This document shows positions 1-64,000 of a DNA stretch of 64,000 nt, piece by piece; the stretch's first letter is position 1, and each line of letters starts with the position of its first letter. The position numbers and the translations under genes were made by a program. The notes under the pieces are model-generated. The model did not search any database, was not told where the DNA came from, and worked only from the letters and a program-made list of their open reading frames with translations. The DNA is from a virus (lineage: Duplodnaviria; Caudoviricetes), in IMG/VR virus record IMGVR_UViG_3300035698_013504, positions 32,001-96,000 of that record, one strand, 5' to 3'.

Positions 1-43
1 CCGCAAGAAGTGCTACGCCGCGTTTGAAGCCGCGGCATGACAT

Positions 44-76
44 GGGGCCCTTCGGGGCCCCTTCCCTCTCTTTTTT
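44..76 (+). terminator. Rho-independent terminator-like hairpin
   Basis: GGGGCCC-TTCG-GGGCCCC stem-loop (44-61) followed by a pyrimidine tract ending in TTTTTT (71-76). Confidence 0.7.
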
Positions 77-87
77 AGCTATCCGCA

Positions 88-116
88 TTGACCTGCGACA
101 AAGGCTCAGGTAAACT
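88..116 (+). promoter_or_regulatory. sigma70-like promoter upstream of the ligase gene
   Basis: TTGACC (88-93), 17-nt spacer, TAAACT (111-116), directly after a terminator and before the ATG at 155. Confidence 0.6.
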
Positions 117-154
117 GGAGGCTAAGTGAAACGCTACCTATACTGAGCGAGATC

Positions 155-1612
155 ATGGCCAAGGACGCTGCCCCAGGACTCCCAGACTTCACGCGTTACG
201 GGAGTACACGCACCCTTCCACTCAACAAGCTCATACCCTATGTTGTGCAGGAGCACAACGCAAAGAGAGCGGGGAAACACAATGATATTCGGTTTGGGCC
301 GGACCAGCTCTTTAGCTGGGCAACGAAGAAGCCCCTTCCGGAAGCGGGGGAGCGAATCGCCGTTTATCAGCAGCCCCTCCACCGCGGCTCCTACGCCGAG
401 TTCGAAGGCACAATCCTTAACGGATACGGAAAAGGAACCGTCAAGCGAAAAGACAAAGGATTCGTCCTCGTCACCAAAGTGGATAATGACAAAGTCTCCT
501 TCGTAGTAGCCCACAAGAAGTTCCCGGAGAGGTACACCCTCGTTCGTGATAAGAAGGCGCCGAAGACCTGGTACTTGATCAATACGACCCCGATGGACGT
601 GGGGCGTATGCTGTCAGGCAAAAAGGTTGACCCGGGCGGTAACGCATCTGACGCCCTAGGTATCAACAAGCTCAAGTACACCAAGGTTCCTGAGGAGCAG
701 GTCGAGAAGCTCTTCAGCAGCGATTACCTCAACAGCGAGAAGATTGACGGCGCCGCGGCACTGTACCACGTCCTCTCTGATCGTATCGAGGCGCTCTCCT
801 ACCGTGTAAGCAAGACGGGCCGACCTCTCATCCATACATATAAGGTCGGAGGTCTCACAGGCGTCAATATCCCCAAGGAGTTCGTTGGCTCGGTTCTACG
901 AGGTGAGGTGTGGGGCGAGCGTAAGGGCGAAGCCATACCCCCACAAGAGCTTGGCGGCCTACTCAACTCGTCGCTGGCCAAGAGTATTCAAGATCAGAAG
1001 AAGACTGGCGTCACCATGCGTAACGCCCTCTTCGACATCTATCGGCTCGGTAAGACACCTATCGATCCAAATCTCCCCTACGCGGAGAGAATGGCTAAGA
1101 TCCAAGAAGTTCTCGACCATATGCCACAGAACAAGTTCCACCTCCCGCGCATGGCCGGGACGGAGGAGGAGTCTCGTAAGCTGTGGGAGGACATCAAGGG
1201 CGGCAAGAACCCCAGAACGACCGAGGGCATGGTTTCATGGCCTAAGGCTGGTGGCAAGCCCGTCAAGGTCAAGTTGCTGAATGAGCAGGACGTATGGGTG
1301 AAAGAAGTGTTCCCAGGCAAAGGTCGCCTTGAGGGCCACTCGGCTGGCGGCTTCAGCTATTCCCGATCGCCCGAAGGTCCGGCTGTTGGCGAGGTGGGGA
1401 GTGGCTTCACTGATGATACCCGTAAGCAGATGTGGGACCAACGTAAAGATTGGATCGGCAGGTTGGCGAGAACTCAGAGTCAAGGCGCCTTCCCAAGCGG
1501 CGCATTACGCTCGCCGGTCTTCCACGGTCTTCACGAAGATTATCCAGCTAAGTCAGCTGCGTGGCATGCCGGGCTTCGTGACGGCGTGGAGCAGGCGTCT
1601 GTCTCACGTTAG
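155..1612 (+). CDS. ATP-dependent DNA ligase with N-terminal LigD-type 3'-phosphoesterase (PE) domain
   Basis: N-terminus YVVQEHNAKRAGKHNDIRF...SWA...HRGSYAEFEGTILNGYGKGTV resembles LigD PE; adenylation motif I SEKIDG; C-terminal OB-fold motifs GEVGSGF and LRSPVF. Confidence 0.85.
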   Translation: MAKDAAPGLPDFTRYGSTRTLPLNKLIPYVVQEHNAKRAGKHNDIRFGPDQLFSWATKKPLPEAGERIAVYQQPLHRGSYAEFEGTILNGYGKGTVKRKDKGFVLVTKVDNDKVSFVVAHKKFPERYTLVRDKKAPKTWYLINTTPMDVGRMLSGKKVDPGGNASDALGINKLKYTKVPEEQVEKLFSSDYLNSEKIDGAAALYHVLSDRIEALSYRVSKTGRPLIHTYKVGGLTGVNIPKEFVGSVLRGEVWGERKGEAIPPQELGGLLNSSLAKSIQDQKKTGVTMRNALFDIYRLGKTPIDPNLPYAERMAKIQEVLDHMPQNKFHLPRMAGTEEESRKLWEDIKGGKNPRTTEGMVSWPKAGGKPVKVKLLNEQDVWVKEVFPGKGRLEGHSAGGFSYSRSPEGPAVGEVGSGFTDDTRKQMWDQRKDWIGRLARTQSQGAFPSGALRSPVFHGLHEDYPAKSAAWHAGLRDGVEQASVSR

Positions 1613-1629
1613 CAACGCGTTGCTATAAC
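1610..1629. promoter_or_regulatory. Recurring intergenic motif, copy 1 (perfect 16-bp palindrome TAGCAACGCGTTGCTA)
   Basis: Palindrome at 1610-1625 starting at the ligase stop codon; similar sequences at 15250, 31017, 39713 and 59282. Confidence 0.5.
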
Positions 1630-1659
1630 CCACCTACATCTACCACTTCTTTTTAGCTA

Positions 1660-1688
1660 TTGCGTCGACACCCAATACGAGATAGACT
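1660..1688 (+). promoter_or_regulatory. sigma70-like promoter candidate
   Basis: TTGCGT-N17-TAGACT upstream of the ATG at 1736; T-rich upstream tract TTTTTAGCTAT also seen upstream of the promoter at 88. Confidence 0.4.
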
Positions 1689-1735
1689 AAAGGAAGCTCG
1701 AGATTGTAATACGGTCCGATATCTGAGGTTAGACA

Positions 1736-3994
1736 ATGGCCAGATACCCTCAGACGCTTTCCGCCGCTGATCGTAAGCGGGTGGTGGAGCTTCTGCACGG
1801 AACAAAACCAGACCAAGGCGTCAACCCGCACGCCGGGGCTGGTCGCATTGTGGAAGGTGCGCGCAATCCCCAACGCGTGCACTTCTGCAAAAATAATCTC
1901 CCAAGAGGCATGGAGAAGGATGGCTTTGTCCTTACGGCTCCCATTGCGTTGGCAATCATGTCGGCGCTAGGTAGTGGTTCCGGCGTTTACGGACTCTCTC
2001 AGGCAGGGCGGGTTGTTGATGCGAAAGATAAGTACCGGAGTACGATGCTACGTGACCAGGCGTTGTTTAGGAATCTCAACAAGACATTTCGTCGTATGAC
2101 AAACACGGAGGTAGTACCTGGGCGCAGGGCTGGTGAGGCGTCGTTGAAGGGTAAGGTAGTCCCCGAAGTGATTGATGTTGGTACCCAGCTTTTCGATCTT
2201 TGGGGGGACCGAGATAACCAGTCGGCGTACGATACAGTCATGAAGACCAAGAGTTTGGCCAAGTACTCCGTCGGCAAGATGCATGAAACCATGATAGCTC
2301 GAGGGTGGAAGCCGGAGGAAGTTGGCGCCACCCTCATTAAGATGCGCGAACTCAAGTTGCTTGAGGGTGAAAAGGTATACTACAAGGGTAAGCCGGTAGA
2401 CCTGGCGTATACCCCGCAGTCTATCGATTTTGTGACAGAGGGCGGCCCGGCTGTTGCAGCCGCGGTGTTCAAGCTTCGGGAAGCCGGTAAAACTTCAGAG
2501 GAACTTAGAACTTACCACGCGAGAGCTCAGAAGTGGAGAAAGGTTAATGACCCTGCGTTTTACGCCGAGACATCACAGTTTGGCGTTGAGGAGGAGGCCG
2601 CAGCAAACAAGTTGGAGTTTGCGAAGACACTTCTCAATAGCGGGTATAACGAGCGAGATGCGGTAAGAGCCGCTAACGAAGTTGCCGCCGCTGACAACGG
2701 AGACTACCCCCTCTCCCCCAGGGTTGCGAAACACTACATTGACAACGGGTCTAATCGTATTATGCAACCGGACGGGTGGATGTCGTTACCGACTGTTGGT
2801 AAAGATATGTCGCGGTATTATAATAACGTAGGTGACGCCAGGGGCGGGAGTTCGGTCGAAGCCCTCCGCGGAATGAGGAACGAACTGGGTATAGACGTTG
2901 CGGCCCCACATGTTGGCGGCGCTATCGTAGATACCGCCCGGATAGCGAAGAACGTACCCAAGGGCTTGCGAGCCGCGTACGGCGTAGCCAAAGGTAGTGA
3001 CACAGCGAAGCTGGTAGGACGTCTTGTTTCGAACACGCGGAGTATGGGATCTTTCCCGGGGCTACGATCGCTCGGCGGTAAAGCGCTTGGTGGCGCCGGA
3101 AAAGCCGCGGCAACGTTAGCGTTGTGGCACGCAGGTATAAATTCAGCAAAAGCTGTTGGCGGCGCATTGTATGACGGCGCAGTACATGGCCAGGGACCGT
3201 TTGACACCCCGGAGTTTGAGGGGTTTCAGAATATGCTGGATGAAAGAGCCACGCTTGATAAGGCGAAAGGGAAGAACAAGTTCTTGAGTTGGGTGCAGGA
3301 AGGACTTACGGGAGCTCTTAAATTCGACCCAGGGTACAACTTGAACATGGTCGGGTCCGGCCAGTTGAACCGGTACACCTCTCAGGACCTTGAAGCAGAC
3401 ATCGCGGCTGCAGACAAGGCGCACGCCACCGGTATGCCGATGTCGTGGGCCGAGAAACTCTTGTCCGGTAGAAGCTACGTCAACGCTACCCGGCGCGGGC
3501 AACATTATAAGGACGGCAGTGAGCTGTTGCGTAGACTTATGGTTAGACCCCTTCGTGCCAGAAAGGACTTCACGACGAACACGGGGTCCACAGCTCCAAG
3601 CGGCAGTACCTACTTGCGTGACATTCATCGCAATGAGTTTGCATCTATGGGCCACGCGATGGACTACTGGTCTAAGAATTACCCGGAGATGATGGACATT
3701 TCTCAGGGCGGAAGATGGATGCGGCGTGTTGGACCTGTGCCGGAGTCCACCCCGAGCTATTTCTCTGCTGGTGACATGATTTACGTTCCAGAGAGCCAGC
3801 AAGCAACGACGACACACCAGCCGATCGTTGAGCGCAGTAAGGCGGTTGATCTTGTGCAGCAGGGGTTAAATAGTTACAGGCTTATGGACCCTTCGGTACA
3901 CAGACGTGATATCTTGAAACCTAATCCCACAATTTCACCTACAATGAGAGGTCTCATTGGTCGTGACCCGGTGGCACCCACGTATAAGGAGTAA
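1736..3994 (+). CDS. Hypothetical protein (752 aa), possible internal virion protein
   Basis: Long ORF, Gly/Ala-rich hydrophobic stretches, no family recognised. Confidence 0.7.
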   Translation: MARYPQTLSAADRKRVVELLHGTKPDQGVNPHAGAGRIVEGARNPQRVHFCKNNLPRGMEKDGFVLTAPIALAIMSALGSGSGVYGLSQAGRVVDAKDKYRSTMLRDQALFRNLNKTFRRMTNTEVVPGRRAGEASLKGKVVPEVIDVGTQLFDLWGDRDNQSAYDTVMKTKSLAKYSVGKMHETMIARGWKPEEVGATLIKMRELKLLEGEKVYYKGKPVDLAYTPQSIDFVTEGGPAVAAAVFKLREAGKTSEELRTYHARAQKWRKVNDPAFYAETSQFGVEEEAAANKLEFAKTLLNSGYNERDAVRAANEVAAADNGDYPLSPRVAKHYIDNGSNRIMQPDGWMSLPTVGKDMSRYYNNVGDARGGSSVEALRGMRNELGIDVAAPHVGGAIVDTARIAKNVPKGLRAAYGVAKGSDTAKLVGRLVSNTRSMGSFPGLRSLGGKALGGAGKAAATLALWHAGINSAKAVGGALYDGAVHGQGPFDTPEFEGFQNMLDERATLDKAKGKNKFLSWVQEGLTGALKFDPGYNLNMVGSGQLNRYTSQDLEADIAAADKAHATGMPMSWAEKLLSGRSYVNATRRGQHYKDGSELLRRLMVRPLRARKDFTTNTGSTAPSGSTYLRDIHRNEFASMGHAMDYWSKNYPEMMDISQGGRWMRRVGPVPESTPSYFSAGDMIYVPESQQATTTHQPIVERSKAVDLVQQGLNSYRLMDPSVHRRDILKPNPTISPTMRGLIGRDPVAPTYKE

Positions 3995-3998
3995 CGAG

Positions 3999-5189
3999 AT
4001 GACTGAGGAAACGCCCGTACCCGACGAGAAGCCTGTAGAGGATGTATTCGCGGCGGATATCGTTGATATCCCGGATATTCCTTTGCCGGATATTAGCGCA
4101 CAGGAAGTCCCCATCTCCGATAACTTCGACGCGGCTTTTCGCGTTGCAATCATCGGTGTAGGCCAGGGCGGTTCTCGTATCGCCGAGACGTTCTACAAGA
4201 TGGGTTACCGCAAGGTCTGCGTGGTTAACACAGCGTTGCAGGACCTGGGCGGCATTGACATCCCCGACACCAACAAACTGGCGATTGGTACGCACGGGGC
4301 GGGTAAGGACCCGTCGAAAGCGCGCGCGATCTTCCAGACCAAGGAGAGCGATGTCTACGACCTTATGCGGCGTAGCTTTGGCTCTGAGTTTGACTGGATC
4401 CTCGTCTGCGCCGGTTCTGGAGGCGGCACAGGTGGTGGCATCTTGCTAGACACCGTCAGGCTGTCTCACGAGCTCATGCGTACGCTTAAGCTAGAACCTG
4501 AAGGCACATGCCGGGTTGGCGCTGTTGTGGCCCTCCCAAAGAACAGCGAAGGCGTTAAGCCCTCAGCGAACAGCTTCCGTTTGATGAAGGAAGTCTTCCC
4601 GCTAGCTCTTGGGTCGAAGAAGCAGAAGCGATCGATCAGCCCGTTGATCATCATAGACAACGAGCAAATTCGACGCCTTTACCCCCGCGTGCCCGTTACG
4701 CAGCACTGGGAAATCGCGAACCGGAGCATCTGCTCGCTCTTCCATCTGTTCAACAGCATCTCTATTAAGCCGTCGAAGTTCACCTCGTTTGACCAGGCGG
4801 ACTTGGAGACAATCCTTACAAGTGGTATCCTTACGTTTGGCGCCACCCCGGTTGCGAAGTGGGATGGCCTCACGGATATCGCATTCGCGCTGCGTGACAA
4901 TCTCAGCAAGAACATCCTTGCCGCGACGTCTACGGCGGGTACGGTTGCTGGCGGTATCGTCATCGCAGGACAACAGATTCTTGAGCAGCTGCCTTCAGCC
5001 AACATTGAACACGGCTTTGAGCAGCTGACCCGTATGATGAAAGACGGCAGTATGCTCCATCAGGGCATCTACCCGGGTAGTAAGCCTACGCTGGTTGTTT
5101 ACACGGTGCTAGGCGGCTTGGACATTCCTGATGAGCGTATGTTGGAGCTGGAGACCGTCGGTCAGTTGCGTGATTGGGACGGAGCCTAA
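3999..5189 (+). CDS. Tubulin/FtsZ-family GTPase (PhuZ/TubZ-like)
   Basis: IIGVGQGGSRIAE (T1 loop), VNT, GAGKDP, GSGGGTGGG signature, LIIIDN, FDQADL; start moved to ATG 3999 after AAGGAG. Confidence 0.9.
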   Translation: MTEETPVPDEKPVEDVFAADIVDIPDIPLPDISAQEVPISDNFDAAFRVAIIGVGQGGSRIAETFYKMGYRKVCVVNTALQDLGGIDIPDTNKLAIGTHGAGKDPSKARAIFQTKESDVYDLMRRSFGSEFDWILVCAGSGGGTGGGILLDTVRLSHELMRTLKLEPEGTCRVGAVVALPKNSEGVKPSANSFRLMKEVFPLALGSKKQKRSISPLIIIDNEQIRRLYPRVPVTQHWEIANRSICSLFHLFNSISIKPSKFTSFDQADLETILTSGILTFGATPVAKWDGLTDIAFALRDNLSKNILAATSTAGTVAGGIVIAGQQILEQLPSANIEHGFEQLTRMMKDGSMLHQGIYPGSKPTLVVYTVLGGLDIPDERMLELETVGQLRDWDGA

Positions 5190-6190
5190 TGTCTAACGAA
5201 CTTCTCACAGGTTCAGATATCAAGTATGATCTGAGAGCGCTAGTAGGGGAGTCTTCCCTGAAGCCACAGATACAGCGTGCGATCGATGCTGAACGTGTAA
5301 AATCGGAGAAGTTCACCCGAGGTTCAGCTATTCAAGACGATTTGAGGTCGCAGGTATTCGCATCTCCCTTGAAGCCAAAGATCCAAAATGCGATTGATAC
5401 CGAGCACGCTCAAACGTTAGAGGAGTTGAACACACGCGAGCCTGTAGAGGGTACGACACTAGGTGAAATTCGCAAAGGGTATCGTCGGTGGATGGCCTCG
5501 TCGCCTATGCACGCAGGTTTGGCGCACGGCGTTCCACTTGCCCTTCTTGGTTACTTTGGTCTCCCCGCGCTCTTGAAGAGAATCTTCGGAAAGGGTAACA
5601 TCCATACGGGCAGGTCTCGTATTGTTGGCGGTGTCCTCGGCGGTCTTGCAGGAGCTATTCCGGGTTCGCTTATGTACAACGATCGGCAGACAGACCCTGA
5701 ACGTGATTGGTCGCCGTCAGAGGCGTTGCTAGAGCCCAGTGCGGACCTGATATCGAAGGAAGGTTCGATCGGTAGCATCTTTGGGATGGAGAGTAGCGCG
5801 ACCCGCGGTGTTATCGGATATACAGCTCCACCGGCGCATACGCTGCGCGGCCCGGTTACGCAAGACTTTATGGATCGTCCTTCGGTCGGTATAAGTACAG
5901 CCTTGGCCACGATTGAAATGGACAAGAACCTTTCTCCTGGACAACAGCTACAGGCAAAGGCTACAGTACAACTAGCAGCACAACAGGCTAACCAGACTCG
6001 GAAGGGCGGCCTGATCTCGACGAACAACCTGATTAACAGCGTCATTGGCGGCGGTGTTGGTTATGTAGCAGGCAGGGCCGGAGGCGCCGTACTAGGAACC
6101 TTCTTCGGTCTTTCGCCTAGGATACAAAGACGGCTGGCTCAGGCTGGCATGGTAGCTGGGATAGCACGAGCGACAGGGATATGGCAATGA
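5189..6190 (+). CDS. Hypothetical protein with glycine-zipper hydrophobic segments
   Basis: TAATG stop-start overlap at 5187-5191; GGVLGGLAGAIPG and GGGVGYVAGRAGGAVLG segments. Confidence 0.7.
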   Translation: MSNELLTGSDIKYDLRALVGESSLKPQIQRAIDAERVKSEKFTRGSAIQDDLRSQVFASPLKPKIQNAIDTEHAQTLEELNTREPVEGTTLGEIRKGYRRWMASSPMHAGLAHGVPLALLGYFGLPALLKRIFGKGNIHTGRSRIVGGVLGGLAGAIPGSLMYNDRQTDPERDWSPSEALLEPSADLISKEGSIGSIFGMESSATRGVIGYTAPPAHTLRGPVTQDFMDRPSVGISTALATIEMDKNLSPGQQLQAKATVQLAAQQANQTRKGGLISTNNLINSVIGGGVGYVAGRAGGAVLGTFFGLSPRIQRRLAQAGMVAGIARATGIWQ

Positions 6191-6567
6191 CACTACGACA
6201 AGCATTCAAAGCAGGCTTCCTCTTGAAATTCGCCGAACTTGGAGTTACCCCCGACGAGGTAACAACGATGATTAAGGCTGGCGATGGTGCTGATCCTATT
6301 CTGGAGGCCCTCAGGGGTGCGTGGTCTGGCACAAAGTCAGCTGTCGGCGGCGCCACGGATTTGGGCATGCTCGCGTTGCTTGGCCTACCGCCTCTCGTTG
6401 GTGTAACCGGCGGCATGCTTGCGAGTAAGTTCACAGGTCCAGACGATGCTGACATCGAGTTGGCGAAGAAGAAGCTGAAGCTCATGCGGTATCAGCAGAT
6501 GATAAACGAAGTCAATCAGCGGCGCCTGATGAGTCAGAAGGACAGAAGCGGCGACAATATGTTCTAG
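6187..6567 (+). CDS. Hypothetical protein with hydrophobic glycine-rich segment
   Basis: ATGA overlap with the upstream stop (alternative ATG 6181); AFKAGFLLKFAE N-terminal helix; LGMLALLGLPPLVGVTGGMLA. Confidence 0.7.
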   Translation: MTLRQAFKAGFLLKFAELGVTPDEVTTMIKAGDGADPILEALRGAWSGTKSAVGGATDLGMLALLGLPPLVGVTGGMLASKFTGPDDADIELAKKKLKLMRYQQMINEVNQRRLMSQKDRSGDNMF

Positions 6568-6587
6568 ACCTTTTGGAGTGATTACCG

Positions 6588-6986
6588 ATGGCGGTTAAAC
6601 ACGAATGTACCGAAGAGACGGAAGAAACTAGGCACGAGACAGCGGACGGGATGAAAATACCGCCGATACCTCTTGACCCGGAGGAAGTGTTGGTTGCTGC
6701 GGGTAAGATACATTTTCCTGGACTGAATGGACACCCATATCTGGGCACAGCTATCCCAGATATCAAGGAAGATGACCCGCGGTCAGCCAAGCCGCAGCTC
6801 GCACCGCTCACGTACGCACGCGTATTCAACATGGGTAAGCCTGAGCATCTGGCCGCCTACGAGAAGATCAGCCAGAGGGCCGCACAGCGGAGATCACAGA
6901 TTTCGTTTGAGGAGCGCGAGTTTTCATCTGTACATGATACTTGGCTCATCCTCATACGCTGGACAGACTACTACTACATGTCTTAG
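6588..6986 (+). CDS. Hypothetical protein
   Basis: ORF with GGAG RBS that fills the gap between neighbours. Confidence 0.65.
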   Translation: MAVKHECTEETEETRHETADGMKIPPIPLDPEEVLVAAGKIHFPGLNGHPYLGTAIPDIKEDDPRSAKPQLAPLTYARVFNMGKPEHLAAYEKISQRAAQRRSQISFEEREFSSVHDTWLILIRWTDYYYMS

Positions 6987-7001
6987 AGATGCGAGAGAAC
7001 A

Positions 7002-8105
7002 ATGACAGAGACCTGGAACGATGAAGACCGAAAAGCGATAATCGACCACCTACGCGAGCGTGTTGGTCCTGACGTATCCAATAACGGGCCGGACGCGCAA
7101 ACGGAGATGATTGATAGTTTGCTCAACAGCCCGGCGGGCCAGGCGCGCCTTACGCGGTATATGAAGGGGTACAACGATCGACAGACGGCCGGGTATGACC
7201 AGGACCGTGATGACCACTTCGCCACACAGAATCGCGACTCTTTGGCACAAGGCAACCTGTGGTTGCGTAACGGAGCTATTGGCGCCGCCTTGGCCGGTAG
7301 TGGGTTTGCGCTCTACAAGCTGTTGATGAAGAAGCGTCCCGAAGACATCGTTGAGGAGGAAGGCATGGGCGCGATGCCCGGCACTTCTTTCGTGAACATG
7401 CCGTGGGCGAAGGCGGCCTCAGCAGAGAAGACCGCAGGTCTCCTGGAGGTACTGCAGCGGTGGGCCCTACCTGTAGGGGCCGGGGTCTACTTCAAGAAAG
7501 ACATAGGAAATGCCGTCAACCGCGGCGTTGGGCACATAAAGACGATGGATAAGCCCAAGCATCCCATGCATCACTCGATGATGTGGCCCGCGCTAGGTCT
7601 TGGTGTTCCGGCCATTGCCGGTCTTGCGTATATGCTGACTAACAAAGGCATCACGATGTCGAGGCATAGTTCAACCGATGAGCAGCTCGCGGCGGTGAAG
7701 GAGCAGTTGCGGCAAACACTCACTGGCGAGTATAACGCGGGTGAAGAGAAGGAGAGCGCCCAGATGCTCGATAAACTCGCAGCGTCATGGGAGCGCGGTG
7801 AACTCTTTGAGAAGCAAGCCGACCCAGAAGCGGCTGACGTTAACCCGCAAGACGTCGAGGATGAGATGCGCAATAGAGCCGTGCCCCCGACCGACAGTCC
7901 CCTACAGGGCTTGTGGGGTTCGGGTAAAGGCGCTGCGGCTTTGTTGGCTGCTGGGCTGCTCCTGACGTCCTTCTCTGCCTCCAAGTCGTTCTTCGACAAG
8001 TCCGATCCGAATCGAGCGAAGACGAAGGCGCTGAGAGACGCGCTACGTCAACGCATGAGACTCTCGCAGCCGAACCTTCAGCTCATGTCGCCCGAAGCCG
8101 TGTAA
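7002..8105 (+). CDS. Hypothetical protein with several hydrophobic segments and K-x-A motifs
   Basis: Four hydrophobic/Gly-rich segments; EKTAG, DKLAA, EKQAD motifs. Confidence 0.75.
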   Translation: MTETWNDEDRKAIIDHLRERVGPDVSNNGPDAQTEMIDSLLNSPAGQARLTRYMKGYNDRQTAGYDQDRDDHFATQNRDSLAQGNLWLRNGAIGAALAGSGFALYKLLMKKRPEDIVEEEGMGAMPGTSFVNMPWAKAASAEKTAGLLEVLQRWALPVGAGVYFKKDIGNAVNRGVGHIKTMDKPKHPMHHSMMWPALGLGVPAIAGLAYMLTNKGITMSRHSSTDEQLAAVKEQLRQTLTGEYNAGEEKESAQMLDKLAASWERGELFEKQADPEAADVNPQDVEDEMRNRAVPPTDSPLQGLWGSGKGAAALLAAGLLLTSFSASKSFFDKSDPNRAKTKALRDALRQRMRLSQPNLQLMSPEAV

Positions 8106-8127
8106 TAGACAATGGAGCCATACCTAG

Positions 8128-11100
8128 ATGCCCAAGATTCTCGGAGAGGACATCTTTTCGTTCGATGATATCCCGGCCGCACGTAAAGATATCTTCGCTC
8201 GTACCCTCTCGGCTTTTCAGGGAAAATACCCCATTGAGAACTCGAGGTACAAACTTCGGCTGCAGAACCTGCGGTACGACAAGCCCAAAGACTTTTCACT
8301 AAGCGATCAGAAGAAGGCGCTACTCCAGCACGGTTCACTCTCTCACAGACTTAAGGGTACGTGGACGCTGGAGGACAAAGCTGGTCAGGTGGTTGACGCG
8401 GCAGAGCGTGTTGTCGCACACGTGCCCTATATGACAAACCGGGGTACGTTTATCAACCAAGGTCGTGAATATACGATTACCAACCAGATGCGTCTTCGCC
8501 CTGGGGTGTACGCTCGTGAGAAAGAGAACGGAGCCCTTGAGGCTCACTTCAACGTCAAACCTGGATCAGGTTCCTCTTTCAGAGTTTACATGGAGCCTGA
8601 GACCGGTATCTTTCGTCTCAACATTCATCAGGCGACTCCGAAACTGTTTCCAGTCCTTCGGGCGATGGGTATTGACCGACGAGAACTCATCAAGTGGTGG
8701 GGAGAAGATATCGTCAGAGTCAACGAAGAAGCCGACGACCCTAGGGCCGTCAAGCGACTCCACGAGATCCTGACCCGCAAGCGCGCGAAGAAGGGCGTCG
8801 GCGACAACGAGGACGTAGCTAAGACTTTGCGCGAAGCTCTTGAAGCCATGGAGCTCGACGAAGAGACAACGACATCTACGCTCGGCGCCGCGTACAAGAA
8901 TGCGTCTGCTCCGGCCATCCTCCGCGCGACACAGAAGCTGCTTAACATCAGACACGGTAAGGAAGAGGCCGATGACCGAGACTCACTTCGATACCAAACC
9001 TTCCACACACCTGCAGACTTCTTTGCAGAGCGGGTTACCCTTGATGCCGGTCAGAAGTCCCGAAGACTTCTCTGGCGTTCAACCCTTCGGAGCGGGGTGC
9101 AGCACATCACGGGCGGGGCGCTTACCCCCCAGATGGAGAGCGTCCTTCTTCATTCAGGGCTAGGCCAGCCACTTGAGGAGATCAACCCCCTCGACATCCA
9201 CGATCAGCGCCACCGAGTTGTACGTTTAGGTGAGGGCGGTATCTCTTCAATCGATAGAATCCCCGAAGAGAGTCGTAATGTGCAACCGTCCTACTTCGGC
9301 CTCATTGACCCCATCCGTACCCCGGAGTCCATCAAGGTTGGTGTCGACAACCGCATTGCTCATCACACCTATTACGGCAAGGACGGTAAGTTCTACAGCC
9401 AGCTGCAGAACCCTAAGACCGGGGAGACAGAGTACGTTGACGCGGCAGAGATGTCGAAGTCTACGATCGCCTTCCCTGAGGAGATGGGGAAGAAGGGCAG
9501 CAAGGTCCGCGCCATGGTCGGCGGTTCCAGTGTTGAGTTCGTGGACAAGAAGGCTGTCGACTACATTCTTCCCACAAGCACACAGATGTTCAACTTCCAC
9601 TCCAACCTTGTCCCGTTTATCAGCGGTATCAAGGGTGGCCGCCTTCTCATGGGTTCCAAGTTCTTCAACCAAGCTCTTGCCCTTCGTGAGGGCGAGGCTC
9701 CGCTCGTTCAGGCCCTTGATCCTCACGAGACCGGTATCCGAGGCAAGGATACTAGCTTTGAGGATCTGGCGGGTACCAGCTTAGGCGCTGTGCATGCTAA
9801 GGATTCGGGGCAGGTCTTACGAGTTACGAAGGACGCTGTCTCAGTCAAACATGCAGACGGAAAGGTGAAGACGTATGACCTGTACAATAACTTCCCCTTC
9901 AACCGCAAAACCTTTATCCATAACACAGCGGTTGTGCAGCCGGGCGACGTCGTCAAACCAGGGCAGATACTTGCGCGGAGCAACTACACCGATAAGGGTG
10001 GCTCGCTCTCTATGGGGGTCAACCTCCGAACCGCTTATATGCCTTACAAAGGACTGAACTTCGAGGATGCGATTGTCATCTCCGAGGGCGCCGCGAAGAG
10101 GATGGCCAGTGAGCATATGTACAGCCGGGACATTGACGAGTCTGAGGGTGCAAAGGTAAGCCGTCGCAACTTCATCTCAATGTTCCCTACGAAGTACGAG
10201 AAGCCCCAGCTCGACACGATTGATGAAAACGGCGTGATCAAGCCCGGCACGACCGTGAAGAAGGGCGACCCGTTGATTCTCGGCGTAATGAAGCGCCCGG
10301 CTTCTAAGCTGTACCGCGGCGGTCGAGTCTCTATGTTCAAGGACATCTCAGTCGTATGGGACCACGAGGCTGACGGTGTAATCACCGACGTCGAGAAGAA
10401 AAAGGGCGGTTGGAACGTCATCGTCAAGTCTTACGAGCAGATGCAGGAGGGTGACAAGCTCTCTGGCCGCTACGGTGACAAGGGCGTGGTAGCCCGTATC
10501 GTCCCTGACGCACAGATGCCACACGGTAAGGACGGCGTCCCCTACGAGGTCTTACTTAACCCCCTCGGTATCGTCAGTCGTACTAACCCGAGCCAGATCT
10601 ACGAAGCGCTCCTCGGTAAGATTGCCCGCAAGCGCGGCGTACCCTATAAGGTGCCTGCGTTCATGGATAAGTCTCTTATCGACTACACTCGTAGAGAGAT
10701 GGCGCGACACAATGTCACCGACACCGAAGATCTCATTGATCCCATGACCGGTAAGAAGATTCCCGACGTATTGACTGGTGAGCGTTTCATCCTCAAGCTC
10801 CAGCACACAGCCGAAAGTAAGGGTAGTGGACGTTCACAGGCATCGTACACAACGGAAGGTCTTCCTGCGGGCGGTGGCGACGAAGGTGCGAAGAAGATTG
10901 GCCAGATGGCTTTGACCGCGCTTCTCTCTCACGGAGCCAGCGAGGTGATCCGTGATGCCGCCGTTGTACGCGGTCAGCGTAACGACGACTACTGGCGAGC
11001 TTTCCGCCTTGGGTACTCACCGCCCACACCCAAGGAGACCCTCGTCTACAAGAAGTTCCTTGACAGCCTCAAGGCAGCCGGTATTAACGTGTCGAAGAAG

Positions 11101-12507
11101 GGCAACGATGTTCACGTCTTTGCGCTCACCAACAATGACGTGAAGACTATGTCACACGGAGAGATCAAGTCCTCCGACACACTGGACCCGAAGAGTGGTC
11201 GCCCCATCCCGGGCGGCTTGTTTGACATGAAGACGACAGGTGGTGTTGGCGGCAACAACTGGGCGCACATCAAGCTGCCCGAGCCTATTTTGAATCCTGT
11301 CATGGAGAAGCCCGCGCAGGTTCTCCTCGGCATCACCGGCCCTAAGTTCATGAGTGTTGTGTCCGGTAAGACACCGCTGCACGGTAAGTATGGTGGGCAT
11401 GCGCTGGTAGAGGCCTTAAAGCGTATCAACGTCGACCAGGAGATCGAGCGCACACGACAGGAGGTGCGTACAGCCACGCAGACTAAGCGCGACCGGGCAG
11501 TCAAGAAGCTTGGCTACCTGAATGCGATGAAGAAGCATGGCGTGAGCCCGCAGGACTTCATGTTGAGCTCGGTCCCGGTACTTCCCCCGTCTTTCCGTCC
11601 GATCGTGATGCAGGACAAGATGAAGCTGGTTGCGCACCCCAACCTTCTGTATAAGGATCTGTTGGACGCGAAGCAGGACTTCACCGAGCTCTACCCCGAT
11701 GTAGGTGACGAGGGCGTTGGTGATGAGCGTCTACGCATCTACAACTCATTCAAGGCTGTTGCCGGGCTTGGCTCACCTGTATCCAGGAAGCTACAGGAGA
11801 AAAGTGTCCAAGGTCTCCTCGGTCACATCTTTGGCGGAAGCCCTAAGATGGGCGCCTTCCAGCGTAGAGTCCTCGGCATTCCTACTGACGTAGTAGGTCG
11901 AGCCGCGATTACACCGAACCCCTCGCTGAACATGGACCAGGTTGGTCTACCCGAGGAGAAGGCGTGGACGATCTACCGCCCCTTCATCATTCGTAAGCTG
12001 GTACGTAGAGGTATGCCCGCGGTCGCAGCAGCCAAGCTTGTTGCGAGCAAAGGTAAAGCCGCACACGCCGCGATGTTGGAAGTTGCGAGTGAGCGCCCCG
12101 TATTGATCAACCGCGCCCCCACGCTCCATAAGTTCGGTTTGATGGCCGCATGGCCTGTTATCGTTAAGGGTCACACGTTGCAGATTCCGCCGGTTATCGT
12201 CAGCGGGTTTAACGCCGACTTCGACGGCGATGCGATGAATTACCACGTCCCGGTAACGGATGAGGCGGTCAGGGAAGCAAAGGAGAAAATGCTCCCCAGT
12301 AGCAACCTTCTTTCGGTGTCAGACTTCAAAACTCACTACCACCCTAAGAATGAGTTCTTGCTTGGACTCTACCTTGCGAGTAAGATGAAGAAGAAGAAAC
12401 AACAGGCCAAGACGTTCAATACGAAGGAAGACGCGCTTAAGGCGTATGCGCGTGGCGAACTTACCGTAGATGACCCGGTCATCATTATGCAGGATGAAAA
12501 GTTATGA
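8128..12507 (+). CDS. DNA-directed RNA polymerase, beta subunit fused to the N-terminal half of beta' (contains the catalytic NADFDGD)
   Basis: beta motifs VPYMTNRGTF, TPESIKVG, GLNFEDAIVIS, GDKLSGRYGDKG, LNPLGIVSR; beta' motifs PVLPPSFRP, NRAPTLH, FNADFDGD; junction near 11090-11110. Confidence 0.95.
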   Translation: MPKILGEDIFSFDDIPAARKDIFARTLSAFQGKYPIENSRYKLRLQNLRYDKPKDFSLSDQKKALLQHGSLSHRLKGTWTLEDKAGQVVDAAERVVAHVPYMTNRGTFINQGREYTITNQMRLRPGVYAREKENGALEAHFNVKPGSGSSFRVYMEPETGIFRLNIHQATPKLFPVLRAMGIDRRELIKWWGEDIVRVNEEADDPRAVKRLHEILTRKRAKKGVGDNEDVAKTLREALEAMELDEETTTSTLGAAYKNASAPAILRATQKLLNIRHGKEEADDRDSLRYQTFHTPADFFAERVTLDAGQKSRRLLWRSTLRSGVQHITGGALTPQMESVLLHSGLGQPLEEINPLDIHDQRHRVVRLGEGGISSIDRIPEESRNVQPSYFGLIDPIRTPESIKVGVDNRIAHHTYYGKDGKFYSQLQNPKTGETEYVDAAEMSKSTIAFPEEMGKKGSKVRAMVGGSSVEFVDKKAVDYILPTSTQMFNFHSNLVPFISGIKGGRLLMGSKFFNQALALREGEAPLVQALDPHETGIRGKDTSFEDLAGTSLGAVHAKDSGQVLRVTKDAVSVKHADGKVKTYDLYNNFPFNRKTFIHNTAVVQPGDVVKPGQILARSNYTDKGGSLSMGVNLRTAYMPYKGLNFEDAIVISEGAAKRMASEHMYSRDIDESEGAKVSRRNFISMFPTKYEKPQLDTIDENGVIKPGTTVKKGDPLILGVMKRPASKLYRGGRVSMFKDISVVWDHEADGVITDVEKKKGGWNVIVKSYEQMQEGDKLSGRYGDKGVVARIVPDAQMPHGKDGVPYEVLLNPLGIVSRTNPSQIYEALLGKIARKRGVPYKVPAFMDKSLIDYTRREMARHNVTDTEDLIDPMTGKKIPDVLTGERFILKLQHTAESKGSGRSQASYTTEGLPAGGGDEGAKKIGQMALTALLSHGASEVIRDAAVVRGQRNDDYWRAFRLGYSPPTPKETLVYKKFLDSLKAAGINVSKKGNDVHVFALTNNDVKTMSHGEIKSSDTLDPKSGRPIPGGLFDMKTTGGVGGNNWAHIKLPEPILNPVMEKPAQVLLGITGPKFMSVVSGKTPLHGKYGGHALVEALKRINVDQEIERTRQEVRTATQTKRDRAVKKLGYLNAMKKHGVSPQDFMLSSVPVLPPSFRPIVMQDKMKLVAHPNLLYKDLLDAKQDFTELYPDVGDEGVGDERLRIYNSFKAVAGLGSPVSRKLQEKSVQGLLGHIFGGSPKMGAFQRRVLGIPTDVVGRAAITPNPSLNMDQVGLPEEKAWTIYRPFIIRKLVRRGMPAVAAAKLVASKGKAAHAAMLEVASERPVLINRAPTLHKFGLMAAWPVIVKGHTLQIPPVIVSGFNADFDGDAMNYHVPVTDEAVREAKEKMLPSSNLLSVSDFKTHYHPKNEFLLGLYLASKMKKKKQQAKTFNTKEDALKAYARGELTVDDPVIIMQDEKL

Positions 12508-12767
12508 TGTTACTCGACGACATGTTTCTTCCAGAGCCGATGATTAAGGCCTCGCGCGCGTTCGATCAACTGCGCGTAGACCTGGCGTTCTCTTCCGCTA
12601 TTGAGAAGATATCCCGTAAGAAGTCGACGATCAGTGAAGCCGCCGAGAGGGTCGGTACAAAGGATAAGCCCGGCTTTAAGCTTTTGATGGATATGCGGAA
12701 AGACGACGAGAAACGTAAGAAGAAAAAGAAGAAGAAAAACAGACGCTCTCGACGTTCCAGGAGATAG
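12504..12767 (+). CDS. Small protein with strongly basic Lys/Arg C-terminal tail
   Basis: ATGA overlap with the RNAP stop; ends KRKKKKKKKNRRSRRSRR. Confidence 0.6.
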   Translation: MMLLDDMFLPEPMIKASRAFDQLRVDLAFSSAIEKISRKKSTISEAAERVGTKDKPGFKLLMDMRKDDEKRKKKKKKKNRRSRRSRR

Positions 12768-12769
12768 AT

Positions 12770-12979
12770 GTGCCCATCCCAAGCAACAGTCTGCTAACCT
12801 TCAAAATACGGAAGCCATTGACTCCAGAACGACTTCCTAAGAAAATAGGTATTGAAGATCAACGTGTATGGCAGCAGTTGTACGACGGCCTTGCTGCCTC
12901 AAAGCAACGTGTAGTATCGGCGCACACAACTGCTCGCCAGAAGGTCAAAGATCTTTTCAAACGTGCGAGTGCAATCTGA
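12770..12979 (+). CDS. Small hypothetical protein
   Basis: GTG-start ORF filling the gap; GGAG upstream; weak support. Confidence 0.4.
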   Translation: MPIPSNSLLTFKIRKPLTPERLPKKIGIEDQRVWQQLYDGLAASKQRVVSAHTTARQKVKDLFKRASAI

Positions 12980-12998
12980 GCACAAGGAGGTTACACGT

Positions 12999-13673
12999 AT
13001 GTCGGGTATGAACGATAAGCTGTTAGATCAGCTGGAAGAGCGGTTTGAGAAGCAGAGCTTTGTCCCCATGGGCGCAGAAGGCGCCGCCGCTCCCCCGCCT
13101 ATGGATCCCGCTGGAGGCGCCGCGATGGCGTTGCCGCCCGGTATGCCTCCGATGGACCCGCAGATGATGGGCGGCGCGCCTCCCGGCATGCCTCCGATGC
13201 CCGGCGGTGACCCTGCCGCGATGGGTATGGACCCCGCCGCAATGGGCGGAGCCCCGGCTGAAGGCGGTGAGCAGGTTTCCGTTAGCATGGACGACCTTCG
13301 TCGCATGGTTCAAGAGATGGGTGGAGCAACCGCTGGTAGCGATCCTGCGGCCCCGGCCCCCGCTGGCGCCGACGTAAAGGGGCGTAAGGTTCAGCCCGAA
13401 GAACTCTCAAATAAGCTGGATGCGCTTAGCACTCGCTTCGACCAGTTGATTGGTGCGCTTACAGGTGGTGAGATGGGCGTACAACCCGCGCCGCCCCCCG
13501 ACGCTCTTGCTGGCGCTGACGGCAGTATGGCTGCACCTCCGGAAGAAACTGCGCCCGCACCCCCGCTGGACGAGATGATGGGCGCCCCGAAGGCCGCCAA
13601 CTTGAATGACGCCGTCAGTCGGTCTGTCGCCGGAATCGCCGCTCGTTTGCGCGCAAAGCTGCAACAGGAGTAG
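12999..13673 (+). CDS. Pro/Met/Gly-rich low-complexity protein
   Basis: AAGGAGG RBS before ATG 12999; EKQS motif then PPMDP/GGAPPGM repeats and a predicted short coiled coil. Confidence 0.75.
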   Translation: MSGMNDKLLDQLEERFEKQSFVPMGAEGAAAPPPMDPAGGAAMALPPGMPPMDPQMMGGAPPGMPPMPGGDPAAMGMDPAAMGGAPAEGGEQVSVSMDDLRRMVQEMGGATAGSDPAAPAPAGADVKGRKVQPEELSNKLDALSTRFDQLIGALTGGEMGVQPAPPPDALAGADGSMAAPPEETAPAPPLDEMMGAPKAANLNDAVSRSVAGIAARLRAKLQQE

Positions 13674-13675
13674 GC

Positions 13676-13924
13676 ATGAGGGTACGTGTACAGTCTGGAA
13701 GCATTTTAACATCAGCCCCGGTAGAATTACCGGATGTTGGCTCAGCTGTTGTCTATGACGATTACGGTCAGCCAATCGTTGTTGTTCAGAAGCAAGAAGA
13801 TGGGCAGATATTAATGGTGCGTGCTGGTGAGCCTAAGTTTCACGAGCTGCTCCGTATCCTAGGTATTGGGTTGAACGCTACGGTAACGGTTGGTTCCGTC
13901 CGTGACGGGAGGATTGAATCATGA
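13676..13924 (+). CDS. Small hypothetical protein
   Basis: Tightly packed ORF, ATGA overlap with the next gene. Confidence 0.65.
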   Translation: MRVRVQSGSILTSAPVELPDVGSAVVYDDYGQPIVVVQKQEDGQILMVRAGEPKFHELLRILGIGLNATVTVGSVRDGRIES

Positions 13925-15252
13925 CACGCGCACTTGTTGAGCGTCAAATCTACGCCTTTCTCGACGGTATCGACGAGTTTGGAAAACAAGCCTCGATGTC
14001 TGTTGGGCAGACCGAGAACCTGAAAGACGCCGCGCTGCTTCGTATATGGGATGAGATTGGGCGCCCCCCGATTGAGAAGGTTGCAGAGAATCCGCTCGGT
14101 GGCACCATGGATCCTGAAAACCTGGTCAAGCCGGTCCCGATGCCAGAGCCGGACCCCAAGGCACTCGGCGCCTCGCCGGGCCCCGCGGTCAAAATGCCTG
14201 AGCCAGATCCTAAGGCACTCGGCGCCTCGCCGGGACCCGCGGTCAAAATGCCTTCACCGTTTGGCCCTACCCAGTCTGGCGGCAACCTTTCCCCAGGAAA
14301 CAAAGTAGCGCCAGGTAAAACACCTGCGGCAAAACAGACCGCGGTAACCGACCCCAAGAAAACACAGAAGACCCCTGTAAATCGCGCGGGTCTTGTGCAA
14401 CAGTTTATCAACTATGCGATTAAGAACCCCGGACAGCTGGCCATGATTCTTTCGATGTTTACGGCTGGCGGTATCGGCGGAGGTATGATGGGCGGTTGGA
14501 AGGGCGGAATCGCGGGCGCTCTTGCTGGTGGTCTTACGGGTTATGGCCTTAGCACCATCCCCGAACTGCGGCAGTACGCCAAGGGTAAGACACAAAAATT
14601 GTTTGGAATCCGCTCCGGGGATGAGATTGCCAGCGGAGTGGCCAGACATCAGACGTTCAACCCGGTGCATGACGATTCAGACCTGGGAACACTGGGGCCG
14701 GATATCAGGGAATGGATTGAAAACAAGTTTCCTGAAGGTGAAATTATGCGTCATAAGGGCGCGCTCGCGGAGTCTATGGCGGAGTTTGAAGCGGCGAACC
14801 CGGGGCAAATCCCCTTCAAGGACGTAAACATCGAGATGTACAACAGCCTGCGTGAGCAGGTTGGCATGAAAACGCCGTGGACTCCAGCCCAGGGCCTTTC
14901 AGAGTATCTCGCGAACCCGCCACTGCCTGGTGCTGAGGCCACTGCCCAAGCCCCGGCGGCTCCGTTTGTGGTTACGGAAGAGCTAAATACGCAGCTGAAG
15001 AGCATTATAGACAAGATGAATAAGCCCAGGTTGGGGATGGTTCCGCCTGACGCGCTGGTTGGAATTATGATGCCCGGCGAACTTAAAGCACTTCACCCGC
15101 ACGAGCTGGCTACGCTTAAGCAAGCAGCCGCTGCCTTCAGGGCGCATACGGCCCAGCATCCTGAAAACGTACCAATGCCAGGTGTTAAGCCCGAGTTGTG
15201 GCCCGGCGCTGTTCGGCTCTTCAAAATAGGCATTGAGCAAGGTCTCTTTTAG
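13921..15252 (+). CDS. Hypothetical protein with internal repeat and glycine zipper
   Basis: GKQAS and EKVAE motifs; duplicated MPEPDPKALGASPGPAVK; GGIGGGMMGGWKGGIAGALAGGLTG. Confidence 0.75.
   Translation: MTRALVERQIYAFLDGIDEFGKQASMSVGQTENLKDAALLRIWDEIGRPPIEKVAENPLGGTMDPENLVKPVPMPEPDPKALGASPGPAVKMPEPDPKALGASPGPAVKMPSPFGPTQSGGNLSPGNKVAPGKTPAAKQTAVTDPKKTQKTPVNRAGLVQQFINYAIKNPGQLAMILSMFTAGGIGGGMMGGWKGGIAGALAGGLTGYGLSTIPELRQYAKGKTQKLFGIRSGDEIASGVARHQTFNPVHDDSDLGTLGPDIREWIENKFPEGEIMRHKGALAESMAEFEAANPGQIPFKDVNIEMYNSLREQVGMKTPWTPAQGLSEYLANPPLPGAEATAQAPAAPFVVTEELNTQLKSIIDKMNKPRLGMVPPDALVGIMMPGELKALHPHELATLKQAAAAFRAHTAQHPENVPMPGVKPELWPGAVRLFKIGIEQGLF
14140..14247 (+). repeat. Two in-frame 54-nt tandem repeats
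   Basis: MPEPDPKALGASPGPAVK encoded at 14140-14193 and 14194-14247 with synonymous differences. Confidence 0.9.
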
Positions 15253-15268
15253 TAGCGCGTTACAGAAC
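15250..15268. promoter_or_regulatory. Recurring intergenic motif, copy 2
   Basis: TAGTAGCGCGTTACAGAAC from the upstream stop codon to just before the ATG of the beta' C-terminal gene. Confidence 0.45.
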
Positions 15269-15269
15269 T

Positions 15270-17120
15270 ATGATCAGAACGACACTTGGACAAGTACTTG
15301 TGAACGAGGCGCTCCCGGAAGACCTCCGGGACTATGACCGTGTGTTCACAAAGAAATCAGTGCCCGACCTGTTCATGTCTCTAGCGCAGAATCACCCGGA
15401 GAAGTATCGCGATGTCATTCAGAAACTGATGATGATTGGCCAGGAGGTGTCGACCGGCTACGGCCGTAACGCCAGCCTCTCACTCAAGGATGTAGCCCCA
15501 CCTGAGGAGCGTAAAGACATCCTGGAGAAGCTAGAAGGTGAGATCGCCGCCCTTAACGAGAACCCGACGCTACCTACAGCATCGAGGAACAAGAGTATTA
15601 TCCTCAAGGTGTTGAAAGCCCAACAGCTATTGAAGACCATTAACATGGAAACAGGAGAGCGCGACGGTAACACCTTTGCTCTTCAAATCCTTTCCGGCGC
15701 CCGCGGTAACCCCAACCAGTTCGCATCTCTACGAGTTGGTGATGGACTCGTTACCGATCACCGCGATGACCCTATCCCCATCCCTATCCTTCATAGTTAC
15801 GCTGAGGGCCTGGACCCTGTCGAGTACTGGGCTGGTTCCTACGGTGCGCGTAAGGGTACGATGGCTGGTAACCTCGGTACACCTAAGTCTGGTTTCTTCG
15901 GCAAACAGATCGCGTTGTCAGCCCACCGCATGATTGTCACTGAGAAGGACTGCGGCACAGAGAATGGTATCCCTGTTGACGCAGACGACTCCGACAACGA
16001 AGGCGCCCTGCTCGCCAGAGGATACGGCAAGTACAACGCAAATACGATCATCACACCTCGCATGACTCAGGAGCTTGAGAAGGAGAAGTCGATCCTCGTA
16101 CGATCTCCTATCACCTGCGATGCGGCTAACGGTGTGTGTCAAAAGTGTGTTGGGGTACGTGAACGCGGCACGCTTCCCCCTCTTGGTGATAACGTAGGGG
16201 TGACAGCCGCGACCGCGATCTCTGAACCTATGACGCAGGCGCCCCTCTCCGCCAAGCATACAGGCGGTGTCGCAGAAGAGAAGGACAAGAAGGTGCAGGG
16301 GTTCGACGCAATCAACAGGCTCGTCCAGATCCCTAAGACCTTCCCGGAAGCCGCGACAGTCTCACGAGTTGACGGCGTCGTTACGAATATCATTGAAGCG
16401 CCCCAGGGTGGCCACTTCGTCGAGGTAGGCGGAGAACGCCACTACGTACCCGAAGAGCGCGAGATCACCATTAAAGAGGGCGAGACCCTCGAGGCGGGTG
16501 ACGCGCTGTGTGATGGTATCCACAACCCGGCGGACGTGGCGCAGTACAAAGGTATTGGACAGGCGCGTAAGACATTCGTTGAGCAGTTCCGCCAAGTCGC
16601 AGACAATACGAACATTCGCGTCAACCGCCGGAACCTTGAGCTTCTGTCGCGCGGTATTGTAAACCACGTGCGAGTCAACGAGCTTGACGGTGTCGATGAT
16701 GCGCTGCCGGGGGATGTCCGAGAATTTGACTCCGTGACGAGAGGGTATCAGCCTCGTTACGGCTTCAAGACGTTGACTCCCCAGCGTGCGGTTGGTAGTT
16801 ACCTCGAGAAGCCAATCAACCAGTACTCGATTGGCACAAAGGTTACGCCCCGCATGGTAAAAGAGATGCAGGGCATGGGCATCAAGAAACTTACATCACA
16901 CGTTGACCCGCCTCCCTTTAACCCAGAGATGCGGCGTATCATGGAGACGCTCTCCTACGCCGACGATTGGATGGTAAGGTTAGGCGGTTGGTACTTAAAG
17001 AAGGGGTTGGGCGAAGCCGCGCATTTCGGCTCAACATCTAAGCAGCACGGATCTTCATATATCCCCGCTCTCGCGCAGGGAACCCAGTTCGGGCGGGTGC
17101 CCGAAGGAAAAGGATACTAA
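15270..17120 (+). CDS. DNA-directed RNA polymerase beta' C-terminal subunit
   Basis: TTLGQ start motif, SGARG, bridge helix GARKG...TEKDCGT, Zn site RSPITC...CQKC, trigger loop ISEPMTQ...KHTGG. Confidence 0.92.
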   Translation: MIRTTLGQVLVNEALPEDLRDYDRVFTKKSVPDLFMSLAQNHPEKYRDVIQKLMMIGQEVSTGYGRNASLSLKDVAPPEERKDILEKLEGEIAALNENPTLPTASRNKSIILKVLKAQQLLKTINMETGERDGNTFALQILSGARGNPNQFASLRVGDGLVTDHRDDPIPIPILHSYAEGLDPVEYWAGSYGARKGTMAGNLGTPKSGFFGKQIALSAHRMIVTEKDCGTENGIPVDADDSDNEGALLARGYGKYNANTIITPRMTQELEKEKSILVRSPITCDAANGVCQKCVGVRERGTLPPLGDNVGVTAATAISEPMTQAPLSAKHTGGVAEEKDKKVQGFDAINRLVQIPKTFPEAATVSRVDGVVTNIIEAPQGGHFVEVGGERHYVPEEREITIKEGETLEAGDALCDGIHNPADVAQYKGIGQARKTFVEQFRQVADNTNIRVNRRNLELLSRGIVNHVRVNELDGVDDALPGDVREFDSVTRGYQPRYGFKTLTPQRAVGSYLEKPINQYSIGTKVTPRMVKEMQGMGIKKLTSHVDPPPFNPEMRRIMETLSYADDWMVRLGGWYLKKGLGEAAHFGSTSKQHGSSYIPALAQGTQFGRVPEGKGY

Positions 17121-17121
17121 G

Positions 17122-17592
17122 ATGGATATGGAAAAGCAGAGTGCCGCGTTTCAGGCTGGTTTCATCCTCGGCTCCGAAAGTATGGACAAGACGGCGTTTG
17201 GCCCCGAAGATCTTGGTATTACCCCTGAGAATCAGGCGCCCATCTATGGTGGGCTTGGTGGAGCCGCGATTGGTGGGATGTTGCCCCTCCTCATGGGCGG
17301 TAAGAAGAAACGCTCACCGTGGGCGAGCATTCTTGCAGCTCTTGGTGGCGGAGCCCTAGGCGCCGGTGGCGGTATGCTGTACAACCATTACAACCAGAAG
17401 CCCGCGCCCGTAGAGCAGGCTCACGCCAGTACAGACGATGCAAGTCTGAGCGGCGACGCTATGGGCGGACCTGCAGGAGCAGAAGGCCCACAGGACAAGG
17501 CCACCCCGTACGTTGGCGCTGAAACAAACCTTCCGGGAGGAAAACCGGACAAGGACACTGCGGCTAAGCCGGATAAGGAAGATGCCGCGTAG
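17122..17592 (+). CDS. Hypothetical glycine-zipper protein
   Basis: EKQSAAFQAGF and DKTAF motifs; GGLGGAAIGGMLPLL and LGGGALGAGGG segments. Confidence 0.7.
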   Translation: MDMEKQSAAFQAGFILGSESMDKTAFGPEDLGITPENQAPIYGGLGGAAIGGMLPLLMGGKKKRSPWASILAALGGGALGAGGGMLYNHYNQKPAPVEQAHASTDDASLSGDAMGGPAGAEGPQDKATPYVGAETNLPGGKPDKDTAAKPDKEDAA

Positions 17593-17669
17593 TAACTATC
17601 AAGCCCATTTCGCCGTAGAGTACAACCTATATAGGCCGCCTAAATGTTTGGTAGCAAGCTAGTTGCTTG

Positions 17670-17698
17670 TTGAGCACGAAACAAATCCGTGCTAAACT
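17670..17698 (+). promoter_or_regulatory. sigma70-like promoter candidate
   Basis: TTGAGC-N17-TAAACT in a 136-nt intergenic gap; same -10 hexamer as the promoter at 88-116. Confidence 0.5.
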
Positions 17699-17728
17699 GA
17701 AACAGTAATGGCGGTGTAACGGAGGATC

Positions 17729-19936
17729 GTGAGAGCTATGCCTGGATCCCAACTCGAATCCGCGTTTGCTAACCTTGCGCACGCTCGTCTCAAAGACCGT
17801 GCTCCCGGGCTGTTGGACTTCCTCATTGGATTCCAGCTGCTCGATAAGAATGAGGAAGAGACTCGGGCTGTTGGCGTATTTGGATTCAAAATAAAAGCAG
17901 AATGGTATTACAACCCCGTCTTTTATCTGAACGGCCGCCTCAAAGGCGAGGAGCTCTTGTACATTAAGAGCCAGGATGCCTTTGTGCCGCTGCAGGAGAA
18001 CTGGGTCAACTACTTGACCAGTCGTAGGCCCCGAGTCCTCGGCGAGTTCGAGGAAAAGCCTACGAGTCAGCTTGGGTTCCTAGAGCCTGACCTGTCGATC
18101 TTCCGCAATGCCGACTTCCTGGGCAAGAACAGCTCGTTCCCCCTTGACCAGGATGGTCTGCGCTCTCTATACACTGCGAGCCCCTTCGCCGACAAGTTCG
18201 AGGGTCTTGCTGACAAGTTTCACCTGCCCACCTTCTTGAAGGAAGCAGGCCCCCGCGCTCTCGAGTGTCTTGTTCAGACCATGGTATCCCACGACAAGTT
18301 CGCGGAAGTGGTCTTGAACTTCTACGACTTCGCCGAACTGGCTGAAGCTCGCTTCAACGCGGTGATGGGCAAGCAGGCCGCAGCTAAGCCCGAGGCTGGC
18401 AAACTCGTCATCGTCTCTCGTCGTGACTGGGAAGACCTCCCCGACAACCTCTCGTGTGATGCGCGCGATAAGCTGAGGAATCAGCTCGTTAAGCGTACGA
18501 TCGCAATCGAGGACAACCGCGACGAAGAGGACACGACGGCCGTCTACAACACCGAGACTCTTGGTAAGAGCCTGATGAGCCCCGATGAGAGCGGCCTCTT
18601 TAGTATGCTCATGCGTAACGGGGACATGAAGGAAGTCATGATCTTCAAGTCGCCCTGTAGCCTAGGGTACGACGAAGGGGAAGACGGGTCTAACCGTGTT
18701 GTGGTTGTCGACAAAGCCGAGAAGAACTACGGCAATTGCTGGGCCGACGCGATCTTCGTCACCCCCTCAAAGCCTGACGCTGTTGATGGCTGGAAAGCCT
18801 TCTTTGATAAGTTGCCAGAAGCCACGACCATCGAGGTCGACGGGATCTATATCCTCGTCAACGAGAAGATGCAGTCTTCGACGCCGTTCCAGGTCGAGAA
18901 AACGATTACGAATCCGGACGGTAAAGTCACGGCCAAAATCCACACCCGTGACTACATGAGTTACCGCGACCGTTCAGACCGTCTCAACCCGCCCCCGCGT
19001 AGACGCCACGGTGGTTGTATGCCGTCTTGCGATAGTGGCTCTGCGGATGAAATCGTCCTTACAAAGAAACCAGGAGCTCGCATCACGCGGCTGAGTCGCG
19101 CAGCGTACGTTCCCCTTGGGTACAAGGTGATCAAGTTGTCCGACGAGTTCGGACCCAACAAGATCATTGATCCGGGCACCCTCTCGGATCTGGAACACCA
19201 GATCTTCAAGGTTGGCAGCCTCCGCCACCTTAAGGTCTACACCGCCGACGGTCATGAGTACTTCATCAACACTGACGACAAGGACTTTATGGAGCCTCTG
19301 TCGAAAGATGCCGCACTGCGTTCCCTCGTAGCGCAGCATGGCATTCAGGCTGATGTGGCTTATGACATGATCGGTAGGGCGAAGCGCGACAAGGCTGCGC
19401 GATACTTCGTTAAGTATGCGCGGGCCTATCCTACCTTCAGCTTCCCGGGCGATAACGTTCCTAGCGGGTTTGATGCGAAGAACGGTGTCAATGAGATTGA
19501 GCCTTGGGACAACGAGTACGATGTAGACATGCCGGGCGATGCCCCGCCGAACGAACCCGATATGCCGGATGACGTACGTCGGCTGGCCGAAGATGCCGGT
19601 AATACCGGTCAGAAGGAAGTATTGGACACCTCAGTGCTTGCAGGGCTCGTAAAGACCGTGAATTCTGATGATGTCACCGACAAATATCTAGGGGATATCC
19701 TCCTGGGCCTCGACCGAGTGGGCCGTATCCTCTTCATGTTCTACTGGCACAACGATAAGTTCAGGGAACGCTACGGTCAGCAGGACATGCCTGAGCTGGA
19801 AGACAGTCTACGTAACGTATTCCAGCAGATGGGTGACCTAGCACTCTTCCTCAAGCAGAAGACTGTGGAGCCGGAACCCGGCGATGAGGAAGCTGAACTT
19901 GACCTTGACAGTGTAGCCTCAGGAGGGATGCAGTAA
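17729..19936 (+). CDS. Large hypothetical protein, probably head-associated
   Basis: 735-aa ORF with GGAGG RBS (alternative ATG 17738); K-x-A/S motifs GKNSS, GKQAA, FKVGS, VKYAR between apparent domains. Confidence 0.8.
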   Translation: MRAMPGSQLESAFANLAHARLKDRAPGLLDFLIGFQLLDKNEEETRAVGVFGFKIKAEWYYNPVFYLNGRLKGEELLYIKSQDAFVPLQENWVNYLTSRRPRVLGEFEEKPTSQLGFLEPDLSIFRNADFLGKNSSFPLDQDGLRSLYTASPFADKFEGLADKFHLPTFLKEAGPRALECLVQTMVSHDKFAEVVLNFYDFAELAEARFNAVMGKQAAAKPEAGKLVIVSRRDWEDLPDNLSCDARDKLRNQLVKRTIAIEDNRDEEDTTAVYNTETLGKSLMSPDESGLFSMLMRNGDMKEVMIFKSPCSLGYDEGEDGSNRVVVVDKAEKNYGNCWADAIFVTPSKPDAVDGWKAFFDKLPEATTIEVDGIYILVNEKMQSSTPFQVEKTITNPDGKVTAKIHTRDYMSYRDRSDRLNPPPRRRHGGCMPSCDSGSADEIVLTKKPGARITRLSRAAYVPLGYKVIKLSDEFGPNKIIDPGTLSDLEHQIFKVGSLRHLKVYTADGHEYFINTDDKDFMEPLSKDAALRSLVAQHGIQADVAYDMIGRAKRDKAARYFVKYARAYPTFSFPGDNVPSGFDAKNGVNEIEPWDNEYDVDMPGDAPPNEPDMPDDVRRLAEDAGNTGQKEVLDTSVLAGLVKTVNSDDVTDKYLGDILLGLDRVGRILFMFYWHNDKFRERYGQQDMPELEDSLRNVFQQMGDLALFLKQKTVEPEPGDEEAELDLDSVASGGMQ

Positions 19937-20610
19937 TGTCTAACCCTTACGAATCAGCGAGTCTTGCCCAGACCGCCCAGAGAACCTTTGAGAACCAGCC
20001 TGAGCTACTCATGCGCTGGATGATGAAGAATGGCGGTGCTATGCCCCAGACTGACAAAGAGTGGGAATCCGCCTGGACCTCGTCCATGGCTCCCGCCCAG
20101 TACGGCGGTATGGGTAAGCAGGCGTCTGCGGCGGACTACACTGTTGTAGATCATATCTACGGATTGGTTCTTGCCGCCCGCGGGTTTACGAAGATCGCCA
20201 ACATGGAGAAACAGGCCGCGCCCCAGTCTCCGATGTCTATGTCTGTTGGTAACCCCATCAAGGGTTCGGGGGCCGCAGGGCCTGGTCGTGCCACGCCAGG
20301 TACAACGTCTCCGGCGCCTACTTCGCCAAACGCGCCGGTTAAGACACCGCCCCAGCCAGCTCAACCTGGGCAGCCGATGGGTTTGACGGGTGCGCTTCTG
20401 GGCGCCAACAACGCGCTCAGTACGCCGACACCTGACGCGCGGGCTAGGCTAAAAGCCCTTATCCAGCAGATGCAGGGACAGAACTCGTTGCCCGGTATCT
20501 TGGACAAGGCGCCCCCCCAAGCGCCCCAGCAGTACGTAAAGGGCGACATGATGCTGAACAGTATGAAGGACGCCGTAGGTAAGTCCCAGCTGTTTAGTGG
20601 CGCAAGATAA
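19936..20610 (+). CDS. Hypothetical Pro/Ala-rich protein
   Basis: TAATG overlap; GKQAS, TKIAN, EKQAA; shares the YTV..H..GLVLA.RGF.K module with the next gene. Confidence 0.7.
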   Translation: MSNPYESASLAQTAQRTFENQPELLMRWMMKNGGAMPQTDKEWESAWTSSMAPAQYGGMGKQASAADYTVVDHIYGLVLAARGFTKIANMEKQAAPQSPMSMSVGNPIKGSGAAGPGRATPGTTSPAPTSPNAPVKTPPQPAQPGQPMGLTGALLGANNALSTPTPDARARLKALIQQMQGQNSLPGILDKAPPQAPQQYVKGDMMLNSMKDAVGKSQLFSGAR

Positions 20611-20619
20611 GGGACGGTC

Positions 20620-21909
20620 ATGAAGAGCGAGTATACCGTTACAAATCATCTGCGTGGTTTGGTTCTCGCAACACGCGGGTTCGTCAAGGCCAGTATGTCT
20701 GATGACGTAGTTTCTCCCAATATGGTGATGAATGGACTACGCGCTGCCGTAAGCAACGCGCCGAGACCTAGACACCTGTCACAGATTATGATGAATCAAA
20801 CCATTGAAGATCCGATGGTTAGATCTAATGACGTCAAGAACAGCCTACGGGACGCTGCGGCGGAAATCGCTTCAGGCCCCGGCGGTTCTGATAGCTTCAA
20901 AAGTCTAATGCGGGATATCAGTCAGAAGCCGGTTAACCGCGCCAGCCTACTGCAGGGATTGTTGGACGCGGTAACACACGGCAAGGACTCTCGTCTTGCC
21001 CAGGCCCTAGTGGGCGCCCCCCTGCCGGAGCCAAACGTTCGTGGCAACGCGTTGATGAAGGCCATGCGCGCGTCGGCTACTAATGCAGGGTTACTTGAGT
21101 CCCCCGATGACGATATGGGCAAGCGGTCATCTGCCAGAACTCTAGGTATCGTAAACGGCGCTCTTGACGCTGCACGTAGGCTTAGTAAGACCACTGCGAT
21201 ACAGAAGCTGGCGGGTTTACCCTCGGGCGGCAACACAATGGCAATGCCAGGCGCCCAGCAACATCAGTCGCCGGTTAAACCGCCACAGCCCCTGTCTACG
21301 CGGCCCGCGTCACAGCCCTTGTCTGCGCAGCCCGCACCGTCGATTCAGACTGGTACGCCTAGCGCCCCCGCAGTTGGTGCGCGCACACCGGTACAGCCCG
21401 CGCCCGCACAACCCGCGCCGATTCAACCTGCTGCAACGAAAGCTCCGGCGGCTGCCCCCGGTCCTCAGCCGGAGACCTCACTTCAGAGGATGTCTCGGGT
21501 ATTATGGTTTGGTGGCGGACCGAGCGTACGCAAGAATGACATTCGTTCCAATATGCGTAAACATCTCAACACCTCCAGCGGAGGTTACCACCCGCTACTT
21601 AAGCACATGACACGCCAGAGCGCTGGCCTTTCTGGCCGCGGCGACCCGAACCACGGGCTTACCGAGCGCGGTATAAGGAATAGGGAAGCCTCTAAACAGA
21701 GGCAAGCTCAGATGCAGGCGGAAACTGAGCGGATAAAAGTCGAGATGCATGAAGAGAGAATGAAGGAACTCGAGCGGATGAAAGCTGGGCTGGGGATAGC
21801 AACGCCCAAGCCCGCTGCGGACACAGATGTCGATATTGAGGCAATTTTCAAGGGCAGGCCAGACCTCCTTAAATCATATTTGGAGCTCCGCGAGAAGCGC
21901 CCAGCCTAG
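20620..21909 (+). CDS. Hypothetical Pro/Ala-rich protein
   Basis: Long ORF; modules shared with the genes at 19936 and 21960. Confidence 0.7.
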   Translation: MKSEYTVTNHLRGLVLATRGFVKASMSDDVVSPNMVMNGLRAAVSNAPRPRHLSQIMMNQTIEDPMVRSNDVKNSLRDAAAEIASGPGGSDSFKSLMRDISQKPVNRASLLQGLLDAVTHGKDSRLAQALVGAPLPEPNVRGNALMKAMRASATNAGLLESPDDDMGKRSSARTLGIVNGALDAARRLSKTTAIQKLAGLPSGGNTMAMPGAQQHQSPVKPPQPLSTRPASQPLSAQPAPSIQTGTPSAPAVGARTPVQPAPAQPAPIQPAATKAPAAAPGPQPETSLQRMSRVLWFGGGPSVRKNDIRSNMRKHLNTSSGGYHPLLKHMTRQSAGLSGRGDPNHGLTERGIRNREASKQRQAQMQAETERIKVEMHEERMKELERMKAGLGIATPKPAADTDVDIEAIFKGRPDLLKSYLELREKRPA

Positions 21910-21959
21910 TTGGGCGGCTATCTAGAAGGCGCTATAACGTAAACGCATTAGAGAGTAAC

Positions 21960-22262
21960 ATGAGAAAAACTGCAGCTAAGACACTCGGAATAATCAACGG
22001 CACCATTGACGCTGCCGGTATCACCAAAGAAGCCCTTTTCGACTGGTTTCGTGGTAGCAAGAAGGCAACACCTAAGCCAAAGCAACCGGACGTGGTGGGC
22101 AAGGCGAAGACGCCGAAGGTACCGTCGCCCACGCCGCCCATGCAAGCCAAGAGGCCGACACCTAGAGTGCCGGTCAAGAAAAAGAAGTCCAGCTCGTATA
22201 TGGATTATCGTCGCCAGTTGACGTCAACTGGTAAGAAGTATGACGTATTTGGCAATAAGTAG
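21960..22262 (+). CDS. Small basic hypothetical protein
   Basis: N-terminal TLGIINGTIDAA matches TLGIVNGALDAA inside the gene at 20620. Confidence 0.6.
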   Translation: MRKTAAKTLGIINGTIDAAGITKEALFDWFRGSKKATPKPKQPDVVGKAKTPKVPSPTPPMQAKRPTPRVPVKKKKSSSYMDYRRQLTSTGKKYDVFGNK

Positions 22263-22287
22263 CATACACCCTTATGGAGACTGACTC

Positions 22288-22500
22288 ATGGCGACTGTAC
22301 AGACCACCATCACCAACGCATCTGGTGCAACTCGTAAGTTCACGTGGTTCCCGCCCCATGGTGTGGAGCTTGCTGCTGCTGGAACGAAGACGATCCTCGG
22401 CATCCTCGAGGACAAGCTTGCCCACGAACGCGATCGTGCGGCGTTCCTTGCTGATGTTGCGGCCGGTAACATTACCGTCGCTCACACAGGCTTGAGCTAA
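22288..22500 (+). CDS. Small hypothetical protein, paralog of 38615..38890
   Basis: ITNA..A...F.W.PP.G..LA and LADVAAGN.TV.H shared with the ORF at 38615; GGAG RBS. Confidence 0.7.
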   Translation: MATVQTTITNASGATRKFTWFPPHGVELAAAGTKTILGILEDKLAHERDRAAFLADVAAGNITVAHTGLS

Positions 22501-22504
22501 GCAC

Positions 22505-23326
22505 ATGATTGATCTGTCACGAGCACCCGACCATAGGTGGGCGCGTATCGACCAGCTGACTGAGGAAGGTAAAGAGCCCAGTCGCGTATTCGATAACAAG
22601 CACATCAGGCGGGGGAGAAACTTCCTCAGACGGTATAACAAGCATAACTCACAAGGTCATGCCCGTTTGGAAGCTGAATACCCCGACCTTTGGTCAGCCT
22701 TTAACCTTTGGACCGAGACGCTCGGCCCCAAGTGGTTGATTGAGGCTGCGATTCTCGCCGGTCGTTCATCCGAAGAGATTGCAAGCTACCTTTCGTGCTC
22801 TGAAGATCAGATTCGTACGTATGAACGGTACTTCTACGATGTACGTGGAGGTATTAAGTCGAAGGGATGGGTTGTGACGCGGATCTTGATGCCTGCGGTC
22901 GCTCGTAGGCTCGTTTCGCGTGATTACGACTTCCTATGGAAGGTCCTTGCCTACTTCGGCGGGTGGGACGTCCTTGACGCCTTCATTGAGTTCAAGAAGC
23001 TTCCGTCAGAGGTAGAGATCTACCTGGAAGAGGCAACTCGCTCCAAGTTGATCAAAGATGGGTTCGTCGCCGCACACGTACGCGAAGTAAACCAGTACAC
23101 GTCGACCGAGGTCATCGCACAGTGTATTGACCTGAAGCGGCTTGAACTGGAGCAAGGCCACGAGGGAGTTCAGAACAAACTCACGCAGGGTCTTGAGGCT
23201 GTATTTGGTACAATGATGACAGCAATGATACCAAGTAACGCGAAGCTTGACGCTAACGAGCCGCGAGCCATGGATCTGATCACGTCAACAACTGTGCCGG
23301 TCCCGATGCCCGCAGACAAGAAATAA
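22505..23326 (+). CDS. Hypothetical protein
   Basis: 273-aa globular-looking ORF, no family recognised. Confidence 0.75.
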   Translation: MIDLSRAPDHRWARIDQLTEEGKEPSRVFDNKHIRRGRNFLRRYNKHNSQGHARLEAEYPDLWSAFNLWTETLGPKWLIEAAILAGRSSEEIASYLSCSEDQIRTYERYFYDVRGGIKSKGWVVTRILMPAVARRLVSRDYDFLWKVLAYFGGWDVLDAFIEFKKLPSEVEIYLEEATRSKLIKDGFVAAHVREVNQYTSTEVIAQCIDLKRLELEQGHEGVQNKLTQGLEAVFGTMMTAMIPSNAKLDANEPRAMDLITSTTVPVPMPADKK

Positions 23327-23339
23327 AGAGGTGACGGAG

Positions 23340-24653
23340 ATGGAAAAGCTCGGAAAAGACAAAGAGCAGAAAGTCCTCGACGCACTCGAGTCGGCTATCA
23401 AGCTCGCCAATTCCGGTGATACCCCTTCTGACGCGATCTACAAGGTTGCGAGCCAGGAGAAGCTTGGGCAGGAGTTTGTACGCCGTATGGTTGAGGCGTT
23501 CAATGTGTCCAAGACTCTACACCATCTCCAGAACTCTGATGAGACGGAGAAGGGCGCCAGCTTCGAGTTGGCCGACGCCGAGGACGTCATTGGCCGTATG
23601 TGGCCCGACGAGGTAAAGGTAGAGGCCCCGATGAAGAAGGCCGCGTCTGATAACGGTTTGGGCGCCACATTCCTCGACGACGATCTCATGAAGCTCGGCA
23701 CGACCCGCGCAACTGCTGCGTTCGAGAAGATCGAGTTGAAGGAATACCCGCAGGACCCCGAGATCGTTTCCCGCAAGTGGTTTGATCGTCTTGGCCATTT
23801 TAAGAAGGCTGTGGCGATGGCCCACTCCGATTACGGTATCAGGTGTATCCGCTTCGTGGACGCTATCGGTAAGGTGGCCACCCACTTCCGTAACGTATCG
23901 CACGAGGACCCGCACGAGTTTGCCGAGAAGGTGTTGTGGCAGCACGGCGCCGTTGGTAAGAAGGTGCTTGACTTCGTGAAGAGTGCGAGTATGTTTCCGG
24001 ATATCGACGTTGAGATCCCGGACCGCCCGCGCGTCTGTCCGAACCGTGAACCCTACACTACCGTTGCCCACGCTATCGACGCTGTACACGCAATGACCAA
24101 GTACGCCGAAAAGCAGGTTCAGGCCGAGAACGACTTGGCGGAATGGGAATCCACCCGCCCTTTTGACGGTACGGCCGGTGATAAGGAGGCTGCGTTCTCC
24201 ATGCCGGAGGCTATTAGCCACCTCCACACGGCCACATCGTTGGCGCAAAGCGGCGGTGTTCTCCCCAATTCCGGTGCGGGCAAATCCAACTACGACGCAA
24301 ACCGGCAACAGATCCTGGACGAACTCTTTGACCCTAGTGATGCGCTGGAGCTCAGGAAGGCTCGCACACAGGTACTCATGAATGATATGCTTACGAATGA
24401 CCCTATCATTTCTGGGTATGACCAGGACAGAGTTGTTTCGGCATACAACCAGCTCGTGCAGCTTGCACCGCAGGCCGCGCAGCAGCCCATTATCTTGAGA
24501 AGCCTTCTACGGAAGCTGCTCACGACTGAGGGCGGGCTGGAAGACTTTGACATTAAGTCCATGACTGATGTGGAGAAAGATCTTCGATCAAGAGAGGTAC
24601 TTCCCACGTCATTAACATCAGTACCTCAAGCGGGAGACAAGTCTAATGGCTGA
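23340..24653 (+). CDS. Hypothetical helical protein with multiple K-x-A/S motifs
   Basis: GAGGTG RBS before ATG 23340 (track start GTG 23331); YKVAS, KKAAS, VKSAS, DKEAA. Confidence 0.75.
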   Translation: MEKLGKDKEQKVLDALESAIKLANSGDTPSDAIYKVASQEKLGQEFVRRMVEAFNVSKTLHHLQNSDETEKGASFELADAEDVIGRMWPDEVKVEAPMKKAASDNGLGATFLDDDLMKLGTTRATAAFEKIELKEYPQDPEIVSRKWFDRLGHFKKAVAMAHSDYGIRCIRFVDAIGKVATHFRNVSHEDPHEFAEKVLWQHGAVGKKVLDFVKSASMFPDIDVEIPDRPRVCPNREPYTTVAHAIDAVHAMTKYAEKQVQAENDLAEWESTRPFDGTAGDKEAAFSMPEAISHLHTATSLAQSGGVLPNSGAGKSNYDANRQQILDELFDPSDALELRKARTQVLMNDMLTNDPIISGYDQDRVVSAYNQLVQLAPQAAQQPIILRSLLRKLLTTEGGLEDFDIKSMTDVEKDLRSREVLPTSLTSVPQAGDKSNG

Positions 24654-25836
24654 CGCAACGTTTGAGAAGATTGCGCAGATACTGGCCGAGATTACCATCG
24701 AGAACAGACCTGCTGGGCTGGAGAAGGTTGCCGCCAAGCCGGTTGATGGCGCCGACAAGAAGCCGGTCAATCTTAAGTCCCTTATTAGGGCTTTGAAGGA
24801 ACGCAAGCGGCGTAAGGCACCAGCGGATACACCTGATGATGCGCAGACTGCTGTGCAAGCCGCGTTGGACAAGCTTAACGCCACCGTCAAGAAGCCCTCA
24901 AAGAGTATAGTCTCTCGCATTGCAGGCGGCGCTACCGATGTCGGCAAGTATATGCGCGACGATATACTCAACAATCCTAAGACGTACGGCACTATCGGAG
25001 GTGGTTTAGCCGTCGCTGATTGGATGACACCTAAAACCATAGCGAACGCCGGCGGGGTTATCTCCGCTAATGCCGGTGTACCCAAGGGTGCCCCTTTGAG
25101 CTCTATTCTCGGGGACCCCGACACTCTGAAAAGGGTTGGCGAGACACTTCCGAGATATAAGACTCGGCTGGATGCCGCCGCCAAGTCCGTCAGGGACGCT
25201 AAGAGATATCGTACACGTACGAGTCGGCCCCCAAGTCGAAGCGGCGGGGGCAAGTTCATGAACCTGACTGAGAAGGCCGTTAACTCAAGTCGACAGAACG
25301 CCCAGGCAGTGGAGGAAGTGCGGGATATCCTTAACACGGCCAACGCGACCATGGAGAAACCTAAGGGTTTGCTTGGTAAGGCGATTAACCCCGGGCATCA
25401 GGCCGTACCTATGAACAACCTTAGACGATCCGCCGATAACATTGTGCGGCCCAAGCCCTTTCGCAAGGCTTTGGAGTATGCAAAGCACAAGCTGAAGCTT
25501 ATGAACCCATTCTCACCAACACGTACGGCTGTTGCAGGTATAAACGATGCCAGTCAGTCTCTTGCCAGCGGCGCGTTCAAAAGTACCGCCGACGACGTCG
25601 GTAGGGGTGCGAGCAATGTATTTGGTAAGGGAGCACCGTGGCGTAAAGCGCTAAAGGGAGGTTTTGTAAGAAGGACCGTACAGGGCGGTATAAAAGCCGG
25701 GATAGGAGTTGGCGGTATAGCTCTAGGTCATTATGGTCTCGATAAGATGTTTGGCGACGGTAAGGTCAACTTCCCTAAACAGCCCGACCCGAGTACTATG
25801 GTTGAGCTCGGCAAGACCATTAACCCGAAGAAGTAG
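24646..25836 (+). CDS. Basic Gly/Ala-rich hypothetical protein, paralog A of a tandem pair
   Basis: Shares LNNPKTYG.IGGG.A.ADWMTPK and MFGDGK.N.PK...PSTM.ELGKTINPK with 25848..27119. Confidence 0.75.
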   Translation: MADATFEKIAQILAEITIENRPAGLEKVAAKPVDGADKKPVNLKSLIRALKERKRRKAPADTPDDAQTAVQAALDKLNATVKKPSKSIVSRIAGGATDVGKYMRDDILNNPKTYGTIGGGLAVADWMTPKTIANAGGVISANAGVPKGAPLSSILGDPDTLKRVGETLPRYKTRLDAAAKSVRDAKRYRTRTSRPPSRSGGGKFMNLTEKAVNSSRQNAQAVEEVRDILNTANATMEKPKGLLGKAINPGHQAVPMNNLRRSADNIVRPKPFRKALEYAKHKLKLMNPFSPTRTAVAGINDASQSLASGAFKSTADDVGRGASNVFGKGAPWRKALKGGFVRRTVQGGIKAGIGVGGIALGHYGLDKMFGDGKVNFPKQPDPSTMVELGKTINPKK

Positions 25837-25847
25837 GTATCACGGCT

Positions 25848-27119
25848 ATGCAAAAAACGGCACACGCAATTAGCCAGGGCGCCCTAGAGAAGGTCGCGGG
25901 CCGACTTGAGGCCCTTAAAGCCTCGGTGCTTGCTCGTAACCAGCGTAAGGCGCCAGCGGTGTCCCCTAAGGTGGAAGCCGCGATGGCTAAGGTTGATGCG
26001 GCCACTAATAAGAAACAGGGTATTGTTGGTGAAGCCGCGACGTTTATGGGTAACGAGCTTCTTAACAATCCTAAGACGTACGGCGCTATAGGTGGCGGTA
26101 TCGCTGCCGCTGATTGGATGACACCTAAGCTCAAGGCTGGAGCTGGTGCGCGCAGGGCTGTTATTGCAGGTATGCCAACCAGGTCATCTTTACGCGACAT
26201 GCTGAACCCTAAGAACATGGAGCGGATCATAAAAGCGTTCCCGCAGTACGGGCCACGGTTAAGGCACACCGCCTCTAAACTCAACAAGGCCATTACGGCC
26301 GGTGGGGTTCCTAGACAGAGTAACGGCGCCATAAAAAGCTTCATCGACATTTCAGCAGACGATCTCGATAGAGTGATTAATCTGATGCCGGACAATACCC
26401 ATAAAGCAGTGCTTGAAGCTTACGCCAACGGGACGCTAAATAGGGCAAATATGCCGAGTAACCTTCGCGCAACGCTTAGACAGGCCCAGCAGAACGCCAC
26501 AAAAATAGCGATTAGCCAACAGTTCACGCCGACTCATGGCATAGCCTCTACGATGGATCACCTGTCGGACGTGCAGCTTAAGCGCATGGTCAATAATACG
26601 GGCACGGGTAGTCTAGCGTTTACGGATGAAGTTGCAGACGCACTCAACGTGTCCTCCAAAGCCCTTGAGAAGCCGCAGGGTGCACTCAGTAAGATGTTCA
26701 ACCCGGGCCGCAGGCCCATACCTGGCAATAGCCTCGGCCAAGTTGCAGATGATGTAAAACCCAAGAAGCTCCTCAATCGGCCTTTGGCATACCTCAAGGA
26801 CAAATTTAATGTCTTCCGTAAAGGACGCCCGGCCGCCGGAGCTATAAACTTTGCGGATGATTTTGCCAGCGGCGCATTTCGTGGTGCTGGAGATGATGTG
26901 ACCAAAGCTTTCAAGAAGGTACCGTGGAAGCGCGCGCTTAGCAGCACCGGTTGGAGAGCCGCAGGCACAGGCTTGAAAGCTGTTGCTGGTACAGGCGCTC
27001 TACTCGCCGGTCAGTATGGCGTTGACAGGATGTTTGGCGACGGTAAGGCCAACGTTCCTAAACCGGCCGCCCCAAGTACTATGGCGGAGCTCGGCAAAAC
27101 CATTAATCCTAAAAGGTAG
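25848..27119 (+). CDS. Basic Gly/Ala-rich hypothetical protein, paralog B of a tandem pair
   Basis: Same shared blocks as 24646..25836 with a different central region. Confidence 0.75.
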   Translation: MQKTAHAISQGALEKVAGRLEALKASVLARNQRKAPAVSPKVEAAMAKVDAATNKKQGIVGEAATFMGNELLNNPKTYGAIGGGIAAADWMTPKLKAGAGARRAVIAGMPTRSSLRDMLNPKNMERIIKAFPQYGPRLRHTASKLNKAITAGGVPRQSNGAIKSFIDISADDLDRVINLMPDNTHKAVLEAYANGTLNRANMPSNLRATLRQAQQNATKIAISQQFTPTHGIASTMDHLSDVQLKRMVNNTGTGSLAFTDEVADALNVSSKALEKPQGALSKMFNPGRRPIPGNSLGQVADDVKPKKLLNRPLAYLKDKFNVFRKGRPAAGAINFADDFASGAFRGAGDDVTKAFKKVPWKRALSSTGWRAAGTGLKAVAGTGALLAGQYGVDRMFGDGKANVPKPAAPSTMAELGKTINPKR

Positions 27120-27131
27120 GCGTCTACAGCC

Positions 27132-28631
27132 ATGCTAAAATCGATACACTCAACCAGCTACGACTACGGCGAGCCCATGATGAGACTCGTGGACGTTCAT
27201 AGTCGCGGTGTCGACAGTGCCTGGATGGAGAAGCGGTCAGCGGTACTCACCGAAGCGATCGCGAACATCAGGCCAGAGCGTGGGCGGTCGTTCATTCACC
27301 TCATCGCCATGGGCTCGTGCGATACCTACGGCGGCAATCGCAACGGTGACTGGTTCACAAAGACAGCTGAAGAGTTCGAGGTCCCCTACCCGGAGGAGAA
27401 CCCTGAGAAGGGCGCTGGTAAACTCATCAAGGTAAGCTGTGGCCTCATCGAGCGTCATGACACCTTCGTGAAGTACGGGCACGTCTTTAGTCATCACAAG
27501 AATAAGGATCCCGGGATTGCCAGCGGGTCTATCCACACTTCGGCGTGGAACCCGGACATGGACCGCGTCGAGTTGATCATCAACGTCGACAACGGTAAGT
27601 GGGAGAATGACCTCACCAAGCTCGCGAGCGGTGACGACATCCCCGTGTCGATGGCGTGTAAGGTCCCGTGGGATATCTGTACCGCCTGCGGTCATTACGC
27701 CCGGACACGTAAGGACTACTGTTCGCACGCTAGAGACATGATGACACAGATTACGAAGTCGGGTCACCTCGTTGGCGTACTTAACGAGCGGCCCACCTTC
27801 TTCGACATCTCCAAGGTACTCCGCCCCGCCGACCGTATCGCCTGGAGTTTGCAGAAGGTCGCATCTGCCGCTAACACAATCGTGACACCGGACAACGTTA
27901 TCGTCTCTTCGTCAGCGTTGGCGGATGAGATGGGACTCGTAGCGCCCTTGGCGGTAGCTATGGACGTACCCCTTATCTTGATGAAGCGCGCGGCCCAGTT
28001 GCGTAAGCTCTCCGAGATGGAGAAAGAGGTTGAAGGTGAGATGCAGGGCCACAGCAAGAAGCGTGGCGTCATCCGCCTAACGATCGCAGTACCGCAAGAC
28101 GATCAGATTGACGAGAAGGACACGAAGACACTCAGGTCAGACGACCTGAACAATGTTCTCGGCCAGATGTCGGGTAAAGGCATCAGTCTTGGGCTGAAGG
28201 ACTTCTTACGCCTCGTAATGGGCGATATCGATGACTTGGACAGCGTCATCCCGACCGCGAGTTCTATGTTGCCATCAGTCTTCCGAGACCTAGTGGAAGA
28301 CGGCGACACGGAAGAAGTATCCGGTGACGCGACGTACAAGCCGACGAAGGGTAAGGTCTCCAAGGACACGGAGGCCGTCACCGACAAGCTCACTGAGAAG
28401 TGTTCAATTCACAGTGGTCCTGTCACGCGGCGAATCATGATCGTGAAGATCGGCCCGCGTCGGTCAGCGACGTCGGAGGATGATCAGGTGGAGAAGGCTT
28501 CGGCCGAAATCCAAGCAAAAGCGAGGGTGCTGGCACGTGAATACGCCAAGTACAAAATAGCCTTTGCGTCTGACCATTCTGCTGACGAGACTATAAACAC
28601 CTTGACCGTGTTACAAAACTTCGTACAATAA
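27132..28631 (+). CDS. Prohead (capsid maturation) protease with Cys/His insert
   Basis: HKNKD, VSMACKVPWDICTACGH...YCSH and FFDISKVLRPAD resemble HK97/assemblin-fold phage proteases; sits directly before scaffold- and capsid-like genes. Confidence 0.7.
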   Translation: MLKSIHSTSYDYGEPMMRLVDVHSRGVDSAWMEKRSAVLTEAIANIRPERGRSFIHLIAMGSCDTYGGNRNGDWFTKTAEEFEVPYPEENPEKGAGKLIKVSCGLIERHDTFVKYGHVFSHHKNKDPGIASGSIHTSAWNPDMDRVELIINVDNGKWENDLTKLASGDDIPVSMACKVPWDICTACGHYARTRKDYCSHARDMMTQITKSGHLVGVLNERPTFFDISKVLRPADRIAWSLQKVASAANTIVTPDNVIVSSSALADEMGLVAPLAVAMDVPLILMKRAAQLRKLSEMEKEVEGEMQGHSKKRGVIRLTIAVPQDDQIDEKDTKTLRSDDLNNVLGQMSGKGISLGLKDFLRLVMGDIDDLDSVIPTASSMLPSVFRDLVEDGDTEEVSGDATYKPTKGKVSKDTEAVTDKLTEKCSIHSGPVTRRIMIVKIGPRRSATSEDDQVEKASAEIQAKARVLAREYAKYKIAFASDHSADETINTLTVLQNFVQ

Positions 28632-28684
28632 AGGTAATGGCAAACACGGTCTTACGACGTATTACTCAGTAAAGGAGAAGTGTG

Positions 28685-29971
28685 ATGGCCAAAGACCCGA
28701 ACCTGCTCAGTCACATGCAGGGCTTCCTTGATGAAGTCCGCATGGAAAAGCAGGCGGCTGCGGGTGGACAGTCTGACCCCGGTACGTCCCACCCCGTTGG
28801 GAATGCTGACGACCAGACCCAAGCAGCGTCTGAAGGTGCCCGTTCGGCTGAAAACACCAGTGACGTTAAAGCTGGCGTAGGTGCGCCGTCTGTTGACTCC
28901 AGTGGAGAAGCAGGCTCAGCACCCGAGAACAGCACGAAGGGCCAAGGCACCGAGATCCAGGGAGCTGACGAAACGAAGGGTAACGTGCCGACGCCTGGCA
29001 CCGCCCCCGACAAGCCCACTGAGTCGACTTCGCATCAGTCGAACCAGACCTGGCAAGAGAAGTACTCGGCGCTTACCACGACCGGAAACCAGCTTATCGA
29101 ATTGCTTAGCAAGATCGATGGTGGTGTCCCGGAAGAGAAGCAGGCCGCAGAGGGCGAGCAGGCCCCTGTAGTCGCGCCTGTTGTTGCACCCGCCGTATCT
29201 GAAAAGACCGCCGCAGAGCAGAAAGCCGTCGAGGAAGCTGGCCAAGCCGGTTACCTCGCAGGTCAGGCGCTCGCCGGTGATCTCGGTATCGATAAGACGG
29301 CTGCCGAAGAGAACGCCGCTATCGTTAGTAGCATGATGAAGTCGGCCGATGAAGACGCGCAGACTTTCGTTGATTACGTCACGGGTTTCGCCGAGGGCGA
29401 GCAGCGAATGGGTAAGCAGTCTATGGTCCCCGCTGGTGCCCTCGAAGAGGAAACCGGTGAGGAAGCTCCGGCCGAAGCCCCCGCGCCTGAAGAGGAAGCC
29501 GCACTTGCCGCCCTTGCTGGCGGTGGTGGCGGTGGCGAAATGCCCCCGATGGGCGGCGAAATGCCCCCTATGGGCGGCGAAGCCCCTCCTGAGGCGGGTC
29601 TCGGAGAAGAGTCCGGCGCCGAAGAGGCCATTGTTCAGCTCATACAGGCCCTCGAGGAAGCTGGTATCTCCCCTGAAGAACTCATGGCCGCGCTCCAACA
29701 GGGTGGCGGTGGTGATATGATGGGTGGTGGTGAAGAGATGGCGATGGGCGGCGGCGGAATGCCCCCCATGCCCCCCGAAGCCCCCGCAGAAGCTCCTCCC
29801 GGTATCCCTGGGGAGGAAGCCAAGCTCGCTTCGCTTCGAATGACGGCTAAGGCTGAAGGCATGCTCGCAGGCATGATCCTCAGTCAGCCCCAGGAGAAGC
29901 AGGCCGCAGCGATGGTTACGATTCAGGGTCGCGTCCGAGACTTGCTCGCTGCTAAAGCGCAGAGAGCGTAG
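28685..29971 (+). CDS. Scaffold-like acidic, Ala/Glu/Gly-rich head protein
   Basis: Position after the protease; AAGGAG RBS; eight K-x-A/S motifs (EKQAA x3, EKTAA, DKTAA, EKYSA, GKQSM, AKLAS); low complexity. Confidence 0.6.
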   Translation: MAKDPNLLSHMQGFLDEVRMEKQAAAGGQSDPGTSHPVGNADDQTQAASEGARSAENTSDVKAGVGAPSVDSSGEAGSAPENSTKGQGTEIQGADETKGNVPTPGTAPDKPTESTSHQSNQTWQEKYSALTTTGNQLIELLSKIDGGVPEEKQAAEGEQAPVVAPVVAPAVSEKTAAEQKAVEEAGQAGYLAGQALAGDLGIDKTAAEENAAIVSSMMKSADEDAQTFVDYVTGFAEGEQRMGKQSMVPAGALEEETGEEAPAEAPAPEEEAALAALAGGGGGGEMPPMGGEMPPMGGEAPPEAGLGEESGAEEAIVQLIQALEEAGISPEELMAALQQGGGGDMMGGGEEMAMGGGGMPPMPPEAPAEAPPGIPGEEAKLASLRMTAKAEGMLAGMILSQPQEKQAAAMVTIQGRVRDLLAAKAQRA

Positions 29972-29982
29972 GAGGAACCCAA

Positions 29983-30375
29983 ATGTCGGAAATGATTCAA
30001 GTACCTAAGGGTCTCCTCCCGCTGGTGGTGTCCTTTGTCAAGCAGTCCAGTGCCCTGCTTAGGGAAGCTGGAGAGACGATGGAAGCCGGTCAGGAGAAGA
30101 CTGCCGCCGTACAAGAGGCTCTTACACAGAAGGCTGCTGCCGCTGTGAAAGAGTGTATTGAAAGCGGGTTGATGTCAGACGCAGCTAAGGAAAGCGCCAT
30201 CGGCACGTTGTCGACGGATCATGCTACCGCGCTGGCGTCGTTGGAAAAGGTTGCTCGAGATATCCGCCCCTTCTCTACAGGTGGACCTTCGCCTCGCTCG
30301 GGTGACGATGGCGGTACCGACGGTAAGTCGGCTGCCGATTCACAATTCGAACAAAAACTTGGCTTCACCGGTTAA
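29983..30375 (+). CDS. Small helical head-module protein
   Basis: AGGAGG RBS; VKQSS, EKTAA, EKVAR motifs. Confidence 0.7.
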   Translation: MSEMIQVPKGLLPLVVSFVKQSSALLREAGETMEAGQEKTAAVQEALTQKAAAAVKECIESGLMSDAAKESAIGTLSTDHATALASLEKVARDIRPFSTGGPSPRSGDDGGTDGKSAADSQFEQKLGFTG

Positions 30376-30418
30376 CGTTAACCGTTGAGTCATTCCCTCA
30401 ACAAGGAGGAATTAAGGT

Positions 30419-30946
30419 ATGCCTGGCGACATGACCCCCGGACAAATGTACGATCACGAGCTTAACCCCACGAAGGGGTGGCCGTCTCCGTACGCTATCG
30501 ATTACGCCGCAGCGGTCTCGGCCTCCGAGACCAATACGATTCAAGCTGGTATGGGCTGCTACCTGGACGCCAATGGCGAATTCAGGCTTGGTAGCTCCGC
30601 CGGTGCTGTCACGATCCTCATGCTTCAGAACGTGAATGACTTCGATGCGAACTCCGACGTCGGCAACATCTCCGGCGGCGTAATGAGCGGCTTGCCCTGT
30701 GTGGCCAGCTACGAAGTCTGGACGACCGAGTTCGTCGCTGGTAACTACGCCCCCAACGATTACCTCAAGATCGAAACCGCCGCTGGTAACATCGGCAAGG
30801 TCACTGAAGGCAACGCCTACATCGACCAGATCTGTGGTATCGTCTCGTTGGGTACGTTCAGCAACGAGCACCAGGTCAGCGTCCTGCAGTTCTGGACCTA
30901 TCACCTGCCGCCCATGAGTACGTCGAGCTCGTCTAGCTCCGCGTAG
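30419..30946 (+). CDS. Putative capsid decoration/cement protein
   Basis: AAGGAGG RBS; small beta-rich protein directly upstream of the MCP; C-terminal STSSSSSSA tail; function inferred from position. Confidence 0.55.
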   Translation: MPGDMTPGQMYDHELNPTKGWPSPYAIDYAAAVSASETNTIQAGMGCYLDANGEFRLGSSAGAVTILMLQNVNDFDANSDVGNISGGVMSGLPCVASYEVWTTEFVAGNYAPNDYLKIETAAGNIGKVTEGNAYIDQICGIVSLGTFSNEHQVSVLQFWTYHLPPMSTSSSSSSA

Positions 30947-30961
30947 CCGTTTCACAATCAG

Positions 30962-31003
30962 CCCGGAGACCGCTAGTCCCAGATAAGTGGAGCGGTCTCC
31001 GGG
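30962..31003 (+). promoter_or_regulatory. 13-bp perfect inverted repeat upstream of the MCP gene
   Basis: CCCGGAGACCGCT (30962-30974) and AGCGGTCTCCGGG (30991-31003); no U-tract. Confidence 0.6.
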
Positions 31004-31016
31004 AGTCACACGACAA

Positions 31017-31034
31017 TAGTGACACGTTACTAAC
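31017..31034. promoter_or_regulatory. Recurring intergenic motif, copy 3
   Basis: TAGTGACACGTTACTAAC upstream of the MCP RBS. Confidence 0.4.
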
Positions 31035-31059
31035 GTCGTAAACAGAAGGAGTAAAAGAG

Positions 31060-31985
31060 ATGCCCGACCCGACCGCCAAAATGGTCAACGAGGCACTTCT
31101 GGACCGCCTCGCAGACGACGGCATGAAGAAGGAAGCGCAAGACGCCGTCACGGACTACGTTCGCATGAGAGTTCGTGAAGACGGCTTCCTCCGCCGTATT
31201 ATGAATCCCGTCCAGATCAGCAACGATCAGCTCGACCGTCAGGTCGACACCGACAAGCCGGTGAAGATCGTCGACATGGAGCCGGACAGCCCGGCCGCCC
31301 AGAGTGTTCCGTTCGCGACTCTGCCCTCCAACCGCTACATCCGCGGTCGGAGATGTCGAGTTATGTTCGACCGGATCGAAACTCCCCGCTTCACTAAGGA
31401 TGTTACCGAGCTCCGTACGTACGACATGGACATCCGTCAGGTCCTGTCGGACAACGCGATCAAGGACGTCCTGGCCGAAGAGGATGGCAAGTTGTTGCGG
31501 CCATCACGCAGATTCTCGGTTCGCAGGGAGCCACGGTCACCGAGACCGGCAGTATTCAGTGGCAGGCCATCAGTGGCGGTATCACCCGCGACACCATCGC
31601 CGACGCCATGAAGATTCTCCCCTCCACCCCGAGTCACCTTAACTGCGCGACCGTCCTGGTGAACAACATCACCATCTGGGACATCGTGAAGTGGGAACGG
31701 CCCGAAGTTGGTGGCGATCTCGCACAGGAAATCCTGATCAACGGTTTCGCCGAGCGTACCCTCATGGGTTGCCGGTGGATCATCACGATCAAGACTTCGC
31801 TCGTCCCGACGAACACTATCTTCCAGTTTGCCGAACCGAAGTTTATCGGCAAATTTTTCGTTTTGGAAGATACGACGATGTACATCGACAGAAAAGCTTT
31901 CATGCTCGAGTTCTTCGCCTATGAAGAGATCGGTTGCACGATCGCCAATGTCGCTTCCGTAGCTCGCGCCGACTTCACGGCGTAA
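31060..31985 (+). CDS. Major capsid protein (HK97-fold-like), reading frame interrupted by a 1-nt shift near 31490
   Basis: ORF 31060..31611 reads as MCP-like up to IRQVLSDNAIKDVLAEEDGK; the -1 frame is open from 31491 (VAAITQILGSQGATVTETGSIQWQAISGGITRDTIADA) into ORF 31608..31985; joined product about 308 aa; position after protease and scaffold. Confidence 0.7.
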
Positions 31986-32012
31986 GCGGCGAACACGCCA
32001 AGACTCAGCCCG

Positions 32013-32040
32013 GTAAGGGGGCGGGGAAACCCGCCCTTAC
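32013..32040 (+). terminator. GC-rich hairpin with GAAA loop after the MCP gene
   Basis: GTAAGGGGGCGGG-GAAA-CCCGCCCTTAC; no clear U-tract, so it may be a stabiliser rather than a terminator. Confidence 0.4.
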
Positions 32041-32065
32041 CGAACTCATACTAAGGAGTACCGAG

Positions 32066-32407
32066 ATGTCCCAGGAACAGGACGCAGCCCTCGACGCTCT
32101 TCAGACGATTTCCGCTCAGGTCTATGTCCCGCGCTTCCTCGAGAAGTGTGCGGAACTCGGTGTCCCTATCGACAACGAGCAGGCCCTGGAAACCGCTTTG
32201 GAGACCACGGCTCTCCTGAAGATGGGGCAAGCTGAAGAGTCGACGTCTTTGATCCAGCGCGGTGCTGACGCCCTCCGTAAAAACGCGGGCGTTCCCACTG
32301 CTCAGGTTCAGGAGAAGGTCGCATCTGATGCGAGCCTCGTAGATCAGGTTATTGCCAATCCCAGTATCAGCGCCGCCCTCGACACTCTAAGGGCCGCCGC
32401 AAGCTAA
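32066..32407 (+). CDS. Small helical head-module protein
   Basis: AAGGAG RBS before ATG 32066 (track start 31934 overlaps the MCP); EKVAS motif. Confidence 0.7.
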   Translation: MSQEQDAALDALQTISAQVYVPRFLEKCAELGVPIDNEQALETALETTALLKMGQAEESTSLIQRGADALRKNAGVPTAQVQEKVASDASLVDQVIANPSISAALDTLRAAAS

Positions 32408-32423
32408 GCAAGGACGGAGAAGC

Positions 32424-32795
32424 ATGCCAGGTGCAAAGTCACATGATTTCGATATCACGTATATGACCGCGCGCGTGTCGAACCGTACAGCCACATCTGC
32501 TGACGGGGCCGCGTCCTCGATTGCTGAGCAGATTACGCTGTCGACGGCCCGACACGGGTACAACGGTCGTATCTTCGTTGCCGCTACCTTTCCGGGTGCG
32601 GTAACGGCTGCGACAGTTGAACTCCACCTGGATGTGCTTGGTGACGATTCTGTATGGGCTTTGGTCGAGTCGGCAACGATTTCGGGTTCAACGCTTATCC
32701 AGTTCACCGACCTTCCTCCGGGTGTGTACGTCGTCCGGTTAGCCGCTATGACCGGTAGTGGAACTATCACGTTCTATGAGCAGCATACGGCGTAA
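32424..32795 (+). CDS. Small beta-rich hypothetical structural protein
   Basis: GGAG RBS; Thr/Ala/Val-rich. Confidence 0.7.
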   Translation: MPGAKSHDFDITYMTARVSNRTATSADGAASSIAEQITLSTARHGYNGRIFVAATFPGAVTAATVELHLDVLGDDSVWALVESATISGSTLIQFTDLPPGVYVVRLAAMTGSGTITFYEQHTA

Positions 32796-32820
32796 AGAGT
32801 TCGCTTCAAACGTTAATCCC

Positions 32821-32858
32821 GGGGCGGCTAGGATACTCTCTTAGCCGTCCCTTCTTTC
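32821..32858 (+). terminator. Rho-independent terminator closing the head module
   Basis: GGGGCGGCTAG / TTAGCCGTCCC stem followed by TTCTTT. Confidence 0.6.
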
Positions 32859-32871
32859 TAGAGGCGACAGG

Positions 32872-33267
32872 ATGAAACCGCAAACGTCGATGTCACGCGA
32901 GCGTGAGATAGGTATTGGCATCGCCGACGCCATCAGCACGGGCGATCAGGGGCCGTGGTCAGCGCCTATGCGGCGCACGGGCCGCGTTACCGCAGTTACC
33001 GCGAGTGTAAAGACGCCGTCCTCAGGGGCGGCTGTCGCCATTGCGGTCGAGATTAGCCACAACAACGGTCAAACCTGGACGAGCGTATTTACCACCAACC
33101 TGACGATTGACTCCGCGGAGAGATCCTCAGTATCGGCGGCAACACCCTATGTTATCAACGCGAACGCCAGCATCTACGCCTCTGGTGGCATCCTGCGTAT
33201 CAATATCATAGCCGCGGGCACAAACACCAGCGGCTTAAGCGTGCAAATCCACACGCTGGAGGATTAA
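32872..33267 (+). CDS. Beta-rich hypothetical protein, paralog of 33968..34465
   Basis: Shared block S.NG.TWTS.FTT.LTID..E.....A.P.VI. Confidence 0.7.
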   Translation: MKPQTSMSREREIGIGIADAISTGDQGPWSAPMRRTGRVTAVTASVKTPSSGAAVAIAVEISHNNGQTWTSVFTTNLTIDSAERSSVSAATPYVINANASIYASGGILRINIIAAGTNTSGLSVQIHTLED

Positions 33268-33269
33268 CG

Positions 33270-33968
33270 GTGGCACGGCACTTCAGAAACCCGCCGATCG
33301 TTCTAATTTGCACCCTGCTGCTACTCTTCGCAGGATGCTCTATGTTTTACGACAGTTACGTCAAAACTCCCACCGCTAGCTTCAAAGAGAAGTCTAAGAC
33401 CACGTTTCCCAGCGGCAAAGTTGAAGAGAAGGAGACGGAGACCAAAGCGGGCGGCGGGGTGTTTAAGGGTGATGCCGCGAAGAAGCTGAAGATCGGTAAG
33501 GTACAGGTAGATAAGGCCGGGGCAAAGACAGACCCATCCACTTTTGAGCAGTGGAAGCAGAAGGTTAAGGGTAAAGAGGTCTACATCCTTTACGGCGCCT
33601 GCGGACTCGTTATGGTAGTGGGTTGCGTTTTAGGGTATTATGCAGGTAGCTGGAAACTCAGCGTCGTAATCTGCGCCGGTGCAGGCGCGGGGATGGGAAC
33701 GATAGTTCTCTTCGAGGAGTACCCCTGGGTGGTTCTTCTTCCGGTTGCGTTCTTTATCGCGGCCGGAGTGTTCCTCTTGTGGCACCTCGCACGCGGTAAG
33801 TCGATTGTTCGCACCCTAGGTGTGGTCACCGGCGCCCTTGAAGACTTGGAGGACGACGACCCAAGAGCTGCTAAAGCCGCGAAGAAGAACATCCGTAGAC
33901 GTGCAGGATCGAAGGAATCGCTGGTCAAGCGCGATATCACAGTGGTTAAAAGGAAGTTGAGGATATAA
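33270..33968 (+). CDS. Predicted lipoprotein with C-terminal transmembrane helices
   Basis: Basic N-terminus, hydrophobic core and lipobox FAGC; about three hydrophobic segments in the C-terminal half; basic tail. Confidence 0.65.
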   Translation: MARHFRNPPIVLICTLLLLFAGCSMFYDSYVKTPTASFKEKSKTTFPSGKVEEKETETKAGGGVFKGDAAKKLKIGKVQVDKAGAKTDPSTFEQWKQKVKGKEVYILYGACGLVMVVGCVLGYYAGSWKLSVVICAGAGAGMGTIVLFEEYPWVVLLPVAFFIAAGVFLLWHLARGKSIVRTLGVVTGALEDLEDDDPRAAKAAKKNIRRRAGSKESLVKRDITVVKRKLRI

Positions 33969-34465
33969 TGGCTGATCGTCCGGCACTCATTTTACGCGAT
34001 ACCACTCAGTCGAGCATTAAGACGGGTGACCGCCTCGTCGACGCTGACGGCGTCCCCTACTCGCAGGGCGGTCAACGTCTTGTTGGTTTCGCGGCCAACG
34101 GCGCCTTTGCTACCGGCGATATCTCCCCGTGGTCCGGGCCGCTTTTGATTGCAGCAGCGACCGTAGATAGCGTCTCGGCATGTGTTAAGTCCGCGGCAAC
34201 GACTAATCCTGTTGAAATCGACGTGTTGATCAGCTCAGATAACGGCGCGACGTGGACATCTATCTTCACGACTACATTAACGATCGACGCCAGCGAGTTA
34301 ACGTCTACTACGGCCGCCGTACCCGCTGTAATCGATACGGCAAACAACACCATCAACGCTACAGACATGCTCCGTATTAATGTAGACGTTGCTGACGATG
34401 CAGAGGATCTTACCGTACAAATCGGTCTTGTGGACACAGCGTCGTCATCGTCGAGCTCGGCATAG
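33968..34465 (+). CDS. Beta-rich hypothetical protein with poly-Ser tail
   Basis: TAATG overlap; paralog of 32872..33267; ends TASSSSSSA. Confidence 0.7.
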   Translation: MADRPALILRDTTQSSIKTGDRLVDADGVPYSQGGQRLVGFAANGAFATGDISPWSGPLLIAAATVDSVSACVKSAATTNPVEIDVLISSDNGATWTSIFTTTLTIDASELTSTTAAVPAVIDTANNTINATDMLRINVDVADDAEDLTVQIGLVDTASSSSSSA

Positions 34466-34480
34466 AGGAGACTGACAGCT

Positions 34481-36982
34481 TTGTTATCATTCTTGGTCAA
34501 CTTCAGCGCAACGTCTTCCTCGAGTTCTTCGAGTAGCAACAGCTCGTCTTCAAGTAGCTGGAGTTCCTCGTCTTCGTCTAGTAGCTGGAGTTCCTCGTCT
34601 TCGTCAAGCAGCTGGAGCTCATCCTCTAGCAGCTCCTCCGACAGCAGCTCGTCGAGTAGCTGGAGTTCATCCTCTAGCAGCTCGTCTGACAGCAGCTCGT
34701 CGAGCTCGTCCTCTTGGAGTTCATCCTCGAGTAGCTCGAGTTACTCCACTGGCGCGGACCCGAACCTGGTGTTGTTCCTCCAGGCAGAAGGCGCGGATAA
34801 CGCCCGCGCGATTACCGACGACTCGATGTACGTGCATAGTGTCTACCCGCACGGTGAGCTGGACATAACAACAGATACGGCCGCCCTCGGTACCAGCGCC
34901 ATCTACTTTGACGGTAACACGCAAGAGCTCGTTACCTCACCAGACAGCACTGACTGGAACTTCAGCGGTGACTTCACCATTGAATGTTACGTGCGCTTTG
35001 AGGGCAACTCGATCGCGCAGAACCGCGGATTCCTTGCTCAGTACAAGAACAACACGAACTGTGATGCGCCGGATGCCGCATGGATGTTCTGCTTCCACTC
35101 GACTAAGGGGCTCTCATTCACCGCGTGGGATGGCGACACCGACAGTTACGTTATTCAGCAGCCCAACAACTCCGGCTGGGCCCTTAGCACATGGTACAAG
35201 ATCGCCGTTACACGCGAAGGCAATACTTGGAAGCTCTTCAGAGACACTACAGAGGTTGCTGTTGCAACCGACGCCCGCGTCCTTGAAGACGTGGCGGGTC
35301 CGCTTTACATTGGTAACTACGCTCCCACGAACAGTACGTGGAACTGGCAGGGTTACATGGACCACATCCGTGTCTGGAAGGGTGTCGCGCAGAATGAGGG
35401 TAACAGCTCCTCCAGCAGTAGCTCGTCTTACAGCGACGGTTGCCTGCCTCCTGGCTCAGGACCTTGTAACTTCTGCGATGAGGGTATCTGCGATACGTGC
35501 GACGAAGGCCCGTGCTGCACCGTCGACGAAATGGGCTGCATGTTCTGCGATCAGGGCGCTTGCTCCTCCTGTGACGAAGGCCTCTGCACTTCCTGTGACG
35601 AGGGTTCGTGTACTCGTTGTGACGAGAGTTTCTGTATGTCTTACGACGACCCGGTACTGGGCGCCTGTAACTTCTGCGATGACGGCAAGTGCTCCAGCAC
35701 CGACGAAGGTTCTTGCCGCCGCTGCGACGAGGCCGGGTGTACCCGTTGTGACGAAGCTCTCTGCACCGGCTGCGATGAAGGCCTTTGCACCGTAGCTGAC
35801 TCCGGTCGCTGCGTAGTCTGCGATGAGGGTACTTGCGCCAACTGTGACGAAGCTCTTGGTGGCGCCAACTGCTCAAGTTGTGACGAGAGTCCCTGTATCA
35901 GCTGTGATGAGACCAAGTGGAAGTGCCACAACTGTGACGAGGGTCTCTGCTCCAGGTGTGACCAGGGCGCTTGCTCCTCCTGTGATGAAGGCGCCTGCTC
36001 TAGCGCAGACGGCGGTTGCTGTACAAATACGGACGCAGGCGCATGTAACAACTGCGACGAGAACGAATGTTACCAGTGTGACGAAGTCGGCGGTTGTGCT
36101 GTCTGCGACGAGGGTTGCACTTCTTGTGACGAGGGCTGGTGTGGCACTTGTGACGAGGGTGACTGCAACCAGTGCGACGACGGCCCTTGCACTAGCTGTG
36201 ACGAAGGTCCTTGCATCAACGGCGACCAGGGCTTCTGCTCTGCGACCGACATCGGCCCGTGTCAGAGCTGTGACGAGGGTCCCTGCCTCCTCTGCGATGA
36301 GGGCGCCTGCACCAACGCCGATTACAACGAATGCTACCAGTGCGATGAAGAAGTCGGCTGCCCGTGGTGCGATGACGGCGGCTGCGACGTCTGCGATGAG
36401 GGATGTACCTACTGCGATGAAGGTCCCTGTATCAGCTGTGACGAAGCTGACTGCGACTCGTGTGACGAGGGTGACTGCGTCGCCTGTGACGAAGGCGCCT
36501 GCACTAACGGTGACAACGGCGCCTGCTCCAATTGTGACGAGGGTGTTTGCACGAACGGTGATCAGGGTACCTGTACCAACGGTGACCAGGGTGTTTGCTA
36601 CCAGTGCGATGAAAACGGCGGATGTACAGCCTGCGACGAAGGTTGCGCATCTTGTGACGAAGGCGACTGTACCAGTTGTGACGAGGGCGCTTGTAGCGTG
36701 GCTGACGCTGGCGCATGCTCGAGCTGCGACGAGGGCGCTTGTAGTTCCTGTGACCAGGGTGGTTGTGCCTCCTGCGACCAGGGCTGGTGTGGTACGTGTG
36801 ACGAAGGCGCCTGCAGCATGTGTGACGACGGACTTTGCACTTCGACGGATGAAGGTCCGTGTACCGTCTGTGACGAAGGTATGTGTGGTTCATGCGACGA
36901 GGGCTGGTGTGGTTCCTGCGACGAGGGTCCCTGCTCTCAGTGCGATGACGGCCTCTGTGCCGCCTGCGATGAATTCCCTTAA
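34481..36982 (+). CDS. Ser-rich linker, LamG/concanavalin-like domain and about 62 tandem C-x3-D repeats; putative radical SAM substrate
   Basis: GAGGAG RBS plus TTG; about 78-aa Ser/Trp tract; LamG-like DFTIEC.VRF, WYKIAVTR, YMDHIRVWKG; residues 329-833 are about 8-aa repeats C-x-x-(C)-D-E-G-x. Confidence 0.85.
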   Translation: MLSFLVNFSATSSSSSSSSNSSSSSSWSSSSSSSSWSSSSSSSSWSSSSSSSSDSSSSSSWSSSSSSSSDSSSSSSSSWSSSSSSSSYSTGADPNLVLFLQAEGADNARAITDDSMYVHSVYPHGELDITTDTAALGTSAIYFDGNTQELVTSPDSTDWNFSGDFTIECYVRFEGNSIAQNRGFLAQYKNNTNCDAPDAAWMFCFHSTKGLSFTAWDGDTDSYVIQQPNNSGWALSTWYKIAVTREGNTWKLFRDTTEVAVATDARVLEDVAGPLYIGNYAPTNSTWNWQGYMDHIRVWKGVAQNEGNSSSSSSSSYSDGCLPPGSGPCNFCDEGICDTCDEGPCCTVDEMGCMFCDQGACSSCDEGLCTSCDEGSCTRCDESFCMSYDDPVLGACNFCDDGKCSSTDEGSCRRCDEAGCTRCDEALCTGCDEGLCTVADSGRCVVCDEGTCANCDEALGGANCSSCDESPCISCDETKWKCHNCDEGLCSRCDQGACSSCDEGACSSADGGCCTNTDAGACNNCDENECYQCDEVGGCAVCDEGCTSCDEGWCGTCDEGDCNQCDDGPCTSCDEGPCINGDQGFCSATDIGPCQSCDEGPCLLCDEGACTNADYNECYQCDEEVGCPWCDDGGCDVCDEGCTYCDEGPCISCDEADCDSCDEGDCVACDEGACTNGDNGACSNCDEGVCTNGDQGTCTNGDQGVCYQCDENGGCTACDEGCASCDEGDCTSCDEGACSVADAGACSSCDEGACSSCDQGGCASCDQGWCGTCDEGACSMCDDGLCTSTDEGPCTVCDEGMCGSCDEGWCGSCDEGPCSQCDDGLCAACDEFP
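35465..36979 (+). repeat. Coding tandem repeat, about 24-nt (8-aa) period, consensus CxxCDEGx
   Basis: 62 units by manual count; Cys1 and Asp5 present in all, Cys4 replaced in 14. Confidence 0.9.
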
Positions 36983-36987
36983 CCTAG

Positions 36988-38295
36988 ATGGAGACCGATG
37001 GCATGGCAACAGAAACTCCAGTGATCTCAACGATTGACTTCAACCTATCCGACAGGTGTAACCTTCGTTGTGCCTTTTGCTACACGAAGGACGGCCACGG
37101 CAATGGCCCTGACATGGAGAGGACAAAGCGCATCTTGACGTGGTACTACGATCAGCTCCGCGTCGGAATTGAAAAGAACCCGCAGCGCCGGAAGGTGGCG
37201 AGCTTGAACATCTACGGCGGCGAACCTCTTATGGAGTGGGATAGCCTGCAGGAGACTGTAGCGTGGATTCAAGAGAACCATGGCGATCTTCAGCTCAAGG
37301 CCGGTGTCGTGACCAACATGGTGCTACTTGACGAAAAGAAGCTCGACTGGCTGATGGACAACCGCATTGGTATCCACCCATCAATCGACGGGTGTGCCGC
37401 TGCGGAGGATACTCACCGCGTGTTCCCCGACGGGTCTGGCGCCAGCAAGTTTGTATACGATAATGCGCGGCGGCTGATTAGCCGTACGAAAGGCCGCAGC
37501 TGTCGTATGACGATTTCCCCAGAGACCGTGCCACATATCTTTGAGAGCATTAAGTTTCTCTGCGAGGATATTGGGTTCCACACCGTTAACGCCATTCTGG
37601 CTGGCGGCGCTGAGTGGACACCTTCGAACCTTGACGCTGTTAAGGCGCAGACCATACAAGTTACGGATTGGTGGCTTGAAAAGATGCGAGAAGGCGAGCA
37701 TTATTCCCTCTACTACTTGAGGAACATGTTCAAAGGTATACAGGACAGCAAGCGGCGGCGAAGCCTGTGTTCGTCAGGCATAAGCCGCGTTGGTGTTGAC
37801 ACCAACGGCGATCTATGGCCCTGTCACCGGTTCTGCAACCAGTCCGCGCAGTCTGAATATAAGCTGGGTACCATCGAGACAGGGTTTACCAACCTTGTGC
37901 TATACGAAAAGCTGAAGAACTACGACATTGCGGCAAGCATGAGCGAGAAGTGCAGTACGTGCCCCGCCGTTATGGGGTGCCACGCTCTCTGCCTTCACGA
38001 GATGATGGTCGCGGAGCGGGGGATGTTTACGCCGAACAATCACTACTGCTACATCTGGCCCTTCTACTGGAACGAGGCGATGCGTGCCCATTCCATTATG
38101 ACGGCCGAGAGGAACAAGCTGTACGAAAAGATGTACTGCAGCGGTGACGACAACCGCCGTCCGCAATCACGACAGCGCCCTGCGCGACAGAACCAAGGTT
38201 CGCGCCCGACGATGATGGAGAGAATGGAAAAACTCGAGGGCGAAGTGTCCGGAATCAAAAGTTGTGGGGCTTGCTCCTGCACGCCCCCGAAATAA
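36988..38295 (+). CDS. Radical SAM enzyme with SPASM domain (putative peptide/protein maturase)
   Basis: CNLRCAFC (CxxxCxxC), YGGEPL, SIDG; SPASM Cys pattern CSSG...GDLWPC...CSTC-x5-C-x3-C...C; 5 nt downstream of the Cys-rich gene. Confidence 0.92.
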   Translation: METDGMATETPVISTIDFNLSDRCNLRCAFCYTKDGHGNGPDMERTKRILTWYYDQLRVGIEKNPQRRKVASLNIYGGEPLMEWDSLQETVAWIQENHGDLQLKAGVVTNMVLLDEKKLDWLMDNRIGIHPSIDGCAAAEDTHRVFPDGSGASKFVYDNARRLISRTKGRSCRMTISPETVPHIFESIKFLCEDIGFHTVNAILAGGAEWTPSNLDAVKAQTIQVTDWWLEKMREGEHYSLYYLRNMFKGIQDSKRRRSLCSSGISRVGVDTNGDLWPCHRFCNQSAQSEYKLGTIETGFTNLVLYEKLKNYDIAASMSEKCSTCPAVMGCHALCLHEMMVAERGMFTPNNHYCYIWPFYWNEAMRAHSIMTAERNKLYEKMYCSGDDNRRPQSRQRPARQNQGSRPTMMERMEKLEGEVSGIKSCGACSCTPPK

Positions 38296-38308
38296 GGAGA
38301 TATCAACG

Positions 38309-38533
38309 ATGAAGGTGAAACTTGTTGGGTCAGAGGCTGATGGGTTTTCTCTGATCACAGATAACAACAAAGATGTAGAAGAGGTTGCTCGCATACGCCA
38401 CCGCAAGTACACCAGCGGCCGTACTGCGACGTGGGTTCTTCTCGTTGACATAGCCCATGACGAGGAAGCGTCACCCCGCGCAAACCCGGTACATCGCAAC
38501 AGCAAAATACCCGCGCGGCTAACCCCAAGTTGA
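38309..38533 (+). CDS. Small hypothetical protein co-located with the rSAM gene
   Basis: AAGGAG RBS before ATG 38309. Confidence 0.6.
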   Translation: MKVKLVGSEADGFSLITDNNKDVEEVARIRHRKYTSGRTATWVLLVDIAHDEEASPRANPVHRNSKIPARLTPS

Positions 38534-38558
38534 CCCGCGTACGGATTTCAACGAAACT
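38530..38558 (+). promoter_or_regulatory. sigma70-like promoter candidate
   Basis: TTGACC-N17-GAAACT upstream of the gene at 38615; same -35 as the promoter at 88. Confidence 0.35.
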
Positions 38559-38614
38559 GTACTAAGAGGGTTGCATACGTAGCAGCCCATGCCCCGTAGA
38601 AGGAGAGGCCTAAG

Positions 38615-38890
38615 ATGAGCACTGTATTCACGAGAATCACAAACGCCGCGCGCGTTGCAAAGCACTTCGTATGGATCCCGCCTTACGGCAAGACGCTCGC
38701 CGTTGGCGCTCATATCGACGTCATCGGCATCATCGAAAGTCAGATTAAGGTCGGCGCGGGCAAGAGTGCGACGTCGCCCATGGAAACCGCGTACCTTGCT
38801 GACGTCGCTGCTGGTAACGTCACGGTCGAGCACAACGTAGCCTACGACCAGGGCAGTAGCAGCAGCTCTCTCATCCCGGCCGTCCTGTAA
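38615..38890 (+). CDS. Small hypothetical protein, paralog of 22288..22500, with Ser-rich tail
   Basis: AAGGAG RBS; LADVAAGNVTVEH; GSSSSS. Confidence 0.7.
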   Translation: MSTVFTRITNAARVAKHFVWIPPYGKTLAVGAHIDVIGIIESQIKVGAGKSATSPMETAYLADVAAGNVTVEHNVAYDQGSSSSSLIPAVL

Positions 38891-38899
38891 CGGAGAAGG

Positions 38900-39715
38900 G
38901 TGGTACGAATGAGTTTTGCACAAGACTGTATAGACGCTGGATCTAACCTGGCTGAAGTACCTGTTATGCAGATCGGCCAGCGTACGGCCGGTACGGCAGC
39001 CCTGACGATCAAGACTGCAGATGGCGCCCCGTATGACCTTACAGGGAAGACTGTGCAATTCATCGCCAAAGAGTTGTACACGGATAACGTCTCGTACATC
39101 GACAAGGCAATGACCATCGTCAGTGCCGTTGATGGCGAGGTCACGCTTGCGTATGGCACATCTGACTCCAAGTACGCCGGGGCGTGGGTAGCCCAGGCAA
39201 CAGTTAGGGACAGCGGCACCAACGAGTATATCTACCCGGTGTACTTCTATGTACGCACCTCCCTTGACTCGTTGACCTCTGAACTCGTAGGCGTACCGAA
39301 TATCTACGAGATCCGCCTGGCTATGCGCGATACCTCGGCTGTGGATAACTATCTGCTGGATGACGTCGAGTTCAGAGATGAAGAGATTATCGCCGTGATT
39401 CGCTGGCCGATCGATCAGTGGAACGAGACACCGCCCCCGGTACAGCGTTACACTCCCGCGAGCTTCCCGTGGCGCTACCACTGGATTCGTGCGATTGTTG
39501 GACACCTGTTGGAGATCAAAGCGCACAACTATCGCCGCAACCGCATGGACTACCAGGTTCAGGGCGGCCACGTTGACGATAAGAACAAAGCCGACAGCTA
39601 CGAGAAGCGGGCTAATGAGCTCATCTCGGAGTGGAAGGAGTGGATGATGCATACCAAGCTTACACTCAATATGAACCGCGGTTGGGGTACAGTAGGCTCT
39701 GGTGTGTATCGATAG
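38900..39715 (+). CDS. Putative head-tail adaptor/neck protein
   Basis: Beta-rich N-terminal domain plus helical domain IYEIRLAMRD...YPWRYHW-like; position before neck and sheath genes (alternative ATG 38909). Confidence 0.5.
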   Translation: MVRMSFAQDCIDAGSNLAEVPVMQIGQRTAGTAALTIKTADGAPYDLTGKTVQFIAKELYTDNVSYIDKAMTIVSAVDGEVTLAYGTSDSKYAGAWVAQATVRDSGTNEYIYPVYFYVRTSLDSLTSELVGVPNIYEIRLAMRDTSAVDNYLLDDVEFRDEEIIAVIRWPIDQWNETPPPVQRYTPASFPWRYHWIRAIVGHLLEIKAHNYRRNRMDYQVQGGHVDDKNKADSYEKRANELISEWKEWMMHTKLTLNMNRGWGTVGSGVYR

Positions 39716-39732
39716 CAACGCGTTACAGAAAC
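39713..39732. promoter_or_regulatory. Recurring intergenic motif, copy 4
   Basis: TAGCAACGCGTTACAGAAAC from the upstream stop codon to just before GTG 39734. Confidence 0.45.
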
Positions 39733-39733
39733 G

Positions 39734-40666
39734 GTGAGTAATGTGGATTGCAACATCTTCAGTAGAGTTAGCGTTGACGCATGGGTTCCCGGCGATTCTG
39801 TTGTCTATTGGAGCCTGCGCCCAGATTTTACCTACACGGGCGACGTCCACTTCTACGTAGACCACGCACGTCCTGGCGGCGATTGGACATGCTTGAACCC
39901 GGAAGACCCGGTGATCAACGCCTGCGCCTTCACCGACGGGGATAAGCGTAACTGGGGTACACAACCGCAGAGTTACTACCGTGTTCGTATGGTGAATCCC
40001 CCGGGCGGAGACACTTACGTATCTCAGCCCCAGTCCATCTTTGGTAACCTCAACCGCAACGACTGGCTGCTCGTACGTGAAGCCGCAAGACAGAAGTACC
40101 TTGAGTACGCTAAGGGTGACGGCCAGCTTGGCTGGTTGCTCAAACGCCGTCGATGGGGCACCGAGTGTCCAGATTGTCTTGACTGGGACACGGGTGAGCG
40201 TACGAACTACAACTGTGACCGCTGTTTTGGTACTGGAATCCTCTACGGGTTCTTTCCGTCCATCGCCGTACCCATGGCTATTAGGGGCCGTGCCCCACGC
40301 CGTAAGGTAACGCAGGAGCAGGTCGGGGTCATGGATCCTAAGACGGTGAAGGCGGAGTGTGTAGCATACCCGATGATCGAGACGGAAGACGTATGGGTCG
40401 ATGCAGATACGGGCGAGCGCTTCTTTATTCAGACAATCGACGTCCAGTCATCCATCCGCGGCGTACCACTTACATACGCGTCTGAGCTTCGCCTTGCCCC
40501 GTATACACACATTATCTACACAATACCGCTGGAGGGCGCGGAGGCCCGAAGTAGCTCTTCCGCTTCCAGCGTCTCGTCGAGCAGCAGCGGCTGGTCTTCA
40601 AGTAGTAGCTCACGAACGCTGGTTCAGCGCGAGTGGCGGCAAGGGTTATCCGACGACGAGTGGTGA
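39734..40666 (+). CDS. Putative neck/head-closure protein with CxxC...CxxC zinc motif
   Basis: CPDC...CDRCFGTG; position; C-terminal Ser/Trp tract. Confidence 0.55.
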   Translation: MSNVDCNIFSRVSVDAWVPGDSVVYWSLRPDFTYTGDVHFYVDHARPGGDWTCLNPEDPVINACAFTDGDKRNWGTQPQSYYRVRMVNPPGGDTYVSQPQSIFGNLNRNDWLLVREAARQKYLEYAKGDGQLGWLLKRRRWGTECPDCLDWDTGERTNYNCDRCFGTGILYGFFPSIAVPMAIRGRAPRRKVTQEQVGVMDPKTVKAECVAYPMIETEDVWVDADTGERFFIQTIDVQSSIRGVPLTYASELRLAPYTHIIYTIPLEGAEARSSSSASSVSSSSSGWSSSSSSRTLVQREWRQGLSDDEW

Positions 40667-40687
40667 TGACCCCGTCTATTTAGGTTC

Positions 40688-40716
40688 TTGATCTGATTAC
40701 GAGATGGGCATACAAT
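40688..40716 (+). promoter_or_regulatory. sigma70-like promoter candidate
   Basis: TTGATC-N17-TACAAT upstream of the tail completion and sheath genes. Confidence 0.45.
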
Positions 40717-40894
40717 GAAGAATGAAAAGGCAGGATCGGGTTTGTTCAACTCGACCTACTCCCTTTTTGAGTTCGAGCCGCCTGAGGAAGACGTTGAAAT
40801 GGCCTTATTTGGGCCGCCTCCGGAGCTCGGCGCGGACGAGATTGCTGCGTTACAGCGTAACGTCCGCATGGAAATGCATAAGGAAATGGAATAA
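40715..40894 (+). CDS. Small acidic ORF (59 aa), below the ORF-track cutoff
   Basis: MKNEKAGSGLFNSTYSLFEFEPPEEDVEMALFGPPPELGADEIAALQRNVRMEMHKEME fills the 40667-40899 gap. Confidence 0.35.
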   Translation: MKNEKAGSGLFNSTYSLFEFEPPEEDVEMALFGPPPELGADEIAALQRNVRMEMHKEME

Positions 40895-40899
40895 GCTCA

Positions 40900-41541
40900 A
40901 TGACGGAGCCCACGTACACATTCGAAGAGGTGAGCGCATTTTGCCAGAGAGGGCCGCGACCCAGATACATTACTGGCGCAATACGCTGGGCTCTAATCGC
41001 TCATTTCTCAAATGAGGACTTTATTGAGCAGGAACAGGTGAAGGGATACGTCTGGAACGAAGATAAAACCCAGTCGAACCTCCTCATCGAATCCGCCCAT
41101 AAGTGGGAAACCGTGGTGACGCAACAAAGACCTGCGCTGATGATAAAGCGCAACGAGGTCAAGCCACGCAAGCTAGGGATTAATCACGGCATGACAACCG
41201 GGATTGATACGACTGGAGACAAGCAATATCAGGGCGACGTGAAGACTTGCGCTATGACAGGTAGTCATACGGTCTTTTGCATCGGCCAGTCGGGAGCAGA
41301 AGCAGAGGCTCTCGGGCAGGAAGTCCTGCAAGAATTGCTTGAGTTCGGACCCGTCATGCTCAACGACATCAACCTAGCGAAATGGGAAGTGGCCGGAATG
41401 GGTGGAATTGCCAAGCTTGAAGAGTCCCGCGAACACTTCGTCGTCCCTGTGACGGCCGCGTGGGCTTACTTCCATAGCTGGCGACTTCGACCTACCGGGC
41501 CTTATCTTCAGAAAATCACTGTTGAGACTAATTCCGTTTAA
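40900..41541 (+). CDS. Putative tail completion/terminator protein
   Basis: Directly upstream of the sheath; alpha/beta pattern ending in FVVPVTAAWAY. Confidence 0.55.
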   Translation: MTEPTYTFEEVSAFCQRGPRPRYITGAIRWALIAHFSNEDFIEQEQVKGYVWNEDKTQSNLLIESAHKWETVVTQQRPALMIKRNEVKPRKLGINHGMTTGIDTTGDKQYQGDVKTCAMTGSHTVFCIGQSGAEAEALGQEVLQELLEFGPVMLNDINLAKWEVAGMGGIAKLEESREHFVVPVTAAWAYFHSWRLRPTGPYLQKITVETNSV

Positions 41542-41568
41542 TTCCAATTCCTCCAGGAGGAAAGACTC

Positions 41569-44379
41569 ATGCCTAGCTACATTCTTCCGCAGGCGCTGGT
41601 GTATCAGGAGTTCAATGAAACACCTACCGCTATCACCGAGCCGTTGCGTGCCTGTATCGTCGGGCCTCAGTATGACCTGTTCAGGTACGGCACCGCCGCT
41701 GAGAAGGCCCTAACGGACCTCGGAGCCTACGACCCCTCGACGGACACGTGCTACAGTTGGCCCGGTCGCGCTGCGGGTTCGGTCGTCGACACCACGTACA
41801 CGAAGGTCTACATCGACGACGCACTTCTGCAGTACTACCATGACCCTGTGGGCAGCTTGTCCACGGTTGCGTCACCGGCCGGAACGCCTAAGAACCGTAT
41901 TCGTTCCGACACGCTGGCGTTTAAGACGGGTAACGGCACCTCACGTAGCGCCGCCTTCTATGATCGCGACGTTGCTGTTGGTGACGTGATTCAGCTGACC
42001 AGCACCGCCTGTAGCCGTACGACCTCGTTGCTTAGCACGGTCATTGGCCTTGTTGCCGACGAAGTTGCGGACGTCATCGCGAGTCCTCTTGTTTCGTCTG
42101 GTAACCAGGGCACGCTCGTTGCATCGAGCAGCATCTCGCAGTCGGCTGGTACCGTCAGTGACGTATGGGCGGCTATCGACGCGACCTCCTACCTCGGCCT
42201 CTACGATGGCGATCCGTCTGAGACGTACACGATCACCGTTGTTGAAGCTTCGGTAGCCGAAGACGCCACAACCGCCGAACTTTCCGTCGTAAGCACCAGT
42301 GGAAACGATGACGTGGCTCAGGTTACACCCGCCGCCTTCGGTTCGCCGACGACGATCGGTACTCGTGGCTTGACGGTCACCTTTGACAACTCTGGCGCCG
42401 CTGGCGGTAGCTCGAGTTCGAGTTCTTCGGGCGATACCTACCAGGACGACTTCATCGTCGGCCAGGTTTGGGTTGCTGCTGTTCAGGAAACATACGCTGC
42501 CCCCGTCGTGGCCTCGAGTGGCGACTACACCGGCTCTGCCGACGATGTCTACATCATCGAATGCACGACTGGCGGGTACTTCGCAGGTACAAAACCTCAG
42601 GTTACCTGCTACAACGCTAGTGGTACGGACATGAGTGGTCCCACGACAGTGACGACCGCCGTTGCCTTCGCCGCAGGCACCCAGGGCGTGACAGCCACTA
42701 TCACCGGCTCGTACATGAGCAAGGGTGACATGTGGACCGTCGCGGTCACTGCTGCTACGTCTGGCCCCTTCAGAACGCTCGTGTTGGCGAACAACCTCAC
42801 GGACGAGATGTTGGGCGAGTGCAGCGGATGGGATACAGGCAGCTCCAGCTCTTCGAGCTCTAGCTACTCCCCTGGCGATGTAGACCTCAAGCTCTACATC
42901 AAGAAGGATATCCAGGTCACCGAGCAACGCACAGGTGTCCCCGGTACGTACAACTGGACTCAGAGCGCTACCCAGATCTGCACGGAAGATGGAATCACCG
43001 CCTACGACTCCACGTGGGTCAACGGCTCAACGCTTCTTCCGCTGACAGTACAGGGTGGTACCGTCTACGTTGAGTACCGAGCACTTGTTCCGATCGGCGC
43101 CTCGTCTGTCGGTAGTGTCATCGACGTTAGTGAAATTCCGGCCGCTGTCGGTACGATCGACGTTGATAACCCCATCTCTTACGGGGTGTACAAGGCCGTT
43201 AGCAACGCAAACGGTACACCCGTTAAGTATCTCAACATCGCCACCGACGACACTGCCGGTTGGACGAATGCACTTGAGATCCTCAACGGTACGGATCAGG
43301 TCTACGGCCTTGTGCCGGTGACGTGGGACGAAACCGTTCAGGACCTCTTTGCCGCTCACGTGGCCACGATGTCTGCCGCGACCGAAGCCAAATGGCGCAT
43401 GACATGGCTCAGTACTCCCATGGCGTCCACCTACGGCCTCGTCACGACGAACGCAAGCGCCACCACCCTGTTGGCCACGATCGAGGACGATCCTGATGCC
43501 GCGGGTACCCAGTACACACTCCTGACGGGTGTTAACAGCGAGTTCCGCACCGACGCCGTTCGTGCCGGTGACACGGTTCGCTGCAAATACTCCGGTGACG
43601 GTTGGAGTGGTGTCTCTTATGAGGAGTATCTGGTTGACAGCGTTGTCAACGAAGACACCCTTCGCCTTTACAGTGGCCCCTCAACCCCGACGGCTACGCC
43701 CTCTAAGATTGAGATTTGGCGTACCCGTACGAAGGATGAGCAGGCTAGCTACATCGCCACTAAGAGTGGAGCTTTCGCCTCCAGCCGTGTCATTAACGTA
43801 TGGCCGGACTACCCGATCGTTAGTAGCGTATCGGTGGCCGGTTACTACTTGTGCGCCGCGCTGGCCGGGTTGAAGTCCGGTGTTGTGCCTCACCAGGGTC
43901 TGACGGACGTCCAAGTCGCTGGCTTTGACGACATGACTCGCACCACCGAGTACTTCACGTATGCACAGCTCAACACAATGGCCGCTGCTGGCACTTGGAT
44001 CGTTACGCAGGACCCCGACGTTGGTACCGTCTACACTCGTCACCAGTTGACGACGGATATGACGAGTACCAATACGAAGGAACTCAGCGTCACGACCAAC
44101 GTGGACAGCATCAGCTACATTATGAAGTCTGCGTTAGAGCCCTATATCGGCCGAGGTAACGTGACGGACACGATGCTTTCGTTGATTCGTAAAGAGGTTA
44201 CCGACGCACTTGAATATCTGCAGAACAATATTACGGTTGACCGTCTTGGGGCACAACTCAATATCGGATCAATTCGTACCATTGCTCAGCACGCCACACT
44301 GTTGGACAGAATCACGGTCATCGTTGACCTTGAATTGCCGTACCCGCTTAACAACATCGAGGTTCACCTGGTCGTATAA
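41569..44379 (+). CDS. Tail sheath protein (contractile tail)
   Basis: AGGAGG RBS; C-terminal sheath-like region CAALAGL...PHQGLT...LNTMAAAGTWIV...ELSVTTNVD; followed by a tube-sized gene; two poly-Ser inserts. Confidence 0.85.
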   Translation: MPSYILPQALVYQEFNETPTAITEPLRACIVGPQYDLFRYGTAAEKALTDLGAYDPSTDTCYSWPGRAAGSVVDTTYTKVYIDDALLQYYHDPVGSLSTVASPAGTPKNRIRSDTLAFKTGNGTSRSAAFYDRDVAVGDVIQLTSTACSRTTSLLSTVIGLVADEVADVIASPLVSSGNQGTLVASSSISQSAGTVSDVWAAIDATSYLGLYDGDPSETYTITVVEASVAEDATTAELSVVSTSGNDDVAQVTPAAFGSPTTIGTRGLTVTFDNSGAAGGSSSSSSSGDTYQDDFIVGQVWVAAVQETYAAPVVASSGDYTGSADDVYIIECTTGGYFAGTKPQVTCYNASGTDMSGPTTVTTAVAFAAGTQGVTATITGSYMSKGDMWTVAVTAATSGPFRTLVLANNLTDEMLGECSGWDTGSSSSSSSSYSPGDVDLKLYIKKDIQVTEQRTGVPGTYNWTQSATQICTEDGITAYDSTWVNGSTLLPLTVQGGTVYVEYRALVPIGASSVGSVIDVSEIPAAVGTIDVDNPISYGVYKAVSNANGTPVKYLNIATDDTAGWTNALEILNGTDQVYGLVPVTWDETVQDLFAAHVATMSAATEAKWRMTWLSTPMASTYGLVTTNASATTLLATIEDDPDAAGTQYTLLTGVNSEFRTDAVRAGDTVRCKYSGDGWSGVSYEEYLVDSVVNEDTLRLYSGPSTPTATPSKIEIWRTRTKDEQASYIATKSGAFASSRVINVWPDYPIVSSVSVAGYYLCAALAGLKSGVVPHQGLTDVQVAGFDDMTRTTEYFTYAQLNTMAAAGTWIVTQDPDVGTVYTRHQLTTDMTSTNTKELSVTTNVDSISYIMKSALEPYIGRGNVTDTMLSLIRKEVTDALEYLQNNITVDRLGAQLNIGSIRTIAQHATLLDRITVIVDLELPYPLNNIEVHLVV

Positions 44380-44393
44380 GACCGCTAAGGTAG

Positions 44394-44422
44394 CATGCCC
44401 CCTACAACAGGTGGGGGGCATG
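44394..44422 (+). promoter_or_regulatory. 12-bp hairpin between sheath and tube genes
   Basis: CATGCCCCCTAC-AACAG-GTGGGGGGCATG; no U-tract. Confidence 0.55.
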
Positions 44423-44450
44423 GACTACCTGTGGAAATGGAGAAGGAACC

Positions 44451-44966
44451 ATGCCTACAGACATCTTTAGCCGAGAGGCCGCTATCGGACAGCCGTATAA
44501 AGCCGAAAGTTCTACGCTGCTTCTTCCTGATAGCGCTACCGCGCTTGTGGTACAGAGTATGAACATTCAGTATCAGCAGCAGATCTCTAGAATCTGGGAG
44601 ATCGGCAGCAATAAGCAATACTTCATTGGTGGCCGGACGCAGGGTAACTTGCAGATGGGCTCCGTTGTTGGGCCTACCGCCATTAATTCTGAGCTGCTGC
44701 GTAATCTAGGTGACGTATGCAAGATTAAAGACGATGACGCTGTTCGCACACAGTCTATTGGTTTTCAGATGGGTAACCCCTGTAAAAGTGATGAAGCTGT
44801 TGCGGCCATCATGTGCTTGGGGTGTGTGTTGACAAGCGTCGGGTTCCGTGTTGCATCTGCTGACATGGTCGTTAACCAGGATATGACGGTCATGTTTGCA
44901 TACCTGAAGCTCTACGAGACGCTGACCCTCCCCACGGGTAATCCGTTCGAGGGTACCACTGCGTAA
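44451..44966 (+). CDS. Tail tube protein
   Basis: 171 aa after the sheath; QSMNIQYQQQISRIWEIGS...GRTQGNLQMGSVVGP. Confidence 0.75.
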   Translation: MPTDIFSREAAIGQPYKAESSTLLLPDSATALVVQSMNIQYQQQISRIWEIGSNKQYFIGGRTQGNLQMGSVVGPTAINSELLRNLGDVCKIKDDDAVRTQSIGFQMGNPCKSDEAVAAIMCLGCVLTSVGFRVASADMVVNQDMTVMFAYLKLYETLTLPTGNPFEGTTA

Positions 44967-45029
44967 CCGTAAATAGCACTCGGGAGAGGGTAACGTAGAA
45001 AGCCATCGGTCTACGGCCTTTCTTCCCTA

Positions 45030-45071
45030 GGGAGGGCGACTGTCGCCGCCAGTCGCCTTCCCAACCTTTCT
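45030..45071 (+). terminator. Rho-independent terminator-like hairpin after the tube gene
   Basis: GGGAGGGCGACTG / CAGTCGCCTTCCC 13-bp stem (one G-U) followed by AACCTTTCT. Confidence 0.55.
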
Positions 45072-45089
45072 TGGAATTGGAACTGGAAC

Positions 45090-47741
45090 ATGCCCCTAGG
45101 CATATATGGAGACGGCGGAGATGATGCTGGTTCTGCATCCGCGGACGGTTTTACGTCAGTGGTGCCCCAGCCTAGTTCACCGCTCGTGGGAACTGTCAAC
45201 GTTGTACACGGACAGATTCTCGCAGCTTACCCATCCCTGCAGTACTACACTGTGGGTGTTGGCACCAATCAGGTCTACTCTGCCCGCCCACTGGGTAGAG
45301 GCACCCGACATGTTATTGGCGCCACAGACTTTAGCACGTATATGCCCGGGACACGCGTGTACGTACTACTCCCCAAGGATACAAGTGGCGAAGCATTTAT
45401 CCTCGGGTCCTTCGCAGATATGGCGGGCTCCTACTCGAACCTCCTTATGCACCATGTTGTCGCGCGGTCTAGGTGTGGCCTCTACGAAGAAGCCGTGTAC
45501 CGTAAAGACCTCGAAGATCCCAACACGCATGTTGGCAACTATGGATGCGGCGCCCCTTACGATCTCTTGTCCGGCGATTGGGGACATGTGAATGAACTGG
45601 GGCTCATGCACTTCCTGGGTAGGCTCTTCCTCAAGATCCAGGCGAGTGACATCGCAAAGCTCGAGATGTTCTATCTCGACGACCTCGTTCGCCTCACCGC
45701 CTACAACTACGTTGCACGTCACGCATTCATTGAGCACAGCATTCTTGACGACGAAGGTGAAAACTTTGATCTTTGGAGATCAACGCATCTGCCCTGGGAA
45801 GCTCTTGGCGCGAGGATGCGGGGTACACCAACAACGGAAGAACGCACCCCCACAAAAGATTTCGCCGGGCATGAACCTGTACTCGATGCTGATCAAATGG
45901 CGATATGGAGACACCAGCGGTTCGGGGGCTACCTCGGCGAGTTGGAACACGAATTCATAGCATGGCCGCCTGACACCATTAACGTAGAAGCACTAGACCA
46001 GGGTAGGAGCTACCCAGGGCTTCTTGAGGTTATCAAACACGTTGATGGCCGCTTTGCCATTCGGTCGGCCAAGGAAATAACGTTCGAGAAGTACGCGCTG
46101 ATCCCCGTCCCTAAGCAGATCGCTGAGCCAGAAGACCCCTCAGGGGACTCGAGGGAGACGTACAGCGCGTCAAACGTGTGGCCGGGTAGCGATGACTGGT
46201 ATGAGAAGACAGAGTTTCCCTACGCCGACGACACGAGTCCTGCTTCGCGCGCGCCACAGATGTTCGACTATCACGCGTACCTGTTCAACAAGTACTTCGT
46301 TGAAGGGCTGAACAGTCACGAGCGAGACTTTCACTTCGTCAGCGAGTCAGAGGTGTTCGGGGATTCTGGTGTAGGTACGGTATCGGCCGTACATGCCGAG
46401 ACCAAGTCTAGCGGCGACAGCTTCCTCATGGCCATGCCTCAGTCGGTCAGTTTGAATATCGACGAGCGCGGCGGTACCGTCAAGTACTTCATGTCGCGTA
46501 GCTGTATCAAGCAGATGGACGATGGCTCGATCCTGATCGAAGACGGCTACGGCAGCCAGATCATGATGACGGGCGGGTCAATCTTCATGTCCGCGTCGAG
46601 AGACATCTTCCAGATGCCTGGCCGTAACGTAGTGACGTTGGCGCCGCATGACATCATTCAGCGTGCGGGTAATAGCGTTGACGTCACAGCCGCGAAGAAG
46701 GATGTAAGGCTCAAGGCCGAGCGTAACCTGCACATGCTTGGTGGTAACGGTAACCCGCATACCTGTGATGGCGCGGGCGGAATTATCATCGAGTGTCGTA
46801 GCAGCGGCCGCCAAAGCAAGGAACACTTCGACAATAAGATCGGCGAGGAAGTCGACGCGCCCGGTATCCTGCTCAAGGCAGCGAAGAGCAAAATCGCTAT
46901 CCTCGGCAATGAGATGCAGCTGGCGCTAGCGCCGGGCGCTACCGGTAACTTCTCGTTGGGTAGCTACGATAACTCAATGACCATCTTCGGCGAGACGGTT
47001 GAACTGTCAGGTAAGTCACGTGTCCAATTCTTCTGCGGTCGTCGTGGCGCCGATACGCCGGATAAGTCGCTCAACTCTTTCCTGTTGCATCCGCAGATTA
47101 CGTACTCCAACAGGCTCACAGTCATCAAGGGTAACCTTATTTGTACTCACCACGTCATGTTGAACGGGTGGGTCATCGCTAATTCAGGTCTTCATACAAG
47201 GGGGTACGTGCAGGCATACTACTTGATCCACGGTGTACGCACCCGGGGCAAGGTTGGTTTTGGGCCGCGACCCTACCGGTATGACCTCAAGGAGTATACG
47301 GAATACGTTGAGGGCGACATCACAGACTCTAAGGCGGACTTGAAGCAAAAGGAACAGGCCGCGTTCGCCGAAGGTGATGAAGCTCTCGGCAGTGCCGATG
47401 TGTTCCAGACGCTCGGGGTATCGCTTAGGAACGAAGAACAGTATGCTGTAGCAGACGACTTTGTGATATACGAGCCCCGCTGGCAACAGCTTAGACGCGC
47501 TGGCGGCAGCGTAGACGTGTGGTCAGAAGGTACAGTCGAATCTCCCAACCTCGTTGGGACAATGCCCTACCCCGGTAATGAAACTTGGGGTAGGCAAGGT
47601 GCGTACAAGGGTGTAGACATGACAGGTTCCGATTTCTTTGACATTACCGCTGGGACGGCGAAGCAGAAGCCTATAACGGGTGACGCTCCAGAGATGACGT
47701 CAATGACATTGGGCGGCAACTACATCATCACAAAACAGTAA
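45090..47741 (+). CDS. Baseplate central spike, gp5/VgrG-like
   Basis: N-terminal OB-fold-like region (VVHGQILA...PGTRVYVL); short beta-strand repeats IKQMDDGSILIEDGYGSQIMMTGGSIFMSA...VDVTAAKKDVRLKAERNLHM. Confidence 0.65.
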   Translation: MPLGIYGDGGDDAGSASADGFTSVVPQPSSPLVGTVNVVHGQILAAYPSLQYYTVGVGTNQVYSARPLGRGTRHVIGATDFSTYMPGTRVYVLLPKDTSGEAFILGSFADMAGSYSNLLMHHVVARSRCGLYEEAVYRKDLEDPNTHVGNYGCGAPYDLLSGDWGHVNELGLMHFLGRLFLKIQASDIAKLEMFYLDDLVRLTAYNYVARHAFIEHSILDDEGENFDLWRSTHLPWEALGARMRGTPTTEERTPTKDFAGHEPVLDADQMAIWRHQRFGGYLGELEHEFIAWPPDTINVEALDQGRSYPGLLEVIKHVDGRFAIRSAKEITFEKYALIPVPKQIAEPEDPSGDSRETYSASNVWPGSDDWYEKTEFPYADDTSPASRAPQMFDYHAYLFNKYFVEGLNSHERDFHFVSESEVFGDSGVGTVSAVHAETKSSGDSFLMAMPQSVSLNIDERGGTVKYFMSRSCIKQMDDGSILIEDGYGSQIMMTGGSIFMSASRDIFQMPGRNVVTLAPHDIIQRAGNSVDVTAAKKDVRLKAERNLHMLGGNGNPHTCDGAGGIIIECRSSGRQSKEHFDNKIGEEVDAPGILLKAAKSKIAILGNEMQLALAPGATGNFSLGSYDNSMTIFGETVELSGKSRVQFFCGRRGADTPDKSLNSFLLHPQITYSNRLTVIKGNLICTHHVMLNGWVIANSGLHTRGYVQAYYLIHGVRTRGKVGFGPRPYRYDLKEYTEYVEGDITDSKADLKQKEQAAFAEGDEALGSADVFQTLGVSLRNEEQYAVADDFVIYEPRWQQLRRAGGSVDVWSEGTVESPNLVGTMPYPGNETWGRQGAYKGVDMTGSDFFDITAGTAKQKPITGDAPEMTSMTLGGNYIITKQ

Positions 47742-47752
47742 GGAGAATACCG

Positions 47753-48562
47753 ATGGCACAAGATTTTACACCTCCAGATGCAGGGCCGGAGAAGAACGTC
47801 GCTCCCGTACAGGATGTAAGCGAACTGCCCCCGAGTGAGCGGCAGCGTTACGACAACCTCTTCGAGCAGCTGAACACGGCCAGCGCAGAGAGCGTTGTGC
47901 GGGGAGACGCAGAGATTCCGTCGGCGCCGGAGCCGGAATTTGCCCCTACTGCGGAGTCTGACGAAAGTCATACGGCGGAGGAGCCAGTAGATGAAGCCGC
48001 GACGTCTGATGACTCTGATAGTCGTACGTGTCAGCGGTGCGGGTTTGACACAACATTAACCGCTTTCGAGCCCGACGAAGACGACAGGAGAGCGTTCGTA
48101 CGTTCCTTGTTGGGCGGCTCGTTGTACGAGAAGGAGTTCAAACTGTTTGATGGGTCCATTAGTGTAAAGTTCCGGGTTAGGACAACCGCGCAGGGAGAGA
48201 TGATTTCGGATCAAATGAACACAGACGTTAATCTCAAGAGGATTGAATCCGACAATATCCAGCGATGGTTTTGGTTCTTTCAGCGTTACCAGCTTGCGTG
48301 TAGTCTTATCTCAATAACGAGAACGCAGGGAGCTGACCAGTCGTGGCAGCCCGTCGATCGTGCTGGTACAAATTATCCAGTAGCCTCCGAAGACGACCCT
48401 CGAGACGTGCTCATGCGGGCGTTTGACGATAAGACCGGCGAATGGCCCCAGCCGCTGCTTCAGGCTATACTGCAGGTTCATAGAACGTTTGAGGAAGAAG
48501 TAGACCTTTTGACGTCGAGGGTCCAAGACTCGGATTTTTGGACGAGCGTTGGAGCTGCCTAG
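47753..48562 (+). CDS. Putative tail assembly chaperone (G-like)
   Basis: AAGGAG RBS; lies two genes before the tape measure; ends DSDFW over a G-GAT-TTT heptamer. Confidence 0.6.
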   Translation: MAQDFTPPDAGPEKNVAPVQDVSELPPSERQRYDNLFEQLNTASAESVVRGDAEIPSAPEPEFAPTAESDESHTAEEPVDEAATSDDSDSRTCQRCGFDTTLTAFEPDEDDRRAFVRSLLGGSLYEKEFKLFDGSISVKFRVRTTAQGEMISDQMNTDVNLKRIESDNIQRWFWFFQRYQLACSLISITRTQGADQSWQPVDRAGTNYPVASEDDPRDVLMRAFDDKTGEWPQPLLQAILQVHRTFEEEVDLLTSRVQDSDFWTSVGAA

Positions 48563-49059
48563 CTGTAAGGGCGCATATTGCGGGCGCCCTAGACTTCACA
48601 AGGTTTCAGCGCTATGACGTAACATGGTACGCTGGAGAGACGCTGATCTTCAGAGAGTTGGAGCGACAGTCGTGGTTACAAGTGTACGATCTTCGATATC
48701 GCAAGTATGTAGCGGGGATCAGTGTCGCCAACGCGCCGGAGTTAGCGGAGTTCTATATAAGTGAGTCCACCGAGCTAGCGCATGTCATGGCGAAAGACAT
48801 TCTGCCATGGTTCGAGTGGGATGAACATCTTCCAGAGAAGATGCAGACGCTCGCCGACACATGGAAGAACGAGCAAGCGATTAAAGACTTGCCAGAAGTA
48901 AAAAAGTCCAGAGATGATATACGAGCGGCCCTGCAAGACGAAATAGGCAAGATCGCGTCAAAACAAGCCGCAACTGCCTCACTTAACGTGGCAAGAAAAC
49001 GGAAACAGCAGAAACAAAAGGACCGGATGGGTACACGCAGTACATTAAGGCGAGAATAA
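48538..49059 (+). CDS. Putative tail assembly chaperone extension (T-like), probably reached by -1 frameshift
   Basis: Overlaps the upstream ORF in its -1 frame; TTG start lacks a clear RBS; directly before the tape measure. Confidence 0.55.
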   Translation: MDERWSCLAVRAHIAGALDFTRFQRYDVTWYAGETLIFRELERQSWLQVYDLRYRKYVAGISVANAPELAEFYISESTELAHVMAKDILPWFEWDEHLPEKMQTLADTWKNEQAIKDLPEVKKSRDDIRAALQDEIGKIASKQAATASLNVARKRKQQKQKDRMGTRSTLRRE

Positions 49060-49060
49060 C

Positions 49061-52000
49061 ATGGCTGGAGAATACGGAGGCGGTAGTGGGAGCTGGGGTA
49101 TCGTCAAAGGGAATACTCTAGCCCCGCTGATCGAACTGGCTAGACACCCGGCTATGTCGCAAATTGCCCCTCCGCTTATGAAGCTGATCAACGAGCTGTC
49201 CGGGAATAAGTACAAACTCCCGCTTGGATCTTCGTATTCCCCCCTTGCCGAGTTTGAACACCAGCGGAATATGAATGCGAAATATCGGATCAGCCAGCAA
49301 ATGACACGGCAGTACGACGCCCCGGTAGCCACCGAATTTTTCACAAACGCATCCGATGTCGAACGCGTTGGCCAGGTGTTTGGCGATATCTGGTCAGGTG
49401 ACCAGGACCTGACCGCGCAAGGAAGGTGGGCGTTTCAAACGGCAAGAGCTATAGACCCTAAAATGTTTGAAATGGGGTTTCTTGGCGGGAGGCCGTCGGC
49501 TCAACGTATGGCTATGCAGGTGTACCAGATGGAGCAGATGCGTATGCCGTTAGGAGAGACACCCAACGCCAGAAGCGTCTCTAATATTACCAGTCACGTT
49601 ATAGACAGTTGGTTTCCAGGCGGTGAGAACAGGTCGCCATTCCCTAACCTGCAGGCAAATGAGGTTACCGAACTCATGTCGGAGCTTGGCTCCGCCGGGT
49701 ACCTGCCGCCCGCTATGACAGACGCTGAAGCTAGACGTGAAGCAACACGGCAATTAGGCGCCGGTGGTATGCGTGGTATGTCTCGGAAGCAGCGAGACGA
49801 CCGGATTGCGAAATATAGTAAGGGCTTCGGCGGAGCCGAAGGTTTACGGTTGACGGAAGAGCGCATCGGTAAGTCTATGTTCGAAGCGCTGGACGACGAA
49901 GGGCAGACAGCCGCGATGGGCCGGGCCGAGACTTCTCAGGTGCTCGAGAAGACCACCGAGTGGGGCAAAATGGTCAGTAACCTGAAAAACATCTTCGGCG
50001 AAGGCGCGGCAATACCTGAACTCTTTAAGGCATTGAAGGATCTTACCGGCGGGGCTTCAGCCGGAATGAACGCCGAGCAGGTTGACACGTTCACGTCACG
50101 CATCAGGCACATGGCTAAGTTGGGAAACATCTCCGGTACCGAGATGCGGCAGGCCGCCCTCATGGGCGTACAGCGCGGCAAGATGATGGGCATCCCGTAC
50201 GCTCCGCTAGCGGCGGAGATGACCACAGAAGCCCTGTATAACATGAAAACGTACAACAAAGGTGCACGCTCGGCAAGTGGTTATATGGCAATGGACGATA
50301 AGGAAGTATTCCAGGCCGACGAGGCGTCGATGGCTTCGGCTATCAAGTCTAGGACTGGGACCTTCTTTGGTATGGTGGGATACCTGAAGAAAAACGTCAT
50401 TGGTGACGAGCCAGCCAACAACCAAGAAGCCGCCGTACTTGACCTGGAGAAAGACCTAAGATCTAGAGATCCTAAAGTCGCAATGGCCGCCCTACGTAAG
50501 GTGCGAAGCGGAGAAGCTGACGACATGGTGGTCGCCGCTCTAGGGGGCGACGCCAACCGGTTTATGAATCTCAAACGTGACAAGCTTACGCTGGGTAAGC
50601 ACATAAAGGATGAGGGCGGCGGCGCAGTTGCGAGAGACCTACACTCCCTGGAGAAGTGGAATACAGATGTAAAGAACCTGGTTTTTGGTTCAAAAACATT
50701 CCGGGATGCGGCAGATGCCACCGATGATTTCGATGCGGGCAGAACCGATACGGCTACAGTAAAAATGAATAAGCTCTGGGATACGATAACCAAAGAAACC
50801 GACGTGACAAACCCGTACGACCGGAATGTTGTCGCCGAGGGGTTGCGTAAATCGGGCGCGTTTGTAGTACAAAATAGTCCGCTCGAAGCTGAACAGCTTG
50901 GTAGATCGGCGTGGGCAGAACACGGGGACGAGACCCAGTATGCCGAACACAAAGCCATCTACGACAGTCAGCCCGCTAGAATGTCTCACCAAAAGAAGCA
51001 GGAGGCTACAATTACTCAACTGGGCCGTATGGCCCAGGCGCGCCACATCAAAAGACTCGCAAATGTGATTCGAGAGAGCAACGTGGCTGCTTATGGTAGT
51101 GATGCTAAAGCCGCAATGCGGGACTACACAAGAAGGACAAAGGGTTCACTAATCGGCCACACTCGGGAAAATCGCGCGATGCTTGAAGCGCGCGCTGATT
51201 TGGAAAAAGAATTTAGGAGAGACTTCGGGTCTGACGACCCGCGGAGTTTCGGTCAGCGGCTCCTTGCGTTTGTCGGTAGCCCTAACAGTGACGACGCAAA
51301 AAGAGCGCTGCAAGACGTGATGCTAACGGGCGCAGGTGTAAACCCGGAGGCCGCCAAGCGCCTTGCTAAAATCGACGCACAGGCTAATGCCGAGACCAAT
51401 CCGGCAAAGTCGGAGGACTGGACTCGTTCGTACGTTAGCGCCTCCAAGGACGCGGGGCCGGACCTTAACAGGGTCCTCGAAGAGAAGTTAGCCGTAGCGC
51501 TGGCGAAAGGGGATCCCGTTGAGCGTGAAGCCGCCCTGAATGAATTGAAGAAAGTAGCTAAATTCACCGACGCCACTGAGGACAAGTTTAACAAGAATCT
51601 TACACTTTTGACAAGTGGTAGCGATGCTGGAAACCGTCGGCAAGAGATACTTATGGCGCGTTACCGGATGAAAAGGGCTGACGAGGCGGTTGATCTGGAA
51701 ACAGCAACAGAAGCCAGCGAGTTAGCTGGGGTGGTTGGAGCGCATTCACGTTTCACGAATTCGTATAGAGATATAGAGGAACTCCAGAACCGCGAAGACA
51801 AGCTGGCACTCGCCACTAACGACACGTCTAGAGCCGCTTTGGAGAAGCGGCGTGATACCGCGTCTAGGTGGGTAGCCTTAAATTCGCCAGAGGTCCATGC
51901 GCTGCGGCAACGTATGAAGGGAGAGGACAAGTCAGACGATGAGATCAATAAAGCGGTAAAGGCCAAGGTCGGCGAGTTGAGCAAGAGAACGGCTCTGGAA

Positions 52001-52825
52001 CACGTTGAAGCCGCGGGTGATAACATTGATGCTAACCTGCGGGACCTGGCTAGACGCTCCGGCGCCGTTTCGGAAGCCGACAACAAGAAAATGACAGACT
52101 CAGAACGCGAAGAGGCGGGCACCGAAGAGGTTATGCGGCGTCTCTACTCTAAGGGTAGTTCCCCTAAATCTGCCGCGGAAGCCAATCGCGCGCGTAAAAC
52201 CTTGAAAGATTTCTCCGAAGCCAGAAAGCTCCACAATAAGCTTGCGTCTGATATAGCCGAGAAACAGCTCGACCCTGAGAAGCGCAAACAGATCACAGAC
52301 GAGGAGTACAAGAAGCGTGACATCGCTTTACAGCGTATGAACCGGGCAGCCAACGCGGCCGCGGGGGTTTTGAAGAGCGCGTCGACCAAATCAGGCGCCG
52401 AAACGAAGGAAGAGCGAGATAAACTCCAAAAGAACATGGAGCGGGACCTTATTCCACTCGAGAAGAAGGATACGGACCGCAAAATAGTCGCTGTGAAGAA
52501 AGCAGCCGACGAGTTGAAGAAAAAGGAGGCCGCTGAGCGCCTCAAAGCTGAAAAGGCGGCCGGAAGTGCCCCAAGCTCTGAAGAGGACCGCCATGGAGCT
52601 GCTGGGCGTGCTGATGGGGATGCCGCGCCCCACAGCGGTGCTGATGAACTCATCGGTAAGGGTAAGACAGAGTCTGGAACGGGTAAAGCAGCGTCTTCAG
52701 GCAATGCATCACTCGAGAAATTGAATGAAATCGCCCAACATACCAAGGATCTGGCTACAGTTGTGACTCAACTCGTTAAAGATGCCAATAAAGACCCCGC
52801 AACCGGAAAGTTTTCAAAAGGGTAA
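49061..52825 (+). CDS. Tape measure protein
   Basis: 1254-aa helical Ala/Glu/Lys/Arg-rich ORF after the chaperone pair and before baseplate genes. Confidence 0.7.
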   Translation: MAGEYGGGSGSWGIVKGNTLAPLIELARHPAMSQIAPPLMKLINELSGNKYKLPLGSSYSPLAEFEHQRNMNAKYRISQQMTRQYDAPVATEFFTNASDVERVGQVFGDIWSGDQDLTAQGRWAFQTARAIDPKMFEMGFLGGRPSAQRMAMQVYQMEQMRMPLGETPNARSVSNITSHVIDSWFPGGENRSPFPNLQANEVTELMSELGSAGYLPPAMTDAEARREATRQLGAGGMRGMSRKQRDDRIAKYSKGFGGAEGLRLTEERIGKSMFEALDDEGQTAAMGRAETSQVLEKTTEWGKMVSNLKNIFGEGAAIPELFKALKDLTGGASAGMNAEQVDTFTSRIRHMAKLGNISGTEMRQAALMGVQRGKMMGIPYAPLAAEMTTEALYNMKTYNKGARSASGYMAMDDKEVFQADEASMASAIKSRTGTFFGMVGYLKKNVIGDEPANNQEAAVLDLEKDLRSRDPKVAMAALRKVRSGEADDMVVAALGGDANRFMNLKRDKLTLGKHIKDEGGGAVARDLHSLEKWNTDVKNLVFGSKTFRDAADATDDFDAGRTDTATVKMNKLWDTITKETDVTNPYDRNVVAEGLRKSGAFVVQNSPLEAEQLGRSAWAEHGDETQYAEHKAIYDSQPARMSHQKKQEATITQLGRMAQARHIKRLANVIRESNVAAYGSDAKAAMRDYTRRTKGSLIGHTRENRAMLEARADLEKEFRRDFGSDDPRSFGQRLLAFVGSPNSDDAKRALQDVMLTGAGVNPEAAKRLAKIDAQANAETNPAKSEDWTRSYVSASKDAGPDLNRVLEEKLAVALAKGDPVEREAALNELKKVAKFTDATEDKFNKNLTLLTSGSDAGNRRQEILMARYRMKRADEAVDLETATEASELAGVVGAHSRFTNSYRDIEELQNREDKLALATNDTSRAALEKRRDTASRWVALNSPEVHALRQRMKGEDKSDDEINKAVKAKVGELSKRTALEHVEAAGDNIDANLRDLARRSGAVSEADNKKMTDSEREEAGTEEVMRRLYSKGSSPKSAAEANRARKTLKDFSEARKLHNKLASDIAEKQLDPEKRKQITDEEYKKRDIALQRMNRAANAAAGVLKSASTKSGAETKEERDKLQKNMERDLIPLEKKDTDRKIVAVKKAADELKKKEAAERLKAEKAAGSAPSSEEDRHGAAGRADGDAAPHSGADELIGKGKTESGTGKAASSGNASLEKLNEIAQHTKDLATVVTQLVKDANKDPATGKFSKG

Positions 52826-52836
52826 GGGTAAGTGCT

Positions 52837-53316
52837 ATGCCGGATATATTCCTTTCGTCGCCCGGAAAAGTTAACGTGATTGAGGCGCCAACCGGCGCCC
52901 CCGCGAAAGTGGTACTGTCGGCCGGTGCACCGGGTAGCCCCGACGTCTTTGCCGGTAACATTATTCTTACGGATATCGGCTACAACCAGGCAACAAAGCA
53001 CCAATTTATGTCATCCCTGCGCGACATAGTATACGTTTACGTGTTCGGGGACCAGATGGGCTCTATCGTTCTTAGCGGCATCTCGTTCTCAGAAAGCTGC
53101 GCCAACCCGTCCGCTAAAGCCGGGATAAACACGGTAATGGAGTACTACAAAACGTATCGGGTTTCCCAGACAAACGACACTGTCAAAGTCACGTTGGGCG
53201 GCTACACAATCGCTGGGTTTATGACAGGGCTGAACCTTCAAACGTTGTCCAGCGATGTTGAGTTTCTGATCAACAGGTTCCGCTTTACCATCAACACACT
53301 TCCAGGGACTACGTAA
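52837..53316 (+). CDS. Tube-like baseplate/tail initiation protein
   Basis: YNQATKHQFMSSLRDIVYVYVFGDQMGSIVLSG pattern resembles tube-fold proteins; position after the tape measure. Confidence 0.5.
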   Translation: MPDIFLSSPGKVNVIEAPTGAPAKVVLSAGAPGSPDVFAGNIILTDIGYNQATKHQFMSSLRDIVYVYVFGDQMGSIVLSGISFSESCANPSAKAGINTVMEYYKTYRVSQTNDTVKVTLGGYTIAGFMTGLNLQTLSSDVEFLINRFRFTINTLPGTT

Positions 53317-54119
53317 TGATCAATCATGTACGAACGCTGCTACTGAACCGGGAGGGTAGTGAACGTCCCGCCGCGAGCTTCTACGGTGAAGAGTATGTCC
53401 CTACTGACTTTCACCCGCTTGAGCTTCCCTCGCACGCTGTCAACGTGTGGCAAACTCTATTCGGTACCAACCCGGATAACTACTTCCTGAACTTCAGATT
53501 GTGGCAATACACGCGCCTGCTCCACTCCACCGAGTTTGTAAATTACGTGACAGGTCTAGACTCTCGTATCACGTATGACCTGGATAACTCGTTGGTCAAC
53601 TATGACTACGGCGTAAATATGCAGCGCCTTTTCAGTGGCGGGACGGCGCAGCTACACCCTGTTGGCGGATTGAATACTGTATATTCAGACGGTCAGATGC
53701 ATCTTCGCTGGACAGCCACGATGAAGGCCGGGCCGCGGATTGAAATAAAGAACATCAACGGCAACTCGGTGCGTGAGCACGACGTTACATGGGTAGCCGG
53801 TCAGAGTAGCCTGTTCCCGTTACATGGTCATGGCGATAACTTCTTTGGCCGGATCCTCGCCGAATCCGCCGAAGCATGGGTGGCCGAACGACAGTGGATC
53901 GTTGACGCTATAATGTTTCCGGACATGTCACTGGCGGACGTCGCTGCCCGGCTCGCAAATGTGGGGTCATCACTGGATACACTGTTCAGTCCTGACAAGG
54001 AGCCGTATAAATCCTTCGGTGAGTTGTGGAACTACCACTCTCTGTTACCGTACAGGTTGTCTGGGGTGTTACTCGCCTTGGCATACAGAATAGAGGAGCT
54101 ACGAGTTGGCGCCGCCTAA
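53316..54119 (+). CDS. Hypothetical tail/baseplate protein
   Basis: TAATG overlap; position in the tail module. Confidence 0.65.
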   Translation: MINHVRTLLLNREGSERPAASFYGEEYVPTDFHPLELPSHAVNVWQTLFGTNPDNYFLNFRLWQYTRLLHSTEFVNYVTGLDSRITYDLDNSLVNYDYGVNMQRLFSGGTAQLHPVGGLNTVYSDGQMHLRWTATMKAGPRIEIKNINGNSVREHDVTWVAGQSSLFPLHGHGDNFFGRILAESAEAWVAERQWIVDAIMFPDMSLADVAARLANVGSSLDTLFSPDKEPYKSFGELWNYHSLLPYRLSGVLLALAYRIEELRVGAA

Positions 54120-55935
54120 ATATTACTGGTCAAACCTAAAGTTGTGGGCGGAAATTAAAGGTTTCGGACCTAAGGTGGATCTTGTTGCTGTAAACATCCA
54201 CTACGCCATCGACGGGATACCTACCGCAACGATGCGCTTAGCGGTTGGGCGCACGGTAGAGGGTAGCTACGCGCAGGCACATAACACCATTAACTCGAAC
54301 CACCTATTCGAGGAGATCTCGATCAAATTCACCGGCGAGGCCAAGCCAGACGGGCGTGCAGGCCCTGGCGGAGCATCGTGGCCCGCCGCGGGCACAACCA
54401 TCTTCAAGGGCTATGTAGTTGACCCCGGGTACTCATCTGACGGGCAGACCGTAGGGTTTACGCTTGCGGCGAGAGGGTGGCTTATAGATATGGATGGATC
54501 TATAACATCCTCGCGATCGTATTCCAATCCAGATCAACACGGATTTATGGGCCCGCCCCGTTACCCTGGGGATATGACCGCTACAGAGAAAAAGGACAGG
54601 ATAACGCCGCAAGAAGCCATGGGCGTACATTTCAACAAGATGTACAGCACCAATATGTGGGAAATGTTGAAGGCGGCGTTTACGTTCTTGACAAGCGAGG
54701 CTGTCTGGAACCCGCGGCGAAGAGGTTCAGCCAGCGCAGTTGCTAATGAACCCGGAGCCGCGGCCATCGACAAGTTCAACCCGGCTAGTTTCGGCGTCTC
54801 AATTCCTGAGTTGAAGTTGCCCTCCAGGGCGCTTGGTAAACGTATCAATTGGGACGTAGGTAAACAACTCGCGACCATCATATTCAACAACTGGTCGGGC
54901 GGCACACTTTGGCAAGCGATGCTGGCATACTGTAGAGAGTTCCTTACGCACATAGTACCCACTGTTGATAACGCCTTTCTCGTGCCGGTTGTTCCACAAC
55001 TCGGCGGCAATAGGGTGTGGAGAATTATCAACGACACAGAATACTCGGTGCTTAGCATGGCCAAGCCGTCACCGGAACAGCCTACAACTGGTGTGAAGTT
55101 AATGCCGTCCGTGGTTGGCGCCTCAGCCACAGGACACCACAGCGGCGAAAACGTTAAGTCGCTACACTATTTTGGGTATTTTGACACAGAATCGCTCGAC
55201 GTCGGGGCAAAGCGTAAAGGCGCGATCAGGTTTTTTCAGTCCCCCGCATGGCTTCTAGGTGGCTGGCCGCCGGGACGCCAGGCCGGTAAAAGTGCTGGCT
55301 TCCAGGCCAGCAAGGAGGGCGGCAAAGCCCCCGGCCTGCCCCGCGCTGCAGATAATGGTAAGACAGACCTAGAAAAGTCCGCCAAAAATGGTAAGACGGC
55401 CACCGATCGATCAGATTTTATAGACCAGACGCAGCAGAAGGCAGGTGCGCCGAGTAACGATCTAAAGGGCGACGATGAAACCATAGATGTATCAAAAACG
55501 ACTCAAGTCTATGATGGAGTAACGGTGGGCGGTACCGCGGCGCCGAGTGCTGACGTGTCCATTCTCAACATGGGCACCCGGTACGCTAAGACACTGTTGA
55601 TGAACTTATTGTTTGCCGCTCGCCAGATAACCATTGGCGGTCGACTCCGATTCGACATAGCCCCAGGGTCAATCGTAAAGGTACAGGGCTTGGGTGATCG
55701 TTTGACGGGATACAGCGAACAGTCACTCTTTGGTATGGTGAAAGAGGTCGTTATCTCGGTTAACGTAAGCAATACGTCTGGAGCGGCGACAACGTCTTTT
55801 GTTATCTCGCACATTAGAACCGCGAAGGAACAAGGTAGCAAAACGATGACACACGACTCGCACCCTATATTCACCGACGCTGGAAATATTTGGTACGGCT
55901 GCCCGCTCCTCGAGCCCGGCAAGTCTGGAGGCTAA
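54106..55935 (+). CDS. Putative baseplate hub protein (gp27/Mu gp44-like)
   Basis: GAGGAG RBS plus TTG; IFKGYVVD...FTLAARGWL and C-terminal GRLRFDIAPGSIVKV...GMVKEVVI patterns. Confidence 0.6.
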   Translation: MAPPKYYWSNLKLWAEIKGFGPKVDLVAVNIHYAIDGIPTATMRLAVGRTVEGSYAQAHNTINSNHLFEEISIKFTGEAKPDGRAGPGGASWPAAGTTIFKGYVVDPGYSSDGQTVGFTLAARGWLIDMDGSITSSRSYSNPDQHGFMGPPRYPGDMTATEKKDRITPQEAMGVHFNKMYSTNMWEMLKAAFTFLTSEAVWNPRRRGSASAVANEPGAAAIDKFNPASFGVSIPELKLPSRALGKRINWDVGKQLATIIFNNWSGGTLWQAMLAYCREFLTHIVPTVDNAFLVPVVPQLGGNRVWRIINDTEYSVLSMAKPSPEQPTTGVKLMPSVVGASATGHHSGENVKSLHYFGYFDTESLDVGAKRKGAIRFFQSPAWLLGGWPPGRQAGKSAGFQASKEGGKAPGLPRAADNGKTDLEKSAKNGKTATDRSDFIDQTQQKAGAPSNDLKGDDETIDVSKTTQVYDGVTVGGTAAPSADVSILNMGTRYAKTLLMNLLFAARQITIGGRLRFDIAPGSIVKVQGLGDRLTGYSEQSLFGMVKEVVISVNVSNTSGAATTSFVISHIRTAKEQGSKTMTHDSHPIFTDAGNIWYGCPLLEPGKSGG

Positions 55936-55942
55936 CACCCCA

Positions 55943-56728
55943 ATGGCTAAAACACAGATAAATACATGGTTTGGAGGCAGCGCACCTAAGGCGTCCGCGC
56001 CAGCTGCTCCGCCCGCACGATCAGATCTGGACGTTCAGTTTGACGCATGGAAGGCCAAGCCTAATATGCAAACACTGAACAGCTTGCTCGACGCGTCTAT
56101 GCCAACCATCAATGCGGCGGCTACATCTTATGCGCGCGGCCAGCAGGATCAAGTCATGTCTCAAGCGAAGAAGTTGGCCATCAAAGCCTTCCACAAATAC
56201 CGACCGGACAGCGGCACCCAGCTTAGAACTTACATCATGACCCAGCTTCAGCCGCTGTACCGAGTGGCGCACAAGCGTCGGTCGAGCGTGCGTATTCCAG
56301 AGCAGGCCTCGCGCGAGTTGTACAGCTCAGATCTTGTGCGTAAAGAGTTGACTAGTGAACTTGGTCGGGAACCCTCAGATGACGAGCTTGCTGACCGCGT
56401 AGGCATTTCAAGGTCGCGCATGAGGTTCCTGGACAGGTATAATCGACCTGAGCGGTATGAAGGCTCGGCGTTTGATGAACAGGGCGTGCCGGTGTTCGTA
56501 GGCACAGAAGACGCCAGCGCTGAGCAGATCTGGATTGAATTCGTGTACCACGACCTAGGCCCGATCGACAAGAAGATCCTCGAGTGGAAGACCGGGTTGA
56601 ACGGTAAGCCGATTCACGCAACACAGGAGATCGCAAAGAGGCTCAACATGACACCGTCCGCCGTCTCTCAGCGAACGGCCAAGATCCAGGCGAAACTGTC
56701 GGAGGCTCCTGATCAGTGGGAACAGTAG
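55943..56728 (+). CDS. sigma-70 family RNA polymerase sigma factor (regions 2-4)
   Basis: Region 2 AIKAFHKYRPDSGTQLRTY...RSSVRIP; region 3 ELGREPSDDELADRVGIS; region 4 HTH TQEIAKRLNMTPSAVSQ. Confidence 0.85.
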   Translation: MAKTQINTWFGGSAPKASAPAAPPARSDLDVQFDAWKAKPNMQTLNSLLDASMPTINAAATSYARGQQDQVMSQAKKLAIKAFHKYRPDSGTQLRTYIMTQLQPLYRVAHKRRSSVRIPEQASRELYSSDLVRKELTSELGREPSDDELADRVGISRSRMRFLDRYNRPERYEGSAFDEQGVPVFVGTEDASAEQIWIEFVYHDLGPIDKKILEWKTGLNGKPIHATQEIAKRLNMTPSAVSQRTAKIQAKLSEAPDQWEQ

Positions 56729-56736
56729 ACACAAAC

Positions 56737-57150
56737 ATGGAGAAGAAGATCCGCTGGATCATGGCAAATCTCGCCACGGCTGCAAACGCCCTGTCGGGGG
56801 CAGATCGCCGTGAATGGCCTGACTTCTTTGATGAAGACGACGCCGAGAACACCCCACTACCGCAGGACACTGAGGCTATCCATAACTGCTTCAACCGCGA
56901 TGAAGCCATACGTCGGATACAGGCCACACAGTCTGACCCGTCAGCGCAGCTGCGGGACGTGATTGTTGATAGGCTGGCCGTTGATGTTCTGGGCGCCATG
57001 GAAAGATGTTACCGAGCGCGCCATAGAACGCGTATTCGTGACATAGCGCACCGATCGGCAACACTATCGTCGGCGGGTACGCCCGCAGGCACCATTTATC
57101 GCAGTTACATGGACTACCCGCAGAGAATGATGCAGGCAGGTGGTGAATAA
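56737..57150 (+). CDS. Hypothetical protein
   Basis: ATG 56737 after the sigma stop; TAATG overlap with the next gene. Confidence 0.65.
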   Translation: MEKKIRWIMANLATAANALSGADRREWPDFFDEDDAENTPLPQDTEAIHNCFNRDEAIRRIQATQSDPSAQLRDVIVDRLAVDVLGAMERCYRARHRTRIRDIAHRSATLSSAGTPAGTIYRSYMDYPQRMMQAGGE

Positions 57151-57635
57151 TGGCAAGCTCTGACTACACAAACCGACTTCATGACCTACTCATCTTCCAG
57201 GGCGCTAGTCCTGAAGGCAATGTCCCTATCACCATAGCCATTGGCGACGTGGCCAGCATCACGACCGGAGCGCAAAAGGTTGCGCAGCTATTCTACAGCA
57301 TGCTTCTGACTCAAACAGGCACAGTAGCCGGGGAGCCCACACTGGGCACGGATTTCCTCTACGAGTTGCAGCGCGGCGGTTTACGTACTGAGTCAGATGT
57401 TCAAGCAAAATTCGGCTATGCCGTAACCCAGATACTTGATAGCATGTCGGTACGGTGGGAATCTGAAGAGGTCAACGGAGAGATCCCGACGATTTCGCCC
57501 GACGAACGCCTGACTAATATCGAGCTAATCAACTTCTCGATCGAAGTAGATAAGCTGATGCTGCGAGTGCGCCTGACAACAGAAGCAGGCGACAGTCGAG
57601 AGTACTTCTATCCTGTAACGGTAGCGATCACATGA
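57150..57635 (+). CDS. gp25-like baseplate wedge protein
   Basis: ITTGAQKVAQLFYSMLLTQTGT...LGTDF and DERLTNIEL..F.IEVDKL.LRV.L.TEAG patterns; followed by a baseplate J-like gene. Confidence 0.7.
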   Translation: MASSDYTNRLHDLLIFQGASPEGNVPITIAIGDVASITTGAQKVAQLFYSMLLTQTGTVAGEPTLGTDFLYELQRGGLRTESDVQAKFGYAVTQILDSMSVRWESEEVNGEIPTISPDERLTNIELINFSIEVDKLMLRVRLTTEAGDSREYFYPVTVAIT

Positions 57636-59278
57636 GCACGACCCTATTTGACATTGACCAACTGTCGGACGCTGAACTTGAACAGGCACGCTCCTTTCTG
57701 CGCGAGACACTCGGCAACGAGTATCCTAGCCTGGACCTCAAGACGGGCAGCGTCTGGAACGATCTATTGATCCGTATCGCCGCGATCTTCCACGCGTTGG
57801 AGCAGCAAGATATTGAGGCTCTACAGCGTAGCATGTCGCTTGCGGCTATAAACGCCGACCCGACGCTTGCTGACCCTGACTACGTCAACGGCGTTATGTC
57901 CAACTTCCTCATCGAACGTGATGATGGCGCTAAGGCAACCGGATATGTGCGAGTCATCCTCAACGCGCTACAGACAACAATTATCAACGATGGCACTACG
58001 TTCACGACGGGTGAATACGTATTTACCACTGAAGCAACCTATGTGGGTGTTACGGATGCCACGGCCGTACTAAGGTCTACGGAGCGACTGATTGAGCTGC
58101 GTAGCGACGGTAACTACGAGTTCACGATCCCGGTCGTCGCCGCCGCTGAAGGTACAGGGTACAACATCGAGAAGGGTACTGACCTGACGATGAGCCCGGC
58201 GCCTACGCCACTAGTACTCAGTGAGGCCGCCGTAGACTTTGAGAGCGGGCTAGCGCAGGAGACAAACGCAGCGTTGACAGCAAAGCTGAGCAACGGTATC
58301 ACCGCTAAGGTGCTTTCCGGCCGCCAGCACATCGCGGCCCTTCTGCGCGAGCAGCTGGCCTCCATCGCCTCAATCTCCATCATCGGGTTCGGTGACCCCG
58401 AGATGCTTCGTGATAAGCACAACGTCATGCAGCTTGCGGTGGGCGGTAAGTCTGATATCTACGTACAGACACAGCCCGCACCTATCAGGAAGACTCTAAC
58501 GGTTACGGCAACACTGGTCGACGCCGATACGAAAGAGTGGCAGTTCGGCATAGCGCGGGACGACGCTCCTGGGTTCCTGCTGGTGTCATCCGTTTACGAA
58601 AGCTCTAGTTCCGGTGGATCATTGGAGTTGTCATATCAGGCTCGTGCCGCTGATATCTCCCAAGAGAGCAGCGAGTTTGTCCCCTACATTGACACGACTA
58701 CGTCTGTGGAAAGCGCATACTCGCGATACCAGACAAGTGTATTGCGTTTCCTGGACCCGAGTACAGCCGCTACAGTCGTCGTCGGAGACACAGCGACGTA
58801 CTACTGTGACGTTTGGTACCTCCCAGGTGTTGACACACTACAGGATTACATCAATCAGCGCGGCGTTCACACTCCGCAAGCGGACTACCTTTTGCGTGCG
58901 CCGATCCCGCTGTGGTCGACCGTGTCTGCACTCGTCAAGTACAAGAATGGCACGGTACAGCCCAGTGAGTCAGCGGTACAGCAGGCTGTCCTCGACCAGG
59001 TTAATGGTGTAGGCTTTGGTTCCGGCATCCTGGAGACTTCCGACATCATCGCCGCGATCAAGGATGTGATCGGGGAAGAGTCATACGTTTCCTCGCCGAT
59101 CGAGATCTCAGCAAGGCTCTACAAGCCGGACGGCACCTCCGTGCTTTACCGGTCTAACACAGCCATCAACATCCCGAATGACTTTACGAACAGCATCTCG
59201 TCGAGGACAGCGATGTTCCTCATCGTGGCGTCCAACATCTCGATCACGTTCGAGACGGTGGACACGGTTGAAGTGTAA
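57632..59278 (+). CDS. Baseplate J-like protein
   Basis: GAKATGYVRV, GTTFTT..YVFTT, VAAAEGTGYNI, GLAQETNAAL motifs; position after gp25-like gene. Confidence 0.75.
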   Translation: MSTTLFDIDQLSDAELEQARSFLRETLGNEYPSLDLKTGSVWNDLLIRIAAIFHALEQQDIEALQRSMSLAAINADPTLADPDYVNGVMSNFLIERDDGAKATGYVRVILNALQTTIINDGTTFTTGEYVFTTEATYVGVTDATAVLRSTERLIELRSDGNYEFTIPVVAAAEGTGYNIEKGTDLTMSPAPTPLVLSEAAVDFESGLAQETNAALTAKLSNGITAKVLSGRQHIAALLREQLASIASISIIGFGDPEMLRDKHNVMQLAVGGKSDIYVQTQPAPIRKTLTVTATLVDADTKEWQFGIARDDAPGFLLVSSVYESSSSGGSLELSYQARAADISQESSEFVPYIDTTTSVESAYSRYQTSVLRFLDPSTAATVVVGDTATYYCDVWYLPGVDTLQDYINQRGVHTPQADYLLRAPIPLWSTVSALVKYKNGTVQPSESAVQQAVLDQVNGVGFGSGILETSDIIAAIKDVIGEESYVSSPIEISARLYKPDGTSVLYRSNTAINIPNDFTNSISSRTAMFLIVASNISITFETVDTVEV

Positions 59279-59281
59279 CTT

Positions 59282-59299
59282 TAGCAGCGCGTTACTAAC
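59282..59299. promoter_or_regulatory. Recurring intergenic motif, copy 5
   Basis: TAGCAGCGCGTTACTAAC directly before ATG 59300. Confidence 0.45.
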
Positions 59300-60883
59300 A
59301 TGACAGAGCCACAATATCCAGCAGCTGACTTTCGAAGAGGCAACGACCTACTGCAGTCTCTAGGTACGTTCTGGTCCTACTTCTTCGAGGACGCCCACAA
59401 ACTACAGGCGCACCTCCGGCACCAGGGGTGGCTGCATGAACAGGCCTACCTTGACTTCCTCGAGACCGTTGCCGCCCTGTCCAGGTTCACAGTGCCCGTG
59501 TTTCATAAGGAGAACTGGCACCAGCTGTTGATCAAGCAGAGCGACCTGAACACACGCCCCCTCTATTATGGTGAGGGAGCCATCTATGGCGCGCAGGACG
59601 GTAGTGACCCCGGCCACCCCCAGGGTACGATCTACGAGTATGGTGGGCCAGGAACAGCTCAACTCTACGAGTTCCCACTGCCGGGCGATCTCAAGCAGAG
59701 TAGGTACCAGATACTCAACCGCGTGATCTACCCGAGCGTCGTGTGGACATCTGGCGTCGAGTTCGAGATCGACCTGGAGAAGAACGTTATTCGCTTCCGC
59801 GAGAACCCGTTCGATAACGAGTTGATATCACAGGTGGAGACGTACGACGACACAACAGGCGTCAAGACCGAAACCAAAGCCGCCCTGTGGATCTACAACA
59901 GCGCATGGGATCTCGAACAGATCTATACGCAGTTCGGATATGCTATCGGGCTGCGGCTCGACTCTAGCGAGTTCTACCGCGACCTACTCAATGCCTTCTG
60001 GTCCTCTTTTGTGGCCGGGCCGTCCCTCGAGCACCTGCAGGGCTTCCTGTCCGCGGTAAGCGGGCTGCCGATCGTACGAGAGACCAGCGAAGTTGTTGAG
60101 GTCGTACGCACCGAGCCGAGCGCGAAGCTGGTGATTACCGACCAGCACGTCTACAGCTTCCCCGTGGCCGCCACAGTTACGGCGACCGTGGGCGATACCG
60201 TATACGCCGGTGACACCCTAGTCGACGATATCGAGATCATTGAACTCGCGGGCAACAGTCCCGATTACACGAGTGTCCCGGCCATCTCCGTGGGTAAGCA
60301 GTTTCTCACCGGAGGGTATTACGGTGAGCTTGTCTTTGAGAACAAAAGTGTCAGCCTGGTATACAGTGGACTTGATGCTGACGGCCGGGCGGTTGCGACC
60401 TTCGAGTTGTCAGGGTTCCCCGCGGACGTGGCACAGTTCTGGATCGACGTGCAGACACGAGGTAAGCAGGCGGGCATGCAGACACTCGCGGAGATGTTGG
60501 ACACCCGTGAGAACCCGACAGTGGAGCCGACCGCGGAATATCTCCCCGCGACAATCAACCCTGTGCAGTTCTTAATCGAGAACTTCTTCGCCAACAATAT
60601 GTTCCTAATTCGGCTCAATAGGAGCGCATTTCCGTCAAACGCTCCGGGCATCTCGTGCCTACGGCACCTGCGAAATATGCTTCCGCCCCACATTACCTAT
60701 CTGATCTTTATCGAGTTGGCCCCTACGCTCGAAGAGATCGATTTGTCGGAGTCTACGGACGCGCCCGGGATATATCACGCTTTGCCTGTGACGACATCTG
60801 TAGTAAACTGTAGTGGTGCAGGCGACCCCGGTATTGTCGAGGTTCACGCCCGTGTTTGGCCTGTATCGCTGACCTGTAACTAG
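59300..60883 (+). CDS. Baseplate wedge protein
   Basis: Follows baseplate J-like gene; GPSLEHLQGFLSAVSGLP and LRHLRNMLPPHITY patterns. Confidence 0.6.
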   Translation: MTEPQYPAADFRRGNDLLQSLGTFWSYFFEDAHKLQAHLRHQGWLHEQAYLDFLETVAALSRFTVPVFHKENWHQLLIKQSDLNTRPLYYGEGAIYGAQDGSDPGHPQGTIYEYGGPGTAQLYEFPLPGDLKQSRYQILNRVIYPSVVWTSGVEFEIDLEKNVIRFRENPFDNELISQVETYDDTTGVKTETKAALWIYNSAWDLEQIYTQFGYAIGLRLDSSEFYRDLLNAFWSSFVAGPSLEHLQGFLSAVSGLPIVRETSEVVEVVRTEPSAKLVITDQHVYSFPVAATVTATVGDTVYAGDTLVDDIEIIELAGNSPDYTSVPAISVGKQFLTGGYYGELVFENKSVSLVYSGLDADGRAVATFELSGFPADVAQFWIDVQTRGKQAGMQTLAEMLDTRENPTVEPTAEYLPATINPVQFLIENFFANNMFLIRLNRSAFPSNAPGISCLRHLRNMLPPHITYLIFIELAPTLEEIDLSESTDAPGIYHALPVTTSVVNCSGAGDPGIVEVHARVWPVSLTCN

Positions 60884-60895
60884 AGGAGCGCCAAG

Positions 60896-61483
60896 ATGGC
60901 TGCTGCAATTTGCGACTCGCTTAAACCCGGATGGGCCCATGGCTTCGTTCGCCTGTTCTTGATCGATAAGGATACTGGACAAAAGACCCTGCTCGTCGAG
61001 AAACACAATACAATTCTCTACTCGGGCGCCGATATTATGGCCGCCAGCCTTACGGGCGACCTGTCGTATAAGGTGGCGGGTATGTACTTCGAGTACAAAA
61101 ACCTGACGCTGCCAGGTGACGCTATCTCAGCGCCTACGTATGATCGTACTGGCGGCATTGACTACTACAACGCTCTGGCCGACCCCTATGACGTGATACG
61201 AGTACCGTTGACCACATCGCCCGCTATCGCGTCGTCAGATGCAACGAAATACAGCGGTAACCAGGTAACCTTCTACGCCGCCACTGAGGGGATCGCCGGT
61301 GCAATTGCCAGCCTACCCTTCGCAGACGCCAACAACAGCGCCGTATTTGGCGTTGGCCTTGTTGCAACGCCGGACTGGACTACACAGGCCAGCGATGTCG
61401 TTTTCGCCCGTACGTACGTCGATAAGGTCCTGAAGGCGGCTAACTACGAGATTGGCTGTGCGTGGGTAATCCGCTGCACCTAA
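60896..61483 (+). CDS. Baseplate/tail-fibre attachment protein (putative)
   Basis: GAGGAG RBS; EKHNTILYSGADI...VFARTY...IGCAWVI pattern. Confidence 0.55.
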   Translation: MAAAICDSLKPGWAHGFVRLFLIDKDTGQKTLLVEKHNTILYSGADIMAASLTGDLSYKVAGMYFEYKNLTLPGDAISAPTYDRTGGIDYYNALADPYDVIRVPLTTSPAIASSDATKYSGNQVTFYAATEGIAGAIASLPFADANNSAVFGVGLVATPDWTTQASDVVFARTYVDKVLKAANYEIGCAWVIRCT

Positions 61484-61489
61484 GCGAGG

Positions 61490-63394
61490 ATGAGAATCAT
61501 GGCATTGACGCCTTGGGAAGCTCAAATTGATCTGGTCGTGAACGGCCAGCAGGTACAAGATACCACGCCCAACCGCGCACTGACGCAGCTGATGCGTCGT
61601 ACGGACTACCTTAAGGAGATGATGGCGTTGATCTCCGAGGGTCAGGCGATCTATCACCGAGCAGTTGCGTTGAAGTCTGACGTCCTGGTGGGTGAGGCTG
61701 TGTACTGGAATGCCGCTAACGCCCGGTACGAAAAAGGTCAGGCGGGTACGACTACGGAGTCCACCGGCGGAATCCTCCACGTCGCCGACAGCGCATACGT
61801 TGCTGGCCTCGTCACATCTAAGAGTGGCGGGACTACGGGCGATGTGATTCTCTACGGGTTGCTTGAGGACTTTGACTTCTCCAACACGCTTGGCGGGGAA
61901 ACAGCCGTAGCAGGTCAGTACTACCTCGGCTCTACCACGTCAGGTGTACTCACGTTATCGCGCCCCCCAGTTGGCGTTTTCGTGATGACCCTACGGGACA
62001 CAACGTCCGCGCTGATCAATCCGACACCGAAGGATATCCTTGACGGCCACATTCATTACCGCTTTGACCTGTACGCGCAGCCTGCCGGTTTGGCCGCGTG
62101 TCAGGCTGAAGGTGACCGCCACCACATCAGAGACATCAACCCGAACGCACAGGGCTGGCTGCCTGCCGACAATGCTGTGTTCGGCGGAACTGCTCCAGCA
62201 GGCGCCAAGTTTGGCTACAACATCGCTCAGCACGCCGACCTCTACCGCGCGTGGCCTCCCACCCCTATCGGCGGTGTTTATCTCGACCAGAACGGTTACG
62301 CGGTAGACTTGAGCACGGGCGGTACCTGTATTATCGATATCAACGGTCTCTGGTGGATGAGTGACTGTTACGGTCACGGCCCCTGGGCGCCGCAACACAG
62401 CCCGTGTGACAGCTCATCGTCCTCGTGGTCCAGTTCCAGCGGGGAATCCTCGTCCAGCAGTAGCAGTTCGCATTACTGGTCGAGCAGCTCGTGCGCGGAT
62501 GCGCCCCCCGTCAGATACATGGAAGGCCATGGCGATCTCAGCGATATGTCTATGACTCTCTGGTTCACCAAACTGGTGTACAAGACGAGTGATTCCACCG
62601 TTACGAGCCTACAGCCCGCGACTGGCTCACCAGTTACGGTGGTTGGATGTACCGGAGCAGCCGCGACGACCGGCGACCTATTCCTCGATATCAATCTCGA
62701 GCTCTCTGAGTCGCCCGTCTTGGTTGACGGCGCTCTGGTCATCAAGTCCTTTGAGGGGCTGGCGGCTAAGAAGGGTTACGTTGTCGAGAAAATTGTGCCC
62801 GGGTCGAACATCAACGTCTCCGGCTCGCGCGGCAATGATACAGACGGGTACCAAGGTACGGTTACCATCGACGCCATTATCCCCGGCAGTGACCAGCAGG
62901 AGGGCGGTATCGAGCTCGTAGGCCTCGACAACGTTCGAGAGCAGACGTACCAGGACGTTTTCTATCTTGGTATGCCCACCACAATAGCGTCGGAGCTCCG
63001 GTGTAAGATAGAACTGCCCCGTAGCGGACTCCCGTCGTCGCCGAAGCTTAAGATCTGGTTCTGGATGCTCGCACGCGCCGCGGGCACGCTGCCCCGTATG
63101 GACTTCGCTTACCGAACGATGAGCCGTCCTAGCGCGTGTGTAGCTGAGAACCTGCCGATTACGGACACTACTGTGTCTATCGACGTTCAGCCCAACGTAT
63201 GCGGCGCTTTGTCCGCAAATCAGTACATCGAAGTAGAGAGCTCGCAGTTTGACGTTGAAAACGGCGATGTTGTCTTCTTCTCTCTGCTGCGGGCCGCAAG
63301 TGATGGGTACTCCGGCGAGGTAGGAATCTTGCGCGTCGGCTACCTCATCGAGTCGGCCGCTTCCAGTTCCTCGTCTTCATCCTCGGGAGGGTAG
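61490..63394 (+). CDS. Tail appendage/structural protein with Ser-rich tracts
   Basis: 634-aa beta-rich ORF; NRALTQLMRRTDYLK N-terminus; internal and C-terminal poly-Ser (alternative ATG 61499). Confidence 0.65.
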   Translation: MRIMALTPWEAQIDLVVNGQQVQDTTPNRALTQLMRRTDYLKEMMALISEGQAIYHRAVALKSDVLVGEAVYWNAANARYEKGQAGTTTESTGGILHVADSAYVAGLVTSKSGGTTGDVILYGLLEDFDFSNTLGGETAVAGQYYLGSTTSGVLTLSRPPVGVFVMTLRDTTSALINPTPKDILDGHIHYRFDLYAQPAGLAACQAEGDRHHIRDINPNAQGWLPADNAVFGGTAPAGAKFGYNIAQHADLYRAWPPTPIGGVYLDQNGYAVDLSTGGTCIIDINGLWWMSDCYGHGPWAPQHSPCDSSSSSWSSSSGESSSSSSSSHYWSSSSCADAPPVRYMEGHGDLSDMSMTLWFTKLVYKTSDSTVTSLQPATGSPVTVVGCTGAAATTGDLFLDINLELSESPVLVDGALVIKSFEGLAAKKGYVVEKIVPGSNINVSGSRGNDTDGYQGTVTIDAIIPGSDQQEGGIELVGLDNVREQTYQDVFYLGMPTTIASELRCKIELPRSGLPSSPKLKIWFWMLARAAGTLPRMDFAYRTMSRPSACVAENLPITDTTVSIDVQPNVCGALSANQYIEVESSQFDVENGDVVFFSLLRAASDGYSGEVGILRVGYLIESAASSSSSSSSGG

Positions 63395-63401
63395 GTGACC
63401 T

Positions 63402-64000
63402 TTGGCGATCGGATCTACCTGGAACGTAGGCTGGCTTTCCCAAAATGGAAATCGCAACTACCCGTTATCTGAGGGCGCAACCCTCGTAGACACTACGTCT
63501 GCGTTCAAGATCCCGGATGACTTCTTGGTTGACCTCCTATTTCCGTATCACACAAACGGAACAATCGACAGCACTCTCTTCCACGTTATGACGATCACCA
63601 TCTTTGGTGAGGGCGTTACCGTCGTGCTTGGGTATAACGGGACAGCCATCGGGTCTGTCAGTGTGAACTTCGATACCTTTGAAGCCTTTAGCACCGTCTC
63701 GATACAGGGCTACGGTGATTTTCACGACTCGGTGGGTAAGGTAACCTTCGGGTCGCTGGACAACCTCCTATTGCAGCCCAGCGGCAGCTGGTCCTTTGCC
63801 GTAGCCGACGCCAGGCTAGAGACCTGCGTGACGCGCCCCGACGTACGCGCCGTCACCGGTATTGTCCTTGTCAACGGCAGCGAAGAAACGGACGTCATAC
63901 AGGGCGACATTCAGCTCGTAGCAGGTAACAACTTCCGGCTGTCATACTCTGTGGCTGATAGCGTCCAACAGATTCAGTTCGACGCTATTCAAGGCGAAGG
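63402..64000 (+). CDS. Structural protein, 3'-truncated by the window end
   Basis: TTG start after GGAGG; frame MAIGSTWNVGWLSQNGNRNYPLSEGATL...IPDDFLVDL stays open to 64000; absent from the ORF track because it has no stop. Confidence 0.7.
   Translation, partial: MAIGSTWNVGWLSQNGNRNYPLSEGATLVDTTSAFKIPDDFLVDLLFPYHTNGTIDSTLFHVMTITIFGEGVTVVLGYNGTAIGSVSVNFDTFEAFSTVSIQGYGDFHDSVGKVTFGSLDNLLLQPSGSWSFAVADARLETCVTRPDVRAVTGIVLVNGSEETDVIQGDIQLVAGNNFRLSYSVADSVQQIQFDAIQGE

Follow-up and report, generated by a model that had tools for sequence, protein, structure and literature searches.

The head-assembly proteins of a 201-kb salt-lake phage, of which a 64,000-nucleotide stretch (the window) was analyzed, abound in a short signal of the form hydrophobic, any, Lys, any, Ala/Ser, Ser/Ala, which raises the question of what it does and which enzyme might read it. 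Judging from sequence statistics and structural models, we consider it likely that this signal, [M/L/F]-[E/G/x]-K-x-[A/S]-[S/A/G], is recognized and cleaved by the phage's own prohead protease, encoded by ORF 27132.

A signal confined to the head block

We delimited the head block as the 25 plus-strand ORFs between 7002 and 32407 and defined a strict ([EGD]-K-x-[AS]-[AS]) and a loose (K-x-[AS]-[AS]) motif, whose counts were compared with 2000 per-protein shuffles, a background controlled for Lys, Ala, Ser, and Glu content. The strict motif occurs 24 times in the head block against 3.2 expected (z=11.8; 0/2000 shuffles as high) and the loose one 46 times against 15.7, which bears out the more than 35 instances that the first-pass annotation had spotted by eye. 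That annotation had also judged the motif rarer in tail genes and suggested a composition-controlled comparison of head and tail; under the same shuffles the strict motif is indeed at chance both in the tail ORFs (3 vs 2.7 expected) and in the upstream ORFs (1 vs 0.7 expected), and the rest of the genome (~55,000 residues) holds only ~9 further strict sites, again at chance level. Strict sites are present in 12 of the 25 head proteins (2.9 expected); the two RNA polymerase proteins of the block are devoid of them. Upon removal of the scaffold, ORF 29983, and the protease, there are still 14 strict sites against 2.6 expected. The order-permuted controls [AS][AS].K, K[AS][AS], and [AS]K.[AS] are not enriched in the shuffle test, which makes local composition an unlikely cause of the enrichment.

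An unbiased scan of 23,497 three-residue gapped patterns returned EK.A, K.AA, and M.K.A as the top three. The Lys-x-[AS]-[AS] core of the initial description stands, but the hydrophobic residue at -2, overlooked there, belongs to the signal; the sharpened motif has M/L/F at -2, E/G at -1, K, a position preferring Q, A/S, and A/S, with Arg being no substitute for the Lys. Of the 23 sites predicted by a matrix trained on Vibrio phage D69 and Salmonella phage Arash, 15 fall within the head block, a region amounting to 12.8% of the proteome (p=7e-9). In contrast, codes of known prohead and herpesvirus proteases are at chance in the head proteins, viz., L/I-x-E ([LI].E, 74 vs 62.7 expected), S/A/G-x-E ([SAG].E, 119 vs 129), and V/L/I-x-A-S ([VLI].AS, 9 vs 9.7); hence, some other code must serve the ORF 27132 protease. 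Two occurrences in regions without enrichment were treated as chance: the instance PAKSAAW in the ligase C-terminus (ORF 155-1612), which had at first been counted as part of the signal, and a group of loose sites that tail protein 49061 (1254 aa) bears in its C-terminal part. A tblastn search with ORF 1736-3994 returned no matches.

A gp21-fold protease with conserved internal copies of the motif

The AF2 model of ORF 27132 (pLDDT 81) aligns with T4 gp21 (5jbl_B) in VIA-align at Z 11.3 (rmsd 2.9, 146/164 residues, spanning model residues 1-233), with the next unrelated fold at Z 4.9, and the top three Foldseek matches are all 5jbl; its first-pass assignment as the prohead protease is thereby supported. 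The HSV-2, HCMV, and EBV proteases reach Z 4-4.7 over ~110 residues. Residues H56, H122, S173, E147, and D181 are invariant in a 29-sequence alignment (A1), the catalytic His and Ser of gp21 being H85 and S140 (PMC12991175), and some of the phage proteins that the ORF matches in tblastn bear the annotation of prohead or capsid maturation protease. At the sequence level, ORF 27132 matched no Pfam family at E <= 0.01, hhalign of its family alignment against T4 gp21 gave a probability of 0.1, and a profile search of PDB sequences with the family returned no matches; likewise, querying phage records with the protease-MCP region in blastn gave no match, and searching viral contigs with the single protease sequence gave no related locus. 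The gene order, with the protease (27132) followed by the scaffold-like protein (28682) and the major capsid protein (MCP; 31060), is identical in L003, L004, D69, and Arash.

Three motif copies are kept across 103 protease homologs, one near the N-terminus, one right where the catalytic domain ends, and one ~45 residues before the C-terminus (predicted self-sites 1 to 3; Table 1). Known proteases of the gp21/assemblin fold self-process at comparable places (PMC9958956, PMC5694885, PMC4498786). The copies in the protease cited by the first-pass annotation (K242, K455) are both present. At self-site 1, the K is found in 103/103 homologs and the A at +2 in 97/103. In T4 gp21, the corresponding N-terminal segment occludes the active site and is removed by self-cleavage (PMC9958956). 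Around self-site 1 the model confidence merely dips (residues 31-40, mean pLDDT 63), and its well-conserved surroundings could be structural. At self-site 2, which lies within a disordered linker (segment 233-255, pLDDT < 50), the K and the A are found in all 103 homologs, the L in 94, and an S/A/G in 96, with conservation ending at +3. Self-site 3 directly follows the disordered segment 432-451, and 79/102 homologs have a K.[AS][ASG] 30-75 residues from the C-terminus. Another copy, at K163, lies in the folded part of the protease and is probably not cut. A complex prediction with the protease domain (38-236) and scaffold residues 1-60 gave a score of 0.01, which speaks neither for nor against binding.

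Candidate substrates in the head block

Table 1. Motif-bearing and associated features of the head block
Feature	Coordinates	Strand	Predicted sites	Domain matches and other support
367-aa protein	7002..8105	+	three strict sites (K250, K258, K309)	
RNA polymerase beta fused to beta' N-part	8128..12507	+	no strict site	Pfam RNA_pol_Rpb2_6 (3.8e-52), Rpb1_2 (1.1e-25)
443-aa protein	13921..15252	+	N-terminal, F-G-K22-Q-A-S (13978-13995)	
RNA polymerase beta' C-part	15270..17120	+	no site	Pfam RNA_pol_Rpb1_5, 1.4e-22
156-aa protein	17122..17592	+	extreme N-terminus, M-D-M-E-K5-Q-S-A	
735-aa conserved head protein	17729..19936	+	K133 (18119-18136), K215 (18365-18382)	
224-aa protein	19936..20610	+	two top-scoring sites, G-M-G-K61-Q-A-S and N-M-E-K92-Q-A-A	
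429-aa protein	20620..21909	+	D-M-G-K168-R-S-S	
440-aa multi-site head protein	23331..24653	+	K38, 74, 103, 217, 285	
396-aa Lys/Ala-rich orphan protein	24646..25836	+	N-terminal, G-L-E-K27-V-A-A	
423-aa Lys/Ala-rich protein	25848..27119	+	N-terminal, A-L-E-K15-V-A-G	
Prohead protease fused to helical C-terminal (scaffold-like) part, 499 aa	27132..28631	+	self-sites 1 to 3	protease domain = residues 1-233
Predicted self-site 1	27225..27242	+	M-E-K34-R-S-A	family logo W-[ML]-x-K-R-A-A
Predicted self-site 2, catalytic-domain end	27849..27866	+	L-Q-K242-V-A-S	conservation across 103 homologs
Predicted self-site 3, upstream of conserved C-terminal helix	28488..28505	+	V-E-K455-A-S-A	conservation in homologs
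Scaffold-like Ala/Glu-rich protein, 429 aa	28682..29971	+	7 sites (K23, 127, 153, 175, 205, 381, 406)	
Small head-block protein, 130 aa	29983..30375	+	5 loose sites (best Q-E-K39-T-A-A)	
Major capsid protein	31060..31985	+	N-terminal, G-M-K-K24-E-A-Q (31123-31140)	phrog_2522 (major head protein) matches C-terminal part
113-aa protein downstream of MCP	32066..32407	+	Q-E-K-V-A-S (32309-32326)	

The densest array is that of the scaffold-like ORF 28682, for which our count of seven sites (six strict) replaces the eight first reported. Its N-terminal site (~residue 23) occupies the same position in L003 and L004, while a short, gap-heavy alignment with the D69 scaffold does not place the first site of the latter at ~residue 23. 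The D69 and Arash scaffolds have 10 sites in 269 aa and 6 in 255 aa, respectively, and altogether such dense arrays of sites are seen in scaffold proteins from four phages. The L004 homolog of ORF 29983 has three. The previously noted instances in the MCP N-terminus (GMKKEAQ) and ORF 32066 (EKVAS) are likewise present: the former is kept as Φ-x-K-[EQ]-A-[QG] (Φ, hydrophobic) in L003, L004, D69, and Arash, in well-conserved sequence that could be structural, and the latter recurs at a similar position in the L003 ortholog (residue 88 of 109). The MCP gene is frameshifted in the assembly; contigs from two runs have an extra T behind 31491, yielding a 308-aa frame.

Substrate sites hold their position while the flanks vary and have a predicted linker location. 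K133 and K215 of ORF 17729 are retained in 94/118 and 56/118 homologs, respectively, as against a median of 1 for the other Lys positions; both border gap-rich alignment regions and fall in model segments (100-138 and 209-223) with pLDDT < 50, whereas K526 lies in the folded part and is probably not cut. A Foldseek search of the PDB with the ORF 17729 model gave no fold match. The 130 homologs of ORF 23331, whose family comprises 1766 sequence clusters, contain 702 K.[AS][ASG], where shuffles give 186 +/- 13, and the sites concentrate at positional hot spots. Weak BLASTP similarity links ORF 17729 to Arash gp218, a virion protein by mass spectrometry (PMC10585845), and ORF 23331 to Arash gp220, a virion protein with seven sites.

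The matrix trained only on D69 and Arash awards ~15 bits to each of the K61 and K92 sites of ORF 19936 and 15 bits to K27 of ORF 24646, for which a homolog search found none, while ORF 7002 is the weakest member of the set (scores <= 5.8 bits). In L003, the gene-order slot of ORF 17122 (between the beta' C-part and the ORF 17729 homolog) is taken by a 137-aa protein starting M-K-K-S-A-A. Strict sites are absent from the two RNA polymerase proteins and from the portal, whose gene lies outside the window. The Arash homolog of the ORF 8128 polymerase protein is abundant in virions. The motif may label an internal-protein cargo; among the motif-marked proteins, only two have orthologs found in Arash virions.

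The signal in other phages

In the head blocks of D69 and Arash, whose proteases are only ~32% identical, the same patterns top the unbiased scans, and the motif is at chance in their tails. The head region of Bacillus phage G has 24 sites against 6.4 expected, and its protease conserves the self-sites. Mycobacteriophage Myrna encodes a remote protease homolog, gp97, in which no motif follows the protease domain, and its capsid protein also lacks the motif, so that the code does not reach the Myrna branch. It is conceivable, at somewhat short of even chances, that our phage's large uncultured lineage, as well as Arash, D69, and phage G, possesses a gp21-fold protease in a herpesvirus-like protease-scaffold fusion that cuts Lys-x-Ala↓Ser (↓, cut bond). 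We found no publication describing a Lys-x-Ala cutting rule.

A proposed processing pathway and its alternatives

From the enrichment and conservation of the sites, the protease fold, and the linker placement, we infer cutting, its bond, and an order of events. The protease would join the prohead assembly via its conserved C-terminal helix, be activated by cutting its own site 1 (K34), and then be freed at site 2 (K242, at the catalytic-domain end) and site 3 (K455). The scaffold-like protein 28682 would be chopped at 6-7 sites, N-terminal propeptides or linkers would be trimmed off about ten other head-block proteins, and the capsid protein would perhaps lose ~26 residues. For the bond itself we lean toward K-x-A↓S (P3 Lys, P1 Ala/Ser, P1' Ser/Ala), a bond akin to the A↓S of herpesvirus assemblin, in preference to Φ-x-K↓ (P1 Lys), although the latter keeps a fair-sized chance. 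Taken as a complete account, with the same protease and signal and the cut placed directly after the invariant Lys (Φ-x-K↓x-A-S, P3 hydrophobic), it appears rather unlikely to us. It would be nested in the preferred explanation, with the bond as the sole difference, and would mirror the L/I-x-E↓ of T4 with the P1 charge reversed. The hydrophobic -2, variable -1, and invariant K reproduce the P3-x-P1 layout of the T4, phiKZ, and herpesvirus sites (PMC5694885). At the capsid-protein site, position +3 is Q or G, either of which would be an uncommon P1' residue, and the intolerance of Arg in place of the Lys also fits a cut at that residue. Against this, the Ala at +2 varies no more than the Lys does (103/103 at protease self-site 2) and conservation stops at +3, which fits P1/P1' better than P2'/P3'. 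Moreover, strong specificity on the prime side past P1' is not known from proteases of the gp21/assemblin fold, which likewise counts against a cut after Lys.

Readings without cleavage appear weaker. The motif might stay uncut and serve in docking or capsid targeting, binding the scaffold, protease, or shell so that proteins are loaded into the prohead: sites cluster in the first 40 residues (10/46 vs 12% expected, p=0.04), several proteins of this phage and its relatives start M-x-K-x-A-[AS], and the capsid-targeting peptides of T4 internal proteins are likewise short and N-terminal (PMC9958956). We hold this to be improbable, in that the T4 peptide itself ends in a cleavage site, such that targeting and cutting coincide, and in that dense scaffold arrays and a site at the exact protease-domain end in a disordered linker are predicted by cutting but not by docking. 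We give still less credence to the invariant Lys being a modification acceptor, be it for ubiquitin-like conjugation (Ubl-E2-JAB-E1) or for methylation or acetylation. While a gene for a ThiF/E1-like protein is present in both D69 and Arash and the motif centers on a Lys that Arg does not replace, phage G combines the enrichment and the conserved protease self-sites with no ThiF match, and modification would leave unexplained both the domain-border sites of the protease and the arrays in a scaffold that is discarded. Finally, Ala/Glu-rich scaffold-like proteins and the repeated units of the D69 and Arash scaffolds (e.g., ELVKEAS) could hint at a functionless by-product of helical Lys/Ala/Glu-rich sequence or internal duplications; this is scarcely tenable given the unenriched permutations of the same residues, the enrichment that persists without scaffold proteins, and the position-conserved sites of non-repetitive proteins, which lie in disordered linkers rather than helices.

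Comparison with known maturation proteases

Three known systems come closest to the explanation that we prefer, cleavage by the ORF 27132 protease. The protease shares with T4 gp21 (PDB 5jbl; MEROPS S77, Pfam Peptidase_U9) its fold (Z 11.3), a gene beside those for scaffold and capsid, and a predicted self-site in its N-terminal segment, and, as in T4, the scaffold is studded with sites and several head proteins have a predicted short propeptide at the N-terminus. However, it has no detectable sequence similarity to gp21, is twice as long, and carries a Cys-rich insert as well as a fused helical C-terminal part. The codes also diverge: in place of the L/I-x-E↓ of T4, which is at chance here, the enriched signal is Lys-x-Ala/Ser-Ser/Ala, enrichment being a proxy for cutting only.

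phiKZ gp175 and SPN3US gp245 act on a large number of head and ejection proteins, which they cut at S/A/G-x-E↓ (PMC5694885, PMC10052503). As in those phages, we observe a large genome in which genes for a multisubunit RNA polymerase lie amid the head genes, one short motif marking many head proteins, several sites per predicted propeptide, and a predicted C-terminal self-processing of the protease; in contrast to them, S/A/G-x-E is at chance, and the RNA polymerase proteins and portal, which are processed in phiKZ-like phages, have no strict site.

The layout of ORF 27132, with a protease domain, a conserved site at its end, and a linker and helical part, recalls the herpesvirus assemblin precursor (HSV/PrV pUL26, HCMV pUL80a; MEROPS S21), as does its second site, putatively cut, a few dozen residues before the conserved C-terminus. 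Herpesvirus release and maturation sites end in Ala↓Ser or Ala↓Thr (PMC4498786), and both systems have in common a small Ala followed by Ser/Ala at the putative bond and, probably, the fold class. Nevertheless, the structural similarity to assemblin is weak (Z 4-4.7), Lys replaces the hydrophobic P3 with only the Ala-Ser core in common (V/L/I-x-A-S not being enriched), a separate scaffold gene is also present, and far more proteins carry sites.

Implications

The characterized gp21-fold proteases (T4, phiKZ, 201phi2-1, SPN3US) all cut after Glu (PMC5694885). A Lys-x-Ala code, if true, would be a new specificity in the gp21 fold, closer to that of herpesvirus assemblin, and among phage systems a herpesvirus-like fusion cutting Lys-x-Ala↓Ser would come nearest to assemblin. 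All processed head proteins would become predictable from sequence alone, including candidate ejected proteins packaged with a virion RNA polymerase, and mature virion proteins, propeptides, and candidate ejected proteins could be annotated across thousands of uncultured genomes. The family is very large (1766 clusters for one substrate family); since it includes the cultured phages Arash, D69, and G, the prediction is directly testable. Trypsin itself cleaves at the Lys of the motif, so that tryptic proteomics would mask processing close to this residue. In bacteria, CBASS sensors are reported to sense the cleavage activity of prohead proteases via bait loops matched to phage families (PMC12991175); a new protease code would hence predict the form that such baits take in the hosts of these phages.

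Enrichment of a Lys-x-Ala motif in the head block

The 25 proteins of the head block contain 46 instances of the loose motif K-x-[AS]-[AS] and 24 of the strict form [EGD]-K-x-[AS]-[AS], against 15.7 and 3.2 expected when each protein is shuffled on its own, and these counts were reached in 0 of 2000 shuffles. The recurrence claimed in the first-pass annotation for the head-region proteins thus stands, as does the head-versus-tail difference under a control for composition: strict sites are at chance in the tail ORFs (3 versus 2.7 expected) and upstream ORFs (1 versus 0.7). The motif-like strings in 155-1612 (MAKDAAP, PAKSAAW) are at chance level; this protein, named there as a ligase, contains a LigD-type 3'-phosphoesterase domain (PF13298, 1.9e-09). 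Order-permuted patterns with the same residues show no enrichment, and this speaks against an origin in locally Lys/Ala-rich sequence. Strict sites occur in 12 of the 25 proteins (2.9 expected); with the scaffold, ORF 29983 and the protease left out, 14 remain versus 2.6 expected, and all 241 ORFs of the genome add only about nine outside the block.

In an unbiased scan of 23,497 three-residue gapped patterns, EK.A, K.AA and M.K.A rank first in the head block, and poly-Ser and a Cys repeat (C..CD, CDE, D.G.C) top the tail proteins. The Cys repeat is attributable to a Ser-rich 833-aa ORF (34481-36982). Another tail protein, the 1254-aa Lys/Ala-rich product of 49061-52825, carries seven loose strings in its C-terminal part (residues 1031-1209), a cluster that is probably compositional, since no enrichment is seen over the full set of tail proteins. 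The signal is narrower than the first-pass annotation had it: position -2 is M/L/F, -1 is E or G, K is invariant, +1 is often Q, and both +2 and +3 are A/S (e.g., MEKQAA, MGKQAS, MEKRSA, LEKVAA). Arg does not substitute for Lys, and the head proteins show only chance counts of the known motifs L/I-x-E, S/A/G-x-E and V/L/I-x-A-S. The first 40 residues hold 10 of the 46 loose sites (p 0.04), and several proteins, here and in relatives, start with M-x-K-x-A-[AS], reminiscent of the short propeptides at the N-termini of T4 internal proteins.

The ORF 27132 protease and its own sites

The protease candidate ORF 27132 matched no family in a Pfam search and a single PHROG of unknown function; its metagenomic homologues number in the hundreds, and several sit on contigs of 170-212 kb. 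Residues 1-233 of an AlphaFold model built from 29 homologues (pLDDT 81) superimpose on the T4 gp21 protease with Z 11.3 and rmsd 2.9 over 146 of 164 residues; after gp21, the next unrelated fold scores Z 4.9 and herpesvirus proteases 4-4.7. H56, H122, S173, E147 and D181 are invariant in the 29-homologue alignment; no sequence-level alignment of the family to gp21, whose catalytic residues are H85/S140, was obtained. A conserved Cys cluster in residues 183-199 (C183, C186, C197, usually with H199) looks like a zinc-binding insert; it is probably absent from T4 gp21, which is much shorter than ORF 27132. About a dozen homologues (P0001, P0026, P0044, P0061, P0064 and others) are 730-870 aa long with intein or homing-endonuclease domains (Hint_2, Intein_splicing, LAGLIDADG_3), and inteins thus target this gene repeatedly.

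The protease itself carries three conserved sites. Site 1 (K34) has the form W-[ML]-x-K-R-A-A, with K kept in 103 and A in 97 of 103 homologues; over its residues 31-40 the mean pLDDT of 63 is merely a dip. Site 2 (K242), L-x-K-[VA]-A-[SAG], retains L in 94, K and A in all and the last position in 96 of the 103; conservation ends immediately after it, and it lies inside a segment (233-255) with pLDDT below 50. Site 3 (K455), K-x-[AS]-[ASG], is found 30-75 residues before the C-terminus in 79 of 102 homologues and follows a similarly low-scoring segment (432-451). Sites 1 and 2 are kept in gp19 of phage G. The three stand where known proteases of this fold process themselves: the N-terminal segment of gp21 is a self-cleaved active-site block (PMC9958956), the enzymes of phiKZ and SPN3US trim off their C-termini (PMC5694885), and in herpesvirus pUL26 a release site closes the protease domain, with a maturation site lying a few dozen residues ahead of its capsid-protein-binding C-terminus (PMC4498786).

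Candidate substrates and cultured relatives

The scaffold N-terminal site (about residue 23) has the same position in the related loci L003 and L004. That of the capsid protein, Phi-x-K-[EQ]-A-[QG], is kept in position in L003, L004 and Vibrio phage D69, and the same motif occurs in Salmonella phage Arash. In the 735-aa protein 17729, K133 is kept in 94 and K215 in 56 of 118 homologues (median for other Lys positions, 1); both adjoin gap-rich alignment regions and lie within model segments (100-138 and 209-223) of pLDDT below 50. The family of the 440-aa protein 23331 comprises 1766 clusters; 130 homologues contain 702 sites versus 186 +/- 13 expected, with positional hot spots. By BLASTP, 17729 and 23331 are weakly similar to Arash gp218 and gp220, respectively, and mass spectrometry detected both of these Arash proteins in virions (PMC10585845).

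Among cultured phages, the nearest relatives of ORF 27132 are in Vibrio phages D69, D181 and D148 and Arash (32-33% identity). Less similar is gp19 of Bacillus phage G, and some actinophage proteins with a prohead-protease annotation are further removed again. The same scan of the head blocks of D69 and Arash ranks K.AS, EK.A, L.K.A and M.K.A first; Phi-x-K-x-[AS]-[AS] occurs there 25 (3.3 expected) and 21 times (2.4 expected), respectively, and the motif is at chance in their tail genes. Their scaffold-like proteins have 10 sites in 269 and 6 in 255 residues, respectively, and phage G carries 24 instances of K-x-A-[ASG] in its head region versus 6.4 expected. A scoring matrix trained on D69 and Arash only (threshold at least 9 bits) predicts 23 sites in the present genome, 15 of them in the head block, which makes up 12.8% of the proteome (p 7e-9). 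In D69, a protein with a long perfect (EAEV)n repeat is encoded directly after the capsid gene (L002 24861-25523).

Proposed cleavage, the scissile bond and alternative readings

The motif is strongly linked to the ORF 27132 protease; we infer that this enzyme cuts at it, and the internal-cargo label of the first-pass annotation, like the choice of bond, is equally an inference. The Lys-x-Ala signal would be a new specificity for a known kind of system. Full-text literature searches found no report of such a rule for a phage protease, and the Arash paper identified neither the protease nor any cleavage. The code is widespread, and cultured relatives make testing possible. As to the bond, K-x-A|S is slightly favored over a cut after Lys: the +2 Ala is as invariant as Lys, Ser is accepted there in this phage, the +3 residue is small, conservation ceases at +3, and the Ala-Ser pair is like that at assemblin sites (Ala|Ser). 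In favor of a cut after Lys, the order hydrophobic, variable, invariant matches the P3-x-P1 arrangement at T4 and herpes sites, and position +3 of the capsid-protein site is Q or G.

A docking signal without cleavage is possible but much less likely; both roles coincide in T4, and docking leaves the site arrays in scaffolds unexplained. That the Lys is an acceptor, maybe for the phage's own ubiquitin-like operon, is still a live but weakened idea: ThiF/E1-like proteins are encoded in Arash (L009 176809-177291) and D69 (L010 173999-174484), but phage G has the motif with no ThiF match. A composition or repeat artefact is excluded by the order-permuted controls together with positional conservation in non-repetitive proteins.

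Gene order

The source virus record is a complete genome of 200,903 bp with terminal repeats, and the runs containing the window are salt-lake metagenomes. Every sizeable ORF of the window lies on the + strand; the head block also encodes many proteins of unknown families, followed in order by ORF 27132, ORF 28682 and the capsid protein.

Features of the window and the portal gene
Feature	Position	Strand	Remarks
Upstream group	before 7002	+	includes LigD-type phosphoesterase protein and tubulin-like protein
Head block	7002-32407	+	followed by tail genes
RNA polymerase beta/beta' fusion (beta and beta' N-part)	8128-12507	+	inside head block
RNA polymerase beta' C-part	15270-17120	+	inside head block
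Scaffold-like ORF, Ala/Glu-rich	28682	+	after ORF 27132
Major capsid protein	31060-31985	+	after scaffold-like ORF
Portal gene	genome 162813-164657		beyond the window

Neither RNA polymerase protein has a strict site. Mass spectrometry places their Arash homologues with the most abundant proteins of the virion, suggesting, by analogy with phiKZ-like phages, a polymerase that is packaged and ejected. The capsid gene is in two frames in this assembly, with a break at 31491. Salt-lake contigs from runs X1 and X2 have one additional T behind this position, giving a single open 308-aa frame (...EEDGKFVAAITQ...), as in L003 and L004. A programmed frameshift was therefore rejected; judged from these contigs, the break is an assembly error or a minor variant. 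Directly upstream of the head block, 3957-5189 encodes a tubulin/FtsZ-family GTPase (Pfam Tubulin 2.7e-08, above the cut-off), possibly a phage cytoskeletal protein of the PhuZ/TubZ kind.

Follow-up and report, generated by a model that had tools for sequence, protein, structure and literature searches.

The RNA polymerase (RNAP) encoded in the window, by which we mean the whole 64,000-nt stretch of viral DNA that was analysed, is a two-chain core whose first chain carries both active-centre barrels. A 1459-aa protein runs from a complete β subunit into β′, and the rest of β′ is the product of a separate gene downstream. To explain the whole, we propose a two-chain enzyme with a covalent β–β′ tether, served by the phage's own sigma-like protein, packed in the virion, and derived from an ancestor that was first fused and then split; we would put the probability of this reading at about 0.7.

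The two chains of the polymerase core

The fused gene lies at 8128..12507 on the plus strand and encodes a complete β followed by β′ up to about residue 555 of the E. coli subunit. Pfam, phmmer against the PDB and a MAFFT alignment agree on this, as an earlier note made from the sequence had read it. On the single 1459-aa protein, which contains 0 cysteines, Pfam places the β families Rpb2_3 and Rpb2_6 at aa 349-908 (E 3.8e-52 for Rpb2_6) and the β′ families Rpb1_1 and Rpb1_2 at aa 1101-1387 (E 1.1e-25 for Rpb1_2). The β portion, as defined by PDB phmmer and motifs (aa 1-994; 8128..11109, plus strand), is free of the lineage-specific insertions of E. coli β and holds the lysine motif of the β double-psi barrel, GDKLSGRYGDKGV (aa 775-787, nt 10450-10488; GDKMAGRHGNKG in E. 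coli). The catalytic Mg site of the β′ barrel, NADFDGD, aligns at 12211..12231 (plus strand, aa 1362-1368), and the ORF extends 91 aa past it. The catalytic motifs are intact, and both double-psi barrels do reside in one chain, as had been surmised.

The β::β′ junction occupies 11056..11169 (plus strand) and is conserved in alignments with Salmonella phage Arash, Vibrio phage D69 and the closer relatives L008 and L009. The C-terminal end of β, ...FLDSLKAAGINV, is followed by 6 residues and then by the start of β′, VHVFALTNNDVKTMSHGEIK, which matches E. coli β′ from about residue 17; a linker is absent. In the PDB phmmer matches, the β part reaches residue 1112 of the 1119 of Thermus β at about aa 998, and the β′ part begins at residue 8 of Taq β′, at about aa 995. 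The alignment with E. coli passes from ...GINV (aa 988, nt 11091) directly into the equivalent of IKIALASP (aa 995, nt 11110), which bears out the seamless transition that the earlier note had placed near 11090-11110. Further along, a short loop (11212..11277, plus strand) replaces the N-terminal Zn ribbon of β′ in the alignment; residues C70, C72, C85 and C88 of E. coli β′ fall inside a 32-aa deletion. Chain 1 also carries the clamp and its clamp helices (11635..11751, plus strand), which are 11 aa shorter than in E. coli and are the predicted docking site of the sigma-like protein. The β flap tip is shorter than that of E. coli as well.

The remainder of β′ begins at TTLGQ in a separate gene, as claimed: Pfam (Rpb1_5) and alignments identify a β′-C gene of 616 aa at 15270..17120 (plus strand), whose product opens MIRTTLGQ, TTLGQ being the counterpart of E. 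coli TTVGR at residue 573. Chain 2 adds SGARG (15693-15713), the bridge helix (15804-15926, aligned to E. coli 769-805), a four-cysteine Zn site (15942-16154), a trigger loop without SI3 (16197-16268, aligned to E. coli 911-945), all located by alignment on the plus strand, and the C-terminal module. Thus, of the two β′ Zn sites, the N-terminal ribbon is deleted and the second is kept in the window with its 4 cysteines; the second is lost in L009.

The break falls in a hairpin turn just past the β′ barrel, at about residues 555/573 of E. coli β′. The two genes are separated by 2763 nt holding five called ORFs of 87, 69, 236, 82 and 443 aa (12504-12767, 12770-12979, 12963-13673, 13676-13924 and 13921-15252; 12504..15252 overall, plus strand). 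These form a chain in which neighbouring stops and starts overlap or almost abut, most are of low complexity with many Pro, Gly and Met residues, and none of the five has a Pfam or PHROGs match. No obvious Shine-Dalgarno sequence precedes β′-C. The earlier note had called the five ORFs unrelated; five there are, but they are not merely unrelated, as the gap in L008 and L009 is likewise filled by five genes of broadly similar sizes. The 82-aa ORF (13676..13924, plus strand) is the sole spacer ORF conserved by BLAST among closer relatives, being 44% identical to its counterpart in L008 and 29% to that in L009.

Might intron splicing, a split intein or ribosome bypass bring the two halves of β′ together again, giving one mature β::β′ chain? 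Mobile elements do invade RNAP genes: many relatives harbour inteins, and the fused gene of Vibrio phage D181 contains a group I intron with a homing endonuclease (RF00028, 100.7 bits). However, Rfam gave no match at E ≤ 1 within 8000-17700, chain 1 ends at a stop codon of its own and chain 2 has a separate ATG, and the alignment with E. coli is continuous, with no intein-like extra residues at either end. Moreover, the spacer is made of five coding ORFs, its length among relatives ranges between about 0.6 and 4.3 kb, and in Arash it includes opposite-strand genes. We regard such rejoining as very improbable and retain the reading of two separate chains.

Recurrence of the layout and phylogeny of the enzyme

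The earlier note named an assembly artefact as a danger, and the public runs do have a low read depth (2-5x). Yet Logan contigs from four salt-lake runs, which bridge the junction, the stop codon at 12505-12507 and the β′-C start, show zero differences from the window over 10800-15400. Cultured isolates and 69 independent loci, with identities as low as 28%, share one junction and one break point, and the intact catalytic motifs argue against a decaying gene. An artefact of assembly or sequencing, or gene decay, therefore has practically no claim to explain the fusion or the split. PF00562 and PF00623 occur together in each of more than 120 metagenomic proteins, with identities of 48-60% across the junction. 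In IMG/VR, where 80 loci were retrieved through β′-C alone and 69 were assessable, β and β′-N lie on one ORF in 68 of the 69; the sole exception, locus L074, has the fused junction too.

Phages with this layout are already in culture (Salmonella phage Arash and Vibrio phages D69, D148 and D181), which makes the enzyme tractable. The junction and break positions of Arash and D69 are identical to those of the window's enzyme despite only 28-33% identity to it. The earlier note had asked whether the layout was documented in a characterised phage: it is present in Arash, but the Arash paper mentions neither the fusion nor the split (PMC10585845). In GenBank the fused protein is labelled simply 'beta' or 'hypothetical', the Arash genes being annotated as 'beta' and 'beta′' and the Vibrio phage proteins as 'hypothetical'. 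Our literature search found no paper that describes the fused-and-split layout, which is widespread and, as a described layout, absent from the literature found. The window's enzyme has the features of this family, namely a β::β′-N ORF, a separate β′-C of about 600 aa starting at TT(V/L)G, and no β′ Zn ribbon.

In a β′ tree rooted with only four bacterial sequences, the split family is one clade (support 100/99). Its sister group comprises uncultured phages with a fully fused, single-chain β::β′ (IMG/VR loci L096, L138, L139, L140, L165, L186 and L192; 2021-2231 aa for complete ORFs). This group has support of 85/70 and the joint clade 100/100, and an mReC-like clade, its loci so judged from subunit lengths and adjacency, lies outside both (100/99). 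The fully fused enzymes are 33-39% identical to the window protein, and their chain is unbroken across the hairpin turn at which the window's is cut; no paper on them was found in our literature search. The split clade, the fully fused sister enzymes and the outgroup position of the mReC-like loci are new here. The independent capture of rpoBC suggested in the earlier note is not demonstrated by this tree, which sets the enzyme within a phage-only radiation of split, fully fused and mReC-like forms. In the published analysis, mReC RNAPs branch deeply next to Bacteria (PMC7481178), which is evidence against a recent capture from a host.

Since the split and fully fused enzymes are sisters and the separate-gene mReC-like enzymes lie outside, it is likely that the fusion came first and was followed by one break in the hairpin turn, an order that depends on the four-sequence bacterial rooting and on the 85/70 support of the full-fusion group. 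The common ancestor would have had β and β′ already fused and the β′ Zn ribbon lost; β′ would later have broken once, and the gap would then have gathered spacer genes. Both the fully fused sister group and the intron-bearing relative bear on the origin of split polymerase genes.

Subunit content, and proposed modes of promoter recognition and delivery

The complete genome, that of a 200.9-kb salt-lake phage, holds a single RNAP set (one PF00562 match). No α subunit had been recognised in the window; this is now extended to the whole genome, and ω is absent too: profile searches covering the phage genome only gave no match at E ≤ 1 to PF01000, PF01193, PF03118 or PF01192, with positive controls. 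Bacterial RNAP is assembled in the order α2, then β, then β′. It is tempting to propose that the covalent β–β′ tether does part of what the α dimer does for assembly in bacteria, while chain 2 would dock non-covalently, like the split β′ halves of cyanobacteria and phiKZ-type enzymes. The phiKZ and AR9 cores, which have neither α nor ω, are catalytically active (PMC7598289).

The only sigma-70-like gene of the complete genome, found with Pfam at 55943..56728 (plus strand), encodes a 261-aa ortholog of Arash gp10. The protein scores 36.5 bits for Sigma70_r3, above the cut-off, and 21.1 bits for Sigma70_r4, below it, and there is no Pfam match to Sigma70_r2. A predicted complex of β′-N with this protein scored 0.72, against 0.00 for the best control; 58 of 80 solved complexes attained that mark, as did 2 of 110 mismatched pairs. 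Agreement between runs is at least 39% of contacts, and the pLDDT of the partner is 70 or more. In the predicted interface, sigma residues 42-80 and 112-118 face the clamp helices (P0001 about 1159-1203). Sigma on the β′ coiled-coil is a textbook solved pair, so the score may show likeness to it only. We propose that the phage's own sigma-like protein would bind the clamp helices of chain 1 and give promoter recognition. The mode of docking may differ from the bacterial one, since the flap tip and clamp helices are shortened and Sigma70_r2 has no match. A shared promoter motif was looked for and none was found.

Alternatively, the sigma-like protein might redirect the host RNAP, as in jumbo phages devoid of an RNAP, the phage core relying on another specificity factor, as in phiKZ and AR9. 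Phage-encoded sigma factors with host RNAP as their target are common (PMC7824862), and the shortened flap tip and clamp helices and the missing Sigma70_r2 match would suit this as well. On the other hand, an ortholog is present in 5 of the 5 split-family genomes tested, all of which carry the phage RNAP; the predicted complex, with the reservation given above, is with the phage's clamp helices; and in Arash the protein was found in virions beside both RNAP chains. We consider host redirection decidedly improbable and a partnership with the phage core the better account.

Proteomics of Arash gave 3516 spectra for the fused protein gp206, the highest count, 1210 for gp216, and 100% coverage of the sigma-like gp10 (PMC10585845), and in the Arash genome the RNAP genes are surrounded by portal and structural genes. 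By analogy, this suggests that the phage enzyme travels in the virion; it would be packed and injected, and the phage genes would then be transcribed without the host RNAP. It could instead be made only in the cell for middle and late genes, with the host RNAP reading the early ones and the phage core perhaps borrowing host α and ω. The 88-protein 'structural proteome' of Arash includes ribonucleotide reductases and ligases, and its authors allow for carry-over of abundant proteins (PMC10585845); use of host α and ω is compatible with the sequence. However, the top rank of gp206, the abundance of gp216 and gp10 alongside it, and the place of the genes amid structural ones all speak against an enzyme confined to the cell. 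So does the single RNAP set, since in a phage independent of its host that set must act early too. We think the intracellular alternative unlikely and favour delivery in the virion.

A bolder version, which we advance tentatively and hold to be possible but somewhat doubtful, is that a self-sufficient holoenzyme, devoid of α and ω and delivered by the virion, is made up of chain 1, chain 2 and the sigma-like protein and runs the whole transcription programme of the phage. If this is true, it would be the smallest known sigma-dependent RNAP of the bacterial type, the β–β′ tether would replace the α-dimer scaffold, and the separate, fully fused, and fused-and-split states found in nature would record a remodelling of subunit architecture. 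In any case, an enzyme with bacterial-like catalytic modules and a sigma-like factor, with no gene for α or ω, and with its large subunits tethered at one place and cut at another offers a direct test of the need for an α scaffold, for the β′ Zn ribbon and for chain continuity.

Comparison with known polymerases

The closest counterparts are Arash gp206 (1525 aa) and gp216 (606 aa), with the same fusion, junction and break point. Arash and the Vibrio phages also share with the window the loss of the β′ Zn ribbon, the sigma-like ortholog and the tree clade, and differ in their low sequence identity. The spacers are unalike: nine genes in Arash, two small genes in D69 and five ORFs in the window. 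D181 is set apart by its intron. The fully fused IMG/VR enzymes have the same β-to-β′ junction and have likewise lost the Zn ribbon, whereas their β′ is whole.

The mReC enzymes, whose mReC-like loci form the nearest outgroup, resemble the window's in having bacterial-like β and β′ in large uncultured tailed phages, including some from related hypersaline samples, and a short β′ without bacterial insertions. In the part of the published table available to us, β (about 1000-1400 aa) and β′ (about 900-1010 aa) are separate and adjacent, often with two sets per genome, and in the corresponding supplementary rows they stand under different protein IDs, whereas NADFDGD of the window is on the β-bearing protein (PMC7481178). 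Those entries thus show neither fusion nor split, and the window's enzyme has both. Because the filter of Weinheimer and Aylward (2020) demanded a separate β′ match of at least 800 aa with NADxDGD (PMC7481178), the fused family would probably have been dropped; pipelines requiring separate β and β′ matches, as in that study, will miss it.

In RpoBC of Helicobacter and Wolinella (and Wolbachia), the C-terminus of β is also joined to the N-terminus of β′ (PMC1557499). That fusion includes the whole of β′ (about 2900 aa) and the bacteria keep α and ω, whereas the window's fused ORF ends near residue 555 of E. coli β′ and neither gene is present. Since the window's enzyme belongs to a phage-only clade, its fusion is independent of the Helicobacter-type event. 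In cyanobacteria and plastids β′ is likewise divided, into RpoC1 and RpoC2, past the catalytic barrel and within the same region between domains (PMC7598289), but RpoC1 is free of β and RpoC2 has a large insertion. In an indirect alignment, residue 14 of RpoC2 pairs with residue 25 of the window's β′-C, which puts the cyanobacterial cut about 10-12 residues downstream of the window's.

Finally, the phiKZ and AR9 enzymes are phage-encoded, lack α and ω, have β′ split after the barrel and exist in a virion form (PMC7598289). They differ in having β in 2-3 pieces, two enzyme sets, a fifth, phage-specific subunit and no sigma homolog, whereas the window has a whole, fused β, one set and a sigma-like gene. 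They are also far more divergent. The β portion matches PDB entries at down to E 6e-66 and PHROGs described as 'RNA polymerase beta subunit' at 1e-28 or weaker, an indirect comparison, given that these entries were chosen by description and may not be of the phiKZ/AR9 type; it agrees with the earlier impression that the enzyme stands closer to cellular RNAPs than to phiKZ-type ones.

Anatomy of the two RNA polymerase chains

The window comprises bases 32001 to 96000 of an IMG/VR virus record that is complete at 200,903 bp and has direct terminal repeats of 127 bp. Chain 1, the 1459-aa product of a plus-strand ORF at 8128-12507, contains by Pfam the β domains Rpb2_3 and Rpb2_6 (aa 349-908) and the β′ domains Rpb1_1 and Rpb1_2 (aa 1101-1387). 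Against solved structures, its β part matches bacterial β with an E of 6e-66, so that the bacterial-like character claimed in an earlier, sequence-only note holds. Thermus β is aligned up to residue 1112 of 1119, at about aa 998, and the chain 1 residues after the β part align with Taq β′ from residue 8. The rest of bacterial β′ aligns to chain 2, a 616-aa protein with an Rpb1_5 domain, encoded on the same strand at 15270-17120. The arrangement described in that note, a fused β::β′-N with a separate β′-C, is thus confirmed by Pfam, structure alignments, MAFFT, bridging contigs and relatives.

The junction and the break were mapped in a MAFFT alignment of the window proteins, four relatives, and E. 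coli β and β′. In this alignment, β ends in ...GINV (aa 988) and is followed, after six residues, by the equivalent of β′ IKIALASP (E. coli residue ~17); a linker is absent. Chain 1 stops at about E. coli β′ residue 555, and chain 2 takes up β′ again at the TTVGR motif (residue 573 in E. coli). The positions of junction and break are identical in the window, in two of its closer relatives (L008 and L009), in Salmonella phage Arash and in Vibrio phage D69, at only 28-57% identity. The β barrel lysines, NADFDGD, SGARG, the bridge helix, the trigger loop and the second Zn site, with its four cysteines, are kept. A 32-aa deletion removes the N-terminal Zn ribbon of β′, the insertions specific to E. 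coli are missing, and the clamp-helix tips and β flap tip are shortened; chain 1 has no cysteines at all. The second Zn site of L009 β′-C (L009:17651-19507) has none of the four cysteines, which the window, Arash and D69 retain, and therefore this site is dispensable in the split family, that is, in phages with a chain 1 and a separate β′-C.

An origin of the fusion or the break in assembly is ruled out by Logan contigs: in four metagenome runs from salt lakes (four studies; one run may be the source sample), they match positions 10800-15400 with neither substitutions nor indels. The junction, the stop at 12505-12507 and the β′-C start are spanned by single contigs. Loose contig ends at 12382-12735 in one run, X1, are read as belonging to other strains or as cross-matches of low-complexity sequence.

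The spacer between the chains

The two chains are separated by 2763 nt holding five tightly packed ORFs, with overlaps or very short gaps between the stop of one and the start of the next. Most of the encoded proteins are of low complexity, with many Pro, Gly and Met residues. None of the five has a Pfam match (E≤1) or a PHROGs match, and BLAST of these ORFs and their neighbours against Arash and D69 gave none. Five genes of roughly similar sizes also occupy the spacer of L008 and L009, and BLAST against these two detects conservation for the 82-aa ORF at 13676-13924 only. The proteins encoded at 12504-12767 and 12963-13673 are of extremely low complexity: one has KKKKKKKKNRRSRRSRR as its C-terminal end, and the other consists mainly of Pro, Gly, Met and Ala repeats flanked by short helical ends. 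Both may act as ejection proteins or as internal proteins of the virion.

With no intron in an Rfam search of 8000-17700, and no convincing promoter or terminator in the RNAP block, the block looks like one operon. A sigma-70 consensus scan yielded 6 matches against 4.4 expected from shuffles, which is not above shuffles, and no clear motif emerged when 83 intergenic regions were searched by k-mers.

Distribution and descent of the fused-and-split layout

More than 120 metagenomic proteins carry β and β′ Pfam domains on one chain, with 48-60% identity across the junction region; the contigs that they lie on reach 216 kb. Many of the fused RNAPs among proteins P0003-P0122 of this set are 1700-2450 aa long; inteins or LAGLIDADG domains (PF14528, PF14890) occur among them, as do same-chain SET (PF00856), GNAT (PF00583, PF13508), LigT (PF02834) and 2H-SAK (PF22547) domains.

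Since a fused-protein query would be biased towards fused proteins, IMG/VR was surveyed with a β′-C alignment, which returned 80 loci, 69 of them assessable. This survey of fusion and split points in related contigs bears out the layout: β and β′-N lie on one ORF in 68 of the 69, and in the last, L074, a 1115-aa "β" ORF also crosses the junction, into about the first 95 residues of β′. An extra break follows there, so that the enzyme is spread over three directly adjoining genes (5497-11815): this ORF, a 386-aa ORF with the rest of β′-N that overlaps in a different frame, and β′-C (608 aa), starting 3 nt past the stop; the extra break is either natural or a frameshift error. Spacer lengths among relatives range from ~0.6 to 4.3 kb. 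The β′-C ORFs of L025, L026 and L027 are 1215-1313 aa, about 600 residues longer, as if fused to a downstream gene.

Cultured members of the split family are Arash (fused chain gp206, 1525 aa; β′-C gp216, 606 aa) and Vibrio phages D69, D148 and D181. The layout is therefore already in GenBank records of cultured phages, unremarked there, and it is open to direct testing in them. We found no mention of it in the Arash paper, the mReC paper, reviews and surveys of 2020, 2021, 2025 and 2026, or the keyword-searchable open literature (subscription-only papers being outside this scope).

Unsplit relatives were sought in IMG/VR with a degenerate NADFDGD DNA pattern followed by ORF analysis, and counts refer to the matches listed. 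In at least seven loci, one ORF, 2021-2231 aa long where complete, encodes β, β′-N and β′-C, at 33-39% identity to the window: L138:5822-11884 (minus strand), L140:104-6742 (plus), L186:1205-7438 (minus), L192:1783-8265 (plus), L096, L139 and L165. These fully fused enzymes belong to uncultured IMG/VR phages, are bacterial-like and lack the Zn ribbon; no paper describing single-chain phage RNAPs of this kind was found. Also among the matches listed are mReC-like loci, with an unsplit β′ of 903-1010 aa adjoining a separate β. In the mReC-b-like loci L160:229-6116 and L173, the order is β′ then β, opposite to that of bacterial rpoB-rpoC. The cultured Rhizobium phage RHph_Y65 (207 kb; L006:6953-10336) has an unsplit 1127-aa β′ with the Zn ribbon kept and a long branch; with the queries used here, β was not detected near it. 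Bacteriophage sp. MT836236 was rejected as an unsplit relative, as it consists of bacterial rpoBC and ribosomal genes. Several records filed as phages (OR844998.1, CAKLQH020000005.1, MT836236.1 and similar) carry bacterial rpoB/rpoC with ribosomal protein genes and are host contamination or misfiled contigs.

For the β′ phylogeny, an alignment of 37 rows and 1015 columns was analysed under LG+C20, alongside a quick version of 51 rows. The tree was rooted on four bacterial sequences, and MT836236 and Staphylococcus and Acinetobacter "phage" records served only as outgroup. The phiKZ and AR9 enzymes, too divergent for a sequence tree, were left aside, as they were in the mReC phylogeny because of long-branch artefacts (PMC7481178). 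The split family is monophyletic (support 100/99) and is sister to the fully fused enzymes (joint clade 100/100), which on their own form a group with support of 85/70; the mReC-like clade (100/99) falls outside both. Both fused groups lack the Zn ribbon, which bacteria, mReC-b-like loci and a Rhizobium phage have, and the fully fused chain runs unbroken across the hairpin turn at which the split family is cut. The most economical reading of these sequences is that fusion and loss of the Zn ribbon would have come first, followed by one break. Thus, of the earlier note's interpretation, the architecture and bacterial-like character stand, but on the β′ tree, descent within an old radiation of phage RNAPs is a better account than the independent capture of rpoBC.

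Mobile elements do target fused RNAP genes. That of D181 contains a group I intron (L210:4503-5414, OZ196140.1; RF00028, 100.7 bits, E 1.4e-26) and then a homing endonuclease ORF, its sister phage D69 lacks the intron, and inteins occur in many fused-RNAP relatives.

A putative two-chain core and its counterparts

The complete genome has one RNAP set. The absence of α from the window, as first noted, extends to the whole genome and to ω (four Pfam models, E≤1; positive controls worked). A single sigma-70-like gene lies at 55943-56728; its product matches region 3 above the Pfam cut-off and region 4 just under it, with no region 2 match, and orthologs are present in 5/5 split-family genomes tested, including Arash (gp10). 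In the predicted complex, this protein docks on the chain 1 clamp helices with a score of 0.72 (best control 0.00), a value reached by 58/80 solved and 2/110 mismatched pairs; at least 39% of contacts are shared between runs, with partner pLDDT of at least 70. Since sigma-β′ is a solved textbook pair, the predicted docking is a sign of likeness, not proof. In the virion proteomics of Arash, gp206 has the most spectra of all proteins, and gp216 and gp10 are also abundant, with its authors allowing for carry-over (PMC10585845). From the single RNAP set, the lack of α and ω, the sigma-like gene with its predicted docking, and the Arash data, we infer a two-chain core without α or ω, in which the fusion would act as the tether, which the phage sigma would direct, and which is probably packaged in the virion and injected.

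Severinov and colleagues reportedly showed in 1996-1997 that engineered E. coli β-β′ fusions and split β′ fragments are functional. The cyanobacterial RpoC1/RpoC2 cut, as judged from phmmer coordinates only, lies ~10-12 residues downstream of the break in the window. To pass the mReC filter of Weinheimer & Aylward, β and β′ had to be separate hits of 800 aa or more, the β′ hit with NADxDGD (PMC7481178), and the fused-and-split family was therefore probably excluded. In every row seen of the mReC supplementary table, β and β′ are different proteins, typically of ~1362 and 1005 aa or ~1007 and 904 aa (PMC7481178); the β′ lengths of our mReC-like loci agree with those of these phages. The phiKZ and AR9 cores, likewise without α and ω, are active (PMC7598289).

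What the first reader, a model, noticed from the sequence alone, without database searches (positions are those of the whole stretch)
34481..38295. Phage radical SAM/SPASM maturase next to a giant protein with about 62 tandem C-x3-D motifs
Seen: residues 329-833 of the 833-aa protein are about 62 repeats with about 8-aa period. Cys1 and Asp5 are present in every unit. The apparent second Cys (position 4) is replaced by T/A/G/V/Y in 14 units (e.g. CSSTD, CTVAD, CTNGD, CINGD), so the conserved pattern is C-x3-D rather than a CxxC metal site. The gene 5 nt downstream is a radical SAM enzyme with a full SPASM Cys set. Established: the ranthipeptide maturase PapB (freyrasin, Paenibacillus polymyxa) forms Cys-S to Asp-beta-carbon thioethers at C-x3-D motifs. 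Inference: this is a phage-encoded RiPP-like system acting on a large protein inside the virion-gene region, potentially adding dozens of thioether staples to a fibre-like domain attached to a LamG domain. I know of no described system of this size or context.
Basis: partly seen in the sequence, partly recalled or inferred. Interest (0 to 1): 0.92.

Follow-up and report, generated by a model that had tools for sequence, protein, structure and literature searches.

The report
Phage enzyme that staples a cysteine-repeat fibre
A 200-kb phage from salt-lake metagenomes encodes, among its virion genes, a large protein with 62 eight-residue Cys-x3-Asp repeats. Next to it is a radical-SAM enzyme of the thioether-forming (PapB/CteB) kind, and this two-gene pair recurs in many uncultured phages, so the enzyme very probably cross-links the repeat domain, which has not been described for any virus.

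Summary
Gene 34481-36982 encodes 833 aa: a poly-Ser linker, a LamG domain, and 505 aa of 8-residue units with consensus C-x-x-C-D-[EQ]-G-x. Gene 36988-38295 is a radical SAM/SPASM enzyme. It has CX3CX2C and seven conserved auxiliary Cys, and it has no RRE.

**Enzyme.** Its best NCBIfam model is PapB (170.7 bits, below the 340 cutoff), then QhpD. Its best PDB match, by sequence and by fold, is CteB.

**Pairing.** Among rSAM homologues at 44% identity or more with usable flanks, 15 of 16 distinct loci carry an adjacent protein with the same 8-aa repeat. Searching from the repeat domain also finds the same rSAM family next door in 2 of 3 informative cases. No third gene is shared. The non-repeat domains of the repeat proteins differ between loci.

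**Repeat.** With registers set independently, Cys1 is kept in 97% of units, Asp5 in 95% and Cys4 in about 60%. Cys4 co-varies strongly with Glu/Gln at position 6, which hints at a second pair.

**Verdict.** This is a conserved enzyme-substrate module, and Cys-to-Asp thioether stapling of a probable virion fibre is the best reading. No chemistry has been shown. The closest precedents are PapB/PapA, QhpD/QhpC and CrpC/CrpA (2026). This scan has noted the same theme, phage rSAM plus Cys-repeat proteins with other repeat types, on other DNA. I found no publication on it.

The parts
34466..34471 (+). Shine-Dalgarno-like AGGAGA, 9 nt before the TTG start of the repeat-protein gene. It lies directly after the TAG stop of the upstream in-frame gene.
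   Evidence: Sequence read.
34481..36982 (+). Gene for the 833-aa candidate substrate (P0001): poly-Ser linker, LamG domain, Cys/Asp repeat domain.
   Evidence: It is the only C-x3-D-rich ORF in the 200.9-kb genome.
34481..34750 (+). N-terminal roughly 90 aa, poly-Ser punctuated by W/D/N (flexible linker; possibly glycosylated).
   Evidence: Translation. 27- and 48-nt imperfect tandem repeats.
34922..35386 (+). LamG / concanavalin-A-like lectin domain (aa 148-302).
   Evidence: PF13385, E 1.7e-14, 54.7 bits against cutoff 27.6. phrog_24074 and virion structural protein PHROGs match the same stretch.
35465..36979 (+). Repeat domain, aa 329-833: 62 units of 8 aa, consensus C-x-x-C-D-[E/Q]-G-x. 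Cys1 and Asp5 are invariant, Cys4 is present in 48 units and Gly7 in about 75% of units.
36988..38295 (+). Radical SAM/SPASM enzyme (P0002, 435 aa; possibly starting at ATG 37003). PapB/QhpD/CteB-like, with no RRE domain.
37057..37080 (+). CX3CX2C radical-SAM cluster motif (C24, C28, C31).
   Evidence: At least 90% conserved in alignment A1.
37768..38049 (+). SPASM domain with seven invariant Cys (C261, C279, C322, C325, C331, C335, C354). This implies two auxiliary 4Fe-4S clusters, one with an open site.
   Evidence: TIGR04085, 40.2 bits against cutoff 27. Invariant columns in A1. C283 is not conserved (pattern PCHRF[CAN]).
32821..32851 (+). Context only. A 13-bp terminator-like hairpin that may mark the start of the transcription unit containing the pair. 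No terminator-like site separates the two genes.
   Evidence: This is a consensus scan, not evidence of function.
32872..34465 (+). Context only. Two paralogous small beta-rich proteins (32872-33267, 33968-34465) flank a lipoprotein-like membrane protein (33270-33968). They are not shown to belong to the module.
   Evidence: Both paralogues hit phrog_11315 and phrog_34854. No Pfam hits. They are not shared with other loci.

Best explanation
A two-gene enzyme-substrate module sits in the virion-gene region of a jumbo phage.

**The enzyme.** The radical SAM/SPASM enzyme (36988-38295) acts in the host cytoplasm on the C-terminal 505-aa repeat domain of the protein encoded just upstream (34481-36982). 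In each 8-residue unit it most likely abstracts a hydrogen from the beta-carbon of Asp5. It then joins that carbon to the sulfur of Cys1 held on the open iron of auxiliary cluster I. This is the ranthionine (Cys-S to Asp-C-beta) chemistry of PapB and QhpD. Each link makes a five-residue macrocycle, giving up to about 62 rings in a row.

The enzyme has no RRE and the substrate has no leader. Recognition is therefore probably of the repeated motif itself, read unit after unit.

**A possible second link.** Units that also carry Cys4 nearly always carry Glu/Gln/Asp at position 6. A second, overlapping link (Cys4 to residue 6) per unit is possible.

**The product.** It would be a non-reducible, protease-resistant rod or spacer carrying a LamG lectin-type domain on a poly-Ser tether. 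It is most likely an exposed virion fibre or decoration.

**Shown:** the gene pair, the motifs, the family placement, the conserved pairing across phages, and the residue conservation and covariation.

**Inferred:** that the enzyme modifies this protein, the type and regiochemistry of the link, the number of links, and virion location.
For: **Enzyme.**
- The best NCBIfam model is PapB: 170.7 bits for P0002, and the top model for all 30 family members with best E 3.2e-75. QhpD, nif11-type, CXXX-repeat and SCIFF maturases follow. anSME scores only 73 bits.
- CteB is the best PDB hit by sequence (E 1.4e-21) and by fold (TM 0.68-0.71; model pLDDT 88.3).
- Seven, not eight, conserved SPASM Cys. This is as described for CrpC, where it leaves an open iron for a substrate Cys (PMC13692751).

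**Pairing.**
- Distinct loci whose rSAM is at least 44% identical to P0002 and that have usable flanks: L003, L004, L006, L066-L069, L071-L074, L076-L078 carry an adjacent 8-aa-period C-x3-D ORF. Only L001/L002 does not.
- L008, with a 37% identical rSAM, also has the repeat ORF.
- Reverse search: among 1.84 billion representative proteins the repeat domain finds only 66 hits, of which about 18 are true 8-aa repeat proteins.
- Two of those are followed by an rSAM 37% and 40% identical to P0002.
- Only these two gene families are shared among 15 loci.
- The partner's other domains differ between loci: LamG, LVIVD beta-propeller, PT/PS linkers, a Tat signal, a C-terminal membrane anchor, or none. 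The repeat is what travels with the enzyme.

**Motif.**
- Anchoring on G-x-C, position 5 is Asp in 279 of 294 units and position 4 is Cys in 173 of 294.
- Anchoring on D-x-G, position 1 is Cys in 268 of 275 units.
- In L003, 41 of 53 units lack Cys4 yet all keep Cys1 and Asp5.
- PapB targets C-x3-D/E, tolerates any intervening residues, and works without its RRE or a leader in vitro (PMC10739248; PMC12715619).
- Covariation: with Cys4 present, position 6 is E/Q/D in 222 of 224 units. With Cys4 absent it is E/Q/D in 35 of 138. Fisher p = 1.6e-44, and the direction is the same in every locus that has units without Cys4.

**Virion context.**
- The gene lies between the major head protein (31060-31985) and a BppU_N-type tail/baseplate gene (38900-39715).
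- In L072 the pair follows the major head protein.
- In L198 the repeat protein follows the tape measure gene.
Against: - No experiment exists; everything rests on sequence and gene neighbourhood.
- P0002 scores half the PapB cutoff and is not a PapB equivalog, so its regiochemistry cannot be read from homology.
- One close rSAM homologue (L001/L002, 47% identity) has no repeat gene within 7 kb and is flanked by TnpB genes.
- One LamG-bearing repeat protein (P0062) has no rSAM within 6 kb.
- The complex prediction of enzyme with a 48-aa repeat fragment gave no verdict (score 0.02).
- The repeat domain gave no confident fold (pLDDT 39).
- C-x2-C-x4-C-x2-C spacing could also bind Zn or Fe, and conserved D-x-G could bind Ca.
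- Virion incorporation is not shown. No PHROG or Pfam structural family covers the repeat part.
- The repeat units used for the Fisher test are not independent.
Confidence: 0.6

Rival explanations
1. The enzyme does modify the repeat domain, but with other chemistry. Possibilities are a sactionine (S to alpha-carbon) link, a link from Cys to a different acceptor (position 6 Glu/Gln, or Gly7), or a non-cross-linking change such as epimerisation or Cys oxidation.
For: P0002 is below the cutoff of every characterised family. Sactisynthases, epimerases and anSME share the fold. The Cys4 to E/Q6 covariation shows that residues other than Asp5 matter. CrpA's proposed motif is C-x-x-Q/D.
Against: The best-scoring families are those that link Cys to Asp/Glu side chains, PapB and QhpD. 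The sactisynthase RumMC scores 63 bits and anSME 73 bits. Asp5 is the one acceptor-type residue kept in 95% of units. It is almost never Glu or Asn (1 each of 294), which fits a requirement for the Asp beta-carbon.
Confidence: 0.2
2. The repeat domain is an unmodified metal-binding or disulfide-stabilised module (CxxC knuckles binding Zn or Fe; D-x-G binding Ca). The neighbouring rSAM acts on something else, or uses the repeat protein only as an Fe-S or metal donor.
For: C-x2-C-x4-C-x2-C spacing resembles zinc knuckles. The domain is 22% Cys and 15% Asp. The phage comes from salt-lake samples, where acidic, cation-binding surfaces are common. The genome has at least five other rSAM-like ORFs, so rSAM genes here are not all linked to this protein.
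Against: Cys4 is missing in 38% of 362 units and in 41 of 53 units of L003, which would break CxxC sites, while Cys1 and Asp5 persist. The pairing of this particular rSAM clade with this particular repeat holds across very different phages and partner architectures, and nothing else is shared. This is hard to explain without a direct functional link.
Confidence: 0.1
3. The pair is a real enzyme-substrate module, but the product is not a virion part. It would be a released or host-surface protein made during infection, for example an adhesin, a metal scavenger or a shield.
For: Related repeat proteins carry a Tat signal (L068) or a C-terminal membrane anchor (L069, L071). The nearest cellular relatives, in Planctomycetota MAGs, are Tat-exported, C-terminally anchored Cys-repeat proteins. 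No structural PHROG covers the repeat part.
Against: P0001 has no signal peptide. It lies inside the head-to-tail structural block. Its LamG stretch matches PHROGs annotated as virion structural protein. In L198 the homologue occupies the tail-fibre position after the tape measure gene, and in L072 it follows the major head protein.
Confidence: 0.15

Closest known systems
PapB/PapA (freyrasin ranthipeptide system, Paenibacillus polymyxa; NCBIfam NF047865)
   Same: rSAM/SPASM enzyme. It is the best-scoring model for P0002 and its whole clade. The substrate motif is C-x3-D/E, repeated six times in PapA, and it forms Cys-S to Asp-C-beta thioethers. PapB is indifferent to the intervening residues and active without RRE or leader in vitro (PMC10739248, PMC12715619).
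   Different: P0002 scores 170.7 bits against a cutoff of 340 and has no RRE (PapB residues 1-86). The substrate is an 833-aa multidomain protein with 62 motifs, not a short leader-plus-core peptide. No protease or exporter is present. The context is phage virion genes.
CteB/CteA (SCIFF/thermocellin; PDB 5WGG, 5WHY)
   Same: Closest solved structure by sequence (E 1.4e-21) and by fold (TM about 0.7). It is a thioether-forming rSAM with a SPASM domain.
   Different: About 20% identity. The alignment starts at CteB residue 94, so the RRE is absent in P0002. The SCIFF model scores 114 bits against a cutoff of 425.
QhpD/QhpC (quinohemoprotein amine dehydrogenase maturation; TIGR03906)
   Same: Second-best model (147 bits). 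It installs Cys-Asp and Cys-Glu thioethers in a protein subunit rather than in a natural-product peptide (as summarised in PMC13692751).
   Different: QhpD makes three links in a small subunit, uses an RRE-leader interaction, and is part of a periplasmic enzyme. The cutoff of 453 bits is not reached.
CrpC/CrpA (Methanococcus voltae; TIGR04463; PMC13692751, Sept 2026)
   Same: An rSAM/SPASM enzyme with seven SPASM Cys that installs ranthionine-type links on a full-size protein carrying a tandem Cys repeat encoded next to it. It is the only experimental precedent for this logic on a repeat protein.
   Different: CrpC has an RRE and CrpA has a leader-like N-terminus. CrpA has a 17-aa repeat in 10 copies with a C-x-x-Q/D motif. 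It is archaeal and cellular. The TIGR04463 model matches the phage clade only weakly (14 of 30 members, best E 3.1e-18).
CXXX-repeat peptide system (TIGR04115 maturase) and other phage rSAM plus Cys-repeat modules noted earlier in this scan
   Same: rSAM/SPASM next to Cys-repeat proteins, some in phage tail-fibre modules (scan notes). Distant viral relatives in my own loci show period-3 and other Cys repeats (L018, L040, L026, L048).
   Different: TIGR04115 scores 115 bits against a cutoff of 350. The repeat here has period 8 with an invariant Asp and is not matched by any Pfam or NCBIfam model.

Membership tests
Radical SAM superfamily with SPASM domain | CX3CX2C motif for the SAM-binding 4Fe-4S cluster; Radical_SAM HMM above threshold | tested here: met
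   C24/C28/C31. PF04055, 40.2 bits against 29.5. The motif is at least 90% conserved in 30 homologues.
Radical SAM superfamily with SPASM domain | C-terminal SPASM Cys set (CX9-15GX4C ... CX2CX5CX3C ... C) for two auxiliary clusters | tested here: met
   C261...G274-x4-C279; C322-x2-C325-x5-C331-x3-C335; C354. All are invariant. TIGR04085 scores 40.2 against 27. Pfam SPASM scores 20.6, just under its 21.5 cutoff.
Radical SAM superfamily with SPASM domain | Partial TIM-barrel plus SPASM fold | tested here: met
   AF2 model with pLDDT 88.3. Top PDB matches are CteB, anSME and ChlB, with probability 1.00.
PapB family ranthipeptide maturase (NF047865, equivalog) | Whole-protein HMM score at or above the curated cutoff (340 bits) | tested here: not met
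   170.7 bits. It is the best of all models but only half the cutoff.
PapB family ranthipeptide maturase (NF047865, equivalog) | N-terminal RiPP recognition element (PapB residues 1-86) engaging a leader peptide | tested here: not met
   CX3CX2C begins at residue 24. The median in 45 homologues is residue 16. The alignment to CteB starts at CteB residue 94. The first structural element of the model is the core beta-strand 15-19.
PapB family ranthipeptide maturase (NF047865, equivalog) | Adjacent substrate with C-x3-D/E motifs | tested here: met
   62 in-register motifs in the gene 5 nt upstream. The same holds in homologous loci.
PapB family ranthipeptide maturase (NF047865, equivalog) | Substrate is a short leader-plus-core precursor peptide that is released as a natural product | tested here: not met
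   The substrate candidate is an 833-aa LamG-bearing protein. No protease or exporter is shared among loci.
Ranthionine-forming rSAM systems in the broad sense (PapB, CteB, QhpD, CrpC) | Enzyme-dependent thioether between Cys sulfur and a non-alpha carbon of the acceptor residue | not testable with these tools
   Needs anaerobic reconstitution, mass spectrometry and NMR.
Ranthionine-forming rSAM systems in the broad sense (PapB, CteB, QhpD, CrpC) | Seven-Cys SPASM leaving an open iron on auxiliary cluster I for the substrate Cys | tested here: met
   Exactly seven SPASM Cys are invariant. The eighth candidate (C283) varies as C/A/N. The interpretation follows PMC13692751.
CrpC family (TIGR04463) | HMM score at or above the cutoff (525 bits); RRE present | tested here: not met
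   Not among the 25 best models listed for P0002. Only 14 of 30 clade members match, best E 3.1e-18. No RRE.
CXXX-repeat target maturase (TIGR04115) | HMM score at or above 350 bits; substrate with a Cys every fourth residue | tested here: not met
   115.1 bits. The repeat period here is 8, with Cys spacing 3 then 5.
Anaerobic sulfatase maturase (TIGR03942) | HMM score at or above 349 bits; eight SPASM Cys | tested here: not met
   73.3 bits. Seven conserved Cys.
Phage virion structural protein (for the 833-aa protein) | Presence in purified particles | not testable with these tools
   Only positional evidence is available. The gene lies between the major head protein and a BppU_N-type gene. 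The homologue in L198 follows the tape measure gene.

The most novel reading that the evidence does not exclude
Uncultured phages of salt-lake, sediment and digester-type habitats build an exposed virion fibre whose long C-terminal domain is turned into a chain of enzymatically made thioether macrocycles. There would be one Cys1-Asp5 ring per 8 residues, plus in most units a second, overlapping Cys4 to Glu/Gln6 ring. That makes roughly 60 to 110 covalent staples in one protein. They would be installed by a leader- and RRE-independent radical SAM enzyme that reads the repeat itself. This would be the most heavily cross-linked ribosomal protein known, and the first enzymatic thioether cross-linking of a virus particle.
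Probability: 0.3. Interest if true: 0.92.

Novelty: new variant of a known kind. Interest (0 to 1): 0.82.

Why it matters
If confirmed, RiPP-type radical chemistry would be shown to harden or shape a virus structural protein, not only to make small peptides.

It would extend the very recent finding of rSAM thioethers on a full-size archaeal protein to phages, to arrays six times longer, and to an enzyme that naturally lacks the RRE. That makes the enzyme attractive as a leader-independent, repeat-reading macrocyclase.

It would also give a reason why phages in anoxic or reducing brines and sediments carry SPASM enzymes: thioethers, unlike disulfides, survive reductants.

The Cys4 to Glu/Gln6 covariation gives a concrete prediction, two ring types per unit, that mass spectrometry can test directly.

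Tried and rejected
1. **Complex prediction.** Enzyme (1-390) with three 4Fe-4S, SAM and repeat fragment 738-785. Score 0.02, no verdict, controls not run. This is not evidence either way.
2. **AlphaFold2 of repeat residues 329-560** with an 18-row alignment of repeat regions. pLDDT 39, no fold. The ESM Atlas model is also poor (pLDDT 0.50), with only weak beta-solenoid look-alikes.
3. **Pfam, NCBIfam and PHROGs on the repeat parts** of ten proteins. No family matched.
4. **GenBank phage collection.** No close relative of the enzyme (27% identity or less; Campylobacter CP220-like phages 23%) and none of the repeat.
5. **Species-representative genomes.** The nearest enzyme relatives are only 28-29% identical, and the top five are Planctomycetota MAGs. 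This is a weak hint about the host.
6. **TAG read-through.** I considered read-through joining the upstream in-frame 165-aa gene to P0001. I rejected it as unnecessary: a good SD and a TTG start follow the stop, another gene also ends in the same poly-Ser-Ala tail, and the window reads cleanly in code 11.
7. **Third conserved partner** (discrete RRE, protease, transporter). None is shared among 15 loci.
8. **Labelled phylogeny** with PapB, CteB, QhpD and anSME. Not done, because no reference sequences were available as session objects. HMM score ranking was used instead.
9. **Literature.** Searches for phage plus ranthipeptide/SPASM/thioether found no description of such a system.

Full report
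**1. What is in the sequence**

The ORF at 34481-36982 (+) starts at TTG. An AGGAGA lies 9 nt upstream, just after the TAG stop of the preceding in-frame gene. It encodes 833 aa (P0001).

- Residues 1-90 are poly-Ser interrupted by W, D and N.
- Residues 148-302 are a LamG/concanavalin-like domain (PF13385, E 1.7e-14).
- Residues 329-833 are a run of 8-residue units with consensus C-x-x-C-D-[E/Q]-G-x.

There are 66 C-x3-D matches, 62 of them in one register, and 48 successive spacings of exactly 8 residues. Shuffling the same residues gives 16.6 +/- 3.4 matches and 0.43 such spacings. Position 4 is Cys in 48 matches and G/A/T/V/Y/P in the rest.

All 58 strictly in-register units differ at the DNA level (mean 56% identity). 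Cys1 and Asp5 are each written with both synonymous codons (TGC 35 / TGT 23; GAC 40 / GAT 18). Tandem Repeats Finder sees only short, 65-80% matching 24-nt arrays. The repeat is therefore old and kept by selection on the protein. It is not a slippage or assembly artefact.

The next gene, 36988-38295, starts 5 nt after the stop. A second ATG at 37003 has a better-placed GGAGA. It encodes a 435-aa radical SAM enzyme (P0002). It has C24-x3-C28-x2-C31 and the SPASM Cys set C261, C279, C322, C325, C331, C335, C354.

**2. Genome context**

The window belongs to a single 200,903-bp contig with identical 127-bp ends, which indicates a complete assembly.

- It encodes multisubunit RNA polymerase pieces.
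- It has a major head protein at 31060-31985.
- It has a BppU_N-type baseplate domain at 38900-39715.
- All genes lie on one strand.

It is a jumbo phage, and the pair sits inside the structural block. A strong terminator-like hairpin lies at 32821-32851, and none lies between the two genes. P0001 is the only C-x3-D-rich ORF in the genome. The DNA is held by salt-lake metagenome runs from six studies.

**3. The enzyme**

Against NCBIfam the best model is PapB (170.7 bits). Then come QhpD (147), the nif11-type maturase (137), the CXXX-repeat maturase (115) and the SCIFF maturase (114). anSME scores 73, and the sactisynthase RumMC 63. No curated cutoff is reached.

The same ranking holds across 30 homologues, with the PapB model best at E 3.2e-75. 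CrpC's family, TIGR04463, matches only 14 of 30 members and only weakly.

The closest solved structure by sequence is CteB (E 1.4e-21). P0002 residues 11-336 align to CteB residues 94-417, so the RRE of CteB has no counterpart.

An AlphaFold2 model (pLDDT 88.3) starts directly with the core strand. It matches CteB best (TM 0.68-0.71), then anSME and ChlB.

In 45 homologues the CX3CX2C motif starts at a median of residue 16. The whole clade therefore lacks an RRE.

Exactly seven SPASM Cys are invariant. For CrpC this pattern is read as three ligands on auxiliary cluster I plus an open iron for a substrate Cys (PMC13692751).

**4. Is the pairing conserved?**

*Starting from the enzyme.* A protein search gave 46 homologues at 29-56% identity, many on long contigs. 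Scans of viral, metagenome and genome collections gave 194 loci.

Among distinct loci whose enzyme is at least 44% identical to P0002 and whose flanks are informative, 15 carry an adjacent ORF with the same 8-residue C-x3-D repeat. These are L003, L004, L006, L066, L067, L068, L069, L071, L072, L073, L074, L076, L077 and L078. In L073 the repeat ORF is convergent and cut by the contig end; it equals P0071. L008, with a 37% identical enzyme, also has one.

The one clear exception is L001/L002, where the enzyme is flanked by TnpB genes. L065 is too short to judge.

*Starting from the repeat.* A full HMMER scan of 1.84 billion representative proteins found only 66 hits, of which about 18 are true 8-residue repeat proteins. 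Of three with informative context:
- P0061 (1270 aa) follows the tape measure gene in a 60.8-kb phage contig and is followed by an rSAM 37% identical to P0002.
- P0068 is followed by an rSAM (40% identical) fused to a capsule-synthesis domain.
- P0062 (LamG-bearing, 144-kb contig, no DNA available) has no rSAM within 6 kb.

An all-against-all comparison of ORFs in 15 loci finds only two shared families, the enzyme and the repeat protein.

The partner's remaining architecture differs between loci:
- LamG here and in P0062.
- An LVIVD beta-propeller in L003.
- Almost nothing but repeats in L004.
- PT- or PS-rich linkers in L006, L074 and P0064.
- A twin-arginine signal in L068.
- A C-terminal membrane anchor in L069 and L071.
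- A C-terminal domain in L072.

The repeat is a portable module that travels with the enzyme.

**5. Which residues matter?**

The register was set without using the residues under test.
- Anchoring on G-x-C, position 5 is Asp in 279 of 294 units (Glu once, Asn once), and position 4 is Cys in 173 of 294.
- Anchoring on D-x-G, position 1 is Cys in 268 of 275 units.
- In L003, 41 of 53 units lack Cys4 but all keep Cys1, Asp5 and mostly Gly7.

One new observation came out of this. When Cys4 is present, position 6 is Glu, Gln or Asp in 222 of 224 units. When Cys4 is absent, it is in only 35 of 138. The Fisher p-value is 1.6e-44, though the units are not independent. The direction is the same in every locus that has units without Cys4. 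Cys4 and residue 6 therefore behave as a second, optional pair.

**6. Mechanism proposed**

*Established.*
- PapB makes Cys-S to Asp-C-beta links at C-x3-D/E.
- It accepts any intervening residues.
- It works on leaderless peptides, and it works after deletion of its RRE in vitro (PMC10739248; PMC12715619).
- QhpD makes Cys-Asp and Cys-Glu links in a protein subunit.
- CrpC puts ranthionine links on a 28.8-kDa repeat protein (PMC13692751).

*Inference.* P0002 binds one unit at a time, with Cys1 on the open iron of auxiliary cluster I. It abstracts the Asp5 beta-hydrogen with the 5'-deoxyadenosyl radical and closes a five-residue ring. It then moves along the array. A second ring, Cys4 to residue 6, is possible in about three quarters of the units.

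The product would be a redox-insensitive, protease-resistant rod bearing a LamG domain on a Ser-rich tether. Its position in the structural block here, after the head protein in L072, and after the tape measure gene in L198 suggests an exposed virion fibre or decoration.

**7. Rivals**

See the Rival explanations section. In brief, they are another chemistry on the same substrate, an unmodified metal- or disulfide-stabilised module, and a non-virion product. The metal rival is weakened because Cys4 is dispensable and because the gene pairing is so strict. The non-virion rival keeps some weight because related repeat proteins carry export signals.

**8. Comparison and novelty**

P0002 is not a member of the PapB, QhpD, SCIFF, CXXX-repeat, CrpC or anSME families by their curated thresholds. 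It forms its own RRE-less clade, found only in uncultured viral and metagenomic contigs.
- No GenBank phage has a relative above 27% identity.
- The nearest cellular relatives are 28-29% identical, mostly in Planctomycetota MAGs. There they sit next to Tat-exported proteins with a six-residue C-x3-[D/N]-x repeat.
- The repeat matches no Pfam or NCBIfam model.

The chemistry class is known, and a protein-sized precedent now exists. I therefore rate this a new variant of a known kind, not a categorically new one.

I found no paper describing rSAM cross-linking of phage proteins. Earlier notes of this scan report the same theme with other repeat types in other phage genomes. Those are unpublished AI notes and are not independent evidence.

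**9. Limits**

There is no chemistry, no proteomics and no labelled phylogeny. The complex and repeat-fold predictions were uninformative. Counts of loci depend on contig ends, and some loci are duplicates of one contig in two collections. I counted those once.

Noticed in passing
window 31060-31985: The major head protein gene appears split by a frame change near 31495-31510. The N-terminal part reads in the frame of 31060. The C-terminal part, which matches phrog_2522, reads in the frame of 31062. I did not resolve whether this is an assembly indel or a programmed shift.
   Followed up: partly
whole genome G000 (genome coordinates 146242-147318, 166184-167107, 170713-171756, 174229-175872, 196514-197509): At least five further ORFs carry a CX3CX2C motif in a radical-SAM-like position, so this phage may encode six rSAM enzymes. 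The genome is one 200,903-bp contig with identical 127-bp ends.
   Followed up: no
window 32872-33267 and 33968-34465: Two paralogous small beta-rich proteins both hit phrog_11315 and phrog_34854. They flank a lipoprotein-like membrane protein (33270-33968) inside the structural block. The second paralogue is in frame with P0001 and separated from it by one TAG.
   Followed up: partly
window 30419-30946, 33968-34465, 39734-40666, 41569-44379: Several structural-region proteins end in, or contain, poly-Ser tracts of the same kind as the P0001 N-terminus. Nine ORFs with Ser runs occur genome-wide.
   Followed up: no
L003 10530-13385; L074 3937-5772 and 8558-10069; L199 5331-10450: In three other loci, glycosyltransferase and methyltransferase genes lie directly beside the rSAM/repeat pair. 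In L199 the rSAM is fused to a Capsule_synth domain. This hints that these surface proteins are also glycosylated.
   Followed up: no
L144 4932-6122, L147 3076-4407, L148 8227-9177 (Planctomycetota MAGs): PapB-like rSAM genes (L147: 220.7 bits to the PapB model) sit next to proteins with a twin-arginine signal, a long six-residue C-x3-[D/N]-x repeat and a C-terminal hydrophobic anchor. This looks like a cellular cousin of the phage module, and no NCBIfam model covers it.
   Followed up: partly
L018 6786-7933, L040 5984-7930, L026 6530-7978, L048 10812-11918, L152 3420-4408, L156 6379-7005: More distant viral and cellular rSAM/SPASM genes (22-27% identity) sit beside other kinds of Cys-repeat proteins. 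These include period-3 CxxCxxC arrays, CxxCDxDx arrays and CSCNSDCADGCGSD-type arrays. The enzyme-plus-Cys-array logic is therefore much broader than this clade.
   Followed up: no
L044 7477-7629: A 51-aa ORF with a leader-like N-terminus and six C-x3-D motifs lies just upstream of a distant viral rSAM (21% identity). This is a classical peptide-sized ranthipeptide-like precursor on a viral contig.
   Followed up: no
P0124 (L201 720-1577): A variant repeat, C-A-P-L-D-A-A-L, has period 8 and keeps Cys1 and Asp5 but has neither Cys4 nor Gly7. The contig is too short to see neighbours.
   Followed up: no
L001 2976-3770 and 8306-9463: The one close rSAM homologue without a repeat partner is flanked by two TnpB/Cas12f-like genes on a 194-kb contig. 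This suggests it was moved away from its partner.
   Followed up: no
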